DNA of 64,000 bases from Planctomycetota bacterium. GTDB lineage: Bacteria > Planctomycetota > UBA1135 > UBA2386. Below the pieces are notes generated by a model that worked only from the letters and a program-made list of their open reading frames with translations, was not told the DNA's origin and did no database searches. The DNA lies in the NCBI GenBank assembly GCA_045105235.1, contig JBGCDH010000011.1, positions 64,894 to 128,893 of the forward strand, in the 5' to 3' direction. Made by a program: the position numbers and the translations under genes. Positions within the stretch are counted from its first letter, which is position 1. The number at the start of each line of letters is the position of its first letter. Positions 1-64,000 of the stretch are shown piece by piece.

Positions 1-2187
1 GACATTGGTGCGTTTGCCGTAGCCGTTTTCACAGATCGTCATCAGCGTGCCCGTGCCGTCGGTGACGACCATGTCGCAGACCGCGTCATCGGCATCGAGC
101 TTGATGCCGCGCACGCCCACGGCACTGCGCCCCATCGAGCGCGCGCCGTCTTCGTCAAAGCGGATCGACATGCCGTTTTTGGTGCCGAGCACAACATGGT
201 CGCCCTTCTTGAGAAGGTTGACGCCGACAAGCTCGTCACCCTCTTCGAGACCGAGCGCGATGATGCCGCCGGCGCGCGGGCGGCTGTAGAGCTTGAGCGC
301 GCTCTTCTTGATCAACCCCTTGCGGGTCGCACTGATCAAGAAGCGGTCGTCGTCAAACTGGTTGACGCGCAGGATCTTGGTGATCGTCTCACCCTCCTGC
401 GTCTCGACCACGTTGATGAGCGCGCGGCCCTTCGCCGTCCGGCCGTAGCTCGGCAGCTCGTAGACCTTCTTCCAGTAGACGCGCCCGCGGTTCGTGAAGA
501 ACAGCAGATAGTCGTGCGTCGACGCGACGAACAGGTCCCAAAGGAAGTCGCCTTCCTTGAACTCCGCGCCGCTGACGCCCTTGCCGCCGCGGCCCTGCGT
601 TCGGTACTGATCGAGCGCGGTGCGCTTGATGTAGCCCTGGTGCGTGACCGTCACGACCATCATCTCTTCCGGGATGAGGTCTTCGGCGACAAAGTTGCCG
701 ACCTCTTCGTCGCTGATCTCGGTGCGGCGTGCATCGCCGTAGGCCTCGACCATCTCGCGAAGGTCCTGACGCATCAGGCCAAACAGGACGTCGTTGTCGT
801 TGAGGATCGTCTTGTAGTAGTTGATCTTCTCGAGCACGTCCTTGTACTCCGACTCGAGACGCTCGATCTCCAGGCCGGTCAGCTGCGACAAGCGCATGCT
901 GAGAATGGCGCGCGCCTGGATGTCGCTGAGCTCAAAACGCGCGATCAAGCGCACACGCGCTTCGTCGGAGTTGGCCGACGATTTGATGATCTCGATGACC
1001 TCATCGATGTTCTGCACTGCGAGGCGCAAACCATCGAGAATGTGCAGTCGCTCTTCGGCCTTGCGCAGCAAGAAGCGCGTGCGGCGTCGGATGACGTCGA
1101 TCCGGTGGTCGCGGTAGCACTCGAGCATCTGCTTGAAGCCGAGCGTGCGCGGACGGTTGTCGACGATCGCCAGGTTGATGATCGAGAACGTGCTCTGCAG
1201 CGGCGACAGCTTGAACAGCTGGTTGACCGTGACGACCTCGTCGTCGACGGCCTTCTTGAGCTCGACCACCAAGCGCAGGCCCACGCGGTCGTTGGACTCA
1301 TCGTTGACGTCCGAGATCGTGTCGATCTGACCGCTCTTCACGAGGTATTTGATTCGCTCCAAGATCGTCGTCGTCTTGATCTGGAACGGCACCTGCGTGA
1401 AGACGAGCAGCTTGCGGCCCTTCTTCTCTTCGAGGTGGTGCTTGGCCCGACAGGTCACCATGCCGCGACCGCTCGCGTAGGCGTTCCGGATGCCGGAGCG
1501 GCCCATGATGATGCCGCCGGTCGGGAAGTCCGGTCCCTGCACGGTCTCGAGCAGTTCGTCGAGCGTGATGTCCGGCTTGCTGTAGAGCTTGTCGAGCGCC
1601 GTCGCGACTTCGCGCAGGTTGTGCGGCGCCAGGCTCGCGGCCATACCGACCGCAATACCGGTTGAACCGTTGCAGATCAGGTTCGGAAAGCGCGCCGGCA
1701 GCACGACGGGCTGCATGCGCGTGCCGTCGTAGTTCTCGACGAGATCGACCGTCTCCTTGTCGAGGTCTTCGAGCAGGTGCGTAGCCGGGTGACCCAGCCG
1801 CGCCTCGGTGTATCGCATCGCGGCCGGCGGACTGCCGTCGATCGCACCGAAGTTGCCCTGGCTATCGACCAGCGGATAGCGCGTCGTAAACGGCTGCGCC
1901 ATGCCGACGAGGGTCGGGTAGACGACCGACTCACCGTGCGGGTGGTAGTTGCCGGACGTATCGCCACAGATCTTCGCACACTTACGGTGCTTGCCGCGCG
2001 GCCCCAGGTTGAGGTCGTTCATCGCGACCAGGACGCGTCGCTGGCTCGGCTTGAGACCGTCGCGCGCATCCGGCAGAGCGCGCGAGAGGATCACGCTCAT
2101 CGAGTAGTTGAGATAACTCTCGCGCATCTCCCGCTCGAGCAGGAGGTCCTGGATGCGGCCGCCTTCGGGCGGTTTCGTGTCGGTCAT
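1..2187 (-). CDS. gyrA: DNA gyrase subunit A, N-terminal ~728 codons; 3' end runs off the window start
   Basis: Reverse translation from the ATG at 2187-2185 gives [53 protein letters not shown]..., then [16 protein letters not shown] and a GyrA-box-like QGRGGKG. It is not in the ORF track because no stop lies inside the window. Confidence 0.9.
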
Positions 2188-2279
2188 ATGGGCGCGTTGC
2201 TCAGTCTTGGAACGGCTGCGGAAAAGCCCATTGTTCCGCCGCTTGGCTGCTGCTTCAACATCGCTGCCGAACCTGTACG

Positions 2280-3191
2280 ATGGTCTTGCCGACTGAGAGC
2301 AAGATTCTCGGGCCGGCGCCCTATCCGCCTACCACGCCACTCGCTGGAGCCCCACCTTTGTTCGACAAGAGCGTCATCATCCTGGTCGTATCCCGCGAGA
2401 TCCTGGAGGGGTCCGTCGTGGACCGTAACGCAGCGTTCATCGCCAACCGGATTGACGACATCGGCTACCGGGTTCGCACCATCCAGGTATGCGACCGAGT
2501 GGAGGCCGAAATGGTGGCTACCATGAGCTGGGCACTTGGCCAAAAACCCACTTTCGTGCTCGTCACAGGCGGTATGGGGCCAAACTGGGACGACAACACT
2601 CGAGCCTGCCTGGCCAAGGCAGCGAGCCTCGAACTAGAAGAAAACCCTCAGGCTCGCGAGTATGTGCAAAACGCCTACCGCCGGCTGTTTGCCAAGCAGG
2701 TCGTGTCCCATCCGGACATGACAGATGCTCGATTGGGCATGGCGATGCTGCCCAAGGGCGCCCAGTGCTACGAAAATACGGTCGGTAGCGCGCCCGCCGT
2801 GCAGCTGAGCGTCGGCCCGACGACGGCGTTCCTGCTGCCGGGCGTGCCGGCAGAAATGCAGAGATTCTTTACGTCTCACGTCATGCCGGTCATGGCGGCG
2901 GCTGGGCCCGACACGGTGCGCGGCGAGCGTGCGGTCGACTACCACGGCCACGACGAGTCGTCGATCAGCCGCGTGCTGTCCGATATCTCCGCCAAGTATC
3001 CGGATCTAAGCATCCGCACCCGGGTGCAGGGCACGGAGATGTCGCGCACGATCCGGATCGTGCTGGTCGCCGAGCAGGACGACGCGGTCAAGCTCAACGA
3101 AGTGCTGGAGCAGGCCGAGCAAGACCTCCGCGACCGCCTTGGCCTGGAGCTCGACACCCCACCGACCGACGCATCACGCCTCGGCGACTAG
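2280..3191 (+). CDS. CinA/MoaB-like molybdopterin-binding (MoCF biosynthesis) domain protein; true start may be internal
   Basis: The segment ILVVSREILEGSVVDRNAAFIANRIDDIGY...FVLVTGGMGPNWDDNT matches the CinA N-terminal / MogA-MoaB fold signature. The ~30-residue N-terminal extension is uncertain. Confidence 0.6.
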   Translation: MVLPTESKILGPAPYPPTTPLAGAPPLFDKSVIILVVSREILEGSVVDRNAAFIANRIDDIGYRVRTIQVCDRVEAEMVATMSWALGQKPTFVLVTGGMGPNWDDNTRACLAKAASLELEENPQAREYVQNAYRRLFAKQVVSHPDMTDARLGMAMLPKGAQCYENTVGSAPAVQLSVGPTTAFLLPGVPAEMQRFFTSHVMPVMAAAGPDTVRGERAVDYHGHDESSISRVLSDISAKYPDLSIRTRVQGTEMSRTIRIVLVAEQDDAVKLNEVLEQAEQDLRDRLGLELDTPPTDASRLGD

Positions 3192-3226
3192 GCCTAAATC
3201 AAGCAATAGAAACGGCTTAGCGAAAC

Positions 3227-4285
3227 GTGACCGCCACCAGCAGCTTCAGCCAACGGCTTCTGCACTGGTTTCGACAAGGCCACCGCGACTTGCCGTGGCG
3301 TCACACGACCGACCCCTGGGCGATCTGGGTCAGCGAGATCATGCTGCAGCAGACTCGCGTGGAGACCGTGCGGGAGCCCTATCAGCGCTTCCTGCAGAGC
3401 TATCCAGATCCGGCATCGCTTGCCGGCATAAGCGACGATGAGCTGATGCTCGCATGGCGCGGACTCGGCTACTACCGGCGCGCCCGCCTGCTGCGCGACG
3501 GCGCCCGCCGTGTCGTCGAGACCCACGGTGGAGTGGTGCCAGGAACCATCGCGGAGCTGCGCGAACTACCCGGAATTGGCCCCTACACGCTCGGAGCCGT
3601 TGGCTCGATTGCCTTTGGGCACCCCGAACCCGCCGTCGACGGCAACGTCGAACGGGTCGCGTCTCGACATCGCGGCTTGGATGCGCCGATCGGCACGAGC
3701 CCGGCGCGCCGCGCGATCCGAGCAGTCGTCGTCGACTGGCTCGACGAAAAGAACGCCGGCGACTTCAACCAAGCCCTGATGGAGCTCGGCGCAACGGTCT
3801 GCACGCCCACTTCGCCGGGCTGTGGCGACTGCCCAGTCGCATCCGACTGCATCGCCAAGCGCGACCGCCGAACCGGCGAGCTACCCGTCAAAAAGGCGCA
3901 GCGAGCTGCCGTCGAGGTCACCGCACGCGTCTTGCTGGCGCTTCGGCACGGCAAGCGCGGCCAAGAGGCCCTTGGCTACCGCATTCCTGCCGATCAGCCC
4001 AACGCCGGCCAGATCGAGCTGCCCGGCCCCGGGGTGCTGGTCGACTGCGACCCGGACGATCTCGCCGAAACCGTTCAAAAACGCTTTTCGGCACGCCTCG
4101 AGACGGGCGCGACGGTCGCCGAGATCCGGCACGGGATCACCCATCATCGAATCACGCTGCATGCTCACATGGCCAAGTCCGTAGCCGAACGCGGCCGGCT
4201 GCGCTGGTTTACGCGCGATGGCGAGACCCCGTGGACGACGGTCTCGCGCAAGGTGTTTGCACAGACGAACGTGCTCGAGGCGTGA
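3227..4285 (+). CDS. mutY: A/G-specific adenine DNA glycosylase
   Basis: Motifs seen: LLHWFRQGHRDLPWR, WVSEIMLQQTRV, HhH-GPD (LPGIGPYTLGAV) and a 4-Cys FeS loop (CTPTSPGCGDCPVASDC). A NUDIX-like C-terminal domain follows. Confidence 0.85.
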   Translation: MTATSSFSQRLLHWFRQGHRDLPWRHTTDPWAIWVSEIMLQQTRVETVREPYQRFLQSYPDPASLAGISDDELMLAWRGLGYYRRARLLRDGARRVVETHGGVVPGTIAELRELPGIGPYTLGAVGSIAFGHPEPAVDGNVERVASRHRGLDAPIGTSPARRAIRAVVVDWLDEKNAGDFNQALMELGATVCTPTSPGCGDCPVASDCIAKRDRRTGELPVKKAQRAAVEVTARVLLALRHGKRGQEALGYRIPADQPNAGQIELPGPGVLVDCDPDDLAETVQKRFSARLETGATVAEIRHGITHHRITLHAHMAKSVAERGRLRWFTRDGETPWTTVSRKVFAQTNVLEA

Positions 4286-4378
4286 GGCAAGTCGTGATCC
4301 GCCGAGCGCAGATCGCTACCCTCTCTGCCCTTTCGCACACCCCTTCCGCAACAAACACGCAAACACAAGGCAGCAACC

Positions 4379-5152
4379 ATGGGTCTGATGGATGGAAAGA
4401 ACGTCGTCATCTTTGGCGTCGCCAACAAGCGCTCGATTGCCTGGGGCATTGCCCAGGCGCTGCAGCGCGAAGGCGCCAAACTGGCGTTCAGCTACCAAAA
4501 CGACCGCATGGCTGGCGCGCTGGAAAAGCTCGTCGCCGACATGCCGGAAAAGCCGTTTATGGCGCCCTGTGACGTCAGCGTCGACGGCGACATCGAACGC
4601 TTCTACGAGGCGCTCGGGAAGGAGTGGGACGGCATCGATGGGTTGGTCCACTCGATCGCCTTCGCCAAGCGCGAAGAGCTCGGCGGCAACTTCCGCGATA
4701 CCACGTGGGACGGCTACGCCCTGGCACAGCAGGTCAGCGCCTGGTCGCTGATCGGCCTGACCAAGGGTGCCATGCCAATGATGGAAGGACGCGACGCTAG
4801 CGTGGTGTGCCTGAGCTACTACGGCGCCGAAAAGGTCGTCACCAACTACAACGTCATGGGCGTAGCCAAAGCCGCGCTCGAATCGTCGACGCGATACCTG
4901 GCCAATGACGTCGGCCAACACGGCGTGCGCGTCAACGCGATCTCCGCCGGCCCCATCAAGACGGTCTCGGCGATGGGCGTTGGCGACTTCGGCACCCTGC
5001 TGGATTCCATGGCGCAAAAGGCGCCGCTGCGTCGCAACGTGGACCAAGCTGACGTTGGCAACACTGCCGCGTTCTTGCTGTCGTCGCTTAGCGGTGGCAT
5101 CACCGGCCAGACGATCTACGTCGACGCGGGTTACAGCATTCTGGGTATCTAG
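4379..5152 (+). CDS. fabI: Enoyl-[acyl-carrier-protein] reductase (NADH), FabI type
   Basis: GVANKRSIAWGIAQ N-terminus, VHSIAFA, YNVMGVAKAALE (Tyr/Lys catalytic pair), NAISAGPIKT. Length of 257 aa is typical. Confidence 0.9.
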   Translation: MGLMDGKNVVIFGVANKRSIAWGIAQALQREGAKLAFSYQNDRMAGALEKLVADMPEKPFMAPCDVSVDGDIERFYEALGKEWDGIDGLVHSIAFAKREELGGNFRDTTWDGYALAQQVSAWSLIGLTKGAMPMMEGRDASVVCLSYYGAEKVVTNYNVMGVAKAALESSTRYLANDVGQHGVRVNAISAGPIKTVSAMGVGDFGTLLDSMAQKAPLRRNVDQADVGNTAAFLLSSLSGGITGQTIYVDAGYSILGI

Positions 5153-5209
5153 AACCCTGGGATCTAGAGAACCAGAATAACTAGAATCTCGTGGCCGGCG
5201 CCGTTGGCG

Positions 5210-5995
5210 CTAGCCACATGCCCACCCGAACCCGAGCTGGTCCGGATGGTCTTGGCACTGCGTGAGGTAGCCGCAGCCGACGTCGCCAAACATGTAGGGC
5301 AGGTTGTTTTCGCTATCGAGTTGAAAGACCAGCGACATCACGCTGCCGCACGTGGGACATCTTGGGTATTCGACTCCCTGCACCCAGCAGGGCCAGCCGC
5401 CGAGTTTGTCGTCTGCCGCGGCTGTGGAGATTCGCTCCGCGACTTCGAGATCAAGCGGGCCGAGATCTGCGGCAGGATCCGCGCACGTCACGCTCGCCGT
5501 CTGCGCATCGAAGTCATAGGAAATCGACAGTCCTAGGTCTTGGAACTCCGCCGGGTGCGGGGCATCCGCAAACTCCTGCCATTCACCAATCACCTTGCAG
5601 GGAAACGGTTCGGTCCCGGCCTCGCAAGTGAGCCCATCCGCTGGCTGCAACAGCCTGGCAAAGCTCGCCTCGCCGAACGGCATCCAGGTCTCGCACATGC
5701 CATCGTCGGTCGCACAATAGAACAGCTGCAGCAAGCCGCTTTCACCCGCCACCGGCATCCCCGACGGCAGCTGCGACAAATCCAGCTGCAGCATAAACCG
5801 CATCGGCTCTTTGCACTCGCCGCAGCAGGGCCACTCGAACCCCTTCTCGACGAGCGGCTCTCCGCCAAACCAGGACATCGGCCCGTCAATACCCGCCGGC
5901 CCGTCAACACCCGCAGGCTCGACAACCGGTCGCCAGGCGCTGCGCACATGCTTCGCTCGCCAAGCGGCGATGAATCGCTCTAGCTGGTCAGTCAT
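5210..5995 (-). CDS. DUF1963 / YwqG-like family protein (start taken at MTDQLERF; the track ORF extends to 6088)
   Basis: SWFGGEPL...WPCCGECKEPMRFMLQLDL near the N-terminus and KLGGWPCWVQGVEYPRCPTCGSVMSLVFQLDS...MFGDVGCGYL near the C-terminus are the characteristic paired motifs of the family. Confidence 0.6.
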   Translation of the reverse strand: MTDQLERFIAAWRAKHVRSAWRPVVEPAGVDGPAGIDGPMSWFGGEPLVEKGFEWPCCGECKEPMRFMLQLDLSQLPSGMPVAGESGLLQLFYCATDDGMCETWMPFGEASFARLLQPADGLTCEAGTEPFPCKVIGEWQEFADAPHPAEFQDLGLSISYDFDAQTASVTCADPAADLGPLDLEVAERISTAAADDKLGGWPCWVQGVEYPRCPTCGSVMSLVFQLDSENNLPYMFGDVGCGYLTQCQDHPDQLGFGWACG

Positions 5996-6264
5996 CGAAT
6001 GGTTCCCGCTGTTCCTGCAGAATCTCAAGCGCCGCTGCGGCCTAGCCGTGAGGTCGTCCGGCGACGGCTGCTTCAGCATGTTTGACAAGTCGCCGGCTCA
6101 AGAACCGGAACACGACCGAATTGGCCCAGGCCATGGCGAACAACCCCGCGCCAACGATACAGGAGCAAAAAAGGTAGGCCCTGCCCGTTTGACGATCTGA
6201 TCCATAATTCGTGAAGCCCCGAATCTCGATGGGTGGCCCGATCCGGCGTCGGCGGCGCTCGGGC

Positions 6265-7449
6265 TTATTGAATCTCAGCCGTCAACAGCGACTGCAGCCA
6301 TCCCTCTAGTGCCTTGCGTTCAGCGGCGGAAAGGCCGCTGGCCTGCAGCCCCACAGTTTCCGCCGACGCCGGCGCAACCGCCAGCGCACGCTGCACGAGC
6401 TCGACTGCGGTCGCCGGCTCCTCGTTCGACAGCAGCCGCGCCATGTTCAGCAGGCTTGGGATATGGCTTGGGTCGCGGGCCAAGGACTCGGAGTAGAACG
6501 AACGCGCGGCGGCCTCGTCGCCTTCCTCTGCCGCAAGCACACCCAGGCGAAAGTAGGGCTCGGGACTTTGCTCAAAGCGCGTCGCCACGTCGCCAAGGTG
6601 CTGGATCGCTTGGTTGCGAAGCGTCTCCGCACGATCGACTTCGGAGTCGGCTTTGGCGAGCTCGGCGGCTCGCAGCTGCGCGGTGGCAATCGCCAGCGCC
6701 GCATCACAGTCGCCCGGCGCGAGCTCGGCACAGCGAGCGAACGCCCGCACCGCACCTTCTGCCTGGAGCCTGGCCTGCTGGTTGGAAACCCCGTCCGGAA
6801 CCTGGGCGATGCGCAGCAGGGAGCTACCGAGCCGGAAGTGGGCCGTCGCATCATCCGGACGAAGAAGAACATAGGTCTCTAGGTGTGGCAGGGCCGCGCG
6901 CTCTTCGCCCAGCTCGTAGCGGTAGGTGCCCGCGATCCCGAGCAAAGCCGCACGCTCGCTAGCTGGCGCGTCGGCGGTTCGCTCCAGCGCCTGCTCCGCA
7001 GCCAGCGCCGCGGCGCTCATATGGCCCGTCTCGGCGAGAAAAACCGCGTGCAGCCAGCCAACAAACGCGTCGTCGGGCTTCAGCTGCGTCGCCAAGCGCA
7101 TCTCACATTCACCGCGACGCAGCTTGACCCATTCGACTGGCTCGACCTGACTGGCCTCCTGCAGCAGAACCATGCCGAGCACGGCGCGAGCACGCGCCGC
7201 CCGCGGATTACGTGCCAGGGCGGCCGTAGCGGCGTCGCGGGCCTCGCCGTAGCGGCGACGAACGACAGCATCGACCGCCGTCTGCTCCAACTCCACGCAC
7301 GCGGCTTGCTCGGCGGCGTTGAGAGCGACCTCCGGCAGGAGATCGGCACGCACTTCGTCTGGATTCGGCGCCACGGAGGCACAGCCAAGCAGAACCAATC
7401 CCAGGAGTGAGGAGCTGGGGCGCAGCTGCGGCACGCGACAAACAAGCAT
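6265..7449 (-). CDS. TPR-repeat lipoprotein
   Basis: Signal peptide with a lipobox (LGLVLLGCAS), followed by Ala/Leu/Arg-rich TPR-like helical repeats. Confidence 0.6.
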   Translation of the reverse strand: MLVCRVPQLRPSSSLLGLVLLGCASVAPNPDEVRADLLPEVALNAAEQAACVELEQTAVDAVVRRRYGEARDAATAALARNPRAARARAVLGMVLLQEASQVEPVEWVKLRRGECEMRLATQLKPDDAFVGWLHAVFLAETGHMSAAALAAEQALERTADAPASERAALLGIAGTYRYELGEERAALPHLETYVLLRPDDATAHFRLGSSLLRIAQVPDGVSNQQARLQAEGAVRAFARCAELAPGDCDAALAIATAQLRAAELAKADSEVDRAETLRNQAIQHLGDVATRFEQSPEPYFRLGVLAAEEGDEAAARSFYSESLARDPSHIPSLLNMARLLSNEEPATAVELVQRALAVAPASAETVGLQASGLSAAERKALEGWLQSLLTAEIQ

Positions 7450-8431
7450 GTCCGCATCATCGTCTGGCCTGGCCCTCGCGGAAAGCTACGCTTCGAACAT
7501 GGTGCGCATCGCAGCCGACATGACCTGGCTGGTGGGCCGGACTCCCCTGGTCGACCTAGCCCGAATGTCTCCCCCCGACGTGCGCCTAATCGGCAAACTC
7601 GACGCCTGGAATCCATCCGGTAGCAACAAAGACCGCGCGGCACTCGGCATGATCCGGCATGCAGAACAGAGCGGGTTCCTCAAGCCAGGACAGACCATCG
7701 TCGAATGCAGTAGCGGCGACCTTGGACTGGCGCTCGCCATGGTCGGCAGCAAGCTGGGCTACCGAGTCGTGCTGACGATGCCGGCGACCGTGCCCGAAGC
7801 GCAACGCAAGCTGCTTGAAGCGGTTGGCGCAGAGGTCGACACGACTCCGGCGAGCACCGGCATGCGAGGCGCGATGGCTCGGGTCGAAGAACGAACGCGC
7901 GCCGAGCAGGGTGCTGTTTGCCTGCAGGCGTTCTCCAACCGCGCCAACAGCCGAGCGCATGCGGAAACGACCGCGCGCGAGATCTGGGAGGACACGGATG
8001 GCCAGATCGACGTCGTCGTGGTTCCCATTGGCACAGGTGGCACGGCGGCGGGCTGCATCGAGTTCTTCCGCGGCCGCTCGGTTCGTGTCGTCGGCGTGCA
8101 GCCCCATGGCAGCCCGGTGCTGACGGGTGGGAGCCCTGGCCACCACGCGATCCCAGGGCTCGGCGCACCGTTTATTCCGGACATCTTGACGCCATCGGAA
8201 CTCGACGAAATCGTCGATGTCTCCGATGAAGATGCGCACACTGCGACGCGGCGGCTGATGCACGAGGAATCCCTGCTGCTCGGCCCGGCGAGCGGCGCGG
8301 TTGTCCATGCTGCCATCGCCATTGCGGAGCGGCAGCGCAAGCCAGCAGAGAAACCAGCCTGGATCGTCGCGGTCCTCCCCGACGCGGCCGAACGCAATCT
8401 CGAATACTGGATGCCACAGGTGACCCAATGA
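7448..8431 (+). CDS. PLP-dependent cysteine synthase / beta-substituted alanine synthase family enzyme (divergent)
   Basis: TPLV, NPSGSNKDRAAL (PLP lysine motif), VVPIGTGGTAAG glycine loop, SGAVVHAA. The substrate loop reads SSGDLG rather than the canonical TSGNTG. An alternative start lies at 7499. The track start at 7319 overlaps the divergent gene. Confidence 0.75.
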   Translation: MSASSSGLALAESYASNMVRIAADMTWLVGRTPLVDLARMSPPDVRLIGKLDAWNPSGSNKDRAALGMIRHAEQSGFLKPGQTIVECSSGDLGLALAMVGSKLGYRVVLTMPATVPEAQRKLLEAVGAEVDTTPASTGMRGAMARVEERTRAEQGAVCLQAFSNRANSRAHAETTAREIWEDTDGQIDVVVVPIGTGGTAAGCIEFFRGRSVRVVGVQPHGSPVLTGGSPGHHAIPGLGAPFIPDILTPSELDEIVDVSDEDAHTATRRLMHEESLLLGPASGAVVHAAIAIAERQRKPAEKPAWIVAVLPDAAERNLEYWMPQVTQ

Positions 8432-9432
8432 GCAGCGCCGACTCCAACGACGTGCAGCAACGCGCGCAGGCCCTTTTGGCGCGAATCACGGCTCTGCGAA
8501 GCCAAATCCAGAACCGTATCCTCGGCCAAGAGCAGCTGATCGACGACCTCATCGTCGCGATGCTTGCCGGCGGCCACGTGCTGCTGGAGGGCTTGCCGGG
8601 ACTCGGCAAGACCATGCTCGTGCGCGCACTCGCCGAAGGACTGGGGCTCGAGTTTTCGCGCGTTCAGTTCACGCCGGACCTTATGCCGAGTGACGTCACC
8701 GGCACCCAGGTGCTCGATGAGGACGGCGGCCGTCGATCCTTCCGGTTTCAGCGCGGGCCGATCTTTGCGGGACTGGTTCTCGCCGACGAGATCAACCGCG
8801 CAACGCCAAAGACACAGTCGGCTCTGCTCGAGGCGATGCAGGAAGCTTCGGTCACGGTCGCCGGCACAACCCATGCGCTGCCGCAGCCGTTTCACGTCAT
8901 CGCGACGCAGAACCCGATCGAGCTTGAGGGCACGTTCCCATTGCCGGAAGCGCAGCTCGACCGCTTCTTCTTTCGGCTAGATGTCGCGTCACCAGGGGCT
9001 GCGGACATGGCACGCATCCTGTCATCGACAACGGGAACCGAACAGTCCGAAGCCTCGGCACAGATTGGCATCGACGAGCTTCACCAGCTGCAGCGACTCG
9101 TCCGCGAAGTTCTGTGCGGCAGCCACCTCGTTCGCTTTGTCGCCGAACTCGTAGTTGGCACGCACCCCGCTGCCGACAACCCCGACGAGCCAACACGACG
9201 CTTTGTGCGCTACGGCGCGAGCGCACGTGCCGGACAGGCAATCCTGCTCGGAGCGAAGGCACGCGCTCTGCTCGCCGGCCGCCCTGCTGTTGTAGAAGAC
9301 GACATCGACGCATGCCTGTTGCCCGCGCTTCGCCACCGCGTGCTGCTCGGCTTCGAAGCAGACGCAGAGCAAGTAACCGTCGAACAGCTGCTGCCTGCGT
9401 GGCGACAGCGCGCGCGCGAAAGCGCTCGATAG
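8428..9432 (+). CDS. MoxR-family AAA+ ATPase
   Basis: ILGQEQLIDDLIVAMLAGGHVLLEGLPGLGKT (Walker A), LADEINRATPKTQSALLEAMQE (Walker B), VIATQNPIELEGTFPLPEAQLDRF. Its ATG overlaps the upstream stop as ATGA at 8428-8431. Confidence 0.9.
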   Translation: MSSADSNDVQQRAQALLARITALRSQIQNRILGQEQLIDDLIVAMLAGGHVLLEGLPGLGKTMLVRALAEGLGLEFSRVQFTPDLMPSDVTGTQVLDEDGGRRSFRFQRGPIFAGLVLADEINRATPKTQSALLEAMQEASVTVAGTTHALPQPFHVIATQNPIELEGTFPLPEAQLDRFFFRLDVASPGAADMARILSSTTGTEQSEASAQIGIDELHQLQRLVREVLCGSHLVRFVAELVVGTHPAADNPDEPTRRFVRYGASARAGQAILLGAKARALLAGRPAVVEDDIDACLLPALRHRVLLGFEADAEQVTVEQLLPAWRQRARESAR

Positions 9433-9619
9433 GGCGCTCGGAATCGCGCAGCGTTCACCTCGCGCGCTTTCGCAAACCGAGCCGCAACGTCGCGCAACCG
9501 CGTTCGTTGCACTCGTTCTCAATTTTTACGAGAACGAGCCCTTTGGTATGCCCAAGTCCGCAGTGTGGTTCCGGCCCACCGCGCATACCTCAAAAAAAGG
9601 CTACGGCTTTGGAAAGTTA

Positions 9620-9773
9620 TGCCCGCTCGTTCGTCTACTACCGTGCATGGGACGAGTGGTCCCGACCGCGTGGCGCTGTTACAGCAGCGTCGTATTCGAG
9701 AGGGCAAACTTGAGCGGTCGGGACCCACCGTGGCCGGCGATCCAGGGAGAGGATCGCCGGCCACTCTTTTTTT
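9620..9773 (+). ncRNA. Candidate structured small RNA or long structured 3' UTR ending in an intrinsic terminator; 5' end undefined and family not recognised
   Basis: Non-coding spacer between moxR and cyaY. A 12-bp perfect stem (9658-9669 pairs with 9714-9725) encloses a small hairpin (gcgctg/cagcgt). A possible 8-bp stem pairs 9623-9630 with 9652-9659. The terminator at 9730-9773 follows. Confidence 0.3.
9730..9773 (+). terminator. Rho-independent terminator
   Basis: A 14-bp perfect GC-rich stem, GTGGCCGGCGATCC (9730-9743) pairing with GGATCGCCGGCCAC (9751-9764), with a 7-nt loop, followed by TC and seven Ts. Confidence 0.75.
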
Positions 9774-9936
9774 CGCAACCCCCTCTTGTCTGCGCAAACC
9801 CCGACGCCGCACGAGGCTTCGGCAAGCAACGATCGCGCGGATTGCCGAGCAGAGCCCCTCAATCCGATGAGGTCGGATACCGCATCCGAAAGACACGGCT
9901 TTTCCCATCGCCCATGCTGTCGCATCATCGCCATCG

Positions 9937-10269
9937 ATGAGCGACATCAGCGATCAGCAGTTTCTCCAGGAGGCCGACCGTCTGATGCAGGCCTTGCTGG
10001 CACGCCTCGACGAATTTGACCCAGATGAGCTGGAGGCCGACTCGGCGGCCGGCGTCATCAAGATGGCTTTTGCGGACCGCAGTGTATGCGTCCTCAACCG
10101 CCAAACGGCTGCGCACCAAATCTGGCTCGCCGTAGGCGCCACGGCATGGCACTTCGAAAAGGACCCGTCGGGCGTCTGGATGGATACGAAAGAACGGGGC
10201 CCACTCGCGGACGTGCTCGGCGAGATTCTGACCAGCAAGCTGGGGCGCGCTATCGAGCTCGCCTTCTAG
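9937..10269 (+). CDS. cyaY: Frataxin-like iron-sulfur cluster assembly protein CyaY
   Basis: 110 aa. FLQEADRLMQALLARLDEFD..., VCVLNRQTAAHQIWLA...GATAWHF...W is the typical CyaY/frataxin layout. Confidence 0.8.
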   Translation: MSDISDQQFLQEADRLMQALLARLDEFDPDELEADSAAGVIKMAFADRSVCVLNRQTAAHQIWLAVGATAWHFEKDPSGVWMDTKERGPLADVLGEILTSKLGRAIELAF

Positions 10270-10271
10270 AT

Positions 10272-11669
10272 CTAGCCCGCGTCGCGCGCCGCCAACTCGT
10301 CCTCAGGCGCTCGACGGCCGGCCGCAAGCGGAAAGCGCATGCGGAAAGTCGTGCCGCGCCCGGCCTCACTTTCGACCTGGATCGTGCCGCTGCTGGCTCG
10401 CACGAAGCGCTCCACCGCGACAAGCCCGAGCCCGGTGCCTTGACCCGCGGGCTTGGTCGTGAAGTAGGGATCGAAGATGCGCGCACGCGTTTCTTCGGAC
10501 ATCCCGGCCCCCGAATCGGCAACCTCCACCCAAACGTGGTGGCTGTCGCTGCCACAGCGCAACGAGATCACGCCGTCGTTCTCAATCGCTTGCTTGGCGT
10601 TGATCACGAGGTTCCACAACACGTGCGCCAAGCCGTCCGGATTGAGCAACGCACCCGACGAAATGTCGTCGGAAATTTCACAGCGTAAGTCGATGCACTG
10701 GGGCAGCACGATACGCGCCTGCTCCTGAAACTCGCGCAGCAGATCGGCAAGCTCACACGAGATCGTGGTGCCGTCATCCGGGTGCGCCATGCGCATCAGC
10801 TGATCGAGCAGCGGCACAGACTGATCAAGAGTCTGCTCGATCGCGAGCAAGCGGCGTTCGCGATCTTCTTCGTCAGAGGTCCGCGCAAGCATCGTATGGC
10901 CCTGAAGAACCTGAAACGCGTTGCGCAACTGGTGGCAGACCATGGTCGCCAAATCCCCAATCGTCTCTACGCGCAGCGCATGACGCAGCAAACGCTCGCG
11001 ATGGCGCAGCGCGCGGACGGCCTCAAAGTTTTTGCGTCGCTGCGACTCCGACGCCGCCAACAGCATGAACACGAGCCGGTTGAGGATGGCTCCCGCCAAT
11101 GCCGAAGCCAGCGTCAGCGCCGCGAGAGACACGGCGTGGTTCCATGCATGTGGCAACGCGTCCAGCGACGCGTCGACGCCAACAAGCGGCACCAAAAGCA
11201 GCACCCCAACGGCGCCGAGCGTCATCAACAAACCTGCGATCACACCAAGACAAGTGGTCGCGAGCAGTGCCAACAACGGGTGCAGGTAATAGGCCGGGCT
11301 AAGCGCGCCGCGCGGCCAATTGGACAGCACCGTGAAGGTAAACATTGCAAAGAACAGCACGGTCGCTGCGCGGTGCAAATGTTGGTGGCGCCACTGCCAC
11401 CACGCCAAAAAGCAAAGCGGACCGGCGATCAGTCCCGGCAGTGCGCCAGACCAAGAGAGCTTCGCCGTCCAAAGCCCGTCAGCGCCAAACTGGACCAAGC
11501 AAAGTGCTGCGTAGCCAAGCGCCGCGATAGAAAACGCGAGCGACAGCCAGCCGATCAACAGCGATAGGCTGGACACGACAGGCAGCCGGGTGCTGGCTAG
11601 GTAGCCGAACAGCGACTGCTCGGATAGCTGGACCGGAGCACGCACGTTACGCCGCATCATAGACGGCAA
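10272..11669 (-). CDS. Membrane-bound sensor histidine kinase
   Basis: About six N-terminal TM helices. H-box-like CHQLRNAFQVL. The HATPase_c motifs are N-box NLVINAKQA, DSGAGM, and FTTKPAGQGTGLGL. Confidence 0.8.
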   Translation of the reverse strand: MPSMMRRNVRAPVQLSEQSLFGYLASTRLPVVSSLSLLIGWLSLAFSIAALGYAALCLVQFGADGLWTAKLSWSGALPGLIAGPLCFLAWWQWRHQHLHRAATVLFFAMFTFTVLSNWPRGALSPAYYLHPLLALLATTCLGVIAGLLMTLGAVGVLLLVPLVGVDASLDALPHAWNHAVSLAALTLASALAGAILNRLVFMLLAASESQRRKNFEAVRALRHRERLLRHALRVETIGDLATMVCHQLRNAFQVLQGHTMLARTSDEEDRERRLLAIEQTLDQSVPLLDQLMRMAHPDDGTTISCELADLLREFQEQARIVLPQCIDLRCEISDDISSGALLNPDGLAHVLWNLVINAKQAIENDGVISLRCGSDSHHVWVEVADSGAGMSEETRARIFDPYFTTKPAGQGTGLGLVAVERFVRASSGTIQVESEAGRGTTFRMRFPLAAGRRAPEDELAARDAG

Positions 11670-11711
11670 GGTCCGCCGAAATCGCTTGTTCCCGAGCGAG
11701 GAGCTCCTTTC

Positions 11712-12365
11712 TTAGGAGGCTTCCGGGTTTGGCTGTAGCTCACCTTCCGCAGGCTCTGCTTCGATGCGCAGGTAGTGACCTAAGATCGGGTGTCGGAATG
11801 TTACACACCACGAGTGCAGCATGACACGCGGATGACTTTCACCGGCTCGAGCCCGGTAGCCATACTTGCGATCTCCAGCGATCGGGCAGCCCAAAGCGGC
11901 CAAGTGTGCCCGGATCTGATTGCGACGACCCGTCTCTAGTCGGCAACGCACCAGCGCCGTCCGCCGGTCACGCCTCATTGTTTCATAATGAGTGACCGCG
12001 CGCTTCCCACCCCGCCGCACCACCCGAACAATGCCATCCGAGCCTTCCAGAAGCTGACTCTCCAAGCATCCGGAAGCCGGCGACGGCACGGACGTGCAGA
12101 GCGCCAAGTAGTCCCGCTCGATCGAATGGGCGCGAAACATCGTGTCGAGGGCAGCTTTGGCCGCCTCGTCAAGCGCATAGAGCAAGCAGCCTGTCGTCTC
12201 TTCATCAATTCGATGAACGGCATGCACGGGACGATGCAGCTGACGCTGCAAGACGTCACCTACGGTCGCGCCGGTGCGACCGGGAGCCGGCACCACGAGC
12301 ATGCCGGCGGGCTTGTTGACGACCACAAGGTGTTCGTCTTCGTGCAGTAGCACCAGTTCACGCAT
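11712..12365 (-). CDS. RluA-family pseudouridine synthase (no S4 domain)
   Basis: VVVNKPAGMLVVP, HRIDEETTGCLLYA (catalytic Asp motif), LETGRRNQIRAHLA. Confidence 0.85.
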   Translation of the reverse strand: MRELVLLHEDEHLVVVNKPAGMLVVPAPGRTGATVGDVLQRQLHRPVHAVHRIDEETTGCLLYALDEAAKAALDTMFRAHSIERDYLALCTSVPSPASGCLESQLLEGSDGIVRVVRRGGKRAVTHYETMRRDRRTALVRCRLETGRRNQIRAHLAALGCPIAGDRKYGYRARAGESHPRVMLHSWCVTFRHPILGHYLRIEAEPAEGELQPNPEAS

Positions 12366-12415
12366 CGCCGCACGATAGCGCGAGGGTGCCGCGTTCGGCG
12401 ACGACCCCGTTCAGA

Positions 12416-13777
12416 TCAGTGCAGCCGGAGGTCGTACTGCTGAATCTTGCGATAGAGCGTGGCCCGGCCGATGCCCAGCAGCTGCGCAGCGCGGCGCACG
12501 TTGCCCTTGGTAGCCTGAAGCGCGCGGCCAAGGAGGAACTTCTCCTCTTCCTCGAACGGGCGAATCGACTCTTCGGTCAACTCAACGGTCTCCGCAACCA
12601 CATTGCCCGTCGTCGAAGCAGCCGCCGCGTTGGGCACCTGCGAAGCCGCAGGTGCCATTAGGTGCTCCCGGTCAATCGCAGCACCACCGGCGAGCATTTG
12701 GCCCCGACGAATCGTCGCCTCAAGCTGCGCGATATGGCCGGGCCACTGCATGCTCTCCAGCAGCATCCGCGCAGCCGGCGTAAACCCCTGGTGATTGCGC
12801 CCCGACGCCGGCACGCCCGAATCGAGGATCGAGTCCGCCAGCATCTGGATGTCGTCGACTCGCTCATTGAGCCCCGGCACCATGACCGGGAACGCATGCA
12901 GTCGATAGAAGAGATCTTCTCGGAACGAGCCGCGTGCCACCAGCTCGGGAACATGCGCCGAAGTCGTCGCGATCAACCTCGTGAGGCTTGGTGCTCGCGA
13001 CGTCGAACGTTCTTTGAGGTGCTTGACGAGCACGGTCTGTGCGGCGGCCGGCAATTGGTCAACAGACTCGAGCACAAGCGTCGTAGCGGCACAGTCCATG
13101 AGCTTGCGGGTCAGCTCATCGCCCGAGAGTGTTGCACAATCGTGCACGGCGATTTCGCGCTCCGAGCGGCGGCTCTTGAGGTGGATGGCGCGCGCCGCGA
13201 GCGACTTCCCCGAGCCGACCGGGCCTTCGATCAGCACCGTCGCGTCGCAATCCGCGGCGCGTGACACGGCGCTGTTGAGGCGTCGCATCGGCGGCGTAGC
13301 GCCGACCATTGCGTCGCCCGTGCGGATTCCCTCGACGATGGCCTCGAGCTGCTGGACTCGATCGATCTGCATCGACAGGTTGACGCCCATTTCGGCGAGC
13401 ACGTTGGCGAAGCCGCTTGCGGATTCGAGGCTGTCATCTACGCAGATGACAGGCTGCCCAATGCGATCCGGCACGTCACTTCGAACGTCTTCGTCGCAGA
13501 GGACGAGATCAAACGTCCCGGCACCTTCGCGCTGCTCAAACTGCTGCCAGGTGTCGAAGTAGATTGCTTCGTGCCGACCACGCTCGATTTCCGAGATGAA
13601 GTCGGAGCCGCGGACGGAAACTAGCGCGACACGCGCCGAAGTGCGCGTCACGTTCTCTTTGCCAATGAGTGCGATCGTCATGCCTTGTCCCAACAAGGGA
13701 TCGGCATTCCACACGGCACCGGTAAAGCCCGGTCGGCTTCGAAATGCTACGCACGCCTGAGAGTCCGCGACGTTCAC
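12416..13777 (-). CDS. NtrC-family AAA+/Fis-HTH transcriptional regulator with degenerate receiver, no GAFTGA loop and atypical Walker B
   Basis: Walker A GPVGSGKS, FREDLFYRL, and a C-terminal GNVRRAAQLLGIGRATLYRKI HTH. Between CATLSGDEL and TLVLESVDQL there is no GAFTGA segment. The probable real start is MTIALIGK at 13681. Confidence 0.8.
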   Translation of the reverse strand: MNVADSQACVAFRSRPGFTGAVWNADPLLGQGMTIALIGKENVTRTSARVALVSVRGSDFISEIERGRHEAIYFDTWQQFEQREGAGTFDLVLCDEDVRSDVPDRIGQPVICVDDSLESASGFANVLAEMGVNLSMQIDRVQQLEAIVEGIRTGDAMVGATPPMRRLNSAVSRAADCDATVLIEGPVGSGKSLAARAIHLKSRRSEREIAVHDCATLSGDELTRKLMDCAATTLVLESVDQLPAAAQTVLVKHLKERSTSRAPSLTRLIATTSAHVPELVARGSFREDLFYRLHAFPVMVPGLNERVDDIQMLADSILDSGVPASGRNHQGFTPAARMLLESMQWPGHIAQLEATIRRGQMLAGGAAIDREHLMAPAASQVPNAAAASTTGNVVAETVELTEESIRPFEEEEKFLLGRALQATKGNVRRAAQLLGIGRATLYRKIQQYDLRLH

Positions 13778-13830
13778 GGCCGTGTGACTGCGGCCGCAAG
13801 GTCGACTCAGCTCTCTGTGAGAGCCGCGCC

Positions 13831-14244
13831 TCAGTCGTCCGCAAGTCGCCGGGAAAGCTCGTCGAAGTCGATCGTCTCGACTTCGGTCTTCGTGATCGGA
13901 GCCATCTTTCGGAACTTGCGATACTCCTCGATGCTAGTCAGCTCGACGTAGTCGCGCGCTGTCATGCCATGAAGAGACTTGCGAGGTGCCGTCTTTCCAG
14001 ACGACGTCTTGTCGAGTGTTTTCCTTGCCCGATGACAAATTGAGAGGGTGTTCTCTAGGTTTCCGCGGATCTTGTGAAGGCGTTCTCCGTCAGCTCCAGG
14101 AGCATCCATGCTCTTGTTGATTTTGGCGATCGCCACTTCGAGAACTGCGATGAGGCAGTTCAGCTTGGTGGCGAGGCGAGTGCGATACTCGCTAGATCCG
14201 AGAGCTTCGGGAAGCTTACGACTGTCGTTTCGTTCGGCGTCCAT
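13831..14244 (-). CDS. Hypothetical 137-aa protein (no recognisable family), lower GC than its neighbours
   Basis: The ORF has sensible composition and lies downstream of a -24/-12 type promoter match. No motif recognised. Confidence 0.5.
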   Translation of the reverse strand: MDAERNDSRKLPEALGSSEYRTRLATKLNCLIAVLEVAIAKINKSMDAPGADGERLHKIRGNLENTLSICHRARKTLDKTSSGKTAPRKSLHGMTARDYVELTSIEEYRKFRKMAPITKTEVETIDFDELSRRLADD

Positions 14245-14274
14245 ACGTTCGTGACTGAGGTCATGTCGAACGAA

Positions 14275-14290
14275 GCATCAGAGGTGCCAG
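14275..14290 (-). promoter_or_regulatory. Candidate sigma-54 (-24/-12) promoter
   Basis: The minus strand reads CTGGCAC-CTCTG-ATGC. This matches the consensus YTGGCAC-N5-TTGC with exact spacing. The -12 GC lies about 30 nt upstream of the ATG at 14244. Confidence 0.45.
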
Positions 14291-14484
14291 GCGGCGTTGC
14301 TCTGCGAATCACCGATGGCAGCGAACCCAGCGTGCGACTGCAGCCATTCTCAAAGGTGGACCGTCGGATCCGCGCAACGCAGACCGTCGCATTGCCCAGA
14401 CAGCGTTGCAGATGCGCGACCGTGAGCCCGATGAGAGCACCCGCCCCTCGGGCAGAGCTCTATCCATCGCTATGGACCCATTCC

Positions 14485-15579
14485 CTACTGGCTCAGCGCC
14501 TGCAGAAATACGACCCGCGCCAGCGCGTCGAGGCGCCGAAGTGAGCCGCGCCCAGCCACATGAAAGGTGACGTTGTCATCCCAGAAGACCAGCGCGCTTA
14601 CAGCCGGGTCGCGGAAGCGCGCAATCGTGTTGCCGCCAGCCGTTTCGTTGGGCATGCCATCAAACGGATCCAGACTGTTGATGTTCTGCACGACGAAGAA
14701 CTGATCGATACCGTCCCCGTAGACCATCACCAGCTTCTGCTGACCGTTGATCGGGTCGTCGTGCACTTCGATGCGCTCGGCGACGTAGTCGGGCATCCCA
14801 GTGACATTGGGGTCAATTACCGAACTGGCCAAACCGAGATGCTGCAGCGCAGTGCCGTAGTCCGGCATCGGCGTGATGATGTTGGTCGAGTGCATCGGCG
14901 CAAACGTCTGCACCGTGTCCGAAAACGACGTCGTCTCAATCTCGGCATGCACGATGAGTCGACTGTCGAGCTCCGCCACATAGAGCGGAACACTCGTCAG
15001 CGAGTCCACATCCACCACCCAGATGGCCTTGTCCAAAGTGCCAGGGAAGATGACCAGGCGCTGTGCGGCGCGGCCTGCCCGCACAACGGGACCGAAGTCG
15101 TGGAGGGTGTAGTTGTTTTGTGCCTGCGTCAGATCACGGATCGAAAACGAGCCGTGCCGGAAGAACAGGCGCGCATAGCGATCGTAGTTTTGCTGCCAGT
15201 CCTGCCAAAGAGCCGAGCCCGTGGGCTCCCCCTGCACACCGACGAAGCTCAGAGAGAAAGCCGGCTGCGCAGAGCCATTGGCCTGCACCTGCAGATGCTC
15301 ACTCGTCGTCACCACGGTGCCGTCGGGCTGACGGAATCGTCGCAGCTGGTTCGCAGTGTAATCTTGCGTTCGCACCGCCTGCGACATCGAGGCGAATGTC
15401 GGCACGGTCTGACCACCGACCCGACTCGTGCTAGGCGAACTCGTCCCGCCGCTTGATGACGTTGCCTTTTGTGCAACGACCGACCTCGTGAGGCCTGCTA
15501 CACACAACAAGCACGCGACAGCCACAGCAAACACGCTGCCGCGCGAAAGACTGCAAGAAGACATGATCGGTTTGTGCAC
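14485..15579 (-). CDS. Secreted hypothetical protein; possible MucB/RseB-like third gene of the ECF sigma operon (assigned by position only)
   Basis: N-terminal signal peptide (VFAVAVACLLCVAGL...AQ). It lies immediately downstream of the sigma and anti-sigma genes on the same strand. Confidence 0.45.
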   Translation of the reverse strand: MHKPIMSSCSLSRGSVFAVAVACLLCVAGLTRSVVAQKATSSSGGTSSPSTSRVGGQTVPTFASMSQAVRTQDYTANQLRRFRQPDGTVVTTSEHLQVQANGSAQPAFSLSFVGVQGEPTGSALWQDWQQNYDRYARLFFRHGSFSIRDLTQAQNNYTLHDFGPVVRAGRAAQRLVIFPGTLDKAIWVVDVDSLTSVPLYVAELDSRLIVHAEIETTSFSDTVQTFAPMHSTNIITPMPDYGTALQHLGLASSVIDPNVTGMPDYVAERIEVHDDPINGQQKLVMVYGDGIDQFFVVQNINSLDPFDGMPNETAGGNTIARFRDPAVSALVFWDDNVTFHVAGRGSLRRLDALARVVFLQALSQ

Positions 15580-15644
15580 GGGACTGAGAACGAGGAGGAC
15601 GTAAGCGTAACGGAAGACGATCTGGAGAGGACCGGGGAGCGAGA

Positions 15645-16505
15645 CTATCTACCCCGCCGCTTCTTCTTGCCGCTGGACGAGTCGAGCTGGGCGAGACCCG
15701 CGCCATACCGAGTGAAGACGAAGTCCACCTTGGGTGGCCCATCGAGATCCGCGAAGACGATTTCGGGCGTAGGCTTTGTCGTCGCTGCAGGCTGCCGGAA
15801 CTGCATCCAGACAACGAAGGCCGACGCGGCCGCACCAACAAACACAAAGCGCCAACCAGCAACCGCGGAGCGGGATCGAACGGATCCCGCAGCGCGAAGG
15901 CGTTCGGCCCGCTCGGCGGCCACACCGTCTAGAATCGACTGACCCATCTTGGACCAGACGGCATCATCCGGCTGCGGCACCGTGTTGATCAGGTCGCGAA
16001 TGCGCGGGTCCGGTGCGTCGCCATCACGACCACGGTTCTCCGAATGCAAACCGGCCTCGGCCATGCGGTCTTGCTGTGCCCTGGCATCGCCGGCCTTCAG
16101 ATCGTTGGCATTCAGATCGTTGGCATTCAGATCATCGGCCCTGCGAAGCGCGCCGGCCAAAGCACCGTCCAACGCAGCATGGTCGGACAGTTGGCCAGAC
16201 TTGGAGCCGTGCTCCAGCCACTTGCCAACCGGCCCCTGCTCGGACGCTTCGGACGCACGCTCGTAGATGCTCTCAAGCATGCCCGCATCTGTATGCAGCG
16301 AGCCGGCCCGCTGCTCTTGGGGACGCTGCCGGCATTCGGCAGCCAGTAGCGCCGCGGCACGCAATCGAGCAACACAGAAAGCACAGTCGTCTACGTGCGA
16401 TTGCTGCTCGGTCGCAAGCGGCTTGCCACTCAGGCTGGACGCTAGCGCATCTGCGAAGATGCGCCGACAATCCGGCCCTCTAGAAGGTGCTTCAAAAGGC
16501 TTCAT
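15645..16505 (-). CDS. Anti-sigma factor (zf-HC2 type) with one TM helix
   Basis: H-x3-C-x2-C motif (HVDDCAFC) near the N-terminus and a TM segment WRFVFVGAAASAFVVW. Its start overlaps the sigma gene stop at 16502-16505. Confidence 0.7.
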   Translation of the reverse strand: MKPFEAPSRGPDCRRIFADALASSLSGKPLATEQQSHVDDCAFCVARLRAAALLAAECRQRPQEQRAGSLHTDAGMLESIYERASEASEQGPVGKWLEHGSKSGQLSDHAALDGALAGALRRADDLNANDLNANDLKAGDARAQQDRMAEAGLHSENRGRDGDAPDPRIRDLINTVPQPDDAVWSKMGQSILDGVAAERAERLRAAGSVRSRSAVAGWRFVFVGAAASAFVVWMQFRQPAATTKPTPEIVFADLDGPPKVDFVFTRYGAGLAQLDSSSGKKKRRGR

Positions 16506-17155
16506 ACGGCACCCCCAAAGGAAGCGCTGGCCGCGTCGCCCGAGCCGTCCTCGTTTAGCTTGCGGCTGATATCGAGGTGAGGGAATCGGGAGCGAACTAC
16601 GTGTTCGAGAGCGAGGTGGGCACGCGCCATGCGTGATTTGACGGTTCCCAGCGACAGGTCGAGCGTCGCGGCCAGTTCTTCGTAGGACATCTCCTCCAGG
16701 TAGCGCAGCGCCAGAATGCTGCGCAGCTTCGGGCTCAGGAGGGAGATCGCTTCCTGAACCTGGTCACCGACTTCGAGAAGTTCGGCGGAATCGCGGGGCC
16801 CCAGGCTGTCGTCTTCGACCTGGGTCGCCTGTTCATCTTCGACCACGAGGGATGGACCTCGGCCAGAGCGCGACTTACGGCGGAAGTCGATGCTGCAGTT
16901 GACGACGATCCGAAACAGCCACGTGCTGAACAGCGAATTGCCGCGGAAGCCACCGAGCTTGCGGAACACCAGGGCAAAGCTGTCCTGAACAATGTCCAGC
17001 GCGTCGGGCTGATTGCCGGCGATCCGGAAGGCAATCGCAAAGACGCGCTCGCGATAGCGGTGGAACAGGACCTCGAATGCGTCCTGAAAACCGTCCCCGT
17101 CGGGGTTCCGACAGGTAGCAATCAGCTCGGCATCGGGATCACGCAACAATTCCAC
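16502..17155 (-). CDS. ECF (sigma-70 family group IV) RNA polymerase sigma factor; start taken at GTG 17155 (track ORF reaches TTG 17269)
   Basis: Region 2 is FEVLFHRYRERVFAIAFRIAGNQPDALDIVQDSF...FSTWLFRIVVNCSIDFRR. Region 4 is LRYLEEMSYEELAATLDLSLGTVKSRMARA. Confidence 0.85.
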   Translation of the reverse strand: MELLRDPDAELIATCRNPDGDGFQDAFEVLFHRYRERVFAIAFRIAGNQPDALDIVQDSFALVFRKLGGFRGNSLFSTWLFRIVVNCSIDFRRKSRSGRGPSLVVEDEQATQVEDDSLGPRDSAELLEVGDQVQEAISLLSPKLRSILALRYLEEMSYEELAATLDLSLGTVKSRMARAHLALEHVVRSRFPHLDISRKLNEDGSGDAASASFGGAV

Positions 17156-17369
17156 GGTATTGAGACGACCGCCCGAGGGCCCGAGGTTCCGTCGGTTGTC
17201 GGAGATTTGGGCTAGGGTGTCGGTAAATCGGCCACTCGCCGCGACTCGTCCCCCGCGAGACGGCGCCAAGGGACAAGCCTAGGCTGCATGCATTCGTCCC
17301 GAAGTATTTCCGTGACCACGGCTTTGACGATTGGCTGACTTGCATCTTGCTGGCCGCTGAGCGCCCCTC

Positions 17370-17423
17370 CTGGCCGCCGAGCATTTACTGGCCGCCAAGC
17401 ATTTACTGGCCGCCAAGCATTTC
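17370..17423. repeat. 18-bp tandem repeat x3 (plus a degenerate fourth copy at 17350-17369) spanning the stop codon of the 17403-18332 gene
   Basis: Plus-strand units ctggccgccgagcattta / ctggccgccaagcattta / ctggccgccaagcatttc. On the minus strand each unit reads ATG CTT GGC GGC CAG TAA. Confidence 0.9.
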
Positions 17424-18332
17424 CGTCCCGCCAGGAACCGTGATCGTCCAGCCGACGGAATTGGAGCAATCCGTCGTGCACTCGAGCTCGTTGGCGTCCT
17501 CGCAGTCGGCAGCATCGACCTCGTAGCTCGTTCCTGCAGGGCCCGAGGAGAGTTCCCGGAGGGTGAGAACGCAGACGCGATTGGACTCCGTAACGAGTGG
17601 ATTGAGCAGCGGCACCGGCCGGAGCGCCTGCATCACAAAGCGCTCGTCGCCAAAAGGAACGATCGTGACGATACCGCTCGGGACGCCCACGAGCTTGACT
17701 CCGCTTTGCACGTGACGGCCGCCAACAACGGACTCCGCCCAAAAGGTGCACGGCAACAGCGACGACAGCTCTTGCTCGGATACGAGCGGCACCGACAGCT
17801 GAATGAATATGCCGTGATCGGCGCCGGCGTCACGCTCGCGGTAGATGTGCTCGCCGAGCGACATCAGGCTGAAAGGAATCTTCAGTCCGGGCCACTCCGG
17901 GCGCTCGAACCAGGCCTGAAAGGACTCTACGGCCGTCGCGCCAAAGCCTTCCGCCGGGGAAAGCACGCGGTAGAAGACGTGCAACCAATTGCGTGGGTCT
18001 TGCGAGCCGGGAGCGGGGCCGGTGATGATCAGCCGCATGTCCTGATCGGGCGGCAGCGGCATGTTTTCGTGCCGAGGCATGCCGGCTTCAACCACCTCGA
18101 CGAAGTCGGGGATGCCGTCGGAGTCCGTGTCCGGATTGTTCGCATCGGTCAGCACAACCCACTCCACGACATCCGGCAGGAAGTCGCCATCGGAGTCGAT
18201 CATCGCGCTACGTGACGATCCGCCGGTGCCGCCGCCGCCACTCGCTTGGACAAAACCCGCCGGCTCAAGCCAAGCGAGCAGGCTCGCGGCTACGCCAACG
18301 GTCGCCAGGGTGATGAGGGACTTGCGCTGCAT
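17403..18332 (-). CDS. Secreted protein with thrombospondin type-3-like Ca-binding repeats
   Basis: Signal peptide, then DSDGDFLPDVVE and DTDSDGIPDFVE (DxDxDG-type) motifs. The rest is unrecognised. Confidence 0.6.
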   Translation of the reverse strand: MQRKSLITLATVGVAASLLAWLEPAGFVQASGGGGTGGSSRSAMIDSDGDFLPDVVEWVVLTDANNPDTDSDGIPDFVEVVEAGMPRHENMPLPPDQDMRLIITGPAPGSQDPRNWLHVFYRVLSPAEGFGATAVESFQAWFERPEWPGLKIPFSLMSLGEHIYRERDAGADHGIFIQLSVPLVSEQELSSLLPCTFWAESVVGGRHVQSGVKLVGVPSGIVTIVPFGDERFVMQALRPVPLLNPLVTESNRVCVLTLRELSSGPAGTSYEVDAADCEDANELECTTDCSNSVGWTITVPGGTEMLGGQ

Positions 18333-18686
18333 TAGGGACGCTCGGTTGCTCTCAACATAGGCTTGAGCAGGATGGGGGTTTCACGCAACCGCCTGCATAT
18401 TGAAGCATCCGAATCGCGACCTGACAAGCAGCCAAAGCCCGCCAGTAGGCCGCAAGCCCGCCACGGTCGCTGTTTTGATGGACGGCGACCAGGGAGAAGG
18501 AAGTCGTCGGTTCATTGCGAATTTCTGCCGGATCATTGGGCGATCCGGCGACAAGCTCACGGCAAGATCCTAATACGCACGAGCGCAACATTAGCCCTTG
18601 AGGGGGTCACGGCGGACCGGATCAAGAACGACACAAGTCCCGTCAGCGTTGTGTTTCTCGAGCAGCCTCGATAAGACCGAAGCTGT

Positions 18687-18763
18687 GCGCCCGTAGCTCA
18701 GCTGGATAGAGCGACGGTCTCCGAAGCCGTAGGTCGCAGGTTCGACTCCTGCCGGGCGCGCCA
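18687..18763 (+). tRNA. tRNA-Arg (anticodon CCG), CCA encoded
   Basis: Folds as a cloverleaf: acceptor GCGCCCG/CGGGCGC, D-arm GCTC-AGCTGGATA-GAGC, anticodon stem ACGGT/GCCGT with loop CTCCGAA, T-arm GCAGG-TTCGACT-CCTGC, discriminator G plus CCA. Confidence 0.9.
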
Positions 18764-19065
18764 TTCAACCCTGTTGCCGCGAAACCCGTTCGGTGCGCCG
18801 TCTTTGGCGATGAGGCGAGGGCCCGACCTTCGCCAGCGTCAGGGCCGTGAATCGACTTGGAGCGGGCAGCACGCCATAGTTACGCTGGGACGTCACTGGG
18901 ATACACCTCTTCTTGGGGATGTAGGTCTCCGTGCATCGCACGCGCAGGAAGCGACTGCACAGCCACGCCCAACCTGCTTTTCAGCGGACAACCCAACCCC
19001 TCGCCACATCTGACGCAAAGCGTCGTGGCGCGAACTAGACGCCAAACTCAGGGACAGAAGAACTC

Positions 19066-20874
19066 GTGCCGCAGCTCGCCTACCGAATCGATGTATCGCG
19101 CGCGGCGGAACGCGAGCTAGACGTCGTGCTCGATGTGACCGCAATCGAGCCCGGGACCCAGGATCTCGAGCTGTTCATGCCGACATGGACGCCCGGCAGC
19201 TACCTGCTGCGGGAGTATTCTCGCCACCTGTCGACCGTCAGCGCCGTTGCGATCACGGCAGAAGGCCCCGGCGGCTCCGAAAGCGACAGCCGCGAGCTCG
19301 CCTGCCGCAAGACGAGCAAGACGCGCTTCGCCATCGAATCCGGCGGCCATACCGCGCTGCGGGTTCGCTACCGGGTCTATGCGCATGAGCTAAGCGTGCG
19401 GACCGCCCACGCGGACGACCGGCACGCATTTTGGACGCCTGCGGCCGTGTTGCTTTGGCCCGTGGATGCGCGCAATCAGCACGCCAGCATTGCCATCGTG
19501 CACCCAGAGGCTTGGAGCGTCTTCTGCAGCCTCGAGGCACAACCTGTAGAGCGGAACGCAGCGGGGCGGGCCATCACGACGTTGGCGGCGCCGAACCTCG
19601 ACGCAGCACTCGATGCGCCCGTGCTGGTCGGCGCGCCACAGTGCTCGACATGGACGCAGAATGGAGTTCCGCACACGATTGTGCTCGACGCTCTGGATCC
19701 CGTCGCCGTTCCGGAGAGCCTGACCAGCGACTTGGTTCGAATCGTCGACGTTGCTGCCGACGTCTTCGGCGGCGCACTGCCATATCGCGAATACACGTTC
19801 CTCGCGCTGTTTGCCGGGGAAGGCTATGGCGGGCTTGAGCACTGCGATTCTTCCGTGCTGCTCATGCCCCGCACATCGTTAGCCAGCGAACGTGGCTACA
19901 GAGACTTCCTCGCCCTAGCCGCGCACGAGCTATTCCACGCCTGGAACGTCAAGCGCATGCGACCCGAGGAGTTCTGGGTCTACGACTACGAGCACGAAAA
20001 CTACACGCGCCTGCTTTGGGTCATGGAGGGCTGGACGGCCTACTACGACGACTTGCTGCTCGTGCGCGCTGGCCTGATGTCGCACGACGAATACCTCGGC
20101 ACGATGGCGCGCAACGTGCAAAACATGCACAACGCCCCCGGGCGCTTTGAGCGCAGCTTGGAGCAATCCAGCTACGACGCCTGGATTCGCCTCTATCGCC
20201 CGGACGAGAACACGCGCAACTCGTCGCAAAACTACTACGGCAACGGCGCAGTCGTCGCGATGTGCCTCGACCTCAGCATTCGGCGATCTAGCGAAGGCGC
20301 GCACTGCCTCGACGACGTGCTGCGGCTGCTGTACACGCGGACGTTCGAAGCCAACCGTGGCTACCGCGATGACGACATCTACGAGATCGTTCACGAGCTT
20401 GCGGGCCCCACCGTCGTCGCCGAACTTCGCAGCCTAGTCACCGGCAAGCTCGACCCTCAGCTCGCCGAACGCCTGGTGGACGTTGGCGTGCAAACCAAGC
20501 AGCGCGAAACCGGCAAACCCTACCTCGGTGTTGTGTTTGAGCCCGGCACAACGAAAGTGTCCTCCGTCACCAAAAACACGCCCGCCTACCATGCGCAGCT
20601 TGCGCCGGGTGACGAGGTGCTGGCCGTTCGCGATGCGCGCACCAAGGCCTCCAACTGGCAAAAAGTCTTTGCGGCGGTCGCCCACGTCGACCAACCGTGC
20701 AAGCTCCTCGTCGACCGAGGGGGCATCGTGCAAACCCTCACGGCAACACCCATCGCGCACCCCGGCACGATCAAACTGTCGTGCAACCCCAGCGCCACGC
20801 CACCGCAGATCGCAGCGCGAACGGCATGGCTTGGTGCCGTCAAGGGTGCGGACGAAGAGCAGGATTCGGCGTAA
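19066..20874 (+). CDS. M61 family glycyl aminopeptidase with C-terminal PDZ domain
   Basis: GTG start. GGLEH, HELFHAWNVKR (HExxH), and WVMEGWTAYY are typical of M61. A PDZ-like segment (GVVFE...AQLAPGDEVLAV) is present. Confidence 0.85.
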   Translation: MPQLAYRIDVSRAAERELDVVLDVTAIEPGTQDLELFMPTWTPGSYLLREYSRHLSTVSAVAITAEGPGGSESDSRELACRKTSKTRFAIESGGHTALRVRYRVYAHELSVRTAHADDRHAFWTPAAVLLWPVDARNQHASIAIVHPEAWSVFCSLEAQPVERNAAGRAITTLAAPNLDAALDAPVLVGAPQCSTWTQNGVPHTIVLDALDPVAVPESLTSDLVRIVDVAADVFGGALPYREYTFLALFAGEGYGGLEHCDSSVLLMPRTSLASERGYRDFLALAAHELFHAWNVKRMRPEEFWVYDYEHENYTRLLWVMEGWTAYYDDLLLVRAGLMSHDEYLGTMARNVQNMHNAPGRFERSLEQSSYDAWIRLYRPDENTRNSSQNYYGNGAVVAMCLDLSIRRSSEGAHCLDDVLRLLYTRTFEANRGYRDDDIYEIVHELAGPTVVAELRSLVTGKLDPQLAERLVDVGVQTKQRETGKPYLGVVFEPGTTKVSSVTKNTPAYHAQLAPGDEVLAVRDARTKASNWQKVFAAVAHVDQPCKLLVDRGGIVQTLTATPIAHPGTIKLSCNPSATPPQIAARTAWLGAVKGADEEQDSA

Positions 20875-21074
20875 GGCCGCAGCTCCCCGGACTACGCCAC
20901 GCAGCCGCATCCTCTTCGGCAGGCTAGGCAGCGGCGGGCACGTTCGTCGTAGCAGGCAGGGTCGTCGCAGCAGCCATGCTCGCGGCAAACTAGGTTGCAG
21001 CAGGCTACCTGGGGGCAGGCCGAGGCTCAGGCATCCGAACGGCCGCAGATACAGCCAAACCGTTCGGCCAGGCA

Positions 21075-21383
21075 CTACGACCGGGCATGGCTTCCATCGC
21101 AGAATGGTGGGTTGCCGGTTTGGCCACAGGCGCACCACACGACCGTAGCCGGCTCATTCAGAACGATCTTGACCGGCGTCACCGGCTCATCACCTGCCGC
21201 AGGCTCGACAAAGCGATGACTGCCATCGCAATACGGGTAGCGCGAGCTCTTCTCGCAGCGGCACCACGCGTGCTTGCCAGCCGGACACTTGTCGGCAAAG
21301 GGTCCCTTGATGACCCGCCCCGGTGGATCCGCTCGACCTAGGCCGCCGCCGGCGGGACGATCGCTATCCGAAGGGTCTTTCAT
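21075..21383 (-). CDS. CDGSH-type iron-sulfur domain protein (two CDGSH motifs)
   Basis: CRCEKSSRYPYCDGSH and CACGQTGNPPFCDGSH. Confidence 0.85.
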   Translation of the reverse strand: MKDPSDSDRPAGGGLGRADPPGRVIKGPFADKCPAGKHAWCRCEKSSRYPYCDGSHRFVEPAAGDEPVTPVKIVLNEPATVVWCACGQTGNPPFCDGSHARS

Positions 21384-21422
21384 CGAAACTCACCGTTCGC
21401 AATCGTATCGCCGCACGAAGAC

Positions 21423-22073
21423 TCAGCGGAACTTGCGGATGACGCCACGAACGACGCCACGAAGCTGAACCCGGCTTGTAAACAGCGGCTCCATCTCGGA
21501 GTTGGCAGGCTGCAAACGAATCATGCCGTTCGACTCGCGATAGAAGCGCTTGAGCGTTGCCTCCTCGTCCTCAAGGATCGCGACAACGATATCGCCATCG
21601 TTGGCCGTCTCGCGACGCTCCACCACGACCAAGTCGCCATCGTCGATATGGTCTTCGATCATCGACTTGCCGCGCACGCGCAGCAGGTAGATACGATCGC
21701 CCGTCGGGACGAGGTCTGTGAGCGGCAGCTCTTCGCGATTCTCGAGGGCATCGATCGGACGGCCCGCCGCGATGCTGCCGACGAGCGGCAGCGTCGGGAT
21801 CGAATCGCCACCGCCGGCGCCCGAGTAGGCTCCCACCTGCGTTTCCGTCTCAGCATCCGGGTCGTGCAGGATCGCTACAGCGCGTGCCTTGGCTCGGTCA
21901 CGGTGGATCGCCCCCTTGCGCGCGAGCTGGTTGAGGTGCTCGTGGATCGTGATCTTGCTGACACCGAGTGCCTGAGCCGCTTCGTCAAGGGTAGGAGCAA
22001 TGCCGTTGTCCTTGCGGTAGTCACGAAAGAAGCGCAGCACGCGAATCTGCTTCTCGGTCAGCATCAAGTTCAT
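21423..22073 (-). CDS. lexA: LexA repressor (start at MNLMLTEKQ; track ORF extends to 22175)
   Basis: Winged-helix N-terminus (LTEKQIRVLRFF...GIAPTLDEAAQALGVSKITIHEHLNQLARKGAI), cleavage-site region VGSIAAGRP, catalytic VRGKSM and LKRF. Confidence 0.9.
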   Translation of the reverse strand: MNLMLTEKQIRVLRFFRDYRKDNGIAPTLDEAAQALGVSKITIHEHLNQLARKGAIHRDRAKARAVAILHDPDAETETQVGAYSGAGGGDSIPTLPLVGSIAAGRPIDALENREELPLTDLVPTGDRIYLLRVRGKSMIEDHIDDGDLVVVERRETANDGDIVVAILEDEEATLKRFYRESNGMIRLQPANSEMEPLFTSRVQLRGVVRGVIRKFR

Positions 22074-22339
22074 GGAGATCTCGCAGCAGTCGGTATCGCG
22101 ACTCGGAACCAAAGACCGACACGAACGGATCGAAGCCGTCGCACCGGTTAACCAAACCCACTCCGAGTCCGTCAAAAGTGTGACGGGTCGGGCCTCTCCG
22201 GCCGGAAACGGTCAGAGAACCAGCCAATCGAAGCCCGACCTGCCCCAACCCGACCGCGAACGGTCGGGACGGCAGCCCGCAAATCAAGTCCACCCGGCGG
22301 TCGCCAGCAGACCCGAACATGGAGCTACCGAGACGAACG

Positions 22340-23146
22340 TCACGCGAACATGGCCAAGGCCAGCACGGCGACGATCATCATACAAGCACCGAACATCTCG
22401 AACACAGGACGAATCCGCCTATCAGTAAGCGAATCTGTCGCAGTAGCCGCCACTCCGACCCGCACGGCTGCCTTTGCCGCGCCCCCACATACCCCGCCCA
22501 ACCGACCAGTTCGGCTTCGGGATGCGGCCGTCAATCCAGAGAGCCGCGCGCGGCCATCCGGATGACTCCGGCTGGCTCGATCAACCCAAACCGTCGTACG
22601 ACGGCCACGTCGACTGCGGCTGCTCTCCTCCTCCCAAGAGTGGTGCCTAGCGCTCCACGATCCGTCATCAAGACGAACCACATCCTGCCTGCGAGCGTCG
22701 GCCCCTGCCTTGCGCCCCCCCGGCAAATCCACCACAGCCGCCCCCCAGCGGACATGGCGGCTGCCGGAGGCAGGCTCGCTCTTGACCGAACCGGCTTCCG
22801 TGCTGCCGACTTCGGCGATGGCGGCATTGGTCTTGCCGCCACCAGCAAGAGCGTCTCCGCCACGAACCAGTCGATTCCGAACCGAACCAGCCCCAACCGA
22901 GCTGGCGCGATCCGGCCTCATCTGGAGCGGACGAATCGAATCGGAACCCACATCCGGACCGCCGTGCGAGTGACCGCCCGAGTGCCCGTCTGAACGGTCG
23001 TCTGAGTGACCCTCACCAGCAGAACCAACCGCCCGCAGAATCGCGCTACCGCGGCAACTACGAGTCTTGTCGGACCCGTCCGCACGCAGGGAAACACGGG
23101 CGATGGATGCAGAGAGAGGTAGGGTTTGCTGGCGAATGGCGGCCAT
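22340..23146 (-). CDS. Doubtful ORF upstream of lexA: low-complexity Gly/Ser/Arg-rich product with a C-terminal hydrophobic tail
   Basis: Longest ORF in an otherwise unassigned ~1-kb gap. Its third-position GC bias is visibly weaker than in neighbouring genes. No motif recognised. Confidence 0.25.
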   Translation of the reverse strand: MAAIRQQTLPLSASIARVSLRADGSDKTRSCRGSAILRAVGSAGEGHSDDRSDGHSGGHSHGGPDVGSDSIRPLQMRPDRASSVGAGSVRNRLVRGGDALAGGGKTNAAIAEVGSTEAGSVKSEPASGSRHVRWGAAVVDLPGGRKAGADARRQDVVRLDDGSWSARHHSWEEESSRSRRGRRTTVWVDRASRSHPDGRARLSGLTAASRSRTGRLGGVCGGAAKAAVRVGVAATATDSLTDRRIRPVFEMFGACMMIVAVLALAMFA

Positions 23147-23337
23147 GGATCAGCTCAGGGGTTCGTGATTCGTTAGGTCAAACGTTAGCGCCCTGTTCAA
23201 TCTCGTCAACATTCACGTTCGGGTTTTCTTAGCCTTCCTTGATCGTAGGAACGCGCCTCTTGGGGCGCATTCCGAAATACCGGGGATGCGGTACGGTTCC
23301 TCTCCGACCTGTGCAGCGTCGAAGCCACAAAACCCGG

Positions 23338-23892
23338 ATGCAGCGTCCTACCAACAGCCTTCGGGCCGACCACGTCTTGACCTCGCGCGCCGTGCGTGTG
23401 CTCGAGGCAATCGCCGGCGGGGTGCGCAGCGGCTGGCCGTTCCCCTCCGAGGACTGCGCGGGGATCTTGCGCTTCCTGCGCGAGTGGATGCTGCCCGTGC
23501 ATATGCGCAAGGAGGACGACGTCGTCGCGCCCGCGGTCGCTATGCACGCCGACGAGCGGCTCGCCGGGATCGTCGGCGAACTCTTCCGCCTGGGAGAAGA
23601 GATCACCGAGCTGACCCACTCCCTGGTGCTCTTCTGGGAGCCCATTGGCGAGTTGACGGACGTCGAGCGGCTTGGCTTTGCAAACACGGTCGACGCCCTC
23701 GTTGCGAGGCTCGGGCGACGGCATCAGCTCGAAGAGGACGAGCTCTTCCCCGCCTGCGACCAACACGTCCCGGCAGACGATCGACTTGGCTGGTCGGAGC
23801 GTTTCGCAGAGCTCGAAGCCGATCGCGGCGACGCTGCGAGCTGGCACACTCGCATTGAAACGCTTGCAAAACGCTGGCTTGTGGCGGACTAG
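23338..23892 (+). CDS. Hemerythrin-like (HHE cation-binding) domain protein
   Basis: LRADHVL...L, MRKEDDVV, and LEEDELFP spaced His/Glu/Asp helices are typical of hemerythrin-like domains. Start chosen at MQRPTN; the track start is 23239. Confidence 0.55.
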   Translation: MQRPTNSLRADHVLTSRAVRVLEAIAGGVRSGWPFPSEDCAGILRFLREWMLPVHMRKEDDVVAPAVAMHADERLAGIVGELFRLGEEITELTHSLVLFWEPIGELTDVERLGFANTVDALVARLGRRHQLEEDELFPACDQHVPADDRLGWSERFAELEADRGDAASWHTRIETLAKRWLVAD

Positions 23893-24135
23893 CGAACGGC
23901 CCGAGCGGCGCCCGCGGGCCCCGCGGCGGCCGGCGGCCGGCGGCCGAACCGAAGCTCGCGCTCTTGCCCCCGCGCGCACACTCCTAGGCGGCGCACAACG
24001 GCGCTCATCTCGACCGATCTGCTCGCTTTCGACGGGCAGGCTTGCCCCCACTGCGACGGGAAGGACAATGCTTCTCTGTCGCGACGGTCACGGGCCGGTC
24101 AGCCCGCGCGACATGCAACCTGAGAGCCCCCCGCC

Positions 24136-24795
24136 ATGATCCTCAAACTCGAGCGTCCCCTAGTTTTTCTCGACTTCGAAACCACCGGACTCGACGTCAA
24201 GAACGATCGAATCCTCGAGCTCGCGTTCATCCGGCTCTTGCCAGACGGGACCCGCGAAGAGCTCGTCCAGCGCATCAATCCCGGCATCGAAGTCAGCAAG
24301 ACAGCCGCCAAGATCACCGGCATCCACTCCAACGACGCGATGGGCCTGTTCTGGGGCCCTCCGCTGAAGAAGGTCGGCGACAAGCTGATCGAGTTTCTCG
24401 GCGACAGCGACATCGCCGGCTTCAACCAGATCAACTACGACATGCCACTCTGGCACAACGAGTGCAAGCGCCACGGCATCCCCTATGAAGAGGGCAACCG
24501 CGGCCAAGTGGACGTCCGCGTCCTCTTCAACGTCTGCGAGACGACCTGGGACCGCTTCTTGATGGGGCCTCGCAACCTGTCGGCCGCCGTGCGTCACTAC
24601 TGCGGCCGCGAGCTCGAAGGAGCACACGCCGCCGAGCACGACACGCACGCCACCATCGATGTGCTGCTCGCCCAGCTCGAGCGTCACACCGACTTGCCCC
24701 GCACGGTCAAGGGACTGAGCGACTTCTGCCTGCGCAACAGTGACAAAGAGCGCGACGACGAACCGGCAGCCAACGCAGGCGGCGCCGGAGCATGA
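24136..24795 (+). CDS. DEDDh 3'-5' exonuclease (DnaQ / Pol III epsilon-like)
   Basis: ExoI VFLDFETTGLD, ExoII AGFNQINYDMPLW, ExoIII AHAAEHDTHATIDVL. Confidence 0.8.
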   Translation: MILKLERPLVFLDFETTGLDVKNDRILELAFIRLLPDGTREELVQRINPGIEVSKTAAKITGIHSNDAMGLFWGPPLKKVGDKLIEFLGDSDIAGFNQINYDMPLWHNECKRHGIPYEEGNRGQVDVRVLFNVCETTWDRFLMGPRNLSAAVRHYCGRELEGAHAAEHDTHATIDVLLAQLERHTDLPRTVKGLSDFCLRNSDKERDDEPAANAGGAGA

Positions 24796-25232
24796 GCTGG
24801 TCGACCCGGCTGCGGTATCGCTTTGGCGACATCGACGACGCCGGCATCGCCTACTACCCAAAGCTCCTGCACTACTTTCACCAGGCCTTCGAGGACTGGT
24901 GGAGCGACGCTCTCGGCCGGCCCTACCCCAAGCTGCTGCACGACGACAAGCTCGGCTTTCCGGCGGTCAAGATCGACGCGGAGTTCTACGCGCCGATCGC
25001 CTATGGCGACGAGCCGGACGTGCACCTCGGCGTGCTCAAGATTGGCACCTCCTCGGTCACGTTCGGCTTCTGGATGATGTGTGGCGACGAAGACAAGCCG
25101 CGCTGCCGTGCCCGCATTACGACAGCTGCGGTGCACATGGAAAAGCGCACCAAGCTCTCGCTCCCAGACAACTGGCGCGAGCGGTTCGCGGCCTACGCCA
25201 TCGACGAAGCAGACTTTCCGCGCGGGCGGTGA
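24792..25232 (+). CDS. Hotdog-fold acyl-CoA thioesterase (4HBT/YbgC-like)
   Basis: RYRFGDIDDAGIAYYPKLLHYFHQAFEDWW is the typical 4HBT N-terminal catalytic Asp region. The start overlaps the upstream stop as ATGA. Confidence 0.7.
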   Translation: MSWSTRLRYRFGDIDDAGIAYYPKLLHYFHQAFEDWWSDALGRPYPKLLHDDKLGFPAVKIDAEFYAPIAYGDEPDVHLGVLKIGTSSVTFGFWMMCGDEDKPRCRARITTAAVHMEKRTKLSLPDNWRERFAAYAIDEADFPRGR

Positions 25233-25257
25233 ATCGCCTCCGCAGTGCTCGGTGAGG

Positions 25258-26703
25258 CTACGGACAAGGCGATACGATCTGCATGCCGTAGCGGCCAAAG
25301 ATCACAATGTCTTCGCGCGAACCACCGTAGATGTCTTTGTTGGTCGCCGAGAAGCCGCCGATCGTGCCAGGGCCCGATTGCGCAGGGTGGCCGAAGACCT
25401 CGCCCCAAACGTAGGGGAGGTTCGGGTCCGTGCCGTCAAAAACGAGTTTCCAGACGGAGTAGCGGTTGTGGCTGAACGAAAGCACTTCCTTGGTCGGGCC
25501 ACCGTTCCAATCCATGAACGAAAACAGCCCACCGCGCGGGCCAACCGGGCTCGAAGATGCGCCGTTGTTCGCGATGGTCAGTTCCTGCGCATTGCCGTTC
25601 AGCACGACCGAACCCGCGAAGTAAAGCGGTGGCCCCTTCGGCGCCGTCACGATGTGATCGCCGTTGAATCCGAACGAGTCTGCACCGTTGACCAAGTTCC
25701 CGATGATTGCTTGCTGGCCGTGGAAGACAGCCTCGGTCGCGTCGTTCTTGCGGACGTTCTCCCAGATGAGCGAACTCTGACAGTTCAGGCCGGGATTCGA
25801 AATCAGGCAGTCATAGCCGTCATGCACAACAAAGAGCTCTTTGACGCCATCGCCGTCGCGATCGTACGGGCGCACGGAGTCAGCATGGTTGTGATTCCCG
25901 GTACGGTTCGTCAAGTAGGGGATCGTGTTGAAGTCGAACTCGCACCCGTTCCAAACATCGATCACACCGTTGTTCAGCAGGTCATCATGGCCGTCGCCAT
26001 TGACATCTTCGCTGTGAATGAAGTGGGTAGCCGCACCAGTCGTGTTGCGTGCATACCACGACCACAACGTGCCCGGAATACGCCAGTAGAGGGCCAGACC
26101 GATACGTCCGCCCTCGGTCTCATGCACAAAGACTTCCGGCGGCAGACCACCGCCGATGACCTTGCTAGCCTGCACGTTGAAATTGAAGCCCTGGTGGTGG
26201 TTGTACGTGTGCCAGGTCCAACCAGACACCATGGTGTCGAGGTCGATCTCGGAGCCGAAGACCGGCGTCGGTGCACCGAGTGTCGGATGCATCGGACCAG
26301 CGCCGTGCTCGATCAACGCGAGACGCAGGTTGCCCGTCGGCGAACTCGCGTCAGGGCCGAGAACTGCGGCGACTTCGTTCAGCCCATCACCATCGAAATC
26401 CGCAATCGCGGGACGATCTGTCCCCCAGGTATGCTTGTAGAGGAGGCCAGCGGGGTCGAAGTGGACCCAAATAACCTCAGGCGTTGTCAGCAAGAAGCCT
26501 GTCGAACTCTTGATCCGCACCGCGATGAGCAGGCGCTGCTCAGCTTGGTAGACGATGTCGTCGTAGCCGTCATTGTCTACGTCGCCGAGCGTCGTGCTCA
26601 TCGGCACGTAGCCAGGTGTGCTGTTGCCAGGCAGACCGTTGGGGTTGTTCGTAGCGTGGAATGGACGAATCGTGCGAAAGGCTGCCGGCGAGGACGGGTA
26701 CAT
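25258..26703 (-). CDS. FG-GAP/VCBS-repeat beta-propeller protein, no detectable signal peptide
   Basis: Repeated DxDxDG-type loops: GDVDNDGYDDIV, ADFDGDGLNEV, EDVNGDGHDDLL, YDRDGDGVKELF. An in-frame TAA lies 5 codons upstream of the ATG. Confidence 0.7.
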   Translation of the reverse strand: MYPSSPAAFRTIRPFHATNNPNGLPGNSTPGYVPMSTTLGDVDNDGYDDIVYQAEQRLLIAVRIKSSTGFLLTTPEVIWVHFDPAGLLYKHTWGTDRPAIADFDGDGLNEVAAVLGPDASSPTGNLRLALIEHGAGPMHPTLGAPTPVFGSEIDLDTMVSGWTWHTYNHHQGFNFNVQASKVIGGGLPPEVFVHETEGGRIGLALYWRIPGTLWSWYARNTTGAATHFIHSEDVNGDGHDDLLNNGVIDVWNGCEFDFNTIPYLTNRTGNHNHADSVRPYDRDGDGVKELFVVHDGYDCLISNPGLNCQSSLIWENVRKNDATEAVFHGQQAIIGNLVNGADSFGFNGDHIVTAPKGPPLYFAGSVVLNGNAQELTIANNGASSSPVGPRGGLFSFMDWNGGPTKEVLSFSHNRYSVWKLVFDGTDPNLPYVWGEVFGHPAQSGPGTIGGFSATNKDIYGGSREDIVIFGRYGMQIVSPCP

Positions 26704-26846
26704 CCGCGTCTCGCACCGTTACGGAAAATCTCGGTGCGCAGGCAAAATCCGCACAGTTTGCTAAATCCCTCACCCTGCGAGACACGAGCAGGCAGGGCCG
26801 CTCAGGATTTCGCGAAATCATGAATATGATCGATCGCGCGACCGCC

Positions 26847-27968
26847 TCACTCCCCCAAGTAGCGCTTGCGCGTCGCCAGCCACTGCTCGCTTTGCAGGAC
26901 TTCGAGCAGCGCGGGGTTGAGCTGCTCGCGTAGCTCGCTGCCTTCGCGCATGGCGATTGCGTATTGCTCACTGCGCAGTTCGCCGGGCAAGACAAGCAGC
27001 TCGTTTTTGCCAAGCAATAGCGACTTGAGAATCGGCGCGTCGTAGACGACCGCATCGACCTGCTCCGTTTCCAAAGCCTTGACCGCTGCTTCCACCGTTG
27101 CGAAATTGCGGTAGCCGAGGGCTTCTTTGTCGAGCCAGCCCGCTGCTGCTGAGCCACCCAGCGTCGCAATGCGCACGTGCGGCAGGTCCTCGCGTCCGCG
27201 CACAGTGGACTGCAGCTGATCAAGCGTCAGAGCCGACGCGATCGACGCGGTGTAGCCTGAAATGATCATGACGCTGGCAAACATCCAGACCAAGGAGATG
27301 GCGCGGCCGGCAAACGTCACCGGCGCCTTGTCGCCATAGCCAACGGTCGTCATCGTCACCGCCGAGAACCAAAACCCTTCGGCTGGGCCCTTCAGGCCGC
27401 CGCCGCCAAACTGCTCGGGATTGGCGTGACGCTCCGCAAGCCACGTCAGCACGCCGCAGACGGCGAGCACCAGCACAAGGGCGCCAAGCGCCTGCAGCAA
27501 CTCGAACGAAAACAGCCGGTCCACTAGCGCCGAAACCATGCCGCGCGACTGGCCGCGCGTGGCGATGCCGAGCCCCGACGACAAGAACGGGTGCGAGAAG
27601 TCCATGCGCTTCTCTCGCTCCGGCGTGACCGTGACGGCCGCGAGCGCCAGGTCGACGTCGCCGCGCTCGGCGGCTGTCAGCATGCCCTGGAGGTCGTGTT
27701 CCACGAACGTCGCGCGCAGATTGAGCTTCTGCGCCACCATGTTCCACAGATCGATACTCAGGCCTGAATAGCCTCCATCGCCATCTTTGACGATGAACGG
27801 CGGCGTGATCTTGGTCGCAATCGTGACCTCGCGCGGCGGACCGCCAGATCCCTGCGCAGGGGCATTCGCCTGCGCTGCCACGTTCGAGAGCAGCAGATGG
27901 GTCGTCAGCAGGCCGGAGACCAGCCACGCGAAGAGAGTAGGCAGCGAAGGCGTGCGCATCGGATGCAC
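26847..27968 (-). CDS. GluR0-type prokaryotic ionotropic glutamate-receptor-like ligand-gated K+ channel
   Basis: Signal peptide, then an SBP_bac_3-like lobe (YSGLSIDLWN...DLALAAVTVTPERE). This is interrupted by TM1, a pore helix with the TVGYGD selectivity filter, and TM2, followed by the second lobe. Confidence 0.85.
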   Translation of the reverse strand: MHPMRTPSLPTLFAWLVSGLLTTHLLLSNVAAQANAPAQGSGGPPREVTIATKITPPFIVKDGDGGYSGLSIDLWNMVAQKLNLRATFVEHDLQGMLTAAERGDVDLALAAVTVTPEREKRMDFSHPFLSSGLGIATRGQSRGMVSALVDRLFSFELLQALGALVLVLAVCGVLTWLAERHANPEQFGGGGLKGPAEGFWFSAVTMTTVGYGDKAPVTFAGRAISLVWMFASVMIISGYTASIASALTLDQLQSTVRGREDLPHVRIATLGGSAAAGWLDKEALGYRNFATVEAAVKALETEQVDAVVYDAPILKSLLLGKNELLVLPGELRSEQYAIAMREGSELREQLNPALLEVLQSEQWLATRKRYLGE

Positions 27969-28103
27969 GTTATCGACCTAGGGCCTACCAACCCAATGGC
28001 AGGGCCACCGTCTCGATGGCACCGAGGCTTTGACGCGCGGCATCGTGGCCAGAGAAGCAGAAGCGATTCGACAATGGTCGCGCCTGGCGGCCGAATAGGC
28101 CTC

Positions 28104-28427
28104 ATGCGACGCACGCTGTCTTGGATCTTGGCCGCCCTGACGTTTTTGACCGGACTCGCCGTGGCCCTCAAGGGCTTTGGCACGGCCATGACGAGCTGGG
28201 CCCAAACGGTGCCACCCGGCATCCAGTATGACGCCGGCAACCGCGCATCTGTCGACGAGGCCTTGCTGCGAACGACGGCCTACTGGCAGCAAGAAATGGA
28301 GTCTCATTACCTCGACCCGCTGCTGCTGACGTCGTTGATGCTGTTTGTCGCGACGACGGTGCTCGCCATCGTGCTGGTGCGCGGCTGGCGTGCACACGGC
28401 AAGCGCGACGCAAAGCGCACGGCCTAA
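28104..28427 (+). CDS. Small two-TM membrane protein, hypothetical
   Basis: MRRTLSWILAALTFLTGLAVAL... and LLLTSLMLFVATTVLAIVLV are hydrophobic segments. No family recognised. Confidence 0.4.
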   Translation: MRRTLSWILAALTFLTGLAVALKGFGTAMTSWAQTVPPGIQYDAGNRASVDEALLRTTAYWQQEMESHYLDPLLLTSLMLFVATTVLAIVLVRGWRAHGKRDAKRTA

Positions 28428-28460
28428 CCGACGGCCCCGCCGCATCTCGGCGGCTGGCTC

Positions 28461-28638
28461 GTGTCGTGCATCTGGTAGACGGGGGCCTGATCCGGGATGC
28501 GAGGGCGTTCGTCGCAAGCCGCTACGACGAATGCATGTTCGCTACTTTTTGCCGAGGAGTCTTTTTACCGAGGAGCAGCTACGCCGTGACGGACGTCGTC
28601 GCGCCCGCAGAATGCTCCCCCTATCAGATGCACGACAC
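28461..28638. repeat. Palindromic intergenic element, copy 1 (REP/MITE-like), with ~22-25-bp terminal inverted repeats
   Basis: Left end GTGTCGTGCATCTGGTAGACGGGGG. Right end CCCCCTATCAGATGCACGACAC. The internal 50 bp (28571-28620) match copy 2 at roughly 45 of 53 positions in reverse complement. Confidence 0.6.
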
Positions 28639-29399
28639 TAGCGACGAAAGTCGCGCGGGAAGTACGAGCTCGGATCCTCCGCGCGCACCCCGAACACTTC
28701 GCGCACGTTGTCCGAAGCCAACGCCTCCTCAGGCGGCGCATCGACGTAGGCTCGGCCGGCGTGAAGCAAGACAACCCGGTCGCACTGCGGCGCAAACAGG
28801 TTGATGTCGTGACTGGCGACCAATACGCCACGGCCGCCATCCGCTAGCGCACGAAGCGAGTCGCGCAGCTGCAGCGCGTGCTCCAGATCCAAGTGGTTGG
28901 TTGGCTCATCGAGCAGCAGCAGAGGGGCTTCGGTGGCGAGCGCCCGTGCGACAGCAATGCGTCGCTGCTCCCCACCCGACAGCGTCGTGACCGGCCGATC
29001 GGCGAACGACGCCGCATCGACGCGTTCGAGCGCCGCATCGACGGCGCGCACATCGGCTTCGCCCAGCGATTCGCGCCGGCCCCGGTGGGGATGACGCCCC
29101 ATCTGCACGAGCTCGCGCCCGGTAAAATCGAATGGCACATCCGCTTCTTGCGGCACCAAAGCCAGCTCGCGCGCTCGCTCACGCGGCCGCCAGGCACTGA
29201 GCTTTCGGCCGTGGAGGTGTGCCGTGCCCGCATCCGGCTGCAGCGCTCCGCACAGGCAGCGCAGGATCGTGCTCTTGCCGGCACCATTTCGCCCCGCGAG
29301 CAGGACCAGCTCGCCCGGCGCCAGCCGCATCGACACGCCGTGCAGCACCGTGCGCTTGCCGAGCTGCACCAACAGCATGTGCGCAACAAGATCGCTCAC
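28638..29399 (-). CDS. ABC transporter ATP-binding protein (FecE/BtuD/HmuV type)
   Basis: Walker A GRNGAGKST, signature LSGGEQRR, Walker B LLLLDEP. The GTG start at 29399 overlaps the permease stop as GTGA. The rest of the 585-aa track ORF is an artefact. Confidence 0.85.
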   Translation of the reverse strand: MSDLVAHMLLVQLGKRTVLHGVSMRLAPGELVLLAGRNGAGKSTILRCLCGALQPDAGTAHLHGRKLSAWRPRERARELALVPQEADVPFDFTGRELVQMGRHPHRGRRESLGEADVRAVDAALERVDAASFADRPVTTLSGGEQRRIAVARALATEAPLLLLDEPTNHLDLEHALQLRDSLRALADGGRGVLVASHDINLFAPQCDRVVLLHAGRAYVDAPPEEALASDNVREVFGVRAEDPSSYFPRDFRR

Positions 29400-30412
29400 A
29401 GCGCGGCTCCGCGGCGCTGACGAGCCAGCAAGAACAAGAAATAGGGCGCGCCTGCGATCGCCGTCACGACGCCGAGTCGAAGATTCCAGCTGGCCGGCGC
29501 GTTGCGGCAACCAAAATCGCTGAGCACCATCAGCAGCGCCCCGAGCAGAGCGGCCGTCGGCAGCAGCAGGCGGTGGGCAGGCCCGACCAGCAGGCGCGCG
29601 AGGTGCGGCACAATCAGTCCTACAAACGCAATGCCGCCGCTGTTGGCAACGGTGGTCGCCGTGAGCCCACACGCAAACCAAACCAGCGTGCGCCGGGAGC
29701 GGGTGGCGTCCACGCCAAGACTGTGGGCGCTGTCGTCGCGGAGTGTCAGCAGATCGAGTTCGCGCTGGCGTGGCCACACGAGCGCGGCAAAGCCAAGACA
29801 GCCAAGCGCCGTGACGCCGACATGCTCCCACGTGCGCGCGTCGAGCCCGCCCATCAGCCAGAACAAAACGCGCGAACTCGCCGTGTAATTGTCGAACTTC
29901 AGCGTCACGACAAAAGAGGTCAACGCGCCAAAGAGCGTGTTGAGCGCGATGCCGGCTAGCAGCAGGTTGGCGACGGAAAAGCGCCCGTGTGCGCCAGCAA
30001 GAGTGAACACCAGCCAGGTGACGCCAAGCGCGCCCAACAAAGCCGCGACCGGCGTCACGTAGACACCGATCTCCGACCAGCCAACGACGATCGCAACCGC
30101 ACCGCCAAACGCAGCACCCGCCGCGGTTCCGATGATGTCCGGCGATGCCAGCGGGTTGCGAAAGGTCGCCTGCATGACGGTGCCAGCGAGCGCCAATGCG
30201 GCGCCGCCAAACACTGCGACCAGCAGCCGTGGAGCGCGCACGTTTTGGAGCACGAACGCGTCCATGACGTCCGGACCATCGACGATGCCGGTCCAAGCAA
30301 ACAGCCAGCCAAACATGCCTTCGAGCCCCGGCCGTTCGCGCGCCAATCCAAGGTGGAGCAAAGCGACCGCGAACAGCAGAAGAGCCAAGAGCCACGGCAG
30401 CTTGCGTTTCAT
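29396..30412 (-). CDS. FecCD-family ABC permease (iron-siderophore / heme / cobalamin type)
   Basis: MKRKLPWLLALLLF..., LQNVRAPRLL, ATFRNPLASPDIIG, and about 9-10 TM segments. Start chosen at 30412 as an ATGA overlap with the upstream stop. Confidence 0.85.
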   Translation of the reverse strand: MKRKLPWLLALLLFAVALLHLGLARERPGLEGMFGWLFAWTGIVDGPDVMDAFVLQNVRAPRLLVAVFGGAALALAGTVMQATFRNPLASPDIIGTAAGAAFGGAVAIVVGWSEIGVYVTPVAALLGALGVTWLVFTLAGAHGRFSVANLLLAGIALNTLFGALTSFVVTLKFDNYTASSRVLFWLMGGLDARTWEHVGVTALGCLGFAALVWPRQRELDLLTLRDDSAHSLGVDATRSRRTLVWFACGLTATTVANSGGIAFVGLIVPHLARLLVGPAHRLLLPTAALLGALLMVLSDFGCRNAPASWNLRLGVVTAIAGAPYFLFLLARQRRGAAL

Positions 30413-31407
30413 GGCTTGCCCCACTTGAGCATCGCTTGCTGAACGTATTCCGCCGCTCCGACGAGATGGTGGGACGTCGTCGTCAGCATCGAGCGTGGCA
30501 CGACGAGGACGCGACCGTTGCGCACGCACGGCAAAAGATCCAATCCGGGATACTGCCGCAGCCATTCTGGCATGCCGTCACCGGGATCGCCGGCCAGCAC
30601 CAAGGCGTCCGGTCGCCAGGCGAGAACCTCTTCGACATCGAGCTTGCGGTAGGAGCCAACGCCGTGCTCGGCCGCGAGATTGCGCAGGCCCGCCGCCTCC
30701 GCCAGTTCGTGAAAGAGCGAACCAATGCCGTAACTGTGCAGCGCGCCATCAAAGCTCAGCACGCGCCAGCCTGCGAGCTGCGGGGCCAGCTGGCGAACTC
30801 GCTCGAGACGGCCCTGAACGTCCTGCATACAGCTCGCAACGGCTGGCTCGCAGTGCGCCAGTTCGCCAAGCAGGCGCATGTTGGCTTCGATATCGGCAAA
30901 GCTGTGCGGATCGAGTGTGCGCAGAACCGGCACGCTGGCAGCAGACAGCAGAGCGAGCGTATCGGCGCTCGTGTAGGCATCGACGAGCACGAGGTCGGGA
31001 CGGACCGCGAGCAGCTCTTCGGGCGTCGCGCCGAGCAGGCGAAGGTCGCCGACATGCATCGCCGCCAGTGAGTATTCGGCGTTGGCGGCAAAGGCGTGCA
31101 CCCCCGCGATGCGCTCGTGAGGGAGCACTTCTAGCAGCGTCTCGGCCGCCAAAACCGACGCGAGCACGACACGCTGCGGCGGCTGCGGGGGGCGCCAGTC
31201 GGCAGCATGCCACGGCGGCGGCTCGCCGCAGGCTGCGAGTACGAGCAGCGGCAGAGCAAGGCGCGAAAAAAAACGCGTATCTCGCCACGTATCACCAACG
31301 CGCCTCCGGCGAGTGCGCTGGGCCAGCTCGAATCGGGGCAAGGACACGACGAGAGATTCTGCCGCCGGCTTGCCCCACCACAAAGCCCGTTCGGACGTCC
31401 CGCGCAT
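30409..31407 (-). CDS. Periplasmic substrate-binding lipoprotein (Peripla_BP_2; BtuF/HmuT/FhuD-like); true start probably internal
   Basis: Lipobox LLVLAACG, then VVLASVLAAETLLEVLP...PDLVLVDAY...ALVLAGDP, the typical class III SBP layout. It is the first gene of the three-gene importer. Confidence 0.75.
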   Translation of the reverse strand: MRGTSERALWWGKPAAESLVVSLPRFELAQRTRRRRVGDTWRDTRFFSRLALPLLVLAACGEPPPWHAADWRPPQPPQRVVLASVLAAETLLEVLPHERIAGVHAFAANAEYSLAAMHVGDLRLLGATPEELLAVRPDLVLVDAYTSADTLALLSAASVPVLRTLDPHSFADIEANMRLLGELAHCEPAVASCMQDVQGRLERVRQLAPQLAGWRVLSFDGALHSYGIGSLFHELAEAAGLRNLAAEHGVGSYRKLDVEEVLAWRPDALVLAGDPGDGMPEWLRQYPGLDLLPCVRNGRVLVVPRSMLTTTSHHLVGAAEYVQQAMLKWGKP

Positions 31408-31489
31408 CGATTGCCCCCGATTGTTGCCCCCCGTTTGCGCACTAGAAAGCCGTGACAGCCCAGTCTGGCCAACGTCATTCCCATCAAAT

Positions 31490-32146
31490 ATGAGCTACAC
31501 CATGAAGGTGACCGTCTCTCGCATCGTTCCGCTTTGCTTGCTTCTGCTGATGCTTGCTTCCTGCAGTATTGGCAGGAGCGTCCGAGAGCTTGATATCCGC
31601 AGGGATCTGACCGGCCTGGATCTTGCCCACCTGCAATCGAAGGCGAGCGAACACCATGGCGAAAACGAGCAAAGCCTCGGCGGTCAGCTCGCCGGGTTTC
31701 CCTTTTGGTTCGCTCCTGTGCTTACCCTGGATGGATCGGGCAGTCACGCATTGCATCGAGGCCCCGTGCTGCCTAGCAAAACAGGCGAAGAACAGACCCG
31801 CATCACACCAGCCACAGCACTTTCGGCCGGGGGCGCCGGACTTTCGGCCGGGGGCGCCGGCGAACTCGCCGAGATCAGTGGCTACAGCTACAACAAGGTC
31901 TATGCGCTAGGCACGGGCGTTCTCACCTACCACAACAAGCATGCGACTTGGGACAGCGAAGGCACGCTTGAGAGCTGGCACGACACGTTTGGCATCGGTT
32001 GGGGCCTGATCTACAGCCATCGATCTGCAGGCGAAGGCGACAGCCGTAAGACCCAGAGTGCCAAGATCCTGAGCGGCCTGCTCGGCTACACCGAAGAGCA
32101 GGGCAAGGGCTACCTGCACCTGCTGTGGATCCCGATTCCTTGGTAG
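31490..32146 (+). CDS. Hypothetical lipoprotein
   Basis: Signal peptide plus lipobox (LLLLMLASCS). Contains the duplicated heptapeptide LSAGGAG. No family recognised. Confidence 0.5.
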   Translation: MSYTMKVTVSRIVPLCLLLLMLASCSIGRSVRELDIRRDLTGLDLAHLQSKASEHHGENEQSLGGQLAGFPFWFAPVLTLDGSGSHALHRGPVLPSKTGEEQTRITPATALSAGGAGLSAGGAGELAEISGYSYNKVYALGTGVLTYHNKHATWDSEGTLESWHDTFGIGWGLIYSHRSAGEGDSRKTQSAKILSGLLGYTEEQGKGYLHLLWIPIPW

Positions 32147-32186
32147 GGCATCCAACTGGTCGTAGGTCGCGCGCAGGCTAGGTCCA

Positions 32187-33539
32187 CTACCGCCCGCCGT
32201 CGCCCTGCTCGTCGGGCAGCGAGAACGACGCCGGCAGCTCTTCCTTGCCGCTGCGCTGCTCCGACCACGGCGCGTCCTTGAGCGTGATCGCGCCGGTCTC
32301 GATCAGCTCCTTGCTGCGGCGCTTTTGCACAACCAGCGCGACCTCGTCGCCGCCAAGCCGTGAACTAACCAGCATCTGGAAGTGCGGCCCATTCATCACG
32401 TCGACGCCGTCGACCTTCATGATGATGTCGCCCTTGCGCAGGCCGGCTTCCTTGGCTGCACCGTCTTTGGGCGTGCCGGTGATCTTGGCGCCAGGGCCCA
32501 GGTGCGAGCTGGAAAGCTGCACGCCTAGCCAGCCGCGCTGCAGGATCTGGCCATCCTTCATCCGCTCGAGCAAGGGTTCGATGTCGGCAATGGTCGTCGC
32601 AAAGCCAATGCCCGAGTCATACCACTCCACGCCCGCGTTGCGGCCCGAGGGCGATAGCGGCACGGCAATGCCGAGCACGCGGCCGTGGACGTCGACCACC
32701 GCGCCGCCGTAGTTGGCCGGCGACGTGTAGGCATCGATCTGCAGAGCGCGGCCGAAAAGACGCTGCTTGGCGCTGACGATGCCGAGGTGAACGGTGGGCT
32801 CTTCTTGGGCAAAGGTGCGCCCGAGTGCAAAGGCCCACTGACCCACCTGAATGTCCTTGGGACGAACGAACTCAGGCACCGGCAGCCCTTCGGCCTCGAC
32901 CTTGACGAGCGCAATGCCGCGGCTGGTGTCTTCTCCGGCCCGCTCCGCATCGAACGTGCCGTGCCCCGGAACGTTGATCAGAACCGTCGTCGGGTCAAAG
33001 TTGAGCGCGAAGCGAGAGATCAGGATCCAGCCATCGCTGGTCAACACCACGCCGCTGGTCTTGCCCTGCGACTGCTTGAAGCCCCCGGCAACCAGCGGCA
33101 GCTTCTTCTTCTTTTTCTTCTTGCCGCTCTTCTTGTCGTCCTTCTTGTCACCCTTGTCCCCCTCGTCCTCCTCCTTCTTCTTCGGCTTGGGACGTGGACG
33201 GGGCTTTGGTGGCGCGGGGCCATCGCTCGGACCTTCTTTGCCCTGCCGACGGCGCGTGCCGCCGAACGTCTCCACGGTCACGACATACGGACCGGCAAGT
33301 TCCAGGGCGCGCTGTAGCACGGGCTCGAGGGCGAGGAACTCATCGACGTTGGCCGGAACGCCGCTTCTGCCTTGCGCGAAACCGGGCATCGACAAAGCTG
33401 CCGCAACTGCGAGCTGCAGCGCGTAGCGCCCCATTCGTCGAGGTGACTTCGGTGGTCGTGATAGCTGCCGAAGACCCGTCCGCCAAGCAGACGGACAAGG
33501 CTGACAAACTCGTCGCTCGTTGGCTCGACGCAGGGTCAT
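32187..33539 (-). CDS. HtrA/DegP-like trypsin-fold + PDZ protein with all three catalytic residues replaced (pseudoprotease); likely start at 33434
   Basis: Alignable to the neighbouring active HtrA. TNYHVV becomes ISRFAL, SDLAVL becomes RGIALV, and GNSGGP becomes ANYGGA. A PDZ domain (GAKITG...GLRKGDIIMKVDG) is present, plus a Lys-rich insert (KKSGKKKKKKK). Confidence 0.75.
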   Translation of the reverse strand: MTLRRANERRVCQPCPSAWRTGLRQLSRPPKSPRRMGRYALQLAVAAALSMPGFAQGRSGVPANVDEFLALEPVLQRALELAGPYVVTVETFGGTRRRQGKEGPSDGPAPPKPRPRPKPKKKEEDEGDKGDKKDDKKSGKKKKKKKLPLVAGGFKQSQGKTSGVVLTSDGWILISRFALNFDPTTVLINVPGHGTFDAERAGEDTSRGIALVKVEAEGLPVPEFVRPKDIQVGQWAFALGRTFAQEEPTVHLGIVSAKQRLFGRALQIDAYTSPANYGGAVVDVHGRVLGIAVPLSPSGRNAGVEWYDSGIGFATTIADIEPLLERMKDGQILQRGWLGVQLSSSHLGPGAKITGTPKDGAAKEAGLRKGDIIMKVDGVDVMNGPHFQMLVSSRLGGDEVALVVQKRRSKELIETGAITLKDAPWSEQRSGKEELPASFSLPDEQGDGGR

Positions 33540-34618
33540 TTCTTGGGCTCCTTGGCGAGCTTCATCTCACCGTTCATGACGCGTCGACCACGTTTCCACA
33601 TGACCTGGACTGTGTCCCCCGGCTTGTACTTGGTCAGCACGCGCCGGTATTCCTTGCACGAACGAATCGAAAAGTCGTCGATGCGCACAATGAGATCGTC
33701 GATGCGCAGGCCGAGTTCGCGTCCTGGCGACTTGCGCTTGACGCGCTCGACATAGGCCGGCGGCGAACGTCGACCAGCGTCCTCAAACAGCGTGATCCCG
33801 GTCCACACGGGTTCGTTGACGACGACCTCTTCGACACGCTTCTTGCCGTTGATGTGCTCATCGAGATAGGCAAGCAGATCGCGCGACGGAATCGCGGCGG
33901 AGATCATCGTGTTGGTCTCTTTGCTGTCCAGCAAGCGCATGTTGAGGCCAAGCCAGCGCCCGTCGAGCGAGAACAGCCCGCCGCCGTAGTGGCCGGGGTT
34001 GTTGCATGCATCGGTCAAGATGATGTCGCCATCGTACTTCACGTCCGCCATGCGGTAGCGCAGCGCGGTATTGGCACGGCCAACGACCACGCCAAACGTC
34101 GCGCTGACCTTCTCCGAGAACTCCGCCAATCGGAAGCAGTTGCCGAGACTGAGCACGAACTGACCGTTGCGGTACTTCGATTGCTCCTCGGTCGGCGGCC
34201 ACAGCGGCTGCAGTTCGCCTTCGACCTGCTCGGGGCTGATGCGCATCAGGCGAACGCCCAGCTTTTCATCAGCCGGGTAGAGAATCGCCGAATGCACCGA
34301 GCCGTCGTAGAGCACGACGCGCGTGCGGTCCTGCTGCAGCAGGATCTGGTCCAGCGTCAAAATGTGGCCGCGCTTGCTGACAACGAGGCCGGTCGCGTAG
34401 GCCGTGATCGTCGCGAGACCCGACGCCCCGTGGATCTTGACAATGCTAGGCAGCAGCCCGTCGATGGTCTGCTCGACACGTGTCCGCGGCTTGCGCTCCG
34501 CAAACGAGTAGGCCTCGCCAAAGTTCTGCGTCTGCGCGTCAAGCGACAGCGGCAGCAGTAGAGCGCTCGCAGCCACAGCCATCGCGTGGCGAGCGCGGAA
34601 GCGATCAAGACACCGCAT
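33536..34618 (-). CDS. HtrA/DegP-like trypsin-fold + PDZ protein with all three catalytic residues replaced (pseudoprotease)
   Basis: Signal peptide MRCLDRFRARHAMAVAASALLLPLSLDAQ. TLDQIL stands in for TNYHVV, LGVRLM for SDLAVL, and GHYGGG for GNSGGP. A C-terminal PDZ domain is present. The start overlaps the upstream stop (TAATG). Confidence 0.75.
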   Translation of the reverse strand: MRCLDRFRARHAMAVAASALLLPLSLDAQTQNFGEAYSFAERKPRTRVEQTIDGLLPSIVKIHGASGLATITAYATGLVVSKRGHILTLDQILLQQDRTRVVLYDGSVHSAILYPADEKLGVRLMRISPEQVEGELQPLWPPTEEQSKYRNGQFVLSLGNCFRLAEFSEKVSATFGVVVGRANTALRYRMADVKYDGDIILTDACNNPGHYGGGLFSLDGRWLGLNMRLLDSKETNTMISAAIPSRDLLAYLDEHINGKKRVEEVVVNEPVWTGITLFEDAGRRSPPAYVERVKRKSPGRELGLRIDDLIVRIDDFSIRSCKEYRRVLTKYKPGDTVQVMWKRGRRVMNGEMKLAKEPKK

Positions 34619-36477
34619 TACGAATTCCTCCGGAACCACTGTTCGTCTGGTTGGACACCTGCAGGCACGCTGCCGGTCCAACCCTCGATCAAATCTTCGT
34701 CGTCGTGAACGACGCGCAGCAGGGCGTCCCGCACATGCCACTGAACGTGGGCACGCCGAATCGGATCTCGAAAGGCGAAGCCTGCCGGCGCACCGTCGTG
34801 GAAGAACCACGCTTCGCAGTCGCCGTCGCCAGGCAGCGCAAAGCGCCAGCCCGGCTTGCCGTGAACATGCACACCGCCAATCAGCAGCGCACCGTCCAGC
34901 CGCTTCGCCAGTGCTTCGGGGGTGCGAGGCCACATCACGCAGTTTGCGGCATGCTCGCGCCGCAAGCGCTCACGTTGATCCAAGGTCAGGTCCTGCACCT
35001 CCCCCTTCGCATCGATGGCGAAGCCGCCGTCGCGGCCCTCTTCGTCGCTCAAGCGAACGAGCGCCGAACCATCCCCGGGCTCGATCCGCATCTTGTCACC
35101 AAGTGCCACCGTCACGACCACCCTGCCGTCCGGAGCCGTTCGCTCCCAGCGCATCGCCGCATCACTGCCCGTCCGTTCCAACGGACGAGCGCCCGCCTGC
35201 AGGGTCGACAGAATCTGCGCAGTCGCGATGCGGCGATCGATACGGCTGCCGAGCCTGGCGTCGGCATCCCCGCCGTCAAAGCTCGAACCCGTATCCAGGC
35301 GCCTCATCTTCACGGTGATCTGGCGAGCATCGCCAAAGCCACCGTCAGCGAGCGACGGGCGATGCCGCAGCGTGACCCAGGTATCCGCGGGCAGCACGCC
35401 GATCAGCGTTGCGAGCTGGTTGGCAGAGCGCACCTCGATACCGTTGAACGTGAGGATCTCGTCGCCGAGCCCGACGCCAGCCGTCGAAACGATTGAATCG
35501 TGGAACGTCTGCTGCACAAACACGCCGCGCTTCTTTGTCTTGCTGTCGCGCGCGGTCATGAACCACGCGCTCATGTCGAGCGTGCCGTGCTCCGCGTGCC
35601 GACCTGCAACGAGGTCGCCGAGGAAGTTGTTAATCTGGTTGGCGGCAATCGCAAAGCCAACGCCGACGTTGACCCGGCCGCGGTCGCCAATCGAGATGCG
35701 GCCGTTGATGCCGATCACCTCGCCCGCTTCATTGAAGAGTGGCCCGCCCGAATTGCCGGGGTTGACCGGCGCGTCGACCTGGATGCAGTCGGGGTAGACC
35801 AGCTTGCGGTTGCCCTGGCCCTCTTGATAGCGGTGCGTGCCAGAAACGATGCCGAAGGTCACCGTCGGCGTGAAGTCGGTCGCCAGCAAGAACGGGTTGC
35901 CCATGGCAAAGACCGTTTCTCCGACCAACACGTCATCGCTGTTGCCGAGTTCGCAGTAGGGCCACGTCTGACCGTCCACCGTCGGCAGCAGGCGCAGCAC
36001 GGCGAGGTCGCTCCCCGGATCGATGCCGAGCACAACGCCCTCGTAGAGCTTGCCGTCCGGTAGGCCGACCTTCTTGTTCTTGTAGTGCGACGCTCCGGTG
36101 GGCTGGTGCTCGAGCCGCCACTGCTGCTGCCACTCGGAAACGTAGGCCGCAACGGCCTCATCATCAGCGCCCTCGTTTTGCTTACGCCAGTTCGCCAGCG
36201 TCTCTTCGGGCACGTCGGGCGGATCCGGCAGCTTGTAGTCCTTGTCGGGGTTGCCGACGACGTGGTAGTTCGTCAGCACAAAACCACGCGGATCAAAGAC
36301 CACGCCGCTGCCGCCGCCAGGCGCATCCATCGACATGACCGAACAGACGGCCTGGGCGCAGCGATCGATCACGGCAACCCGCTGAGACTGCCGCGCAAGC
36401 ACGGCGTCCAGCGGCTCTTGCGGAACGAACGGCACCGCGAGTAGGGCGAGAAGCATCATGTAGGTAGGCGGGCGCAC
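34618..36477 (-). CDS. HtrA/DegP-family serine protease with PDZ domain and long C-terminal extension (catalytically intact)
   Basis: GSGVVFDPRGFVLTNYHVV (His), GSDLAVLRL (Asp), DAPVNPGNSGGPLFN (Ser), and PDZ (GVGLGDEILTFNG). Confidence 0.85.
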   Translation of the reverse strand: MRPPTYMMLLALLAVPFVPQEPLDAVLARQSQRVAVIDRCAQAVCSVMSMDAPGGGSGVVFDPRGFVLTNYHVVGNPDKDYKLPDPPDVPEETLANWRKQNEGADDEAVAAYVSEWQQQWRLEHQPTGASHYKNKKVGLPDGKLYEGVVLGIDPGSDLAVLRLLPTVDGQTWPYCELGNSDDVLVGETVFAMGNPFLLATDFTPTVTFGIVSGTHRYQEGQGNRKLVYPDCIQVDAPVNPGNSGGPLFNEAGEVIGINGRISIGDRGRVNVGVGFAIAANQINNFLGDLVAGRHAEHGTLDMSAWFMTARDSKTKKRGVFVQQTFHDSIVSTAGVGLGDEILTFNGIEVRSANQLATLIGVLPADTWVTLRHRPSLADGGFGDARQITVKMRRLDTGSSFDGGDADARLGSRIDRRIATAQILSTLQAGARPLERTGSDAAMRWERTAPDGRVVVTVALGDKMRIEPGDGSALVRLSDEEGRDGGFAIDAKGEVQDLTLDQRERLRREHAANCVMWPRTPEALAKRLDGALLIGGVHVHGKPGWRFALPGDGDCEAWFFHDGAPAGFAFRDPIRRAHVQWHVRDALLRVVHDDEDLIEGWTGSVPAGVQPDEQWFRRNS

Positions 36478-36558
36478 AGCCCGAACGTTGCGGTTACGGC
36501 GGCGGATACGGCGGCGGGTACGGCTGGTGCAATGACGCGAGCGATGTGCCTGCGGCCG

Positions 36559-37788
36559 CTACTGCTGGACGATGCGTGCATCGGCGAACGCACAGAAATC
36601 ACCAAGGTCGTAGTTCTTGCCAAAGTCGACCTCGATGGCGAGGGTCTGCGCTTTGTTCAGCGCCACGTGCAGCTCTTGCGGCGGCATGCCACGCGTCATC
36701 GGCTCGGACTCAAACGCCTGCTGACCGTCCACAAACACGCGGAATACCGCGTGAGCCTGCGGGCCGCCGCGATCGTCGATGCCAATCGTCGCTTCGAACA
36801 CGTCGTAGCGCCCCTCAACGGCGTAGGTCAGGCGCGTCTTGGGCACGAGGCCGATGCCCCGTTCAAACGACTGGCCAGCAAGCTGAAAGCCTGGGCCGCC
36901 TTCGGTCCGGTTCTTGTGCCACGGCCAGACTCGATCGAACGCCGGCGTTTGTTCTACTTTTGGCTCGAGCTTCGACAGCCAGACGAGCTTGTCGCTCGAG
37001 ACGTCCAGTCGATGCAGATTGCGCAACGGCACGTCGAGTTCACAGCCTTCATCGAGACGCAGCCGCAGCGACTCACCGAGGGACAGCATCTTTCCTTCTA
37101 GCTTCTCGCCCGTTGTCAGCGAGACGACCGTGCGCGGCTGCGGCTGACGATTCGGCGCGAAGCCGGTGTTGGCACCAAAGACAACGGCGGCAACGCCATC
37201 GATCTCGAACTCGTAGTCATCCCCGCGAAGTTTGAACTCCACGGCCTTGCTGGTGAGGCCTTGGATCGCCACGGACGAGCGCTGCGCCCGACCACCCTTG
37301 ACGACGTAGAGCAGGTCGTTGTTGGCCGGGGGCTTGGCCAAGTCCGTCGCGAACAAGGTCGGCCGCGGCCGCAGCAAGCCACCGTGGCGGATCGCGCGCA
37401 CGGTGCTGATTGGCAACGTGACTTCGAGGCCTGACGGTAGCCGCGCGAGCAAGACAGCGGGCTTGCCGTCGGCAGCGAGGCGCCCCTTGATCTTCTTCGC
37501 AGGCAGTTCGAGGCCCGACCGCAACCAGACGCGATCTTCGGTCTCGACGATGCGCGGCTCGACGTCATCGCGCTCAAAGCCGGCAAGCTGCGCCAGCTCA
37601 AAGGTCGTCTTGCCGCCATCGGCAGCTAGGACTTGGCAGACGCCGTCCGCGGCAACGGTCAACCTGCCGGGCAACTCGCGGCCATCGATCGTGCTCGCGG
37701 TGCCCGCGACTTGCCCAGCGAGACTGCTGGCGGCGAACGTGGCGAACAACAGACAGGACGGAAGTCGGTGGCGGCGGCGCATCTTCAC
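36559..37788 (-). CDS. Secreted protein with C-terminal NPCBM/NEW2-like carbohydrate-binding module
   Basis: Signal peptide. The C-terminus FERGIGLVPKTRLTYAVEGRYDVFEATIGIDD...VFRVFVDGQ...LAIEVDFG...GDFCAFADARIV matches the NPCBM pattern. Confidence 0.65.
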   Translation of the reverse strand: MKMRRRHRLPSCLLFATFAASSLAGQVAGTASTIDGRELPGRLTVAADGVCQVLAADGGKTTFELAQLAGFERDDVEPRIVETEDRVWLRSGLELPAKKIKGRLAADGKPAVLLARLPSGLEVTLPISTVRAIRHGGLLRPRPTLFATDLAKPPANNDLLYVVKGGRAQRSSVAIQGLTSKAVEFKLRGDDYEFEIDGVAAVVFGANTGFAPNRQPQPRTVVSLTTGEKLEGKMLSLGESLRLRLDEGCELDVPLRNLHRLDVSSDKLVWLSKLEPKVEQTPAFDRVWPWHKNRTEGGPGFQLAGQSFERGIGLVPKTRLTYAVEGRYDVFEATIGIDDRGGPQAHAVFRVFVDGQQAFESEPMTRGMPPQELHVALNKAQTLAIEVDFGKNYDLGDFCAFADARIVQQ

Positions 37789-37944
37789 TGGTGTTTGGAG
37801 CTTGGAACCGACCCAGGCGAGCGGCGGCCCTGGGCCGAATCGGCGCGGAAAACGACGGCGGCGACCCCCAGGGTCGCGTCGCCGTTGCGGACGCGGATCC
37901 TTCCGCAGCGTCTGTCGCTGCGGCTTCCGCGACGACGGTCGCAG

Positions 37945-39027
37945 CTACTTCCGCTGGGCCTTACCCAGCTTCTTGTAGTAGCTCTCAAGCATCTTGCGAT
38001 AACGAGGCGGCATCGACTTGTTGACGTCCGCCATGATCTTCTTGCGCTCGGCATCCTTGGTTGGATCCCAGAGTTCCTCGACCGATGGACGGTTGGTCAG
38101 CGTGCCCGCACTGCCGTCGCCTTCCGGCAACGCGCTGCTTGCAGCCGGACCTTGCGACGGGCCATTGCCCGAAGCGGGACCGCTGGACTGCTTCTCCATC
38201 TCCTCGAACATCTCGATGAGCTCCTGCAGCTCCTCGACGTACGATTCCTGGTCGACCTGGACCGGCTTGTCGGTGCGCTTCTTTCGCAGGTCGCGCTCCG
38301 ACTTCTTCATGCCGTCGGCGAGCGTATGCAGCCGGCTGCGCTCCTGCTCGAGTTCAATCACGCGCTGGTGCGCCGCCGAACGCAGTCGTTCACTCGCGTT
38401 GGGAAACCAGGCGAGGAACGCACGGAAACGCGGCAGTGCGGCGTCAGGCAGCGGGATCTCCGCCAACGACTGCGCATAAAAATACGCTGCCTCGGCATCG
38501 AGCGGCGACCAGTTGAGGTTCTGGCCGAGATACTCGTTGAGGATCGTGATCGATTCCTCCGGGTCATCGTCGCGCAAGAACAAGCGCGCCAGGTGATAGC
38601 GCACGTGGGCCTGCAGCAGCGATGACTTGGTTTCGACCAACACCTTGCTGAGAGCGAGAGCGGCGTTCAGCTCGCCGTCTTCCGCAGCCGTTACGGCTTC
38701 GTCAAACGCCGGCACGACCTTGCGCATCAGATCATCCGCTGCGCGGCCCGCACCAATCTCCTCGAGGTCCTCATCAAAGGTCTCGATCTGGAGGTCGGTC
38801 GCACCCAGCGCACGCGCCTCTTTGACGAGCTTGTCGCGGTCAAATGGACGGAAAGGGTTCTGCACCTGGACCGGCGCGACCGGCGGGATGTGTGCCCCCG
38901 GCTGCACGCCTTCACCGGGCAGCTCGATTTGCGCCCGCAAGCCGCCGGCGGACAATCCGCCGAAAGCCAACGCGCCGACCGCGAGCTGCGCCAACAGCGC
39001 AGCCGAACGTGGCGAAGGCGACTTCAT
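37945..39027 (-). CDS. Secreted hypothetical protein (helical, TPR-like centre; Lys-rich C-terminus)
   Basis: Signal peptide MKSPSPRSAALLAQLAVGALAFGG. The ATG overlaps the upstream stop as ATGA at 39024-39027. The longer track ORF (to 39270) overlaps the upstream genes. Confidence 0.55.
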   Translation of the reverse strand: MKSPSPRSAALLAQLAVGALAFGGLSAGGLRAQIELPGEGVQPGAHIPPVAPVQVQNPFRPFDRDKLVKEARALGATDLQIETFDEDLEEIGAGRAADDLMRKVVPAFDEAVTAAEDGELNAALALSKVLVETKSSLLQAHVRYHLARLFLRDDDPEESITILNEYLGQNLNWSPLDAEAAYFYAQSLAEIPLPDAALPRFRAFLAWFPNASERLRSAAHQRVIELEQERSRLHTLADGMKKSERDLRKKRTDKPVQVDQESYVEELQELIEMFEEMEKQSSGPASGNGPSQGPAASSALPEGDGSAGTLTNRPSVEELWDPTKDAERKKIMADVNKSMPPRYRKMLESYYKKLGKAQRK

Positions 39028-39233
39028 CGCCCTTCCTCCACGTCGTTTTCCTTGCCGAGTTTCACGGCGAGGCGGCGCATCAGCTCCTTCACGCGAGCCT
39101 GCTTCTTCGAAATCTTCGCATAGTCTTCCGGCGACGCCTTTTCTTCGGCGGCCTGCGCATCGACCTTTTTGGTGGTCTTGTTCACGCGCTCTTGGAGGAA
39201 CTTCAACATCTTGAGCTCTGCCGACACGGGCAC
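39024..39233 (-). CDS. Small (69 aa) charged helical protein, hypothetical
   Basis: The ORF fits exactly between the two neighbouring genes and is translationally coupled to the next gene. No motif recognised. Confidence 0.4.
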   Translation of the reverse strand: MPVSAELKMLKFLQERVNKTTKKVDAQAAEEKASPEDYAKISKKQARVKELMRRLAVKLGKENDVEEGR

Positions 39234-39266
39234 GAGCGGCGGGGCTTTCCCGCTTCAAGTACCCGT

Positions 39267-41027
39267 TCAACCACCGCCTTCTTTGGTTTCGATGGTGCGG
39301 CGCAGCGCGTTGATCAGCAGCTCGAGCAGGTCTTCGACCGCCAGCTGCTCTTCGTGAACCACGCGTCCCGTCTGGTACTTCCGTAGGTCGACGGAAACCG
39401 CGTTGAGCTCATCGCGAAGCTGCTCGACCATCGGTGGGAACACCGCGGTCGTGCCGTCTTCCTCGAGCAGCTTGAGGGCGTCGATCGCCTCCTGCTCCAG
39501 CTCGCCTTCACCAGCAGCGATCTCGTCGATGCGCGAGACCAGACCAGCCGGCAGCGAGCCGTCGGCGGTAAGGACATTGGCGCGCGCGCCGTCGAGAGTC
39601 TTGGTCTGGATCGTCAGCTCACGCTGACGCGCGAGCATCGCCGTAAAGCGCTCTTCGAGAGCGCGGAGCACTTCGTCTTGCAGCTGTTGGCGCAGCTGAG
39701 CGAGAGCCTCTTCCAGCTCCTTCTTGGCGGCCTGCAGGTCGTCCTTCGCGTCCTGCTGCTCCTGCTTGGCGTCTTTGTATTCCTTGAGCTTGCCGGCGGC
39801 GGCGCGCTGCTTTGGGACGGCCTGCTGGACCTGGTTCTTGCCGGGCGTTGGCTTGCCCTTGCCCTCACCGTCCGCGTCCTCGGCCTTCTCCATGTCCTTG
39901 GCCAGCGTGTCGGTCGCGCTTTCGGTGCGCTCCTGGTTCTTGGCCAGCTGGTCAAACGGCAGCTTGAGCAGCTCGCGCTCGGCTTCTTCCGCCATGCGTT
40001 CGAGCTCTTCGATCGTTTGCTTGAGCGCCTTGGCGGCCTGCGCCTGATCCTTGAGAGCCGACTCCGGCTTCTTGTCGCCGAGCTGCTTCTTGGCCTTGCC
40101 CATCGACTCGGAAGCCTTGCTGGCGCTCTTGCTGCCGGCGCCCTCGCTCGGCTCACCGGCTTCGCTAGGCTTACCTGCTTCGGATGGCTTGCCGGCTTCG
40201 CTAGGCTTGCCCGCTTCGGACGGCTTGCCGTCTTCCGATGGCTTGCCCGCTTCCGCTTTGGCCTTCTTCTTGGCCGCAGCAGCGGCTTTCTTGGCCTCGG
40301 CTTCGGCGGCTTCGTCGCGCAGACGATCGTCCGTCTTCTCGAGGTCGCGCAGGTCCTTGGCGAAATCGCTGGTCTCCTCTTCCAGCTTGCCTTCCTGCTC
40401 AGCCAGTGGCTCGGTCATGCCGGCCGCAGCATCGAGCGGAAGCTGGTTGGTTTGCTCACGAAGCTTCTGCTGAGCGGCCAGCAGACCTTCGGCGCGCTGC
40501 TTCTGCGCCTCGATGTTCTCGAGGTGCTCCTGCAGCTCAGCAGCGCGAGCGGAATCTTCCTTCTCTTGCTGCTGCTCGTCGGCGAGGTCGCTGACGCGGT
40601 CCTTGAACTTCTCCAGCTGCGCAATGCGCTCGAGCAGCTCCTGAAGATCCTGGTTTCGGTTCTGCAGCAAACGCAGCAGCTCGCCGAGGTTGGTCTTGAG
40701 TTGCCCCATGACCTCCAGCGCTTCGTCCCAGTGCTCTTGGCGCAGCAGGTTGCCGGCGCGCTCGAGCTGTTGGTGCAGCTTCTTTTCCTGGACGTATTGG
40801 AGACCGGCACTGAGCAGCTTGCTCTCGTCGGGCTCGTCCTTCTGAAGAACGACCATGAGCTTTTTCATTCGCTCGGTCAGTTCCTCGAACTTGCTCTGGG
40901 CAAGTTCCTGCTTGCTCAGGGCTTCGACCTGCGGCTCCTGCGCACGCAGAGACGGCGCCACGATGGGCGTCGCCACGGCGAACGTCAGAGCCACTAGGGC
41001 GGTGATGACACGGGTGATCATGTGCAC
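39267..41027 (-). CDS. Secreted coiled-coil protein with (GKPSEA)n hexapeptide array
   Basis: Signal peptide (ITRVITALVALTFAVATPIVAPSLRAQ). Long Glu/Lys/Gln/Leu heptad-like sequence, with a central KPSEDGKPSEAGKPSEAGKPSEAGKPSEAGEPSE segment. Confidence 0.65.
   Translation of the reverse strand: MHMITRVITALVALTFAVATPIVAPSLRAQEPQVEALSKQELAQSKFEELTERMKKLMVVLQKDEPDESKLLSAGLQYVQEKKLHQQLERAGNLLRQEHWDEALEVMGQLKTNLGELLRLLQNRNQDLQELLERIAQLEKFKDRVSDLADEQQQEKEDSARAAELQEHLENIEAQKQRAEGLLAAQQKLREQTNQLPLDAAAGMTEPLAEQEGKLEEETSDFAKDLRDLEKTDDRLRDEAAEAEAKKAAAAAKKKAKAEAGKPSEDGKPSEAGKPSEAGKPSEAGKPSEAGEPSEGAGSKSASKASESMGKAKKQLGDKKPESALKDQAQAAKALKQTIEELERMAEEAERELLKLPFDQLAKNQERTESATDTLAKDMEKAEDADGEGKGKPTPGKNQVQQAVPKQRAAAGKLKEYKDAKQEQQDAKDDLQAAKKELEEALAQLRQQLQDEVLRALEERFTAMLARQRELTIQTKTLDGARANVLTADGSLPAGLVSRIDEIAAGEGELEQEAIDALKLLEEDGTTAVFPPMVEQLRDELNAVSVDLRKYQTGRVVHEEQLAVEDLLELLINALRRTIETKEGGG
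40150..40257. repeat. Six tandem 18-bp units (alternating, giving a 36-bp super-unit) encoding the GKPSEA array
   Basis: ggctcaccggcttcgcta / ggcttacctgcttcggat / ggcttgccggcttcgcta / ggcttgcccgcttcggac / ggcttgccgtcttccgat / ggcttgcccgcttccgct. Confidence 0.9.
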
Positions 41028-41077
41028 CTCTGGGAGGGTTGGGTCGCTCCGGTCTTCTCGAAGCGGGGGCTATCGGA

Positions 41078-43438
41078 CTACTTGTTCTTATCGGGCGTCG
41101 TCGAAGGCTCGTTTGTCTTCGCCGGCGCCTTGTTTTTCTTCTTCGGCCCGAAGAGGTCGTTCTCGACACTCCGGACCCTTTCTTTGACGCCGGTGATGGC
41201 GTCAGACTGCAGGTTTATCACGTTCCTGAGTTCTTCGAGCAGAGCGGCAAGCTTCTCAGCCTGCTCCATCTGCTTCAGAATGGCGTCGATCCGGATCTTG
41301 ATATCTCGGTAACCGTCGACGGCCTTTGATCTTACAGATTCGTCACCCGTGCGGGAGAAGCTCTCAACGAGCCTTGCGGTAGCCGGGAAAGCATCCTTGG
41401 CAAGTTGCGCAAGCGGTGCCGTGATCACGCTTTCGATCTGGCGTACCTTGTTCGCCTCAATCAGGCGGTTGTTCTCGTATTCCCACAGGATCCGCTGGTA
41501 GGCCTCACCGACAAAGCGCACCCGGCGACCGAGCGCCTGCTGGCGCCGCGCCAGCGACTTGTAGAGCGTCTTCGCCAAGGCCGCCTTGTCACCGGCCTCC
41601 TTCGGGTTGACCGACTCGCCGAGCTGAACCAGCGAGTTCTCGACCTGATCGGCGAGGGTCTGGAGCTCGTCGCGCTGCTCGATCTGGCGGCGACGCAGCT
41701 CTTCGACCAGCTGATCGCGCGTCACCACGCGGAACGTCATGACCTCACTGCTGCCCTCGTGCGGATCGCCCGGCCCGAAGTTGTCCCTCGCCCAGTGACG
41801 CAGCGAAAACAGCATGCCCGGGCGAATCGGGTTGTTCGGGCTGGCTTGGTTGGTGTCCTTGTTCCAGGTCAGCAGGTCGACCGAGGATTCGGTCTCGTAG
41901 CGAAGCGAGCTGCGCATAAGCGCATCATCATAGATCGCCGCTGCATCGACCCACGGGTTGTCGATCGGCAGCGCACTGCCCTCCTCGCCTTCGTCGCCGC
42001 CAGCCTTCGGTTGGACACGACCACCCGATCGATCCTCGGTCCAGCGGGCCACGGCGCCCACTTCGCGCAGGCCAAAGTCGTCGCGCACGTTGAGGCCGAC
42101 CGGAATGCGAGCCTGCGCCGTGATGGAGGAGCCTATGCCGCGCAGGCGGCCATCGATCGTTGGCGACTTGTCTTCGCCCACGCGGAGCAGAATCTTCGGC
42201 GGTGTGCCGGCGCCAAGGCTGTCGCTATCGATCACGTCGATGGTCAGCAAGCCCGTCTGCTTGGGAGCAAACTCACCGACAAACGACCGACCGTCGCCCT
42301 GCATCTCAAACGGGATCTTGCGGTCGTTGCCAAAGAGCGCGAAGGCCTGCTGCAGCGGCTTTTGGCTCTTGCCGCGAATCGTCAACGTCGCCCCGCGCGG
42401 CAAACGCAGTTCGCCTTCGGTCGGCGGCATGTCAAACGGCTCGCGCTCCATGTATTCCGGCAGAGTCACGCGCACGGCGAGATCGTCGACGCGCGGTCGC
42501 GCGACCATCTGCACCTTGAGTTCAACCGGCAGCGAGTCGCCACCCTGAACCGTCAGGGTTACGTCGCTCAACACCGAGTCGATGCTCCACGAGAACTCCT
42601 TGTCGCCGGTGCGGCTCATCGGCTCCGTGCCGGTATCGCCAGCGGCCGAACCGTTGGCAAACGAGTAGTCGAGCGACACCTGGTCGAGCTCCGGGCCGTC
42701 GATCGCCACGCGCACGGTCAACGCATCGCCCTGCGGCAAACGCACCACGCCATCGTCGCTACCGACAAAGGAAAGAGTGTGGTAGCGCGGCCAGTCGACG
42801 TTGCTGAGCAGCAGGTTGCGACTCGCCCAGGTGCCGAGCGAGCTGCTGTGAATGGCGGCCCAGGCGCCAAAGAACGCCAGCATCAGGACAACGCCGAACG
42901 CAAACTTGCGCACCCGGCCGCCGTCGATCGCGCGCCCGAACGGGATCGCGTGGATCCGGTTGCGGATGTCGTCGACAACCGCAGCCTTCATCTCACGGGA
43001 CTCGATCGAACGCACCTGCTCGGCCGATTGCCCAAGCTCTTCATCGAACTGCAGCGAGCTGATCAGCGACTGCTCGAGTTCGGGACTTTGGCGTTCGACG
43101 GCGAGTGCGATCTCTTCGTCAGACAGCTGCACGTCGAGCGGCTGCATCAAGCGACGGCGCACCACGCGCACGACCACGATCGCAAACGACCCGAGCAGGA
43201 CGGCACGAACGATCCACTCCAGCCGCAGCAAGCGGTCAGTGATGAACGTGGGGATCGCGTAGGCGATCAGCAGCAGGGCCACGAGGCCCAGCATCTCGAT
43301 CCAGATGCCGTTGCGGGCGCGCTGTTTCTGCTGTCGCAGACGCTGACGCGCGGTCGCGAGTTCGCGACCGAGGTTGCCGGCAGCATCAGGCTTGGACGCG
43401 GACGCCGGGGGCGGCTCGGGGAGCGTAGAAGTGCTCAT
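41078..43438 (-). CDS. Large membrane-anchored protein of the Bat-like cluster (two N-terminal TM helices; possibly DUF4175-like, not verified)
   Basis: The TM helices are IWIEMLGLVALLLIAYAIPTFI and AVLLGSFAIVVVRVV. A third hydrophobic segment lies near FAFGVVLMLAFFGAWAAI. The start at 43438 overlaps the upstream stop as ATGA. Confidence 0.6.
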   Translation of the reverse strand: MSTSTLPEPPPASASKPDAAGNLGRELATARQRLRQQKQRARNGIWIEMLGLVALLLIAYAIPTFITDRLLRLEWIVRAVLLGSFAIVVVRVVRRRLMQPLDVQLSDEEIALAVERQSPELEQSLISSLQFDEELGQSAEQVRSIESREMKAAVVDDIRNRIHAIPFGRAIDGGRVRKFAFGVVLMLAFFGAWAAIHSSSLGTWASRNLLLSNVDWPRYHTLSFVGSDDGVVRLPQGDALTVRVAIDGPELDQVSLDYSFANGSAAGDTGTEPMSRTGDKEFSWSIDSVLSDVTLTVQGGDSLPVELKVQMVARPRVDDLAVRVTLPEYMEREPFDMPPTEGELRLPRGATLTIRGKSQKPLQQAFALFGNDRKIPFEMQGDGRSFVGEFAPKQTGLLTIDVIDSDSLGAGTPPKILLRVGEDKSPTIDGRLRGIGSSITAQARIPVGLNVRDDFGLREVGAVARWTEDRSGGRVQPKAGGDEGEEGSALPIDNPWVDAAAIYDDALMRSSLRYETESSVDLLTWNKDTNQASPNNPIRPGMLFSLRHWARDNFGPGDPHEGSSEVMTFRVVTRDQLVEELRRRQIEQRDELQTLADQVENSLVQLGESVNPKEAGDKAALAKTLYKSLARRQQALGRRVRFVGEAYQRILWEYENNRLIEANKVRQIESVITAPLAQLAKDAFPATARLVESFSRTGDESVRSKAVDGYRDIKIRIDAILKQMEQAEKLAALLEELRNVINLQSDAITGVKERVRSVENDLFGPKKKNKAPAKTNEPSTTPDKNK

Positions 43439-45960
43439 AGCAGGTTGAACCTCTTGCGGAGCAGCCATTCGAGCGACAGCAGCAGCAGCACGATCGTGAT
43501 CGTCGGCCAGCCGTCCCAGAGGGCATGCGGTGTGCGGTAGGTGTCGGTCGCAGAACGCGACGCGACTCGATCCAAGGCCGCGATCAGCTCCGCGGGCGAA
43601 TCAAAGAGCTCGCCGCCGTTCGCACCCGCGATGGCAGCCAGCTCCGCGCGGTCCATCGGCCCAACCGATTCGACCTGCGCCGGCACAACCTGGAAGTTGA
43701 GCTCGACGAGCTTGCCAACCTTCTTGATGGGCAGAACGCGATAGGTGCCGAGCTGCGTCGGCCGGAACCGCAGCGAATAGCTGCCCGGCACGGCCTCGAC
43801 CGGAATCAGCGCCAGGCTTTCCGGCGCCTCGCCGTCGCGCTCGAGCGTGACCGCAAACGATGGTTCGATCAGCGGCTGCAGCGCCGAATCTCTGGCTTCG
43901 GCGAGCAGTTCGATGGCGTCGCCAAGATCGATCTTGTCGGCGCTCGCAAGCAGACGCAGTCGGCTATTGCCCGCCTGCAAACGGCCTTCAAACAGGTAGC
44001 GCAGGCCGTTGATCCAGAAGGTGTTGTAGGCATCTTCGTAGATCGCACGCCAGCGATAGCTCTCATCAAAGCCGCTAAACGTCACCCGCCCGGCGCCGAT
44101 GTTTTGCAGCGCAATGACCGGCATGTCGCGGCCCCCACGGCGCAGTTCGCTGCTCGGGTGACCGGCCAACGACACCGCCGCAGGCTTGAGGCGCGACACC
44201 GGGAACCAGAAATGGAAGCCCGGCAGGCGACTCCACAGCATGTTGCTGAGGTCCCGGTCGTCGTTGAGACGCATCAGCTTGGAGCCGATGCCGTCCGATC
44301 CTTCGGCCGTCAGGCGGAAGGGCCACGGCGACTTGTAGGCCTTGCCCAAGCCCATTTGGCGTTCGGCAAACTCGATGTCGGGCACAATCGGCAGCAGGTC
44401 CGCAAGCGGCTGGGTCGACGCGCCCTGGCGCAGCGCATTGAGCGTGTACTTTTCGCCGGCGACCCACCAGAGTCCGCAGCCGCCTTCGAGCACGTGCGCG
44501 GCGAGGTTCTCGCAGAAGCGCTTGCCGAGGGCTTCGGGATCCGGATCGATGAGGACGCAAACATCGAACGGGTCGAGCTCGCTTCGCTCGACCGGCAGGC
44601 GTTCGAGGCGAACCTCTTCGTTGCCGTCCTGGATGAACTTCTCGTCGGTGTCCTGCTGCCAGCACGACACATCGATGGTCTTGTCGCGCAGCATCAGCGT
44701 GCGCAGGATCTGGAACTCGTGGTTGGCGCCGCCGGACACCAGCAGCAGCCGCAGCGTCTCGCCCAGCACCTCGACCGAAGCCGATTTTGTGTGCCGCTCT
44801 TGGATCATGGGTTCGCCATCCGGCGGCACGATCTCGGTGCGGAAGACGTAGCGACCCGCAACATCGCTGACCAGCTCCTGCCATTCGATCTTGGCTTCCT
44901 GCGTGGCTCCGATCTGCACCTGCTGGGTGCGCACGACGCTTTCGGCACCCTGTTCGTCGACGCGGATCAGGCGCGCGGTCACGGCCACGCCGTCATAGCC
45001 CTGCGATGCGACCGTTGCCGACATCTGATACTTGTCGCGCTGGAAGACCTTGTTGGGCGCTTCCATCCGGGTCAGCGTGACGGTCTGCGTCTCCGACGGG
45101 TCGCCGACACCGAGCACAAACGTGTGGGGAATCTTCCGCTGGTTGAGCAGGCGCGCGATCTCTGGCCCTTGCGAGCCAGCTGTGCGGCGACCGTCGGTCA
45201 CGAACACGACCGCCGCGATCTCCGCGGGCTTCGACTTGTCGAGCGCAGTGCGGAGCGCGCCGCCGAGATCGGTCGCACGGCCATCGGCCGTAAGCTTGTC
45301 CAGATCCAGGCGCGGCACCGGCTCGGGCGCGTCCGCCGGCGCGATGGGCTCACCGTTCGCATCGAGCTTGGGCTCGGGCGGCGGCAGCAGCGGCAGTTCT
45401 TGGATGCTGCCCGCAAAGCCGTAGAGCTGCAGGTTGTTCTTGGCGCAGAGCTTTCGGACCAGGGCCTGGTCGTCCTTCGCCAACAGAGCACGAACCAGAT
45501 CGAGGCGGGTCGCGTCGGCGGGATCCTCAACGCCTAGCTTGCGCCATTCGGTGGCCGTGCGCTGCACCTCATCGCGACGCCAGGCATCGCGGTGGGTCAT
45601 CGACTGCGAGGTGTCGACGAGCAACAGCGTGTGGCCTTCGCGCGTTTCGCGATTGACCGTCACAAGGTTGGGATCGAGCAGGAGCGCGATGATCAGCAGC
45701 ACCGCCAGCGCGCGCAGTGTGCCGAGCAGGGCGCGCTGCCAACCGCGCAGGTTTTTGCCGTCCCGTCGGTAGAGAAAGCCAATGAAGACCACGGCGAGCG
45801 CGATCCCCATCAACACGAGCATGCCAAGTCCGCCACTTGGGAAATTGGCGAACTCAAACTGCAGTTCGTCGCCGGGCTCCACTTGGATCCCGCGCCACGA
45901 TGCTAGCCATCGCAAGAAGTCGTCCATCACACTAGCCGTCAGCGACGGCCAAACCTCCAA
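43435..45960 (-). CDS. Membrane-anchored von Willebrand factor A (VWA) domain protein with class-I glutamine-amidotransferase-like C-terminal region
   Basis: Two TM helices, then a MIDAS motif LLLVDTSQSM and VVFVTDGRRT. Later LRLLLVSGGANHEF...DVCVLID. An alternative start lies at 45927. Confidence 0.75.
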   Translation of the reverse strand: MEVWPSLTASVMDDFLRWLASWRGIQVEPGDELQFEFANFPSGGLGMLVLMGIALAVVFIGFLYRRDGKNLRGWQRALLGTLRALAVLLIIALLLDPNLVTVNRETREGHTLLLVDTSQSMTHRDAWRRDEVQRTATEWRKLGVEDPADATRLDLVRALLAKDDQALVRKLCAKNNLQLYGFAGSIQELPLLPPPEPKLDANGEPIAPADAPEPVPRLDLDKLTADGRATDLGGALRTALDKSKPAEIAAVVFVTDGRRTAGSQGPEIARLLNQRKIPHTFVLGVGDPSETQTVTLTRMEAPNKVFQRDKYQMSATVASQGYDGVAVTARLIRVDEQGAESVVRTQQVQIGATQEAKIEWQELVSDVAGRYVFRTEIVPPDGEPMIQERHTKSASVEVLGETLRLLLVSGGANHEFQILRTLMLRDKTIDVSCWQQDTDEKFIQDGNEEVRLERLPVERSELDPFDVCVLIDPDPEALGKRFCENLAAHVLEGGCGLWWVAGEKYTLNALRQGASTQPLADLLPIVPDIEFAERQMGLGKAYKSPWPFRLTAEGSDGIGSKLMRLNDDRDLSNMLWSRLPGFHFWFPVSRLKPAAVSLAGHPSSELRRGGRDMPVIALQNIGAGRVTFSGFDESYRWRAIYEDAYNTFWINGLRYLFEGRLQAGNSRLRLLASADKIDLGDAIELLAEARDSALQPLIEPSFAVTLERDGEAPESLALIPVEAVPGSYSLRFRPTQLGTYRVLPIKKVGKLVELNFQVVPAQVESVGPMDRAELAAIAGANGGELFDSPAELIAALDRVASRSATDTYRTPHALWDGWPTITIVLLLLSLEWLLRKRFNLL

Positions 45961-48191
45961 GCCAGCAAGGATTCAAGCAACAGGCCAACCAGCAGCAGCG
46001 AAGCCAACAGCGGCCACGCTTCGCCTTCGCCGGAGGCCGAGCCAATGCCGGTCTCGTCGCGAACGAACGTCATCAAGTCGTGCAGGTTTCCGGGATACAG
46101 GCGTTTGAATGCCGCCTCGTCGAATGAGACCAATCGGCTTTCATCGAGTGGTGCGTTGCGCGCCAAGATGCGCGGTTCCGGCACGCCATCATGGCGACGC
46201 AGTTCAAGCTCGTAGGCACCGAGGTCGCGCAGCTCACGCAGCGGCACCCGCAGCTGCAGCATGGTTGCTGCGTCGGGGTCGGCTGCGCTTGGTTCGCCTG
46301 CGCTGGGCTCAGACGCACTGCCCGCAGCGGCGACTTCGGGCAACGGCGCCTCCGCCGTGAACGTCTGCTGATCTTCGCCGTTGAGCGAACGCAGCGTCAC
46401 GTCCGGCCGGTAGAGGCCCGGGTCGAGTTCCATCTCGAACACTCCTTCCGTGAGGCGGTTCGAGCGCGCAGGGTCGTCGCGCCGCGCGCCAAACGCATGC
46501 AGCTGGTGCGCCAGCGGCACGAGCAAATAGCCGACCGGCATGTTCGACCAAAACGTGTCGGCCGTGATAGCCAACAGACCAACTTCGCCAGCCGTTCCCT
46601 GGTAGGTCCGCGTCGCAAGCAGCGGCGGCCCCTCGGCATCGTGGATGCGCGCCACGATCGACGCGTCGTGCCCTTCTGGCTCTTCGAGCGTCAGCCAGCG
46701 CTTTACCAGCAGCACATCGGCGAAAAGCATCGCGAACATATCGCCAAAGCCGCTGCAGATCGCATGGTCACGGCCCACGAGCAAACCAGGCTCGGGACGA
46801 TCGGAGTCGCCGTCGATGTCGCCGATCGGGAGCGGCAGCACCCCTTCGCCATTTTGCCAAAGCAGCTCGTTGTAGCGGCCGGCGTCGACCTGTGAACCGA
46901 GCGCGATGACCAAGCCGCCGCCGTTGGCGACAAACTCGGTCAGCCGCTTGGCGGCGCGTTCACTCGGCGCCTGCACGTTGCACCACCAGATCAGGCCAAA
47001 CGGCTCCAGGTTGGTTTCTTCGAAGCCGGTCTCGGTGACGACCTGCGCCTCCATACCCGACTCTTCGACGTCGAACGCCGTCTGCAGGAAAAAGGTCTCA
47101 CCATCGTCGACATCGGGTTCGCCATCGACCAGCAGGACCCGGCTTTTCTCGCGCACCTGCAGAGCGAGCGAGCGACGGTCGTCAAAGCGAAACGCCTCAC
47201 TCGCCTCGAGCGAAGCATCCAGGCGGTGCGCGCCAGCTTCGTGGAACGTGTAGCCCATTGGCAGCGTGGCCCGCTCGCCAGGGGCGAGCTGCGGCACATC
47301 GAGCTTCACACTGCTCTGGCCGTCGACAACCACCGACAGCGTGGTTGGCGCGGTCGGATCGAGGCCGAAGTTTTTGACGTCGACGCCAAACGAAGCGGGC
47401 ACGGAAGCGATGACGAGCCGGTCGAGCAAGCGCACGTCGGCGATGCCGATGTTGTCATGCTGGCCACCAACGGAAAGCACCGTGACGTGCTCGCGATCCT
47501 TGCGCATGGACGCCAATGCCGCCATCAGCTTGGGCCGCGCCTTGTCTTCGGGCGTGGCCCAGTCCCACGAGCGGGTGTCGCCCACGAGATAGTATTCCGT
47601 CCGCGAAGCCTTCTCGACTTCGTGGGCACGCTTGACGATCGTGCCGAGCGCGAGGCCCGCGGACGGCGCCGAATCGCTCACTGAGAGCTCTTTCAGCGCC
47701 GTTCCCGCCGTCGCGCCAAAGCCGCTGTCGATCGGGCGCGCCCAGACATCGGGCTCGCCCGCCTGCGTCGTCCGCACGATCGAGAAGAGATCGCCGGCCC
47801 GTCGCTGCGCGAGGTCGTCCGCGAGCATTCGCACCCGGTCTTGGCCACGTGAAAACAGATCTGAGCTGCCGCTCTTCTGCTGCATCGACGCACTGTCGTC
47901 GAGCACGACGACATGATGCGTCACCGAGCCGAGCAGGCCGCCACCGCCGAGCTGCGGCCGACTTACCAGAGCCACAAGCAGCAGCACGACCAACACGCGC
48001 AGCAGCAGCACCAGCCACTGCTCCATACGCATGCGCTTGCGGTTGCGCTTCATCGCGCGCAGCAAGAACGTCATCGCCGCCCACGGGACCTTTTGGAACC
48101 GCCGGCGGTTGAGGATGTGGATGATGATGGGCACGGCCGCGAGCGGCAGCGCCCACAGCAGAGCCGGGTGGAGGAACGCGAGAGCCAACAT
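45939..48191 (-). CDS. BatA-N (aerotolerance-regulator N-terminal double-TM) + VWA domain protein
   Basis: The N-terminus MLALAFLHPALLWALPLAAVPIIIHILNRRRFQKVPWAAMTFLL is the characteristic BatA_N/TIGR02226 pattern. MIDAS motif VVVLDDSASM. Confidence 0.8.
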   Translation of the reverse strand: MLALAFLHPALLWALPLAAVPIIIHILNRRRFQKVPWAAMTFLLRAMKRNRKRMRMEQWLVLLLRVLVVLLLVALVSRPQLGGGGLLGSVTHHVVVLDDSASMQQKSGSSDLFSRGQDRVRMLADDLAQRRAGDLFSIVRTTQAGEPDVWARPIDSGFGATAGTALKELSVSDSAPSAGLALGTIVKRAHEVEKASRTEYYLVGDTRSWDWATPEDKARPKLMAALASMRKDREHVTVLSVGGQHDNIGIADVRLLDRLVIASVPASFGVDVKNFGLDPTAPTTLSVVVDGQSSVKLDVPQLAPGERATLPMGYTFHEAGAHRLDASLEASEAFRFDDRRSLALQVREKSRVLLVDGEPDVDDGETFFLQTAFDVEESGMEAQVVTETGFEETNLEPFGLIWWCNVQAPSERAAKRLTEFVANGGGLVIALGSQVDAGRYNELLWQNGEGVLPLPIGDIDGDSDRPEPGLLVGRDHAICSGFGDMFAMLFADVLLVKRWLTLEEPEGHDASIVARIHDAEGPPLLATRTYQGTAGEVGLLAITADTFWSNMPVGYLLVPLAHQLHAFGARRDDPARSNRLTEGVFEMELDPGLYRPDVTLRSLNGEDQQTFTAEAPLPEVAAAGSASEPSAGEPSAADPDAATMLQLRVPLRELRDLGAYELELRRHDGVPEPRILARNAPLDESRLVSFDEAAFKRLYPGNLHDLMTFVRDETGIGSASGEGEAWPLLASLLLVGLLLESLLAWRFGRR

Positions 48192-48243
48192 CAGCAGCGC
48201 TCCGTCATCAATTCGTGTGGCAGCATCATCGGGGCAAAACCGA

Positions 48244-49419
48244 TCAACGTTGGTAGATGGGCACGAGGGAATCGGGCAGCTGCAAGATCGTCAGAGCAAC
48301 AGAGGTGCCGTAGACCGGGCCGACACCGCCGCCCTGCCAACTGCCATCCTTGCGTTGGCGCTTCTTGAGCCACGTGCAGGCACGTGCGTAGTAGTCATCC
48401 CAATCGGGGCCACCGCGCTGGTAGAGCGCCTGGGACCAGTAGAGATGGGCGTAAAAGTGGTGACCGGTGGTGTCGAGTTCGACTTTGAGTTGCGACTTGC
48501 AGAAACCAACTGCCGCGTCGACGAACGCTTGGTCGTCGTAGACGCCGGCGTTGTAAAAGACGGCAACGCCGGCCGCAGTGATCGCCGGCAAGCTCGCGGT
48601 GCCGGCCGACTCCAGCTGGTAGCGAATGCCGCCATCCGGGTTTTGGCAGCGCTTCATGTAGCTCACCGCGCGATCGATGACCCGCTTGTCGACAACGATG
48701 CCCGCCATCCGACACGCCCGCAGCGCCTGGATCTGGGTGATCGTCACGCTGCCTTCGTCGCGGCCGTCGTCGTGCTGATACCACCACCCGCCCGCTCGAT
48801 TTTGGCTGGCGGCGATGAGCTTGACCGCGCCGTCGAGAGCGGACTTCACGAGGGCCTTTTGACGACGCCCTTCTTCCATGCCATAGACCGATGCCAAGAA
48901 CATCGTGCCAAAGCCATGGCCATACATCGGACGCCCTTCGGCGCCTCCCGACACGAGGCGGCCGGTCGCACCGTCTGCTTCGCCAATCACAAACGCTGCC
49001 GCCCGCCGCACGGCGCGCCAGCGCTGTCCTCGCGTGGGCGTCGAGCCGCTGCCGAGCAGCGCCATGCCAGCAAGCGACGTCATGGCGACCGGATAGGTGC
49101 CATAGCCGCCGGCGTTTCGCCAGCTGCCGTTTTTGCCCTGACTCTGTTCCAACCACGTGAGGCCGCGAGCGATCGCAGCCCGGGTTTCCGCGTCGATCGG
49201 ATCAGCCGCCTTCCTGCTGGCAATCCTGCTGGCAATCGGGCCAGTGGCGGCGGCCCGATTTGCGGCGGTCCCAGATGCGGGCCATCCAGATGCGGACAAT
49301 CCAGCTGCGGGCCATCCAGCTACAGCCGTATCCGACTGCGCGGCAAGCAAACCGCAGAACGACGCCACGAGCCCAAAGGCCGTCGACAGCAAGCGGGATT
49401 GGCGAAGAAGGAGCGACAT
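48244..49419 (-). CDS. Secreted prenyltransferase/squalene-oxidase-repeat (alpha/alpha-toroid) protein, paralog A
   Basis: Signal peptide. Repeated Q-x2-(D/N)G(S/G)W-type motifs (EQSQGKNGSWRN, ASQNRAGGWWY, RCQNPDGGIRY, KRQRKDGSWQG). Highly similar to the 49460-50593 product. Confidence 0.7.
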   Translation of the reverse strand: MSLLLRQSRLLSTAFGLVASFCGLLAAQSDTAVAGWPAAGLSASGWPASGTAANRAAATGPIASRIASRKAADPIDAETRAAIARGLTWLEQSQGKNGSWRNAGGYGTYPVAMTSLAGMALLGSGSTPTRGQRWRAVRRAAAFVIGEADGATGRLVSGGAEGRPMYGHGFGTMFLASVYGMEEGRRQKALVKSALDGAVKLIAASQNRAGGWWYQHDDGRDEGSVTITQIQALRACRMAGIVVDKRVIDRAVSYMKRCQNPDGGIRYQLESAGTASLPAITAAGVAVFYNAGVYDDQAFVDAAVGFCKSQLKVELDTTGHHFYAHLYWSQALYQRGGPDWDDYYARACTWLKKRQRKDGSWQGGGVGPVYGTSVALTILQLPDSLVPIYQR

Positions 49420-49459
49420 GTGAAATCGTGAGCGGCAGCTGCGGGCGAGCGCGCGCGCG

Positions 49460-50593
49460 CTAGCGCTGGAAAATCGGGGCGTTGGCGTAGGGCAACTGGA
49501 GGATGGTCAGCGCGATGGCGGTGCCGTAGACCGCACCCACGCCATCGCCTTGCCAGCTTCCGTCCTTGCGCTGCTGGCGCAGGAGCCACTTCCCCATTTT
49601 GGTGTAATAGGCATCCCAGTCTTCGCCACCGCGCTGGTAGAGCGCCTGCGCCCAGTAGAGGTGCGCGTAGTAGTGGTGGCCGGTGCTGTTGACGCCCGCC
49701 TTGATGCGCTTGATGCAGTACTGCACGGCCTTGTCGACAAACGGCTGATCGTCGTAGACGCCAGCGTTGTAGAGCACCGCGACGCCGGCCGCAGTGATCG
49801 CCGGCCGCCCGTCGCCGCCAGAGTTCAGGCTGTAGCGAATGCTGCCGTCCTGGTTTTGGCAGCGCTTGATGTAGGAAACGGCTTTGTCGATCACCTTCTT
49901 GTCGACGACAATCCCAGCCATGCGGCACGCACGCAGCGCCTGGATCTGCGTCACGGTCACGCTGCCTTCGTCGCTATTGGAGTCCGGCGTGTAGATCCAA
50001 CCGCCGGCAGAAGACTGCGCCCGCCCAATCAGCTTGACCGCTTTGCCGAGCACGCGCTTCAGACGCTCCTGCTTGCGCAGGTCTTCCTCCATGCCATAGA
50101 CCGACGCGAGGTAGAGCGTGGCGAAGCCATGCCCATACATGCTGCGCCCCTCTTCCGCGGGAACCGAGATGACGCCGTTGTTGGGATCCGAGTTCTTGAG
50201 CAAGAACTCAACCGAGCGACGGACTTGGCTGTAGTAGCGCCCGCGCGTGGGCGTCGAGCCCCCGGCAATCAACGCCATGCCGGCGAGACCCGTCATCGCA
50301 GCCGGGTAGCTGCCGTATCCGCCAGAGTTGCGCCAGCTACCTTCGTTGGCCTGGTTGCGCGCCAACCACTCAAGGCCACGCTGGATGCCTTCGTGCACAT
50401 CCTTGGTCACGCCCGGCGGGTAGTTTTCCTGCGCCACAACGTCCGCACGCAGCGCACACGGAACCAGCACGGCCGCACACAGCCCAGCAAGCCATGGCGA
50501 TCGCCGGCGAGAGTGTCGCCCAGTGGAAACTCGTCCAGTGGAGATTCGTCCGGTGGAGAGGCCGCTATCGGCACGAGTAGGCAAAGTGATCAT
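49460..50593 (-). CDS. Secreted prenyltransferase/squalene-oxidase-repeat (alpha/alpha-toroid) protein, paralog B
   Basis: ARNQANEGSWRN, RAQSSAGGWIY, RCQNQDGSIRY, RQQRKDGSWQG. It is colinear with paralog A down to the shared C-terminus LTILQLP...(I/P)(Y/F)QR. The start overlaps the upstream stop as ATGA. Confidence 0.7.
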   Translation of the reverse strand: MITLPTRADSGLSTGRISTGRVSTGRHSRRRSPWLAGLCAAVLVPCALRADVVAQENYPPGVTKDVHEGIQRGLEWLARNQANEGSWRNSGGYGSYPAAMTGLAGMALIAGGSTPTRGRYYSQVRRSVEFLLKNSDPNNGVISVPAEEGRSMYGHGFATLYLASVYGMEEDLRKQERLKRVLGKAVKLIGRAQSSAGGWIYTPDSNSDEGSVTVTQIQALRACRMAGIVVDKKVIDKAVSYIKRCQNQDGSIRYSLNSGGDGRPAITAAGVAVLYNAGVYDDQPFVDKAVQYCIKRIKAGVNSTGHHYYAHLYWAQALYQRGGEDWDAYYTKMGKWLLRQQRKDGSWQGDGVGAVYGTAIALTILQLPYANAPIFQR

Positions 50594-53367
50594 CCGCGAC
50601 CCTCCATGTATTCGTACAGCATCTGTTGTTCGGTGGCATGGCGCGCCATGTCACCCGCAGTTTTGCAAAGCTCGACTCGCGAGAGATGCCAATCCAGTCG
50701 GACGGAGCGAGCCCCAAGCACGCTTTGAATCTCATCCATCGCTGCAAGAGCTGCCGGCAGATCGCCGCTGCTCGCAAGTTCGATGGCTCGTTGACGAACG
50801 AGACGCACCAAGCTCTGCGCGGCACGTCTCCGCTGATCCTCATCCGCTTCACTCGAGGCGGCGGCAGCGGCCAGAACCTTCTCCGCAGCAAGTCCATCGC
50901 TGCTGCGCGTCAGGTAGTGGGCCCGACGAACCGGGTCCTCGGCCGCACCGGCCAATGCCCCAAGCGCCTGCTTGGAGCTGTAGACTTCGACCCCGCCGGC
51001 GTAGCCGACGGCTAGCCACGGCCCGTCGACCACGAGGTTGCAGCTCCCGCCCAACGGCTCGCGCCCTTCGTCAAAGTCAGGCAGCGAAATGCGCCGCATC
51101 GGCTTGCTGTTGGCACAGTCAAAGACCAGCAGCTCGCGCTGATTGGGGAGGATCACGACATCGTCGAGAACCGCACCGCGGCCGCGACCCGACGTCTTGC
51201 GGCCGGACCAACTCGGCAACGGCTGCTGCCAGCGCAGCAGGCCACCCTCCAGCTCAATGCAGACCAGGTGGGATGTGGACGTCGCGAACAGCAGCTCGTC
51301 GTTGTGCCCGACCACCTCGTTGATCCGGCCATACGGCGCGTGGATCGTTGTCCCGTCGAGCATCCAAACGGCATCGCCGGTTGCCGCATCGATGGCCGCA
51401 ATCACGTAGCCATCGCACGGCGCAAAGATCACCAGACCATCGCGCACGATCAGGTCGGACGGCGCAAAGCCATCGATCGCAGCCTGCGCATAGGTCGCGC
51501 CACCGTTGCCGAAGCGAACGTTGAGGTTGTTGCCCGGCGACTTGCGCCGGCGCTTGCGCATCTTGTGCACCGTGTCGACCCGCTCGTAGCGGCGGATCCA
51601 CCGGAGGTCGCCGGCAAACGCATCCACCGCGGCGAGGCAGCCAGCGTTGGTCGAGCAGTAGGCGGTTCCGCCCTGCACGACAACGCGACAGCCCGGCGCC
51701 TTCCAGAACTTGGAGCCACCGCTATGTAGCGGCGTATGCCACAAGGGCTCACCGGAGCGACGATCGATGCATTCCAACGAATACGAACCGTTGCGCAATG
51801 CCGGCAGGAGCAGACTCTCACCAAAGATCGACGGCGCCGCCAAGAACGTTACGCCACGCAGCCCATCGTCGCCCTCGAGCCAGTCCTCGGACGTCCACGC
51901 CTGGCCCCAGTCGCTTTTGCGATAGGCACGCAGCTTGGAGGTCGCCAGCGGCTTCTCGTTTTGCACGGCGTTGCCTTCGTGACCGAGGATCACATAGCGA
52001 CGCTCGCGATCCTCGACCGGCCGCAGCAGCGCCTGATCGGCCGCCGCCACACGAACCCGGGGATAGCCCTCGCGGGCGAGCGGAGGCTCGTTTTCGCCAT
52101 CGCCTTGCTGAATCAGAATGCCACTCGCGGCGTCCGTCATGCTCAGCCTGAAGTGCTCCATAAACAGAGCTCGCGGCTCTCGCACACCGGATGCATTCAG
52201 CTCGCTGCTAAAGGCAACCCACGTCGCCGGCCCGTAGCGATTGGCGAACGGCATGCTGGTCCGGCCAGGACTTCCGCCGAAGAAGTGCGTGGTCCTGGAG
52301 TTGCGCTTTGCCTTGGGATCCTTGTAGGGGTTTGGCTCGGCAAAGCGATACTGCCACAGCGGCACCAGATCGCCGTCGACCAGCGTCAGCCCGGGAACTT
52401 CGCCAGCTCTCGACGAGCCCTCGATCGCGACGACGTCGCGCGAGAAGAGCTCGCTTTGCTGCAGCGACTCGACCGACTCCAGCTGACCAAGAATACGGAG
52501 CGACTCGTCTTGGTGGCTCTCGGCCAGCCCCTCAACAGCAGCTTGCGCCGCGTCCCTTTCGCCGGACAGACGCAGGCAGAGCGCGATCTTGAAGCGGCAC
52601 CACACGTCGCGCACGCCAAGTTTGCGGCGGTTGTCCGCCGGATATGTCTCAAGGAGGTCCCGATACACCTGAACGGCTGCTCGATAGCGCCCGCGATGCA
52701 TCTGCAGGTCCGCCAAGCGAAGCATCGCCCGGCCGGCCGGGAGCGTGATGAAGTAGCGGTTCGCAACCCGTTCGAGGTCGACGATCGAGCCCGTGACGAG
52801 CGCCTTGTCGAGCAGCTCCTGCGCCTGCGCCTCGTGCTGCGTGCGGTAGATCTGGACGCCGATGTCGGGAAGCTTGGCGAGCAACTCGTGGCAGAGCCGG
52901 CGAACGGGGCGGAAAAGGCGCCCGTCCTGACTGAAGACCGAATTGCGCGCATCGAGCTCCGTCGCCGCAACACCGCCAGGATCTGCCGCATCCGGATCGT
53001 TGGGCGGCGCGGCCCGGCTGCGGCCGCCATCCGGCTGACCATCCCCCGGCTGACCATCCCCCGGCTGAACTGCCCCCGCTTCATCCTCAGGACGCAGCGC
53101 CACAACCTCGACCGTGCGGCCTTCGATCACGTCCTGCAAAACGTCGATTGCCTGGCTGTATGCCGAGCGGTCCAGAAACTCCCTCGCACGATGTAAGTAT
53201 CTGTCGAGATTGGGGTTCTCAAACATCTCGACGATGACTCCGGGGTCCTCGTCGGCGTTCGCGGCCTTCTGCGGTGCGCGACCCAGCCGGAATCCGCCCT
53301 GCTGCAGAACGACCTGCTGCGACGAAGCGCTCGCGGCGATCAATGCGACGCATGCAAAGGCACGCAT
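50590..53367 (-). CDS. Secreted TPR + PQQ-like (BamB-like) beta-propeller repeat protein
   Basis: Signal peptide MRAFACVALIAASASSQQ. An N-terminal helical/TPR part is followed by repeated motifs CLAAVDAFAGDLRW, VIAAIDAATGDAVW, and LVCIELEGGLLRW. The track ORF extends to 53532. Confidence 0.7.
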   Translation of the reverse strand: MRAFACVALIAASASSQQVVLQQGGFRLGRAPQKAANADEDPGVIVEMFENPNLDRYLHRAREFLDRSAYSQAIDVLQDVIEGRTVEVVALRPEDEAGAVQPGDGQPGDGQPDGGRSRAAPPNDPDAADPGGVAATELDARNSVFSQDGRLFRPVRRLCHELLAKLPDIGVQIYRTQHEAQAQELLDKALVTGSIVDLERVANRYFITLPAGRAMLRLADLQMHRGRYRAAVQVYRDLLETYPADNRRKLGVRDVWCRFKIALCLRLSGERDAAQAAVEGLAESHQDESLRILGQLESVESLQQSELFSRDVVAIEGSSRAGEVPGLTLVDGDLVPLWQYRFAEPNPYKDPKAKRNSRTTHFFGGSPGRTSMPFANRYGPATWVAFSSELNASGVREPRALFMEHFRLSMTDAASGILIQQGDGENEPPLAREGYPRVRVAAADQALLRPVEDRERRYVILGHEGNAVQNEKPLATSKLRAYRKSDWGQAWTSEDWLEGDDGLRGVTFLAAPSIFGESLLLPALRNGSYSLECIDRRSGEPLWHTPLHSGGSKFWKAPGCRVVVQGGTAYCSTNAGCLAAVDAFAGDLRWIRRYERVDTVHKMRKRRRKSPGNNLNVRFGNGGATYAQAAIDGFAPSDLIVRDGLVIFAPCDGYVIAAIDAATGDAVWMLDGTTIHAPYGRINEVVGHNDELLFATSTSHLVCIELEGGLLRWQQPLPSWSGRKTSGRGRGAVLDDVVILPNQRELLVFDCANSKPMRRISLPDFDEGREPLGGSCNLVVDGPWLAVGYAGGVEVYSSKQALGALAGAAEDPVRRAHYLTRSSDGLAAEKVLAAAAASSEADEDQRRRAAQSLVRLVRQRAIELASSGDLPAALAAMDEIQSVLGARSVRLDWHLSRVELCKTAGDMARHATEQQMLYEYMEGRG

Positions 53368-53727
53368 CCCAGACGTGTGGGGCAACGATGACACGATACT
53401 TCCTCGGAGTGAGCGCGTTGGGGTGGCGCGCATGTGCGACGAACGGTAGGCAGCGCGAAGGGGTTCTAAGGACTCTACGCGGAGCCCGGATAGACGGCGA
53501 GACCCCCGCGACCATTCCCCAAACTGAACCACCAGCAGGGGTCAGAACTCCGCAGTGCAGAAGAGGAAACGACGTGAGACCGCACCGTGGACGATCCCAG
53601 GCGCCGCATGTCGGGAATCTGACCGCGATTCCTTCGTCCACGTCAGGTTGTTCCGCCGGACAGCCATTTTCACGGCTGCATGTGCTTGCGGCCCAGCAAC
53701 ACGATTCCGCGTCCGTTGCCTAGACTG

Positions 53728-56034
53728 ATGAGCGTCATGACCCCACCGATTCTGCGCCTGCTTACTCTCGCCGTCGCGACCACGCTGTCTCTACCTGCAC
53801 AGCAGTGGAACGACGAAACGCTGCTCGAAAAAGCGGCGGGCTTCCAGATCACCGATTTGCCGGCACGGCTCGAGCAGGTCGGCCGACTGGTCGAAAGCCA
53901 GGATGATGCCTACTCGGCGCTGGTCGCGAGAGTGCACGGCGACCACCGCGAATACAGCCTCAAGATCGAACGCCTGCTCAACGAGCTGTGCGACCCCAAC
54001 TGGCGCGTCCGCGAAAACGCAGAACGCGCTCTCGTCGAAGTAGGCGGACGTGCCATTCGCACCATCGAGATGCGCCGCGAGAACTACAAGGTGTTGGAGC
54101 AGCACATTCGCTGCGATCGCATCCTGGCATCGCTTGCCGCCAAGGGCGACGAGCAGGAAGTGCGCGAGCAAAGACTGCTGCAGGGTCTCGTTCGCACCTC
54201 GCTATACGTTGACGCAAAGCCCGAGCTGCTGCGCGCGCTGCGCAGCGCACTGGGCCACACCGATGCGCCCATCGCCGGCGCTGCCGTGCGGGCGCTAGGG
54301 CGCCACGGCACCGACGACGAAGCCGACGCTGTCGCCAACATGATCGCCTACAAGGGTGGCGTACACCGGTCGATCGCCATCAGCGCACTCGGCCGCATGC
54401 CAAGCGCCAAAGCGCTCGCACACTGCCGTGAGCTGTTGCTCGGCAACGCCGAGGCGCGCAGCGACGGCCCGCTTGCCGGCATCGAGATCGACCAGACCGA
54501 AGCCATGCGCATCGTGCGTGCGTTGCGATCACGCAAGGACACAGATGCCAAGGCGCTGCTAGCCGATCTCGCGAAGCACCCGGACCCCGTCATCAAGAAC
54601 GGCGCAGCGATCGTGCTAACGGAGGCCAGCGAAGAACCCGCCGAAGCCACGCTCATCCTGCCCGGCGCCGAGCAGCTCAAGGGCAAACTAGGCAAGTGGT
54701 ATGGCGACTCCATTCTCGCCCACGAGGCCTTCCCCGGCCTCCCCACCGCAGAGCTCTCGCTCAGCGATTGCGCCACCATCGAGTTCCCGCAGCACGAGGT
54801 CCAGGCCAACACCGCAACCATGGTGTTCTTGAACCAGGGCAGCCGTATCTCCGGCGAGATCATCACCATCGATGCCGAGTCGATCAAACTCGCGTCCCCG
54901 CTGTTTGGCGAGCTGACGCTGCCTCGTGGCGAGATTCAGGGCATCGCGCTGGATCCAACACTCAAGAGGTTGGTGGGTGCATCCGTTGACCACGACCGGG
55001 TGCGGCTGAACACGGACAAGTTTGTCGATGGCAAGATCGCCTCGCTGAGTGACGGCAAGATCCGCATCGAAGACGCCGACGGCAAGACCACCGAAGTCGC
55101 GGTTGCCGACGTTCGCGGCATGATCTTCACCAGGCCGCGCCTGTCCGAGGAAGACCCCCTGAGCTACACGCGCGTCGACCTCAGTTCTGGTGAACGGCTG
55201 ATCGGTTTTGTGGCCGAGTCCAACGACGCCAACCTCGCTGTCAGCGTGCCACTGATCGGAGCTTCCGTACTGCCGTGGAAGACCGTCTCGCGGGTCGAAC
55301 TCGGCGTCGGCGGGGGCGCGATGTGGGGCTTTACGTTGATCGCCGACTACAGCGACAACCAGATCATCGAAGTCGATGACCAGGGCCGCGTAACGTTCAA
55401 GCTCGAAGACATCTTTGGAGCATGGGACGCAGAGTGCCTCGACAACGGCAACCTTCTCATTACCGAGTTCTCGGTGAGCCGCGTGCAAGAGGTCAACCGC
55501 GAGGGCAAGACCGTGTGGCAGTTTGAGGATCTCAAGAACCCCTACGACGCCGACCGCCTGCCCAACGGCAACACCCTGATCGCCGACACGTTTGCGAGCC
55601 GCGTCATCGAGATCAACCCGGCCGGCGAGATCGTCTGGCGCTACGACCAGGACATTCGCCCGTTCGATTGCGACCGCTTGCCGAACGGCAACACCCTGAT
55701 CGCCGACGTTCTCAAGGACCGCGTCATCGAAGTCACGCCGGACGGCCAAACCGTCTGGGAAGGCAAGAACCTGCCCAACGCGCACGATGCCGATCGTCTT
55801 CCCAACGGCAACACGCTGGTCACGCTGCGCAACAAGGGCGTCGTGGTCGAGCTCGACCGTGACGGCAAGGTCGTCTTCGAATTGACAGGCCTGAGCTCTC
55901 CAAGCGATGCCGACCGCCTCCCCAACGGCAACACCATCGTCGCTGAGAACACCCGCGCCCGCGAGTTCGATCGCCACGGCAGCGAGGTCTGGAAGAAGGA
56001 CATGACCTGGGCCGTTGAGGTCAACCGCTACTAG
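53728..56034 (+). CDS. Secreted HEAT-repeat + beta-propeller protein (~47-aa blades carrying a DADRLPNGNTLI motif)
   Basis: Signal peptide MSVMTPPILRLLTLAVATTLSLPAQQ. HEAT-like DPNWRVRENAERALVEVG and HPDPVIKNGAAIVL. The C-terminus carries four clear repeats of (D/C)DRLPNGNT(L/I) spaced ~40-47 aa apart. Confidence 0.7.
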   Translation: MSVMTPPILRLLTLAVATTLSLPAQQWNDETLLEKAAGFQITDLPARLEQVGRLVESQDDAYSALVARVHGDHREYSLKIERLLNELCDPNWRVRENAERALVEVGGRAIRTIEMRRENYKVLEQHIRCDRILASLAAKGDEQEVREQRLLQGLVRTSLYVDAKPELLRALRSALGHTDAPIAGAAVRALGRHGTDDEADAVANMIAYKGGVHRSIAISALGRMPSAKALAHCRELLLGNAEARSDGPLAGIEIDQTEAMRIVRALRSRKDTDAKALLADLAKHPDPVIKNGAAIVLTEASEEPAEATLILPGAEQLKGKLGKWYGDSILAHEAFPGLPTAELSLSDCATIEFPQHEVQANTATMVFLNQGSRISGEIITIDAESIKLASPLFGELTLPRGEIQGIALDPTLKRLVGASVDHDRVRLNTDKFVDGKIASLSDGKIRIEDADGKTTEVAVADVRGMIFTRPRLSEEDPLSYTRVDLSSGERLIGFVAESNDANLAVSVPLIGASVLPWKTVSRVELGVGGGAMWGFTLIADYSDNQIIEVDDQGRVTFKLEDIFGAWDAECLDNGNLLITEFSVSRVQEVNREGKTVWQFEDLKNPYDADRLPNGNTLIADTFASRVIEINPAGEIVWRYDQDIRPFDCDRLPNGNTLIADVLKDRVIEVTPDGQTVWEGKNLPNAHDADRLPNGNTLVTLRNKGVVVELDRDGKVVFELTGLSSPSDADRLPNGNTIVAENTRAREFDRHGSEVWKKDMTWAVEVNRY

Positions 56035-56226
56035 AGAGACCGCTGGCGGCGGCGGCGGCGGCAACGCCAAGAGCGGCGGCGCCGCCTCCCGACGGAAATA
56101 CCGGGGATCGCGTAACAGGCGCACTCCGAATGCCGCCCCAGGGAGAGCTCGTGGATCCGGCGCACGTAGCGCTCGTTTCTAGTGAGCGTTGACTGCCTGT
56201 GAGTCCGGGCCTCGAAGCATCGCCAC

Positions 56227-59190
56227 ATGCTAACGACAGCCTTCCTCCATCTCGCGCTGCTCACATCAGCGCCGCAAAACCCGCCCGGCAACATCCTCGT
56301 GATCGTGGCCGATGACCTAGGCATCGACCGCGTCAACTGCTACGGCGTGCACAACACGCCGCCCGCGCCAGGTGTTCCGATTTCGGCCATCCCCCCGCAC
56401 ACGCCTGTGCTAGACGGCCTCGCCGCTAGGGGGATCCGCTTCGAAAACGCGTGGTCCAACCCGATGTGCTCGCCGACACGCGCACTGATCCAAGCCGGTC
56501 GATACAGCCTCCGCACCGGCATTGGCGACTTTATCAGTCAGTTCGACGCCCAAGCCACCACCCTGGACACGGACGAGCACACGACCATTGCCGACGCCTT
56601 GGACGCGACGCACTTCTCCGGGCTTGTTGGAAAATGGCACCTCGCGGCTGAGCAGCCAGCAGACGCACACCTGATGCACCCACAACAGTCGGGTTGGGAC
56701 TACTTCGCCGGCTCGATGTTCAACCTGCTCGGGCAGAGTGGCTGCGGCGGCCCAAACCAAAACTATGACCGCTGGACCAAGGTGACATCGGCCGGCATGA
56801 ATCCGCCCGTCGAGACGCCTTGCCACCAGGTCTACGCAACGACCGACACAACGGACGAAGCCATCAACTTCATCCAATCTGCGGGCTCGCTGCCGTGGAT
56901 GTTGATGGTCAACTACAACGCGCCGCATACGCCACTGCACGTTCCCGACGGCAATTTCCACACCTACACCAACCTGAGCGCGTCTTCTTCAGACGCCTTG
57001 AAAGCGAAGGCAATGGGCGAAGCCGTCGATTTCCACATCGGCCTTCTACTGAGGAGCATTCCCGCTTCCACACTCGCCAACACCACCATCATCTTCACGG
57101 CTGACAACGGTACCGCGATACCAGCAGCCGAATACTTTCCCAGCTCACGCAGCAAAAGTACCGTGTACGAAGGTGGCGTCCGCGTGCCGATGATCGTCGT
57201 CAGCCCAGAGACCCCCGTAGCACAACACGGTTCGGTTAGCGCAGCACTTGTTAGTGCCGTGGACCTCTACGCAACGATTGCCGACCTCGGCGGAGCTGCA
57301 GTCGACACCCGCGACAGCGTCAGCATGAGGCCCTACTTCGTGGACCCGAGCACGCCCAGCATTCGCGACTATCTCTACGCCGAACGCTTCGCACCCAACG
57401 GACCAGCTCCGTTCGAACAGTGGCGGCGCGCCACCCGTGGCCCACGCTACAAGTATGTCCGCCTCGACGCCGAGCTCGAGAACTACACCGAAGAGTTCTA
57501 CGACGTCGAAAACGACATCCTTGAGCAAAACAACCTGCTCAACAATCCGAATGGCCTCGATGACCTGACCGAGCTGCCCGAGTTCATCCGACTCAAGCGC
57601 GTCATGGATTGCGAGATCCCGGATCTTGACCCGGCTTCCGTCGGAGAATGGCAACCAGCCGTTTCTCACGGCGGCACGTTTGGACCTGGCTTCAATGCCG
57701 TGCACCTTTCACTCATTCCGAAAGGTCACTACCGCGGTCACGTCCTCGCCTGGGACGTAAACTACGGGGCAACCGGCGGCCCGTGGGAACAGCGCTGGTC
57801 GATTGTGGACGTCGTTACCCAGCCACAACAGCCGACGTTTGTTGATCGTGTCTTGACCCTGCCCAACAACGGCGGCGATCTGTTCTGCGCTGGCCACGCC
57901 TGGAACGCGGACGGCAACCTGTTTGTGGCCGGCGGCACGTCGTTCTACACGAGCCCCACGCTGCCTCCCTTTGCCGGGGGCCAGCTAACCTACATGTGGG
58001 TTCCGCCACTGACCGCCGACACGTCATCGGCATGGGTTCAGCAAGCAGACATGCTGCGTGACCGGTGGTATCCCACGGTCAAGTCGCTCGACAAGGACAC
58101 CATGCTGGTCCTCGGTGGGCGTGCCCAAAACTGGACGTCGAACGACAACACCTACGAAGTCTTCGAAGTGTCAGGCGGCCTGACGGCTACCAACGAAGGC
58201 AACCTATACCCCGGCATCAACGTTCCGGCGATTCCGGCACAGCGCGGCTATCTCAACTTCTACCCGCGCATGACCACGCTGAAGAACGGCGACCTGTTCT
58301 TCTCTGGCTTCTCCAAGGTCTCCCACATTCTTGAGCACACCGGGGGCGGCGCCAACACGTGGGATGCAAAGGGCATTGGTGACGAAGACCGTGTCTACGG
58401 CACCAGCGTGCATCTCCCGAACCTCCCGATGTTTGGCGGTGAAGACGCCGTCCTCATGTTCGGCGGGCGCATCCCAGGCACCACGAACATCAGCCGCTCG
58501 ATCCAGCTGTCGCTCCCGGAGGTCAACAACGGCGCATGGCAGACGCTTGACCCGCTCATGAACGAACGCTGGCGCGGCAATGCGGTTGTCCTTCCCGATG
58601 CGCGCATCTTTGTCGTCGGCGGCGACCGCAACGCCTACCCCAACAACGACCACATCGATGAGGACCCGGTTTTCAACGGCCTGATGCTGACGCTCGGCGA
58701 AACCAGCCCGGGCAACTACAAGGTAGACAGGCAAGTGGTTGGCTGCTGCCTAGGTGGCCGGACCTACCACAGCACGACGCTGCTGATGCCCGACGCTTCG
58801 GTATTGATCGCAGGCGGAGACACGCGCGAGGTTGACTACCAGGTCTACAAACCGTCCTACCTAACGGACGGGAGCGAGCGCCCCGTGATCTCTACGGTCG
58901 ACGAAGTGCTGACCTACGACAGCAACTTCCTCGTTCGGCACGCGGCGCTAAGTAGCGGCGAGCCGGTCGACCGCGTCGTATTGATTCGTTCTGGAACGGT
59001 CACGCACCACACCGACCACGACCAGCGCTACTACCAGTGCGATATCGTCGCTCAAAACGGTCAGGCGGTGCTCGCCTCAATGCCGTCGAGCAGCAACGCA
59101 GAACGGCACGCATTGCCCGAGGGTTACTACATGCTGTTCCTGGTCAAGAACGGCACCCCCTCCGTCGCGCGCTGGGTGAAGGTTCAATAG
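56227..59190 (+). CDS. Fusion protein: formylglycine-type sulfatase (N-terminal) + galactose/glyoxal-oxidase-like kelch propeller with DUF1929-like C-terminus
   Basis: The sulfatase part has ILVIVADDLG and MCSPTRALIQAGR (C-x-P-x-R, Cys81). The oxidase-like part has FCAGHAW (Cys554), DRWYPT (Tyr615), RTYHSTTLLMPDASVLIAGGD, and TVTHHTDHDQRY. Confidence 0.8.
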   Translation: MLTTAFLHLALLTSAPQNPPGNILVIVADDLGIDRVNCYGVHNTPPAPGVPISAIPPHTPVLDGLAARGIRFENAWSNPMCSPTRALIQAGRYSLRTGIGDFISQFDAQATTLDTDEHTTIADALDATHFSGLVGKWHLAAEQPADAHLMHPQQSGWDYFAGSMFNLLGQSGCGGPNQNYDRWTKVTSAGMNPPVETPCHQVYATTDTTDEAINFIQSAGSLPWMLMVNYNAPHTPLHVPDGNFHTYTNLSASSSDALKAKAMGEAVDFHIGLLLRSIPASTLANTTIIFTADNGTAIPAAEYFPSSRSKSTVYEGGVRVPMIVVSPETPVAQHGSVSAALVSAVDLYATIADLGGAAVDTRDSVSMRPYFVDPSTPSIRDYLYAERFAPNGPAPFEQWRRATRGPRYKYVRLDAELENYTEEFYDVENDILEQNNLLNNPNGLDDLTELPEFIRLKRVMDCEIPDLDPASVGEWQPAVSHGGTFGPGFNAVHLSLIPKGHYRGHVLAWDVNYGATGGPWEQRWSIVDVVTQPQQPTFVDRVLTLPNNGGDLFCAGHAWNADGNLFVAGGTSFYTSPTLPPFAGGQLTYMWVPPLTADTSSAWVQQADMLRDRWYPTVKSLDKDTMLVLGGRAQNWTSNDNTYEVFEVSGGLTATNEGNLYPGINVPAIPAQRGYLNFYPRMTTLKNGDLFFSGFSKVSHILEHTGGGANTWDAKGIGDEDRVYGTSVHLPNLPMFGGEDAVLMFGGRIPGTTNISRSIQLSLPEVNNGAWQTLDPLMNERWRGNAVVLPDARIFVVGGDRNAYPNNDHIDEDPVFNGLMLTLGETSPGNYKVDRQVVGCCLGGRTYHSTTLLMPDASVLIAGGDTREVDYQVYKPSYLTDGSERPVISTVDEVLTYDSNFLVRHAALSSGEPVDRVVLIRSGTVTHHTDHDQRYYQCDIVAQNGQAVLASMPSSSNAERHALPEGYYMLFLVKNGTPSVARWVKVQ

Positions 59191-59238
59191 AACCGTCGCT
59201 CCGGTGGCCCCCGCTCGCTGCAGCCGGATCTCGCCCCA

Positions 59239-59362
59239 GTGTCGAGCGCCTGATATCGGGGGGGGCCTTCTGCGGGCGCGAAGACGCCCGTTACGGCGTT
59301 GCTGCTCCTTGGCAGGAAGGATGGAAGCCTGGAACATGCCCCGCCTACCAGGTGCACGACAC
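59239..59362. repeat. Palindromic intergenic element, copy 2, with its core inverted relative to copy 1
   Basis: Left end GTGTCGAGCGCCTGATATCGGGGGGGG. Right end CCCCGCCTACCAGGTGCACGACAC. The core at 59262-59313 matches the reverse complement of 28571-28620. Confidence 0.6.
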
Positions 59363-61179
59363 TAGCGAAACGCCGGCTGCAGCTCGAGCGGCACGCCACG
59401 CCTTCGAATGATCTCGCCGAGGGCGAGCACCCGGTCGGCGTCGTCGACCGAGGCTGCGTGGCACCACTCATAGACGGCGAGACGTGTCGTCCCTGGATCG
59501 TCTTCGGCCGTGATGGCGAGCGACATCCAGGCGCGCGCCGCCGCCGGGCCCCGATCGAGCAATGTTGCGACGCCACGCTGCCAAGCGCCCGCACGGAGAG
59601 CTGCGGCGGTTTCGGCCCAAGCAACCGACGAAGAAGCGGTCGGCGCCAACTCCAGGGCACAGCGGCTCTCTTCGTCGAGGTCCGCCATGATGCGCCGCCA
59701 GCGAATGGGCAGCTCGGCGATGGGGCCAAGCTCATCGATCGAGCCGCGAACCTCGTCATAGTGCCCGGCGTAGAAAGCCACCGCGATCCGCTCGAACGCC
59801 CAGTCGACGCGCCAGAAGTAGGCGCCAACGCCCGTGGCTGCCAAAAGTGCCAGAGCGATGCCGACGCGCACGCGGCGCGTGCCGCGATCGAAGCGCTGCC
59901 GAAAGCCGGCGTCGTTTTCGTAGCGCTCCATGACTTCGAGGCGCTTGCTCTCATCGGGGTGCACGCTGAAAGCTTTGGAACGGAGCGTTTTCGGCGGCGG
60001 CAACGCAATCTGCGACACCGTGCGAAGAGCGTCGCTGCACGGACCGGCGCCGAGCGCGCGCACCGATGCAACGTCGGCTTCGAATTCGAAACGACGTGCG
60101 AGCGTCCGCACCGCAAGCCATAGAGCGACCACGAAACCGACGAGAATCGCCGCCTGCGCGAGCACGTTGAGCTGATCCGCGTCGAGTAGCTGAAGCGGCG
60201 CAAACAGCATCAGCGGCATCAGAACCGCCAGCATCAGCAGGATGCCCGGGTGCCCCATGCGCGCATGGCCGACCTCGTGTGCGAGCACGCCCGTCAACGA
60301 ACGCACATCCAGCGTTGCCAGCAGTCCATCGGTCAAGCACAGCAAGCGACCGATCGGCAGCGGGCCGACCATCATCGCATTGATCGCGCGACGACCGGTG
60401 GGCAAGACGAACAAGCGGCGTTGCGAGAATCCGAACTCGCCGACGGCCCGACGCAGCACGCCGCCGCTCGGTTCGGGGATCGTGCGGTGCAAGCCGAATG
60501 CAAAACGAAACCAGAACGGCAAGACGGCGGCGGTCGCAAAGACGAACAGCACCATGCCACAGGTTCGCCCGGCCATCGTCGCGAGCACGGTTGCGTAGAG
60601 CTCGCGGTTCAAAGCAAGCACGTCGAGCGACAAACCAAGCAGCACGAGCGGCAGCAACATCAAGAGCGGCCAACCGAGGCGTAGACGGAACGACGGCCAG
60701 ACGTCGGCACGCCGCGGCAATAGCTGGGGGGAAATGCGATAGTCCGTTGGCGGCACGCCCGCCTCGAGCAGCGCATCGACCATGGTGGCAACCCACAGAC
60801 GCGGCAGCTCGCCGACGTAGAGCGGCGCCAGGTAGGCCAAGTAGCGAAGCGTGTGGCTGTTTGGAAACAGCCGCTCCACCGCTTCACCGTAGTGCCCAAA
60901 GGCAAACAGCGCGTGCAAGGACAGCGGCAGAGCCGCCATCGAGAGCCACTTCAGCGAGCGCGGCGGCGGCAGCGGCAGCAGCCGCTTTGAGCGCTGCCCC
61001 TGCACCAAACGCAAAACGATGGCGTTCTGCGCCAGCGTCACCAGCAGCCAAGGCACAACCAGCGTCAGCGACCACATCAAAACGCCATCCAGCGTGCTGG
61101 CGCCGGGCAACGAATGATCAAGTTCGCAGTGCGCCGCGACCGTCAACAGACCGAGCAAAAAAGCTATCGGAGGCGTCAC
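59362..61179 (-). CDS. Polytopic membrane M48-family (HtpX/Ste24-like) zinc metallopeptidase
   Basis: LAHEVGHARMGHP (HExxH) is followed by TM segments and FEFEADVASV (third ligand Glu region). The GTG start at 61179 lies 14 nt after the upstream stop. The track ORF (to 61299) overlaps the upstream gene. Confidence 0.8.
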   Translation of the reverse strand: MTPPIAFLLGLLTVAAHCELDHSLPGASTLDGVLMWSLTLVVPWLLVTLAQNAIVLRLVQGQRSKRLLPLPPPRSLKWLSMAALPLSLHALFAFGHYGEAVERLFPNSHTLRYLAYLAPLYVGELPRLWVATMVDALLEAGVPPTDYRISPQLLPRRADVWPSFRLRLGWPLLMLLPLVLLGLSLDVLALNRELYATVLATMAGRTCGMVLFVFATAAVLPFWFRFAFGLHRTIPEPSGGVLRRAVGEFGFSQRRLFVLPTGRRAINAMMVGPLPIGRLLCLTDGLLATLDVRSLTGVLAHEVGHARMGHPGILLMLAVLMPLMLFAPLQLLDADQLNVLAQAAILVGFVVALWLAVRTLARRFEFEADVASVRALGAGPCSDALRTVSQIALPPPKTLRSKAFSVHPDESKRLEVMERYENDAGFRQRFDRGTRRVRVGIALALLAATGVGAYFWRVDWAFERIAVAFYAGHYDEVRGSIDELGPIAELPIRWRRIMADLDEESRCALELAPTASSSVAWAETAAALRAGAWQRGVATLLDRGPAAARAWMSLAITAEDDPGTTRLAVYEWCHAASVDDADRVLALGEIIRRRGVPLELQPAFR

Positions 61180-61192
61180 CTTGCTTGCTCCG

Positions 61193-62302
61193 TCACCGCT
61201 TTCGCTTGTCGCCGCGACGGTCGACGTTCTTGCGGTTGGTCTGATCTTGAACTGAATCGTCGCGCTCTTTGCCAAAGGCCAAGCGCAGCACCCCGTCAAA
61301 TTCCTTCATCGCGCGCAGCGCCGCGATCTCAGGATCGAGCTCGAACAGCTTGCGTTCCAGGCGAAGCGACGAATCGAGGTCAGGCGATGACAGCAAGCTG
61401 GCGCACTTCTGCAGCGCCTTCATGCCGCGCTCGGTATCGCCTCGCAACGCATGCACGCAGGCCGCTGAATACCAAGCAACCGGGCGCAACAACACGCCCG
61501 AGCTCTTGGCCAACGCCTGCGCGGTTCGATGCGCGCCAGCCGCAGCCTTGTAGTCGCGCAACAGGTTGTAGTAGTCAGCCAGCTGCAGGGTCGCACCGAC
61601 GCGATCTTCGCCATCGCCATCCGCCGTGTTGGCCTGCAGCTCTTTGACAAACTGTTTGGCGAGGCGCGGCTTCCCCCAAGCGTGCAGCATCGCCGCCAGG
61701 GCGTAGCGCAAATCGAGGGGCTCACGCTCGTCCGCAGCAAGCTGGATCGCGGCGTCGAGCAAGCCTGTCGAAGGCGCACGCGGGTGAAGGTCGCGCAGCG
61801 GCGCGACAAGCTGGGTTCGATGCGTAAACGGATACCAAGCGGGTGTGTCGAGCAGCAGAGCGAAGAGCAGGTCGCCGGCAAACGGCTGCAGCTGCGTGAG
61901 CTCTCGGTGCTGGCCAACGAAGACCATGCCGCTGTCGCGCTGCTTGCGCAGGAAATCGAGAACAACCTGCTTGCCAAGCTCACGCAACGCCTTTTGACGC
62001 GGCTTCAGGTCGTCGACGTTGTCAGCGGTCCAAGCAACGTCGGCAACGAGTGGCGCAAGCAGCGGAAGGCCGATCTTTGGCCGCACGAGTATCGCATCGA
62101 CGGCTTCACCGGCCAGTTCCTCGTCTTGGTGGTCTGAGGCCAGCCATGTCTCGATGGCGGCAGCGATCTCTGCCGGCGGCGGCACAGCAGGCGGCCCCTC
62201 GACGCGCTGCGCCAGCGTCGCCTGGCCAAGCCAAAGCGGCAGCGCAACCGACATCGACAACCTGGCGGCGCATCCAATCCTGGACGATGCGAACGAACCC
62301 AT
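61193..62302 (-). CDS. Secreted helical-repeat (TPR-like) hypothetical protein
   Basis: Signal-like N-terminus (LSMSVALPLWLGQATLAQ) and a helical Ala/Leu-rich body. No specific motif recognised. Confidence 0.5.
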   Translation of the reverse strand: MGSFASSRIGCAARLSMSVALPLWLGQATLAQRVEGPPAVPPPAEIAAAIETWLASDHQDEELAGEAVDAILVRPKIGLPLLAPLVADVAWTADNVDDLKPRQKALRELGKQVVLDFLRKQRDSGMVFVGQHRELTQLQPFAGDLLFALLLDTPAWYPFTHRTQLVAPLRDLHPRAPSTGLLDAAIQLAADEREPLDLRYALAAMLHAWGKPRLAKQFVKELQANTADGDGEDRVGATLQLADYYNLLRDYKAAAGAHRTAQALAKSSGVLLRPVAWYSAACVHALRGDTERGMKALQKCASLLSSPDLDSSLRLERKLFELDPEIAALRAMKEFDGVLRLAFGKERDDSVQDQTNRKNVDRRGDKRKR

Positions 62303-62407
62303 ACGTTACTTGTAGCCCGCAAAGGACTTGGACAACAGCCCCGGAGCCTGGCTCGGTCCATGCCATGGGCACGATCTAGCCGTCGAAGTCACCAACCACC
62401 AAAGCGA

Positions 62408-63055
62408 TCAGATCGCCTTTAGCGCCGCCTCGAACGCCTGCGCCGAAACGCCATCTTTGGAGCCATCCCCCGAGCCATCGACGGCAACCAGCGAGACGCA
62501 AGGGGCATCGCCATCGTTGGCAAGCTCATCGCGCAAAGCTTCGGCATAGCTGCGCAGGCCGGACAGGCTCGCCCGAGTGCTCGCCGAGGCGCGCAGCCAT
62601 GCATCCCCGTCCTCCGCGGCGACGAGAAACTGCAGCCTCCCGGCGCGTGCACGGCGAAACGACGGCAGCAAGGCGCGCGCGAGCGTGGCGTTGCCAAACA
62701 GGTTGGCATCGAGCAGCTCTTCGAGGTCCGCAGCGGGCTCCTTGCCGGCTTGGGCGTTGTGCCAAAGCCGCGAAGCAGCCACATAGTCCGTCACGGTCCC
62801 CAGTGCATCCCGGCTGCCCTTGACGAACCCAGCCGCGGCCTGCGCGTCGCGCGGAGCCACAACTGAAGCGAGCAAACGATCGCAGGCCGCAGCCCCGAGA
62901 TCATCGCGCAGTTGCTCCTGGAGTTTTTCAACCTGCCAGGCGCGCGCAACGGCGGCCGCGACGCGAGCCCCGCGATCTAGCAGCGAGCGCGCGACTGCGC
63001 GGCCAAGCTCGCCGCTGGCGCCGGCCAGCAGGACGACCGCATCCGATGAAATCAT
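62408..63055 (-). CDS. Atypical short-chain dehydrogenase/reductase-like NAD(P)-binding protein
   Basis: The N-terminal VVLLAGASGELGRAVARSLLDRGARV matches the Rossmann GxxGxxG region. No clear YxxxK motif. Start chosen at MISSDA; the track start is 63142. Confidence 0.5.
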   Translation of the reverse strand: MISSDAVVLLAGASGELGRAVARSLLDRGARVAAAVARAWQVEKLQEQLRDDLGAAACDRLLASVVAPRDAQAAAGFVKGSRDALGTVTDYVAASRLWHNAQAGKEPAADLEELLDANLFGNATLARALLPSFRRARAGRLQFLVAAEDGDAWLRASASTRASLSGLRSYAEALRDELANDGDAPCVSLVAVDGSGDGSKDGVSAQAFEAALKAI

Positions 63056-63083
63056 CGCGCTTTCCCTCCCTGCTTGGCGTCGA

Positions 63084-63653
63084 TCAGAACGAAACCTTGA
63101 CCGACTTGCGCTCTTCGGGCGAATCCACTTCGAAGAACTCACCCTGCTTGAAGTTGAACATGCCGGCGAGAATGCTCGCCGGGAACTGCTCGATGCCGTT
63201 GTTCATCTTCATGACGGAGTCGTTGTAGGCCTGGCGCGAGAACCCGATCCGGTTTTCGGTCGACGTCAGCTCTTCCTGGAGCTGCAGCATGTTTTGGTTG
63301 GCCTTCAGATCCGGGTAGCCCTCGGCAACTGCAAACAGGCGACCGAGCGATTGCGTCAACGGGCCTTCGGCCTGCATCAGCTCCCCGATTTCACCAGCGT
63401 TGCGCAGATCCACCGCCTGCTGGCGCGCCTTGATGACGCCTTCGAGCGTTTCCTGCTCGTGCTTCATGTAACCCTTGACCGTTTCCACGAGGTTCGGAAT
63501 CAGGTCGTAGCGACGCTTGAGCTGCACGTCGATCTGGCTCCACGCGTTCTTCGCTTCGTTGCGTCGGCTAACCAACCCGTTGTAGATCGAGATCAGAACG
63601 AAGATCAGGATGACGACGAGCGCGAGAGGGATGATCCAAGCAAGGTGTTCCAC
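63084..63653 (-). CDS. lemA: LemA family protein
   Basis: N-terminal TM helix, then YNGLVSRRNEAKNAWSQIDVQLKRRYDLIPNLVETVKGY...GYPDLKANQNMLQLQEEL...TENRIGFSRQAYNDSV is a near-consensus LemA sequence. Confidence 0.9.
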   Translation of the reverse strand: MEHLAWIIPLALVVILIFVLISIYNGLVSRRNEAKNAWSQIDVQLKRRYDLIPNLVETVKGYMKHEQETLEGVIKARQQAVDLRNAGEIGELMQAEGPLTQSLGRLFAVAEGYPDLKANQNMLQLQEELTSTENRIGFSRQAYNDSVMKMNNGIEQFPASILAGMFNFKQGEFFEVDSPEERKSVKVSF

Positions 63654-63731
63654 GGGCAGTTTCTCGAGTTTTGCAGAATAGCGAGAGCGACAGCAACCGC
63701 CGCAGCTGACGCAACGGACTGCCTACGAAAA

Positions 63732-64000
63732 TCAGGCGGACTCGATACCGACGGGGATCTCGATCTCGCCGGTAAAGACGGTACGGGCCGGCCCCTCGAT
63801 CGCAAGGGATGGACCGCAACCAAGCACAGCAAGCGTGCCGCCGCGCAGCTCAACCTGCGCCGTATCCCCCTCAATATCACCATTCTGCCGGGCCGCGAGC
63901 GCCACGACGGCGGCGCCCGTCCCGCAGGCAAGGGTCTCTCCGCTGCCGCGCTCAAACGTACGCTGACGCACCCGGTCGCGCCCGAGGACCTGCACAAACT
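63732..64000 (-). CDS. dapF: Diaminopimelate epimerase, C-terminal part (5' end beyond the window)
   Basis: FERGSGETLACGTGAAVVALAA (second active-site Cys motif), then VELRGGTL...IEGPARTVFTGEI. Confidence 0.8.
   Translation of the reverse strand, partial: FVQVLGRDRVRQRTFERGSGETLACGTGAAVVALAARQNGDIEGDTAQVELRGGTLAVLGCGPSLAIEGPARTVFTGEIEIPVGIESA

Follow-up and report, generated by a model that had tools for sequence, protein, structure and literature searches.

A conserved planctomycete envelope gene cluster with a Bat-like core, no adjacent MoxR or DUF58 gene, and a probable selenoprotein

The locus, from an uncultured planctomycete, comprises some 12 cell-envelope genes that are strongly conserved as a group; it lies in a window of 64 kb (the whole stretch of DNA analysed; Table 1). 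The preliminary description of this DNA had listed 13 ORFs, all on the minus strand, with five start/stop overlaps, and both counts are correct: ATGA overlaps occur at 50590-50593, 43435-43438, 39024-39027 and 33536-33539, and a TAATG overlap at 34616-34620. The other intergenic gaps, estimated there at about 160 nt or less, measure 11-156 nt when computed from the ORF coordinates. G07 and G08 lie in a single frame interrupted by UGA, so the 13 ORFs probably represent 12 genes. Export signals and TM helices were found among the products, as had been claimed for nearly all of them, and profile searches agreed with nearly all the domains proposed earlier. HEAT/ASST-like genes lie upstream of the cluster and an ABC transporter downstream; among the neighbours are genes for a sulfatase/galactose-oxidase-like fusion and for an ASST-like propeller.

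Table 1. Genes and sequence features of the cluster, with the MoxR gene found elsewhere in the window
Feature	Position in window	Strand	Evidence
G01, exported TPR + PQQ-like beta-propeller protein, 925 aa	50590..53367	-	PQQ_2 4.8e-15, TPR_6 1.1e-5
G02, exported alpha/alpha-toroid repeat protein	49460..50593	-	SQHop_cyclase_C 2.3e-10, Prenyltrans 2.9e-9, TED_complement 6.6e-5
G03, second toroid paralogue, variable member	48244..49419	-	SQHop_cyclase/Prenyltrans-type repeats
G04, BatA-type inner-membrane protein	45939..48191	-	BatA_N 7e-17, TIGR02226 1.3e-20, CARDB 3.6e-5
G05, BatB-like membrane protein, 830 aa	43435..45927	-	called start from P0121; family-level matches
G06, membrane-anchored protein, 786 aa	41078..43438	-	large family without Pfam model
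G07+G08, exported coiled-coil protein, probable single selenoprotein of 667 aa	39024..41027	-	in-frame UGA
Two in-frame UGA codons, candidate Sec codons	39269-39267 and 39257-39255 (within 39255..39269)	-	direct sequence reading
SECIS-like hairpin, starting right after the first UGA	39222..39268	-	-24.9 kcal/mol, z = -3.9
G09, exported protein, weak TPR similarity, charged C-terminal tail	37945..39027	-	TPR_16 1.7e-3
G10, exported protein, C-terminal NPCBM carbohydrate-binding module	36559..37788	-	NPCBM 2.7e-26
G11, predicted active HtrA-type serine protease, long C-terminal extension	34618..36477	-	Trypsin_2 2.1e-31
G12, pseudo-HtrA + PDZ (His->Gln, Ser->Tyr)	33536..34618	-	Trypsin_2 2.3e-14, PDZ_2 2.5e-9
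G13, pseudo-HtrA + PDZ (His->Phe, Ser->Tyr)	32187..33539	-	Trypsin_2 9.4e-16, PDZ 9.6e-9
Orphan MoxR (MRP-type AAA+)	8428..9432	+	AAA_3 4e-63

The Bat-like core proposed earlier is supported by the BatA_N and TIGR02226 matches of G04. This protein carries an N-terminal double-TM segment, a VWA domain (DxSxS at D98-S102), a CARDB domain, a GATase1-like domain and a C-terminal TM segment (hydrophobic helices 9-27, 59-77 and 725-743). G05 has two N-terminal TM segments, a VWA domain (DTSQS), a beta-sandwich, a GATase1-like (ThuA-like) domain, a second beta-sandwich and a C-terminal TM segment; in its AlphaFold2 model (pLDDT 76), alpha/beta blocks alternate with beta-sandwich blocks, and the chain ends in a helix at 806-829. 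In both proteins the DxSxS motif directly follows the second TM helix. The VWA and GATase-like assignments are weak in the window proteins themselves but hold at the family level: VWA_2 is matched by 15 of 17 G04 orthologues (best 1.9e-7) and Glyco_hydro_42M or ThuA by 6-7 (Glyco_hydro_42M by 7), while among 20 G05 orthologues 16 match VWA_2, 15 VWA, 16 DUF7408, 6 BatD and 5 ThuA. BB0173, another BatA-type protein, is an inner-membrane protein with a periplasmic VWA domain (PMC5700661).

G06, previously described as a 2-TM protein, has three hydrophobic helices, some four Ig/MG-like beta-sandwiches and, at the C-terminus, a helical bundle (AlphaFold2 pLDDT 90). Neither 15 orthologues nor 10 distant members matched any Pfam or NCBIfam profile; the family comprises 7,258 representative clusters (E<=1e-3). 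DUF4175, suggested for this protein, gave no match. Foldseek retrieved only generic Ig/MG arrays, e.g. complement C3, with TM-scores of 0.1-0.2.

The accessory products include the PQQ/TPR propeller, the two alpha/alpha-toroid paralogues and the NPCBM protein recognised earlier, all in agreement with the profile matches. G01, whose length is counted from the ATG at 53367 (the longest ORF extends to 53532), begins with a signal-peptide-like segment (MRAFACVALIAASASS), shows weak similarity to BamB and BamD and is present in 36/36 loci with sufficient upstream flank. At 60-84% identity, G02 is better conserved than any other gene of the cluster. It was rejected as a squalene cyclase (44 bits against a cut-off of 322 bits, no DxDD motif). 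G03 is 60% identical to G02 over 339 aa, with the repeats scoring about 1e-10 in both, and a second toroid gene exists in only 11 of 42 loci. G09 also has a signal-peptide-like N-terminus and its gene occurs in 44/44 loci. The HtrA trio with two dead members is borne out by alignment of the catalytic residues. H72/D157/S243 of G11 are invariant in 43/43 sequences. G12, aligned to DegQ 4ynn, and its family (39 sequences) have His replaced by Gln and Ser by Tyr, Phe, Gln or Glu, and G13 has Phe and Tyr at these sites in 38/38 sequences. Beyond the close relatives, the triad of G11, an inactive G12 counterpart and the Phe/Tyr pair of G13 all recur in loci L066 and L071. The pattern of one active and two inactive HtrA is common to all lineages, and the alignments indicate that both pseudo-HtrAs are anciently and consistently inactive.

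The junction of G07 and G08 contains two in-frame UGA codons (...KEGGG-U-TGT-U-SGKAPPLVPVSAELK...). G07 ends with TGA and G08 follows in frame in 40/40 loci, and the UGA is kept, in frame, in all 41 distinct junction sequences examined. The spacers measure 33, 30, 24 or 18 nt, differing only by multiples of 3, and are conserved as protein: codons right after the UGA vary synonymously (ACG/ACT, GGC/GGT/GGG, CCA/CCT/CCC), and no ATG, GTG or TTG precedes the conserved PPLVPVSAELK in 37 of 40 loci. A Cys or a second UGA lies at most 6 residues from the UGA in every junction sequence; neither G07 nor G08 has a further Cys beyond the junction. Elsewhere in the cluster TGA remains a true stop, as in the ATGA overlaps. 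Distant homologues are one unbroken ORF, and the comparison points to this as the ancestral state. The stability of the SECIS-like hairpin was matched by 0/200 shuffles, and a hairpin in the same register is found in 37 loci (91% paired; sliding the register lowers this to 35-60%), and two of its pairs show compensatory changes. G07-G08 is thus probably a new exported selenoprotein. It is unlikely that the UGA is instead a true stop, with re-initiation yielding G08 as a separate 69-aa protein and with the hairpin serving coupling or attenuation instead of acting as a SECIS. This would agree with the splitting of G07/G08 by gene callers in every database record seen, with the lack of any orthologue having Cys for Sec at the UGA position (distant homologues have neither residue there), with a hairpin that has no match in Rfam and whose loop in the window is AAAGC, lacking the GGUC of most other loci, and with a second UGA only 6 nt 5' of that loop; Sec machinery was not observed. 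However, the invariably in-frame TGA with its spacers in multiples of 3, the synonymous variation, the missing start codons, the neighbouring Cys or UGA and the uninterrupted ancestral ORF argue against it.

The gene order of the cluster recurs in about 60 species-level Planctomycetota genomes, with 32-84% identity, falling to 32-50%. The informative loci preserve it in 36/36, 44/44 and 36/40 cases, which is not due to chance. Homologues in related genomes are clearly not scattered; scattering is what the preliminary description had considered fatal to its reading. None of these genomes has a MoxR gene within 10 kb of the cluster. In close relatives synteny extends equally to the flanking ABC-transporter and HEAT/ASST genes, so that part of the conservation is simply regional. 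The cluster is modular: the HtrA trio is absent from 3 of 40 close loci. Opposite-strand genes are inserted within it at L070, so the genes do not have to make up a single operon or a single complex.

Five much more distant Planctomycetota loci (L066, L067, L068, L071 and L072) carry most of the same accessory modules, which had been taken for an unusual combination around a MoxR-less core. The extended form of the Bat cluster is found in two Planctomycetota classes or lineages. L066-L068 are collinear over the PQQ propeller, toroid, BatA, VWA, G06 family, coiled-coil, TPR and NPCBM genes; at 25-49% identity, the closer loci described above are collinear with L066, which reads toroid-MoxR-DUF58-BatA-VWA-G06h-G07h-G09h-NPCBM-HtrAx3. 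L071 and the Phycisphaeraceae locus L072 have the part of the core that starts with BatA, slightly rearranged, with the propeller after BatA and no toroid shown. G09 homologues occur in L065, L066, L071 and L072, and an NPCBM gene occupies the position of G10 in L065-L068, L071 and L072. HtrA genes are present in three of the five: L066 and L071 each have a trio, L072 has two. L067 and L068 have a thioredoxin-TPR gene 3' of NPCBM, in keeping with a redox theme. In L066, L067 and L068 (3/5), MoxR and DUF58 lie between toroid and BatA, the slot held by G03 in the window, and a fourth locus, L071, begins with DUF58 at its edge.

The window cluster indeed has neither gene, as claimed, and tblastn with a true DUF58 query found nothing in the 64 kb. 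The single MoxR reported in the window is real. It is 47-49% identical to the in-cluster MoxR of L066-L068, a level short of establishing orthology, and lies in a housekeeping context (PALP-MoxR-CyaY, no DUF58 following) that is shared with the relative L069, where it lies 172 kb from the cluster. This orphan is outside the cluster and possibly a trans-acting partner. As distant clusters combine MoxR and DUF58 with the same accessory genes, the absence reflects lineage-specific loss or relocation and not a different kind of system; the window therefore carries a derived form, devoid of the ATPase, of the extended Bat/MoxR-VWA cluster that occurs phylum-wide. This form shares ancestry with the Bat / MoxR-VWA "aerotolerance" clusters but lacks their adjacent ATPase genes.

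We consider it fairly probable that these genes form one conserved, extended envelope cluster, homologous to the aerotolerance-type MoxR-DUF58-BatA/VWA clusters and with a likely role in keeping the envelope intact or in withstanding oxidative or other stress. None of the non-core genes could be assigned to an unrelated, well-characterised pathway. Mutants of the Rhizobium MoxR-DUF58-BatA-type operon RL3499-RL3502 have envelope and morphology defects, according to a title cited in PMC5118466.

Alternatively, several independent units (propeller and toroid, Bat core, G06-to-NPCBM, HtrA trio) might be adjacent by inheritance in one lineage. We find this improbable, although the modules do occur apart (G06 alone in L064, only the G06-to-NPCBM half in L065, HtrA-less loci L001, L009, L011, L067 and L068), the insertions in L070 and the equally syntenic flanks fit it, and promoters could lie in the gaps of 81 and 156 nt. 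However, most of the full set persists at only 25-49% identity in other lineages, a different class among them (L066, L071, L072), where the flanking genes are not conserved, and start/stop overlaps cross module borders (G08/G09 and G11/G12/G13). There is still less to recommend a glycan-directed surface system (polysaccharide capture, holdfast or cell-wall remodelling), in which NPCBM, toroids and GATase1-like/ThuA-like domains would act on carbohydrate and the VWA proteins as adhesins. The strong NPCBM module, weak matches of ThuA, Glyco_hydro_42M and ABC_transp_aux type and the sulfatase-fusion and ASST-like neighbours are consistent with it, but profile searches found a glycoside hydrolase, lyase or transferase catalytic domain in 0/13 products, the sulfatase neighbour is conserved in none of the loci compared, and the VWA proteins, being anchored at both ends in the inner membrane, are not surface-exposed. 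An alpha-2-macroglobulin-like protease trap or complement-like periplasmic defence (MG-like G05/G06, TED-like toroids G02/G03 and HtrA) is very unlikely: the weak TED_complement match of G02, weak MG2 matches in the G05 homologues of L067, L068 and L071 and the complement C3/C5 MG arrays and E. coli alpha-2-macroglobulin that head the G06 Foldseek matches are offset by TM-scores indicating only generic Ig-like arrays, the absence of the CGEQ thioester motif from G02, the lack of an identifiable bait region and a toroid that fits terpene-cyclase repeats at least as well.

For the extended envelope cluster we infer a function in envelope maintenance, or in redox or stress tolerance. Helices at both ends would fix G04 and G05 in the inner membrane, with their VWA (metal-ion-dependent adhesion site, MIDAS), beta-sandwich and GATase1-like domains exposed to the periplasm, and G06 would form a membrane-anchored stalk of Ig-like domains. 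Who binds whom within the cluster we purely infer: G07-G08, a very acidic exported coiled-coil protein, probably serves together with the TPR-like G09 as MIDAS ligand or scaffold, and G01, G02/G03 and the NPCBM lectin G10 may tether or recognise protein or glycan partners. G11-G13 could build a DegP/DegQ-like oligomer, with one subunit type active and the other two permanently inactive, that processes or quality-controls the assembly. In the distant relatives, assembly or remodelling of the complex is presumably the task of the cluster-encoded cytoplasmic MoxR ATPase and DUF58; in the window lineage this pair would have been lost from the locus, with only a stand-alone MoxR kept elsewhere, and a Sec-Cys or Sec-Sec redox pair would have arisen on a Gly-rich linker of the coiled-coil subunit. 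The role suggested earlier (extracytoplasmic assembly, quality control or remodelling) is plausible, but misses this probable selenocysteine redox centre of G07-G08.

The 13 envelope ORFs of the window (G01 to G13 in order of transcription) form a single minus-strand run in DNA of 64% G+C (Table). Their description was correct, far beyond what chance could produce: the five overlaps of start and stop codons were all found exactly in place, and the other gaps, estimated at about 160 nt or less, measure 11 to 156 nt. Nearly all domain calls were confirmed by Pfam and NCBIfam, the exceptions being the VWA and GATase-like calls, which are weak in the window proteins, and DUF4175, which failed. A promoter and terminator scan found no minus-strand intergenic terminator and no credible promoter, a result uninformative either way for this phylum. 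The preliminary description, which saw here an unfamiliar envelope machine built on a Bat-like core, was partly right: the comparisons indicate that this is the Bat/MoxR-VWA cluster in an extended Planctomycetota version, from which the neighbouring ATPase pair has been lost. What the cluster contains, and that it is homologous to Bat/MoxR-VWA clusters, is established at the level of sequence. A literature search found no description of the extended Planctomycetota cluster. A role in anti-phage defence was rejected because PADLOC gave only matches due to coiled-coil bias and a generic trypsin.

Table. Positions of the features discussed (window coordinates unless a related locus is named)
Feature	Positions	Strand	Content
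ORF run	32187-53532	-	high third-position G+C
G01		-	PQQ_2 + TPR (Pfam/NCBIfam)
G02	49460-50593	-	terpene-cyclase/prenyltransferase-type toroid repeats, far under full-length cut-offs; 60% identical to G03
G03		-	toroid repeats as in G02, far under full-length cut-offs
G04		-	BatA_N (TIGR02226) + CARDB
G06	41078-43438	-	membrane protein
G07-G08	39024-41027	-	coiled-coil gene, probably read as one
Tandem repeats in G07	40130-40210	-	five GKPSEA/D hexapeptides in an Ala/Lys/Glu-rich low-complexity stretch
First TGA between G07 and G08	39267-39269	-	candidate Sec codon
Second TGA between G07 and G08	39255-39257	-	candidate Sec codon
G08	39024-39233	-	thirteenth ORF; 69-codon frame between coiled-coil gene and next gene
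G10		-	NPCBM
G11		-	Trypsin_2
G12, G13		-	Trypsin_2 + PDZ
Orphan MoxR	8428-9432	+	AAA_3
PALP-MoxR-CyaY	7319-10269	+	MoxR start 4 nt inside end of PALP (cysteine-synthase-like) gene; frataxin/CyaY next
Orphan MoxR gene order in L069	9048-11747		MoCF-HhH_GPD-SDR-TPR-PALP-MoxR-CyaY-kinase, as in window; 7.2-Mb chromosome of a relative
Insertions in L070	12334-14874 and 17351-18487	opposite to cluster	GDYXXLXY/DUF4401/DUF2157 and GDSL lipase
Gene after NPCBM in L067	17644-18738		thioredoxin/DsbH-like + TPR
Gene after NPCBM in L068	17281-18363		thioredoxin/DsbH-like + TPR
Divergent gene adjoining G01	53680-56034	+	784 aa; HEAT repeats + arylsulfotransferase-like beta-propeller
Fusion gene	56227-59190	+	987 aa; sulfatase + glyoxal/galactose-oxidase-like propeller + E-set
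Channel gene	26847-27968	-	SBP_bac_3 + Lig_chan + Ion_trans_2

G04 and G05 constitute the probable BatA/VWA core. The BatA_N double-TM N-terminus of G04 scores 62 bits with the BatA model (cut-off 25.9) and 73.5 bits with TIGR02226 (cut-off 23), and is matched in all 17 G04 orthologues. In the two window proteins VWA_2 lies under the Pfam cut-offs (E = 0.049 for G04 and 0.005 for G05), and the VWA and GATase-like calls became clearer on scanning orthologues. Among the 17 of G04, VWA_2 was matched by 15 (best E 1.9e-7), Glyco_hydro_42M by 7 and ThuA by 6; among 20 of G05, VWA models were matched by 15-16 (best E 1.6e-4), DUF7408 by 16, BatD by 6 and ThuA by 5. Both proteins carry a DxSxS motif a few residues past the second TM helix as well as a C-terminal TM helix, and a profile comparison of one with the other finds only the TM2-MIDAS segment in common (E = 4.8e-4). 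PDB sequence searches with their VWA parts gave nothing useful. The AlphaFold2 model of G05 (pLDDT 76) runs from an alpha/beta block (residues 87-275) through a sandwich, a second alpha/beta domain and a second sandwich to the TM helix. In G04 and G05 the loop that links the two N-terminal helices is basic, as is the C-terminal tail, which predicts a periplasmic position for their large domains. This agrees with BB0173, a BatA-type protein whose topology was determined experimentally and whose VWA domain is periplasmic (PMC5700661).

Conservation of the cluster was followed from G06, a search with which returned about 170 close relatives, every one from uncultured Planctomycetota. With each GTDB species represented by a single genome, a scan yielded 61 loci, on which all window proteins were mapped by tblastn. 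Where the flank was sufficient, G01, G02, G04 and G05 are present in 36/36 loci, G07, G09 and G10 in 44/44, the HtrA trio (G11 to G13) in 36 of 40 (it is absent in L001, L009 and L011) and a second toroid gene in 11 of 42. The gene order recurs in related genomes, order and strand being the same barring two locus-end artefacts; the lowest identities, 32-50%, are those of L061. In close loci synteny extends to a divergent HEAT/ASST-like gene on the upstream side and to ABC-transporter genes on the downstream side, and the signal is therefore partly regional conservation. The cluster might accordingly be no single system but several independent modules kept adjacent by descent, a reading that we regard as unlikely. 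Next to this flanking synteny stand two further loci in which the set is incomplete, L065 having only the half from G06 to NPCBM and L064 only G06; on the other side stand distant loci in which most of the set recurs.

These loci came from the genomic context of eight further G06 family members. L066 is collinear with the window at 25-49% identity and reads toroid-MoxR-DUF58-BatA-VWA-G06h-G07h-G09h-NPCBM-HtrAx3, where h marks a homologue. L067 and L068, on contigs of 7.9 and 9.2 Mb, share the order PQQ-x-toroid-MoxR-DUF58-BatA-VWA-G06h-G07h-G09h-NPCBM, then a thioredoxin-TPR gene in the slot held elsewhere by the HtrA trio. L071 has DUF58-BatA-PQQ-VWA-G06h-G07h-G09h-NPCBM-HtrAx3 and L072, from a Phycisphaeraceae MAG, BatA-PQQ-VWA-G06h-G07h-TPR-NPCBM-HtrAx2. 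The accessory modules had been called unusual; in the distant loci they appear instead as integral and ancient companions of the MoxR-DUF58-BatA cluster in Planctomycetota. The same comparison indicates that the system is modular and that MoxR-DUF58, which L066-L068 have between toroid and BatA, has been lost from that position in the window lineage. L070, nearer to the window than the loci above, has neither MoxR nor DUF58 and contains opposite-strand genes inserted within the cluster, which is therefore not necessarily transcribed as one unit. The four-gene core proves in Planctomycetota to be no more than a portion of a conserved group of about 12 envelope genes, of which a natural variant works without the adjacent ATPase pair. 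To our knowledge MoxR-DUF58-BatA is among the most widespread bacterial clusters without a known mechanism, and candidate partners or substrates of the VWA proteins can now be listed: the coiled-coil protein, the TPR protein, the NPCBM lectin and the HtrA trio.

The absence of MoxR and DUF58 from the window cluster holds: no MoxR lies within 10 kb of the cluster in the window or in any of 62 related loci, no scanned product of the window has a Pfam match to DUF58 (PF01882), and a tblastn search of the whole 64 kb with DUF58 of L066 reached no better than E = 4.5. L066-L068, unlike the window, encode an MRP-type MoxR (AAA_3) in the cluster. The one MoxR reported in the window is indeed an AAA_3 protein and lies 32 kb from G06, in a PALP-MoxR-CyaY context with no DUF58 after it. 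It shares 47-51% identity with the MoxRs encoded inside clusters, compared with 58-61% among the latter. The same surroundings are kept in a relative, about 172 kb from its cluster. A MoxR tied to PLP and Fe-S-related genes without a DUF58 or VWA partner is odd in itself.

Comparison with the Bat or MoxR(MRP)-DUF58-VWA systems (B. fragilis batA-E, Leptospira bat and Borrelia bb0170-bb0176) shows the same succession of a BatA_N double-TM protein and a second membrane protein, probably of VWA type, TPR-containing partners and an envelope location, and in L066-L068 also MoxR and DUF58 directly upstream of BatA. However, the window lineage has neither of these last two in the cluster. With respect to BatC (TPR), BatD (PF13584) and BatE (TPR+SH3), the cluster has no separate BatD or SH3 protein; BatD similarity occurs only inside 6/20 G05 orthologues and TPR similarity is weak (G01 and G09). 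G04 (750 aa) and G05 (830 aa) are far larger than their Bat counterparts, with CARDB, GATase1-like domains and a C-terminal anchor, and the core is joined by 7-8 more conserved genes (propeller, toroid, G06 family, coiled coil, TPR, NPCBM and HtrAx3). RL3499-RL3502 of Rhizobium leguminosarum encode MoxR, DUF58, a BatA_N-type membrane protein and a large membrane protein, the last of which we take to be DUF4175/TIGR02302. The likeness is that a large membrane protein, anchored at its N-terminus, comes after a BatA_N protein, but there are about 12 genes here rather than four, MoxR and DUF58 are lacking, and G06 matches neither DUF4175 nor any NCBIfam model. Aerotolerance or stress phenotypes are known for Bat genes in other phyla. 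These and the envelope and morphology defects on mutation of RL3499-RL3502, as given in a title cited in PMC5118466, are the only functional leads, all from other phyla.

The toroid proteins G02 and G03 precede the core. G02 was considered as a squalene-hopene cyclase and rejected, since it reaches 44 bits against a cut-off of 322.7 for TIGR01787, has few repeat units and lacks DxDD; it has the toroid repeat fold only. Its N-terminus (...GRHSRRRSPWLAGLCAAVLVPCALRA) resembles a twin-arginine (Tat) rather than a Sec signal, which would imply that the toroid protein is exported folded. Together with the G01 propeller and the NPCBM protein G10, the toroids might act as protein- or glycan-recognition modules. 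That the whole would be a glycan-directed surface system, which NPCBM would suit, is improbable.

G06 belongs to a large family, an exhaustive profile search giving 7,258 representative clusters at E<=1e-3 and 1,118 at 1e-30. Its members (P0241-P0390) are membrane proteins of roughly 700-800 aa. No Pfam or NCBIfam model covers the family members tested, with no NCBIfam match at all. An exact look-up found neither G06 nor G04 among recorded proteins. The proposed DUF4175 (PF13779) was absent from 15 orthologues with a threshold of E<=1 and from 10 distant members with one of E<=0.01, and the idea fails because no tested member matches any Pfam family; the name DUF4175 is carried by one NCBI record (P0093), a protein that itself fails the Pfam scan. 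The AlphaFold2 model (pLDDT 90) begins with helices, continues through about four beta-sandwich domains and closes with a helical bundle at the C-terminus. Three hydrophobic helices (at about 45-65, 75-93 and 179-197) and a very basic N-terminus suggest a mostly periplasmic protein with a small cytoplasmic helical insert. Whole-model Foldseek searches with G05 and G06 returned generic Ig/MG (complement C3) or glycosidase-accessory sandwiches at TM-scores of 0.1-0.2, uninformative on function, and an alpha-2-macroglobulin-like trap, to which the MG hits might point, is very improbable.

The HtrA trio was described as having two dead members, and the active sites bear this out. The His-Asp-Ser triad of G11 (H72, D157 and S243) is invariant in 43 sequences and is found also in L066 and L071. 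In G12 Gln replaces His, and Tyr, Phe, Gln or Glu replaces Ser; in G13 Phe replaces His and Tyr replaces Ser in 38/38 sequences. G12 and G13 are thus predicted pseudo-proteases with an HtrA fold and PDZ. In L066 and L071 Thr or Val stands in place of His and Ala in place of Ser in the second HtrA, and the third carries Phe and Tyr; since the pattern is kept there, the combination of an active member with two inactive ones appears old and under selection. The best PDB relatives of the three proteins are DegQ, DegP, DegS and HTRA1, in line with their Trypsin_2 and PDZ matches. The bacterial HtrAs known to us are homo-oligomers of active subunits, whereas here one active protein is accompanied by two paralogues without His and Ser, fixed across lineages 24-43% identical. 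Conserved over deep divergence, the trio offers a clear natural example of an HtrA assembly with pseudo-protease subunits.

G07 and G08 share one reading frame, with two TGA codons between them in the window. In 40/40 loci with both ORFs the stop of G07 is TGA and G08 follows in frame after a spacer of 33, 30, 24 or 18 nt, and the in-frame TGA is conserved in all 41 distinct junction sequences. The spacer is kept as protein, T-[GS]-x-G-G-G-G-Q-P-P-L-V-P-V-S-A-E-L-K, with synonymous third-position changes, and 37/40 distinct sequences have no ATG, GTG or TTG from the UGA to the conserved PLVP. A Cys or a second UGA lies within 6 residues of the UGA in every sequence, the patterns being CGH-U, GC-U, U-TSC and U-TGC, with U-TGT-U in the window clade (U, candidate Sec); G07 and G08 contain no other cysteines. 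L070 also has TGA-joined ORFs, with a Cys six residues before the UGA. In the distant homologues of L065-L068 both parts form one unbroken ORF, with a Gly/Pro/Gln linker without Cys or stop.

A hairpin lies about 11 nt past the UGA, always in the same register; it is 91% paired, whereas sliding lowers this to 35-60%, and two of its pairs show compensatory change. Its loop is GGUCA (or GUC) in most loci, at nt 22-26 from the U of UGA, presumably where G23/U24 lie in the fdhF SECIS of E. coli. The window hairpin reaches -24.9 kcal/mol (z = -3.9) with a loop AAAGC, and Gly (GGN) and Pro (CCN) codons alone could form such a stem. At the ATGA overlaps of the cluster TGA still serves as an ordinary stop. 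No orthologue has Cys in the Sec column: members of the lineage all have UGA, and only the partner alternates between Cys and a second UGA. An Rfam search of the UGA region gave no match, neither the 64-kb window nor about 1.5 Mb of related loci yielded a tRNA-Sec, and a scan of the window for further ORF pairs joined by one UGA gave nothing convincing. Selenocysteine machinery has been reported for some Planctomycetes (PMC4807772).

On this evidence it is likely that the UGA is decoded as Sec, and G07-G08 is probably one new exported selenoprotein split in two by gene callers, as it is in every database record seen. An in-frame UGA with a nearby Cys or Sec partner and a downstream hairpin recall bacterial selenoproteins, for which CxxU/UxxC motifs, the E. 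coli fdhF-type SECIS, the GCUG tail of thioredoxin reductase and the UxxU diselenide of SelL are known. Unlike in these, the host is an exported, otherwise Cys-free coiled coil without a thioredoxin fold, there is no Cys orthologue at the Sec position, and the window clade combines two UGAs with a non-canonical loop. If the UGA is Sec, G07-G08 would found a new family, exported, without a thioredoxin fold and with two Sec in some clades, and the "aerotolerance" phenotype of Bat would be tied to actual redox chemistry. The thioredoxin-TPR gene of L067 and L068 is a second hint of a redox theme. G07 varies from 526 to 748 aa among homologues; the window protein contains a tandem hexapeptide repeat (Table).

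The candidate selenoprotein and the fixed pseudo-HtrA pair are the most interesting content of the cluster. They enter the model that we put forward tentatively, an undescribed phylum-wide periplasmic machine with a fixed HtrA hetero-oligomer of one active and two inactive members and a coiled-coil protein of a new selenoprotein family, bearing either Sec-Sec (U-x3-U, a possible diselenide) or Cys-Sec on a flexible linker. The assembly would be periplasmic and anchored in the inner membrane, with G06 as a stalk. The extremely Asp/Glu-rich G07-G08, and G09, would be the acidic ligands of putative MIDAS sites in G04 and G05, and the HtrA trio would serve as a dedicated protease-chaperone. In relatives, cytoplasmic MoxR-DUF58 may drive assembly or remodelling via cytoplasmic loops; in the window lineage this module would have left the locus, and a redox pair based on Sec would have arisen. 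If true, a Bat-type "aerotolerance" system would have a direct redox centre in a lineage without in-cluster MoxR-DUF58.

Three further genes of the window were observed on either side of the cluster. The 987-aa fusion gene is conserved beside the cluster in none of the related loci. The divergent gene adjoining G01 keeps its position in most close loci and L070, not in the distant clusters, and may be co-regulated with the cluster from the shared 150-300-nt intergenic region. The third gene encodes a GluR0-like channel of the prokaryotic ionotropic-glutamate-receptor type.
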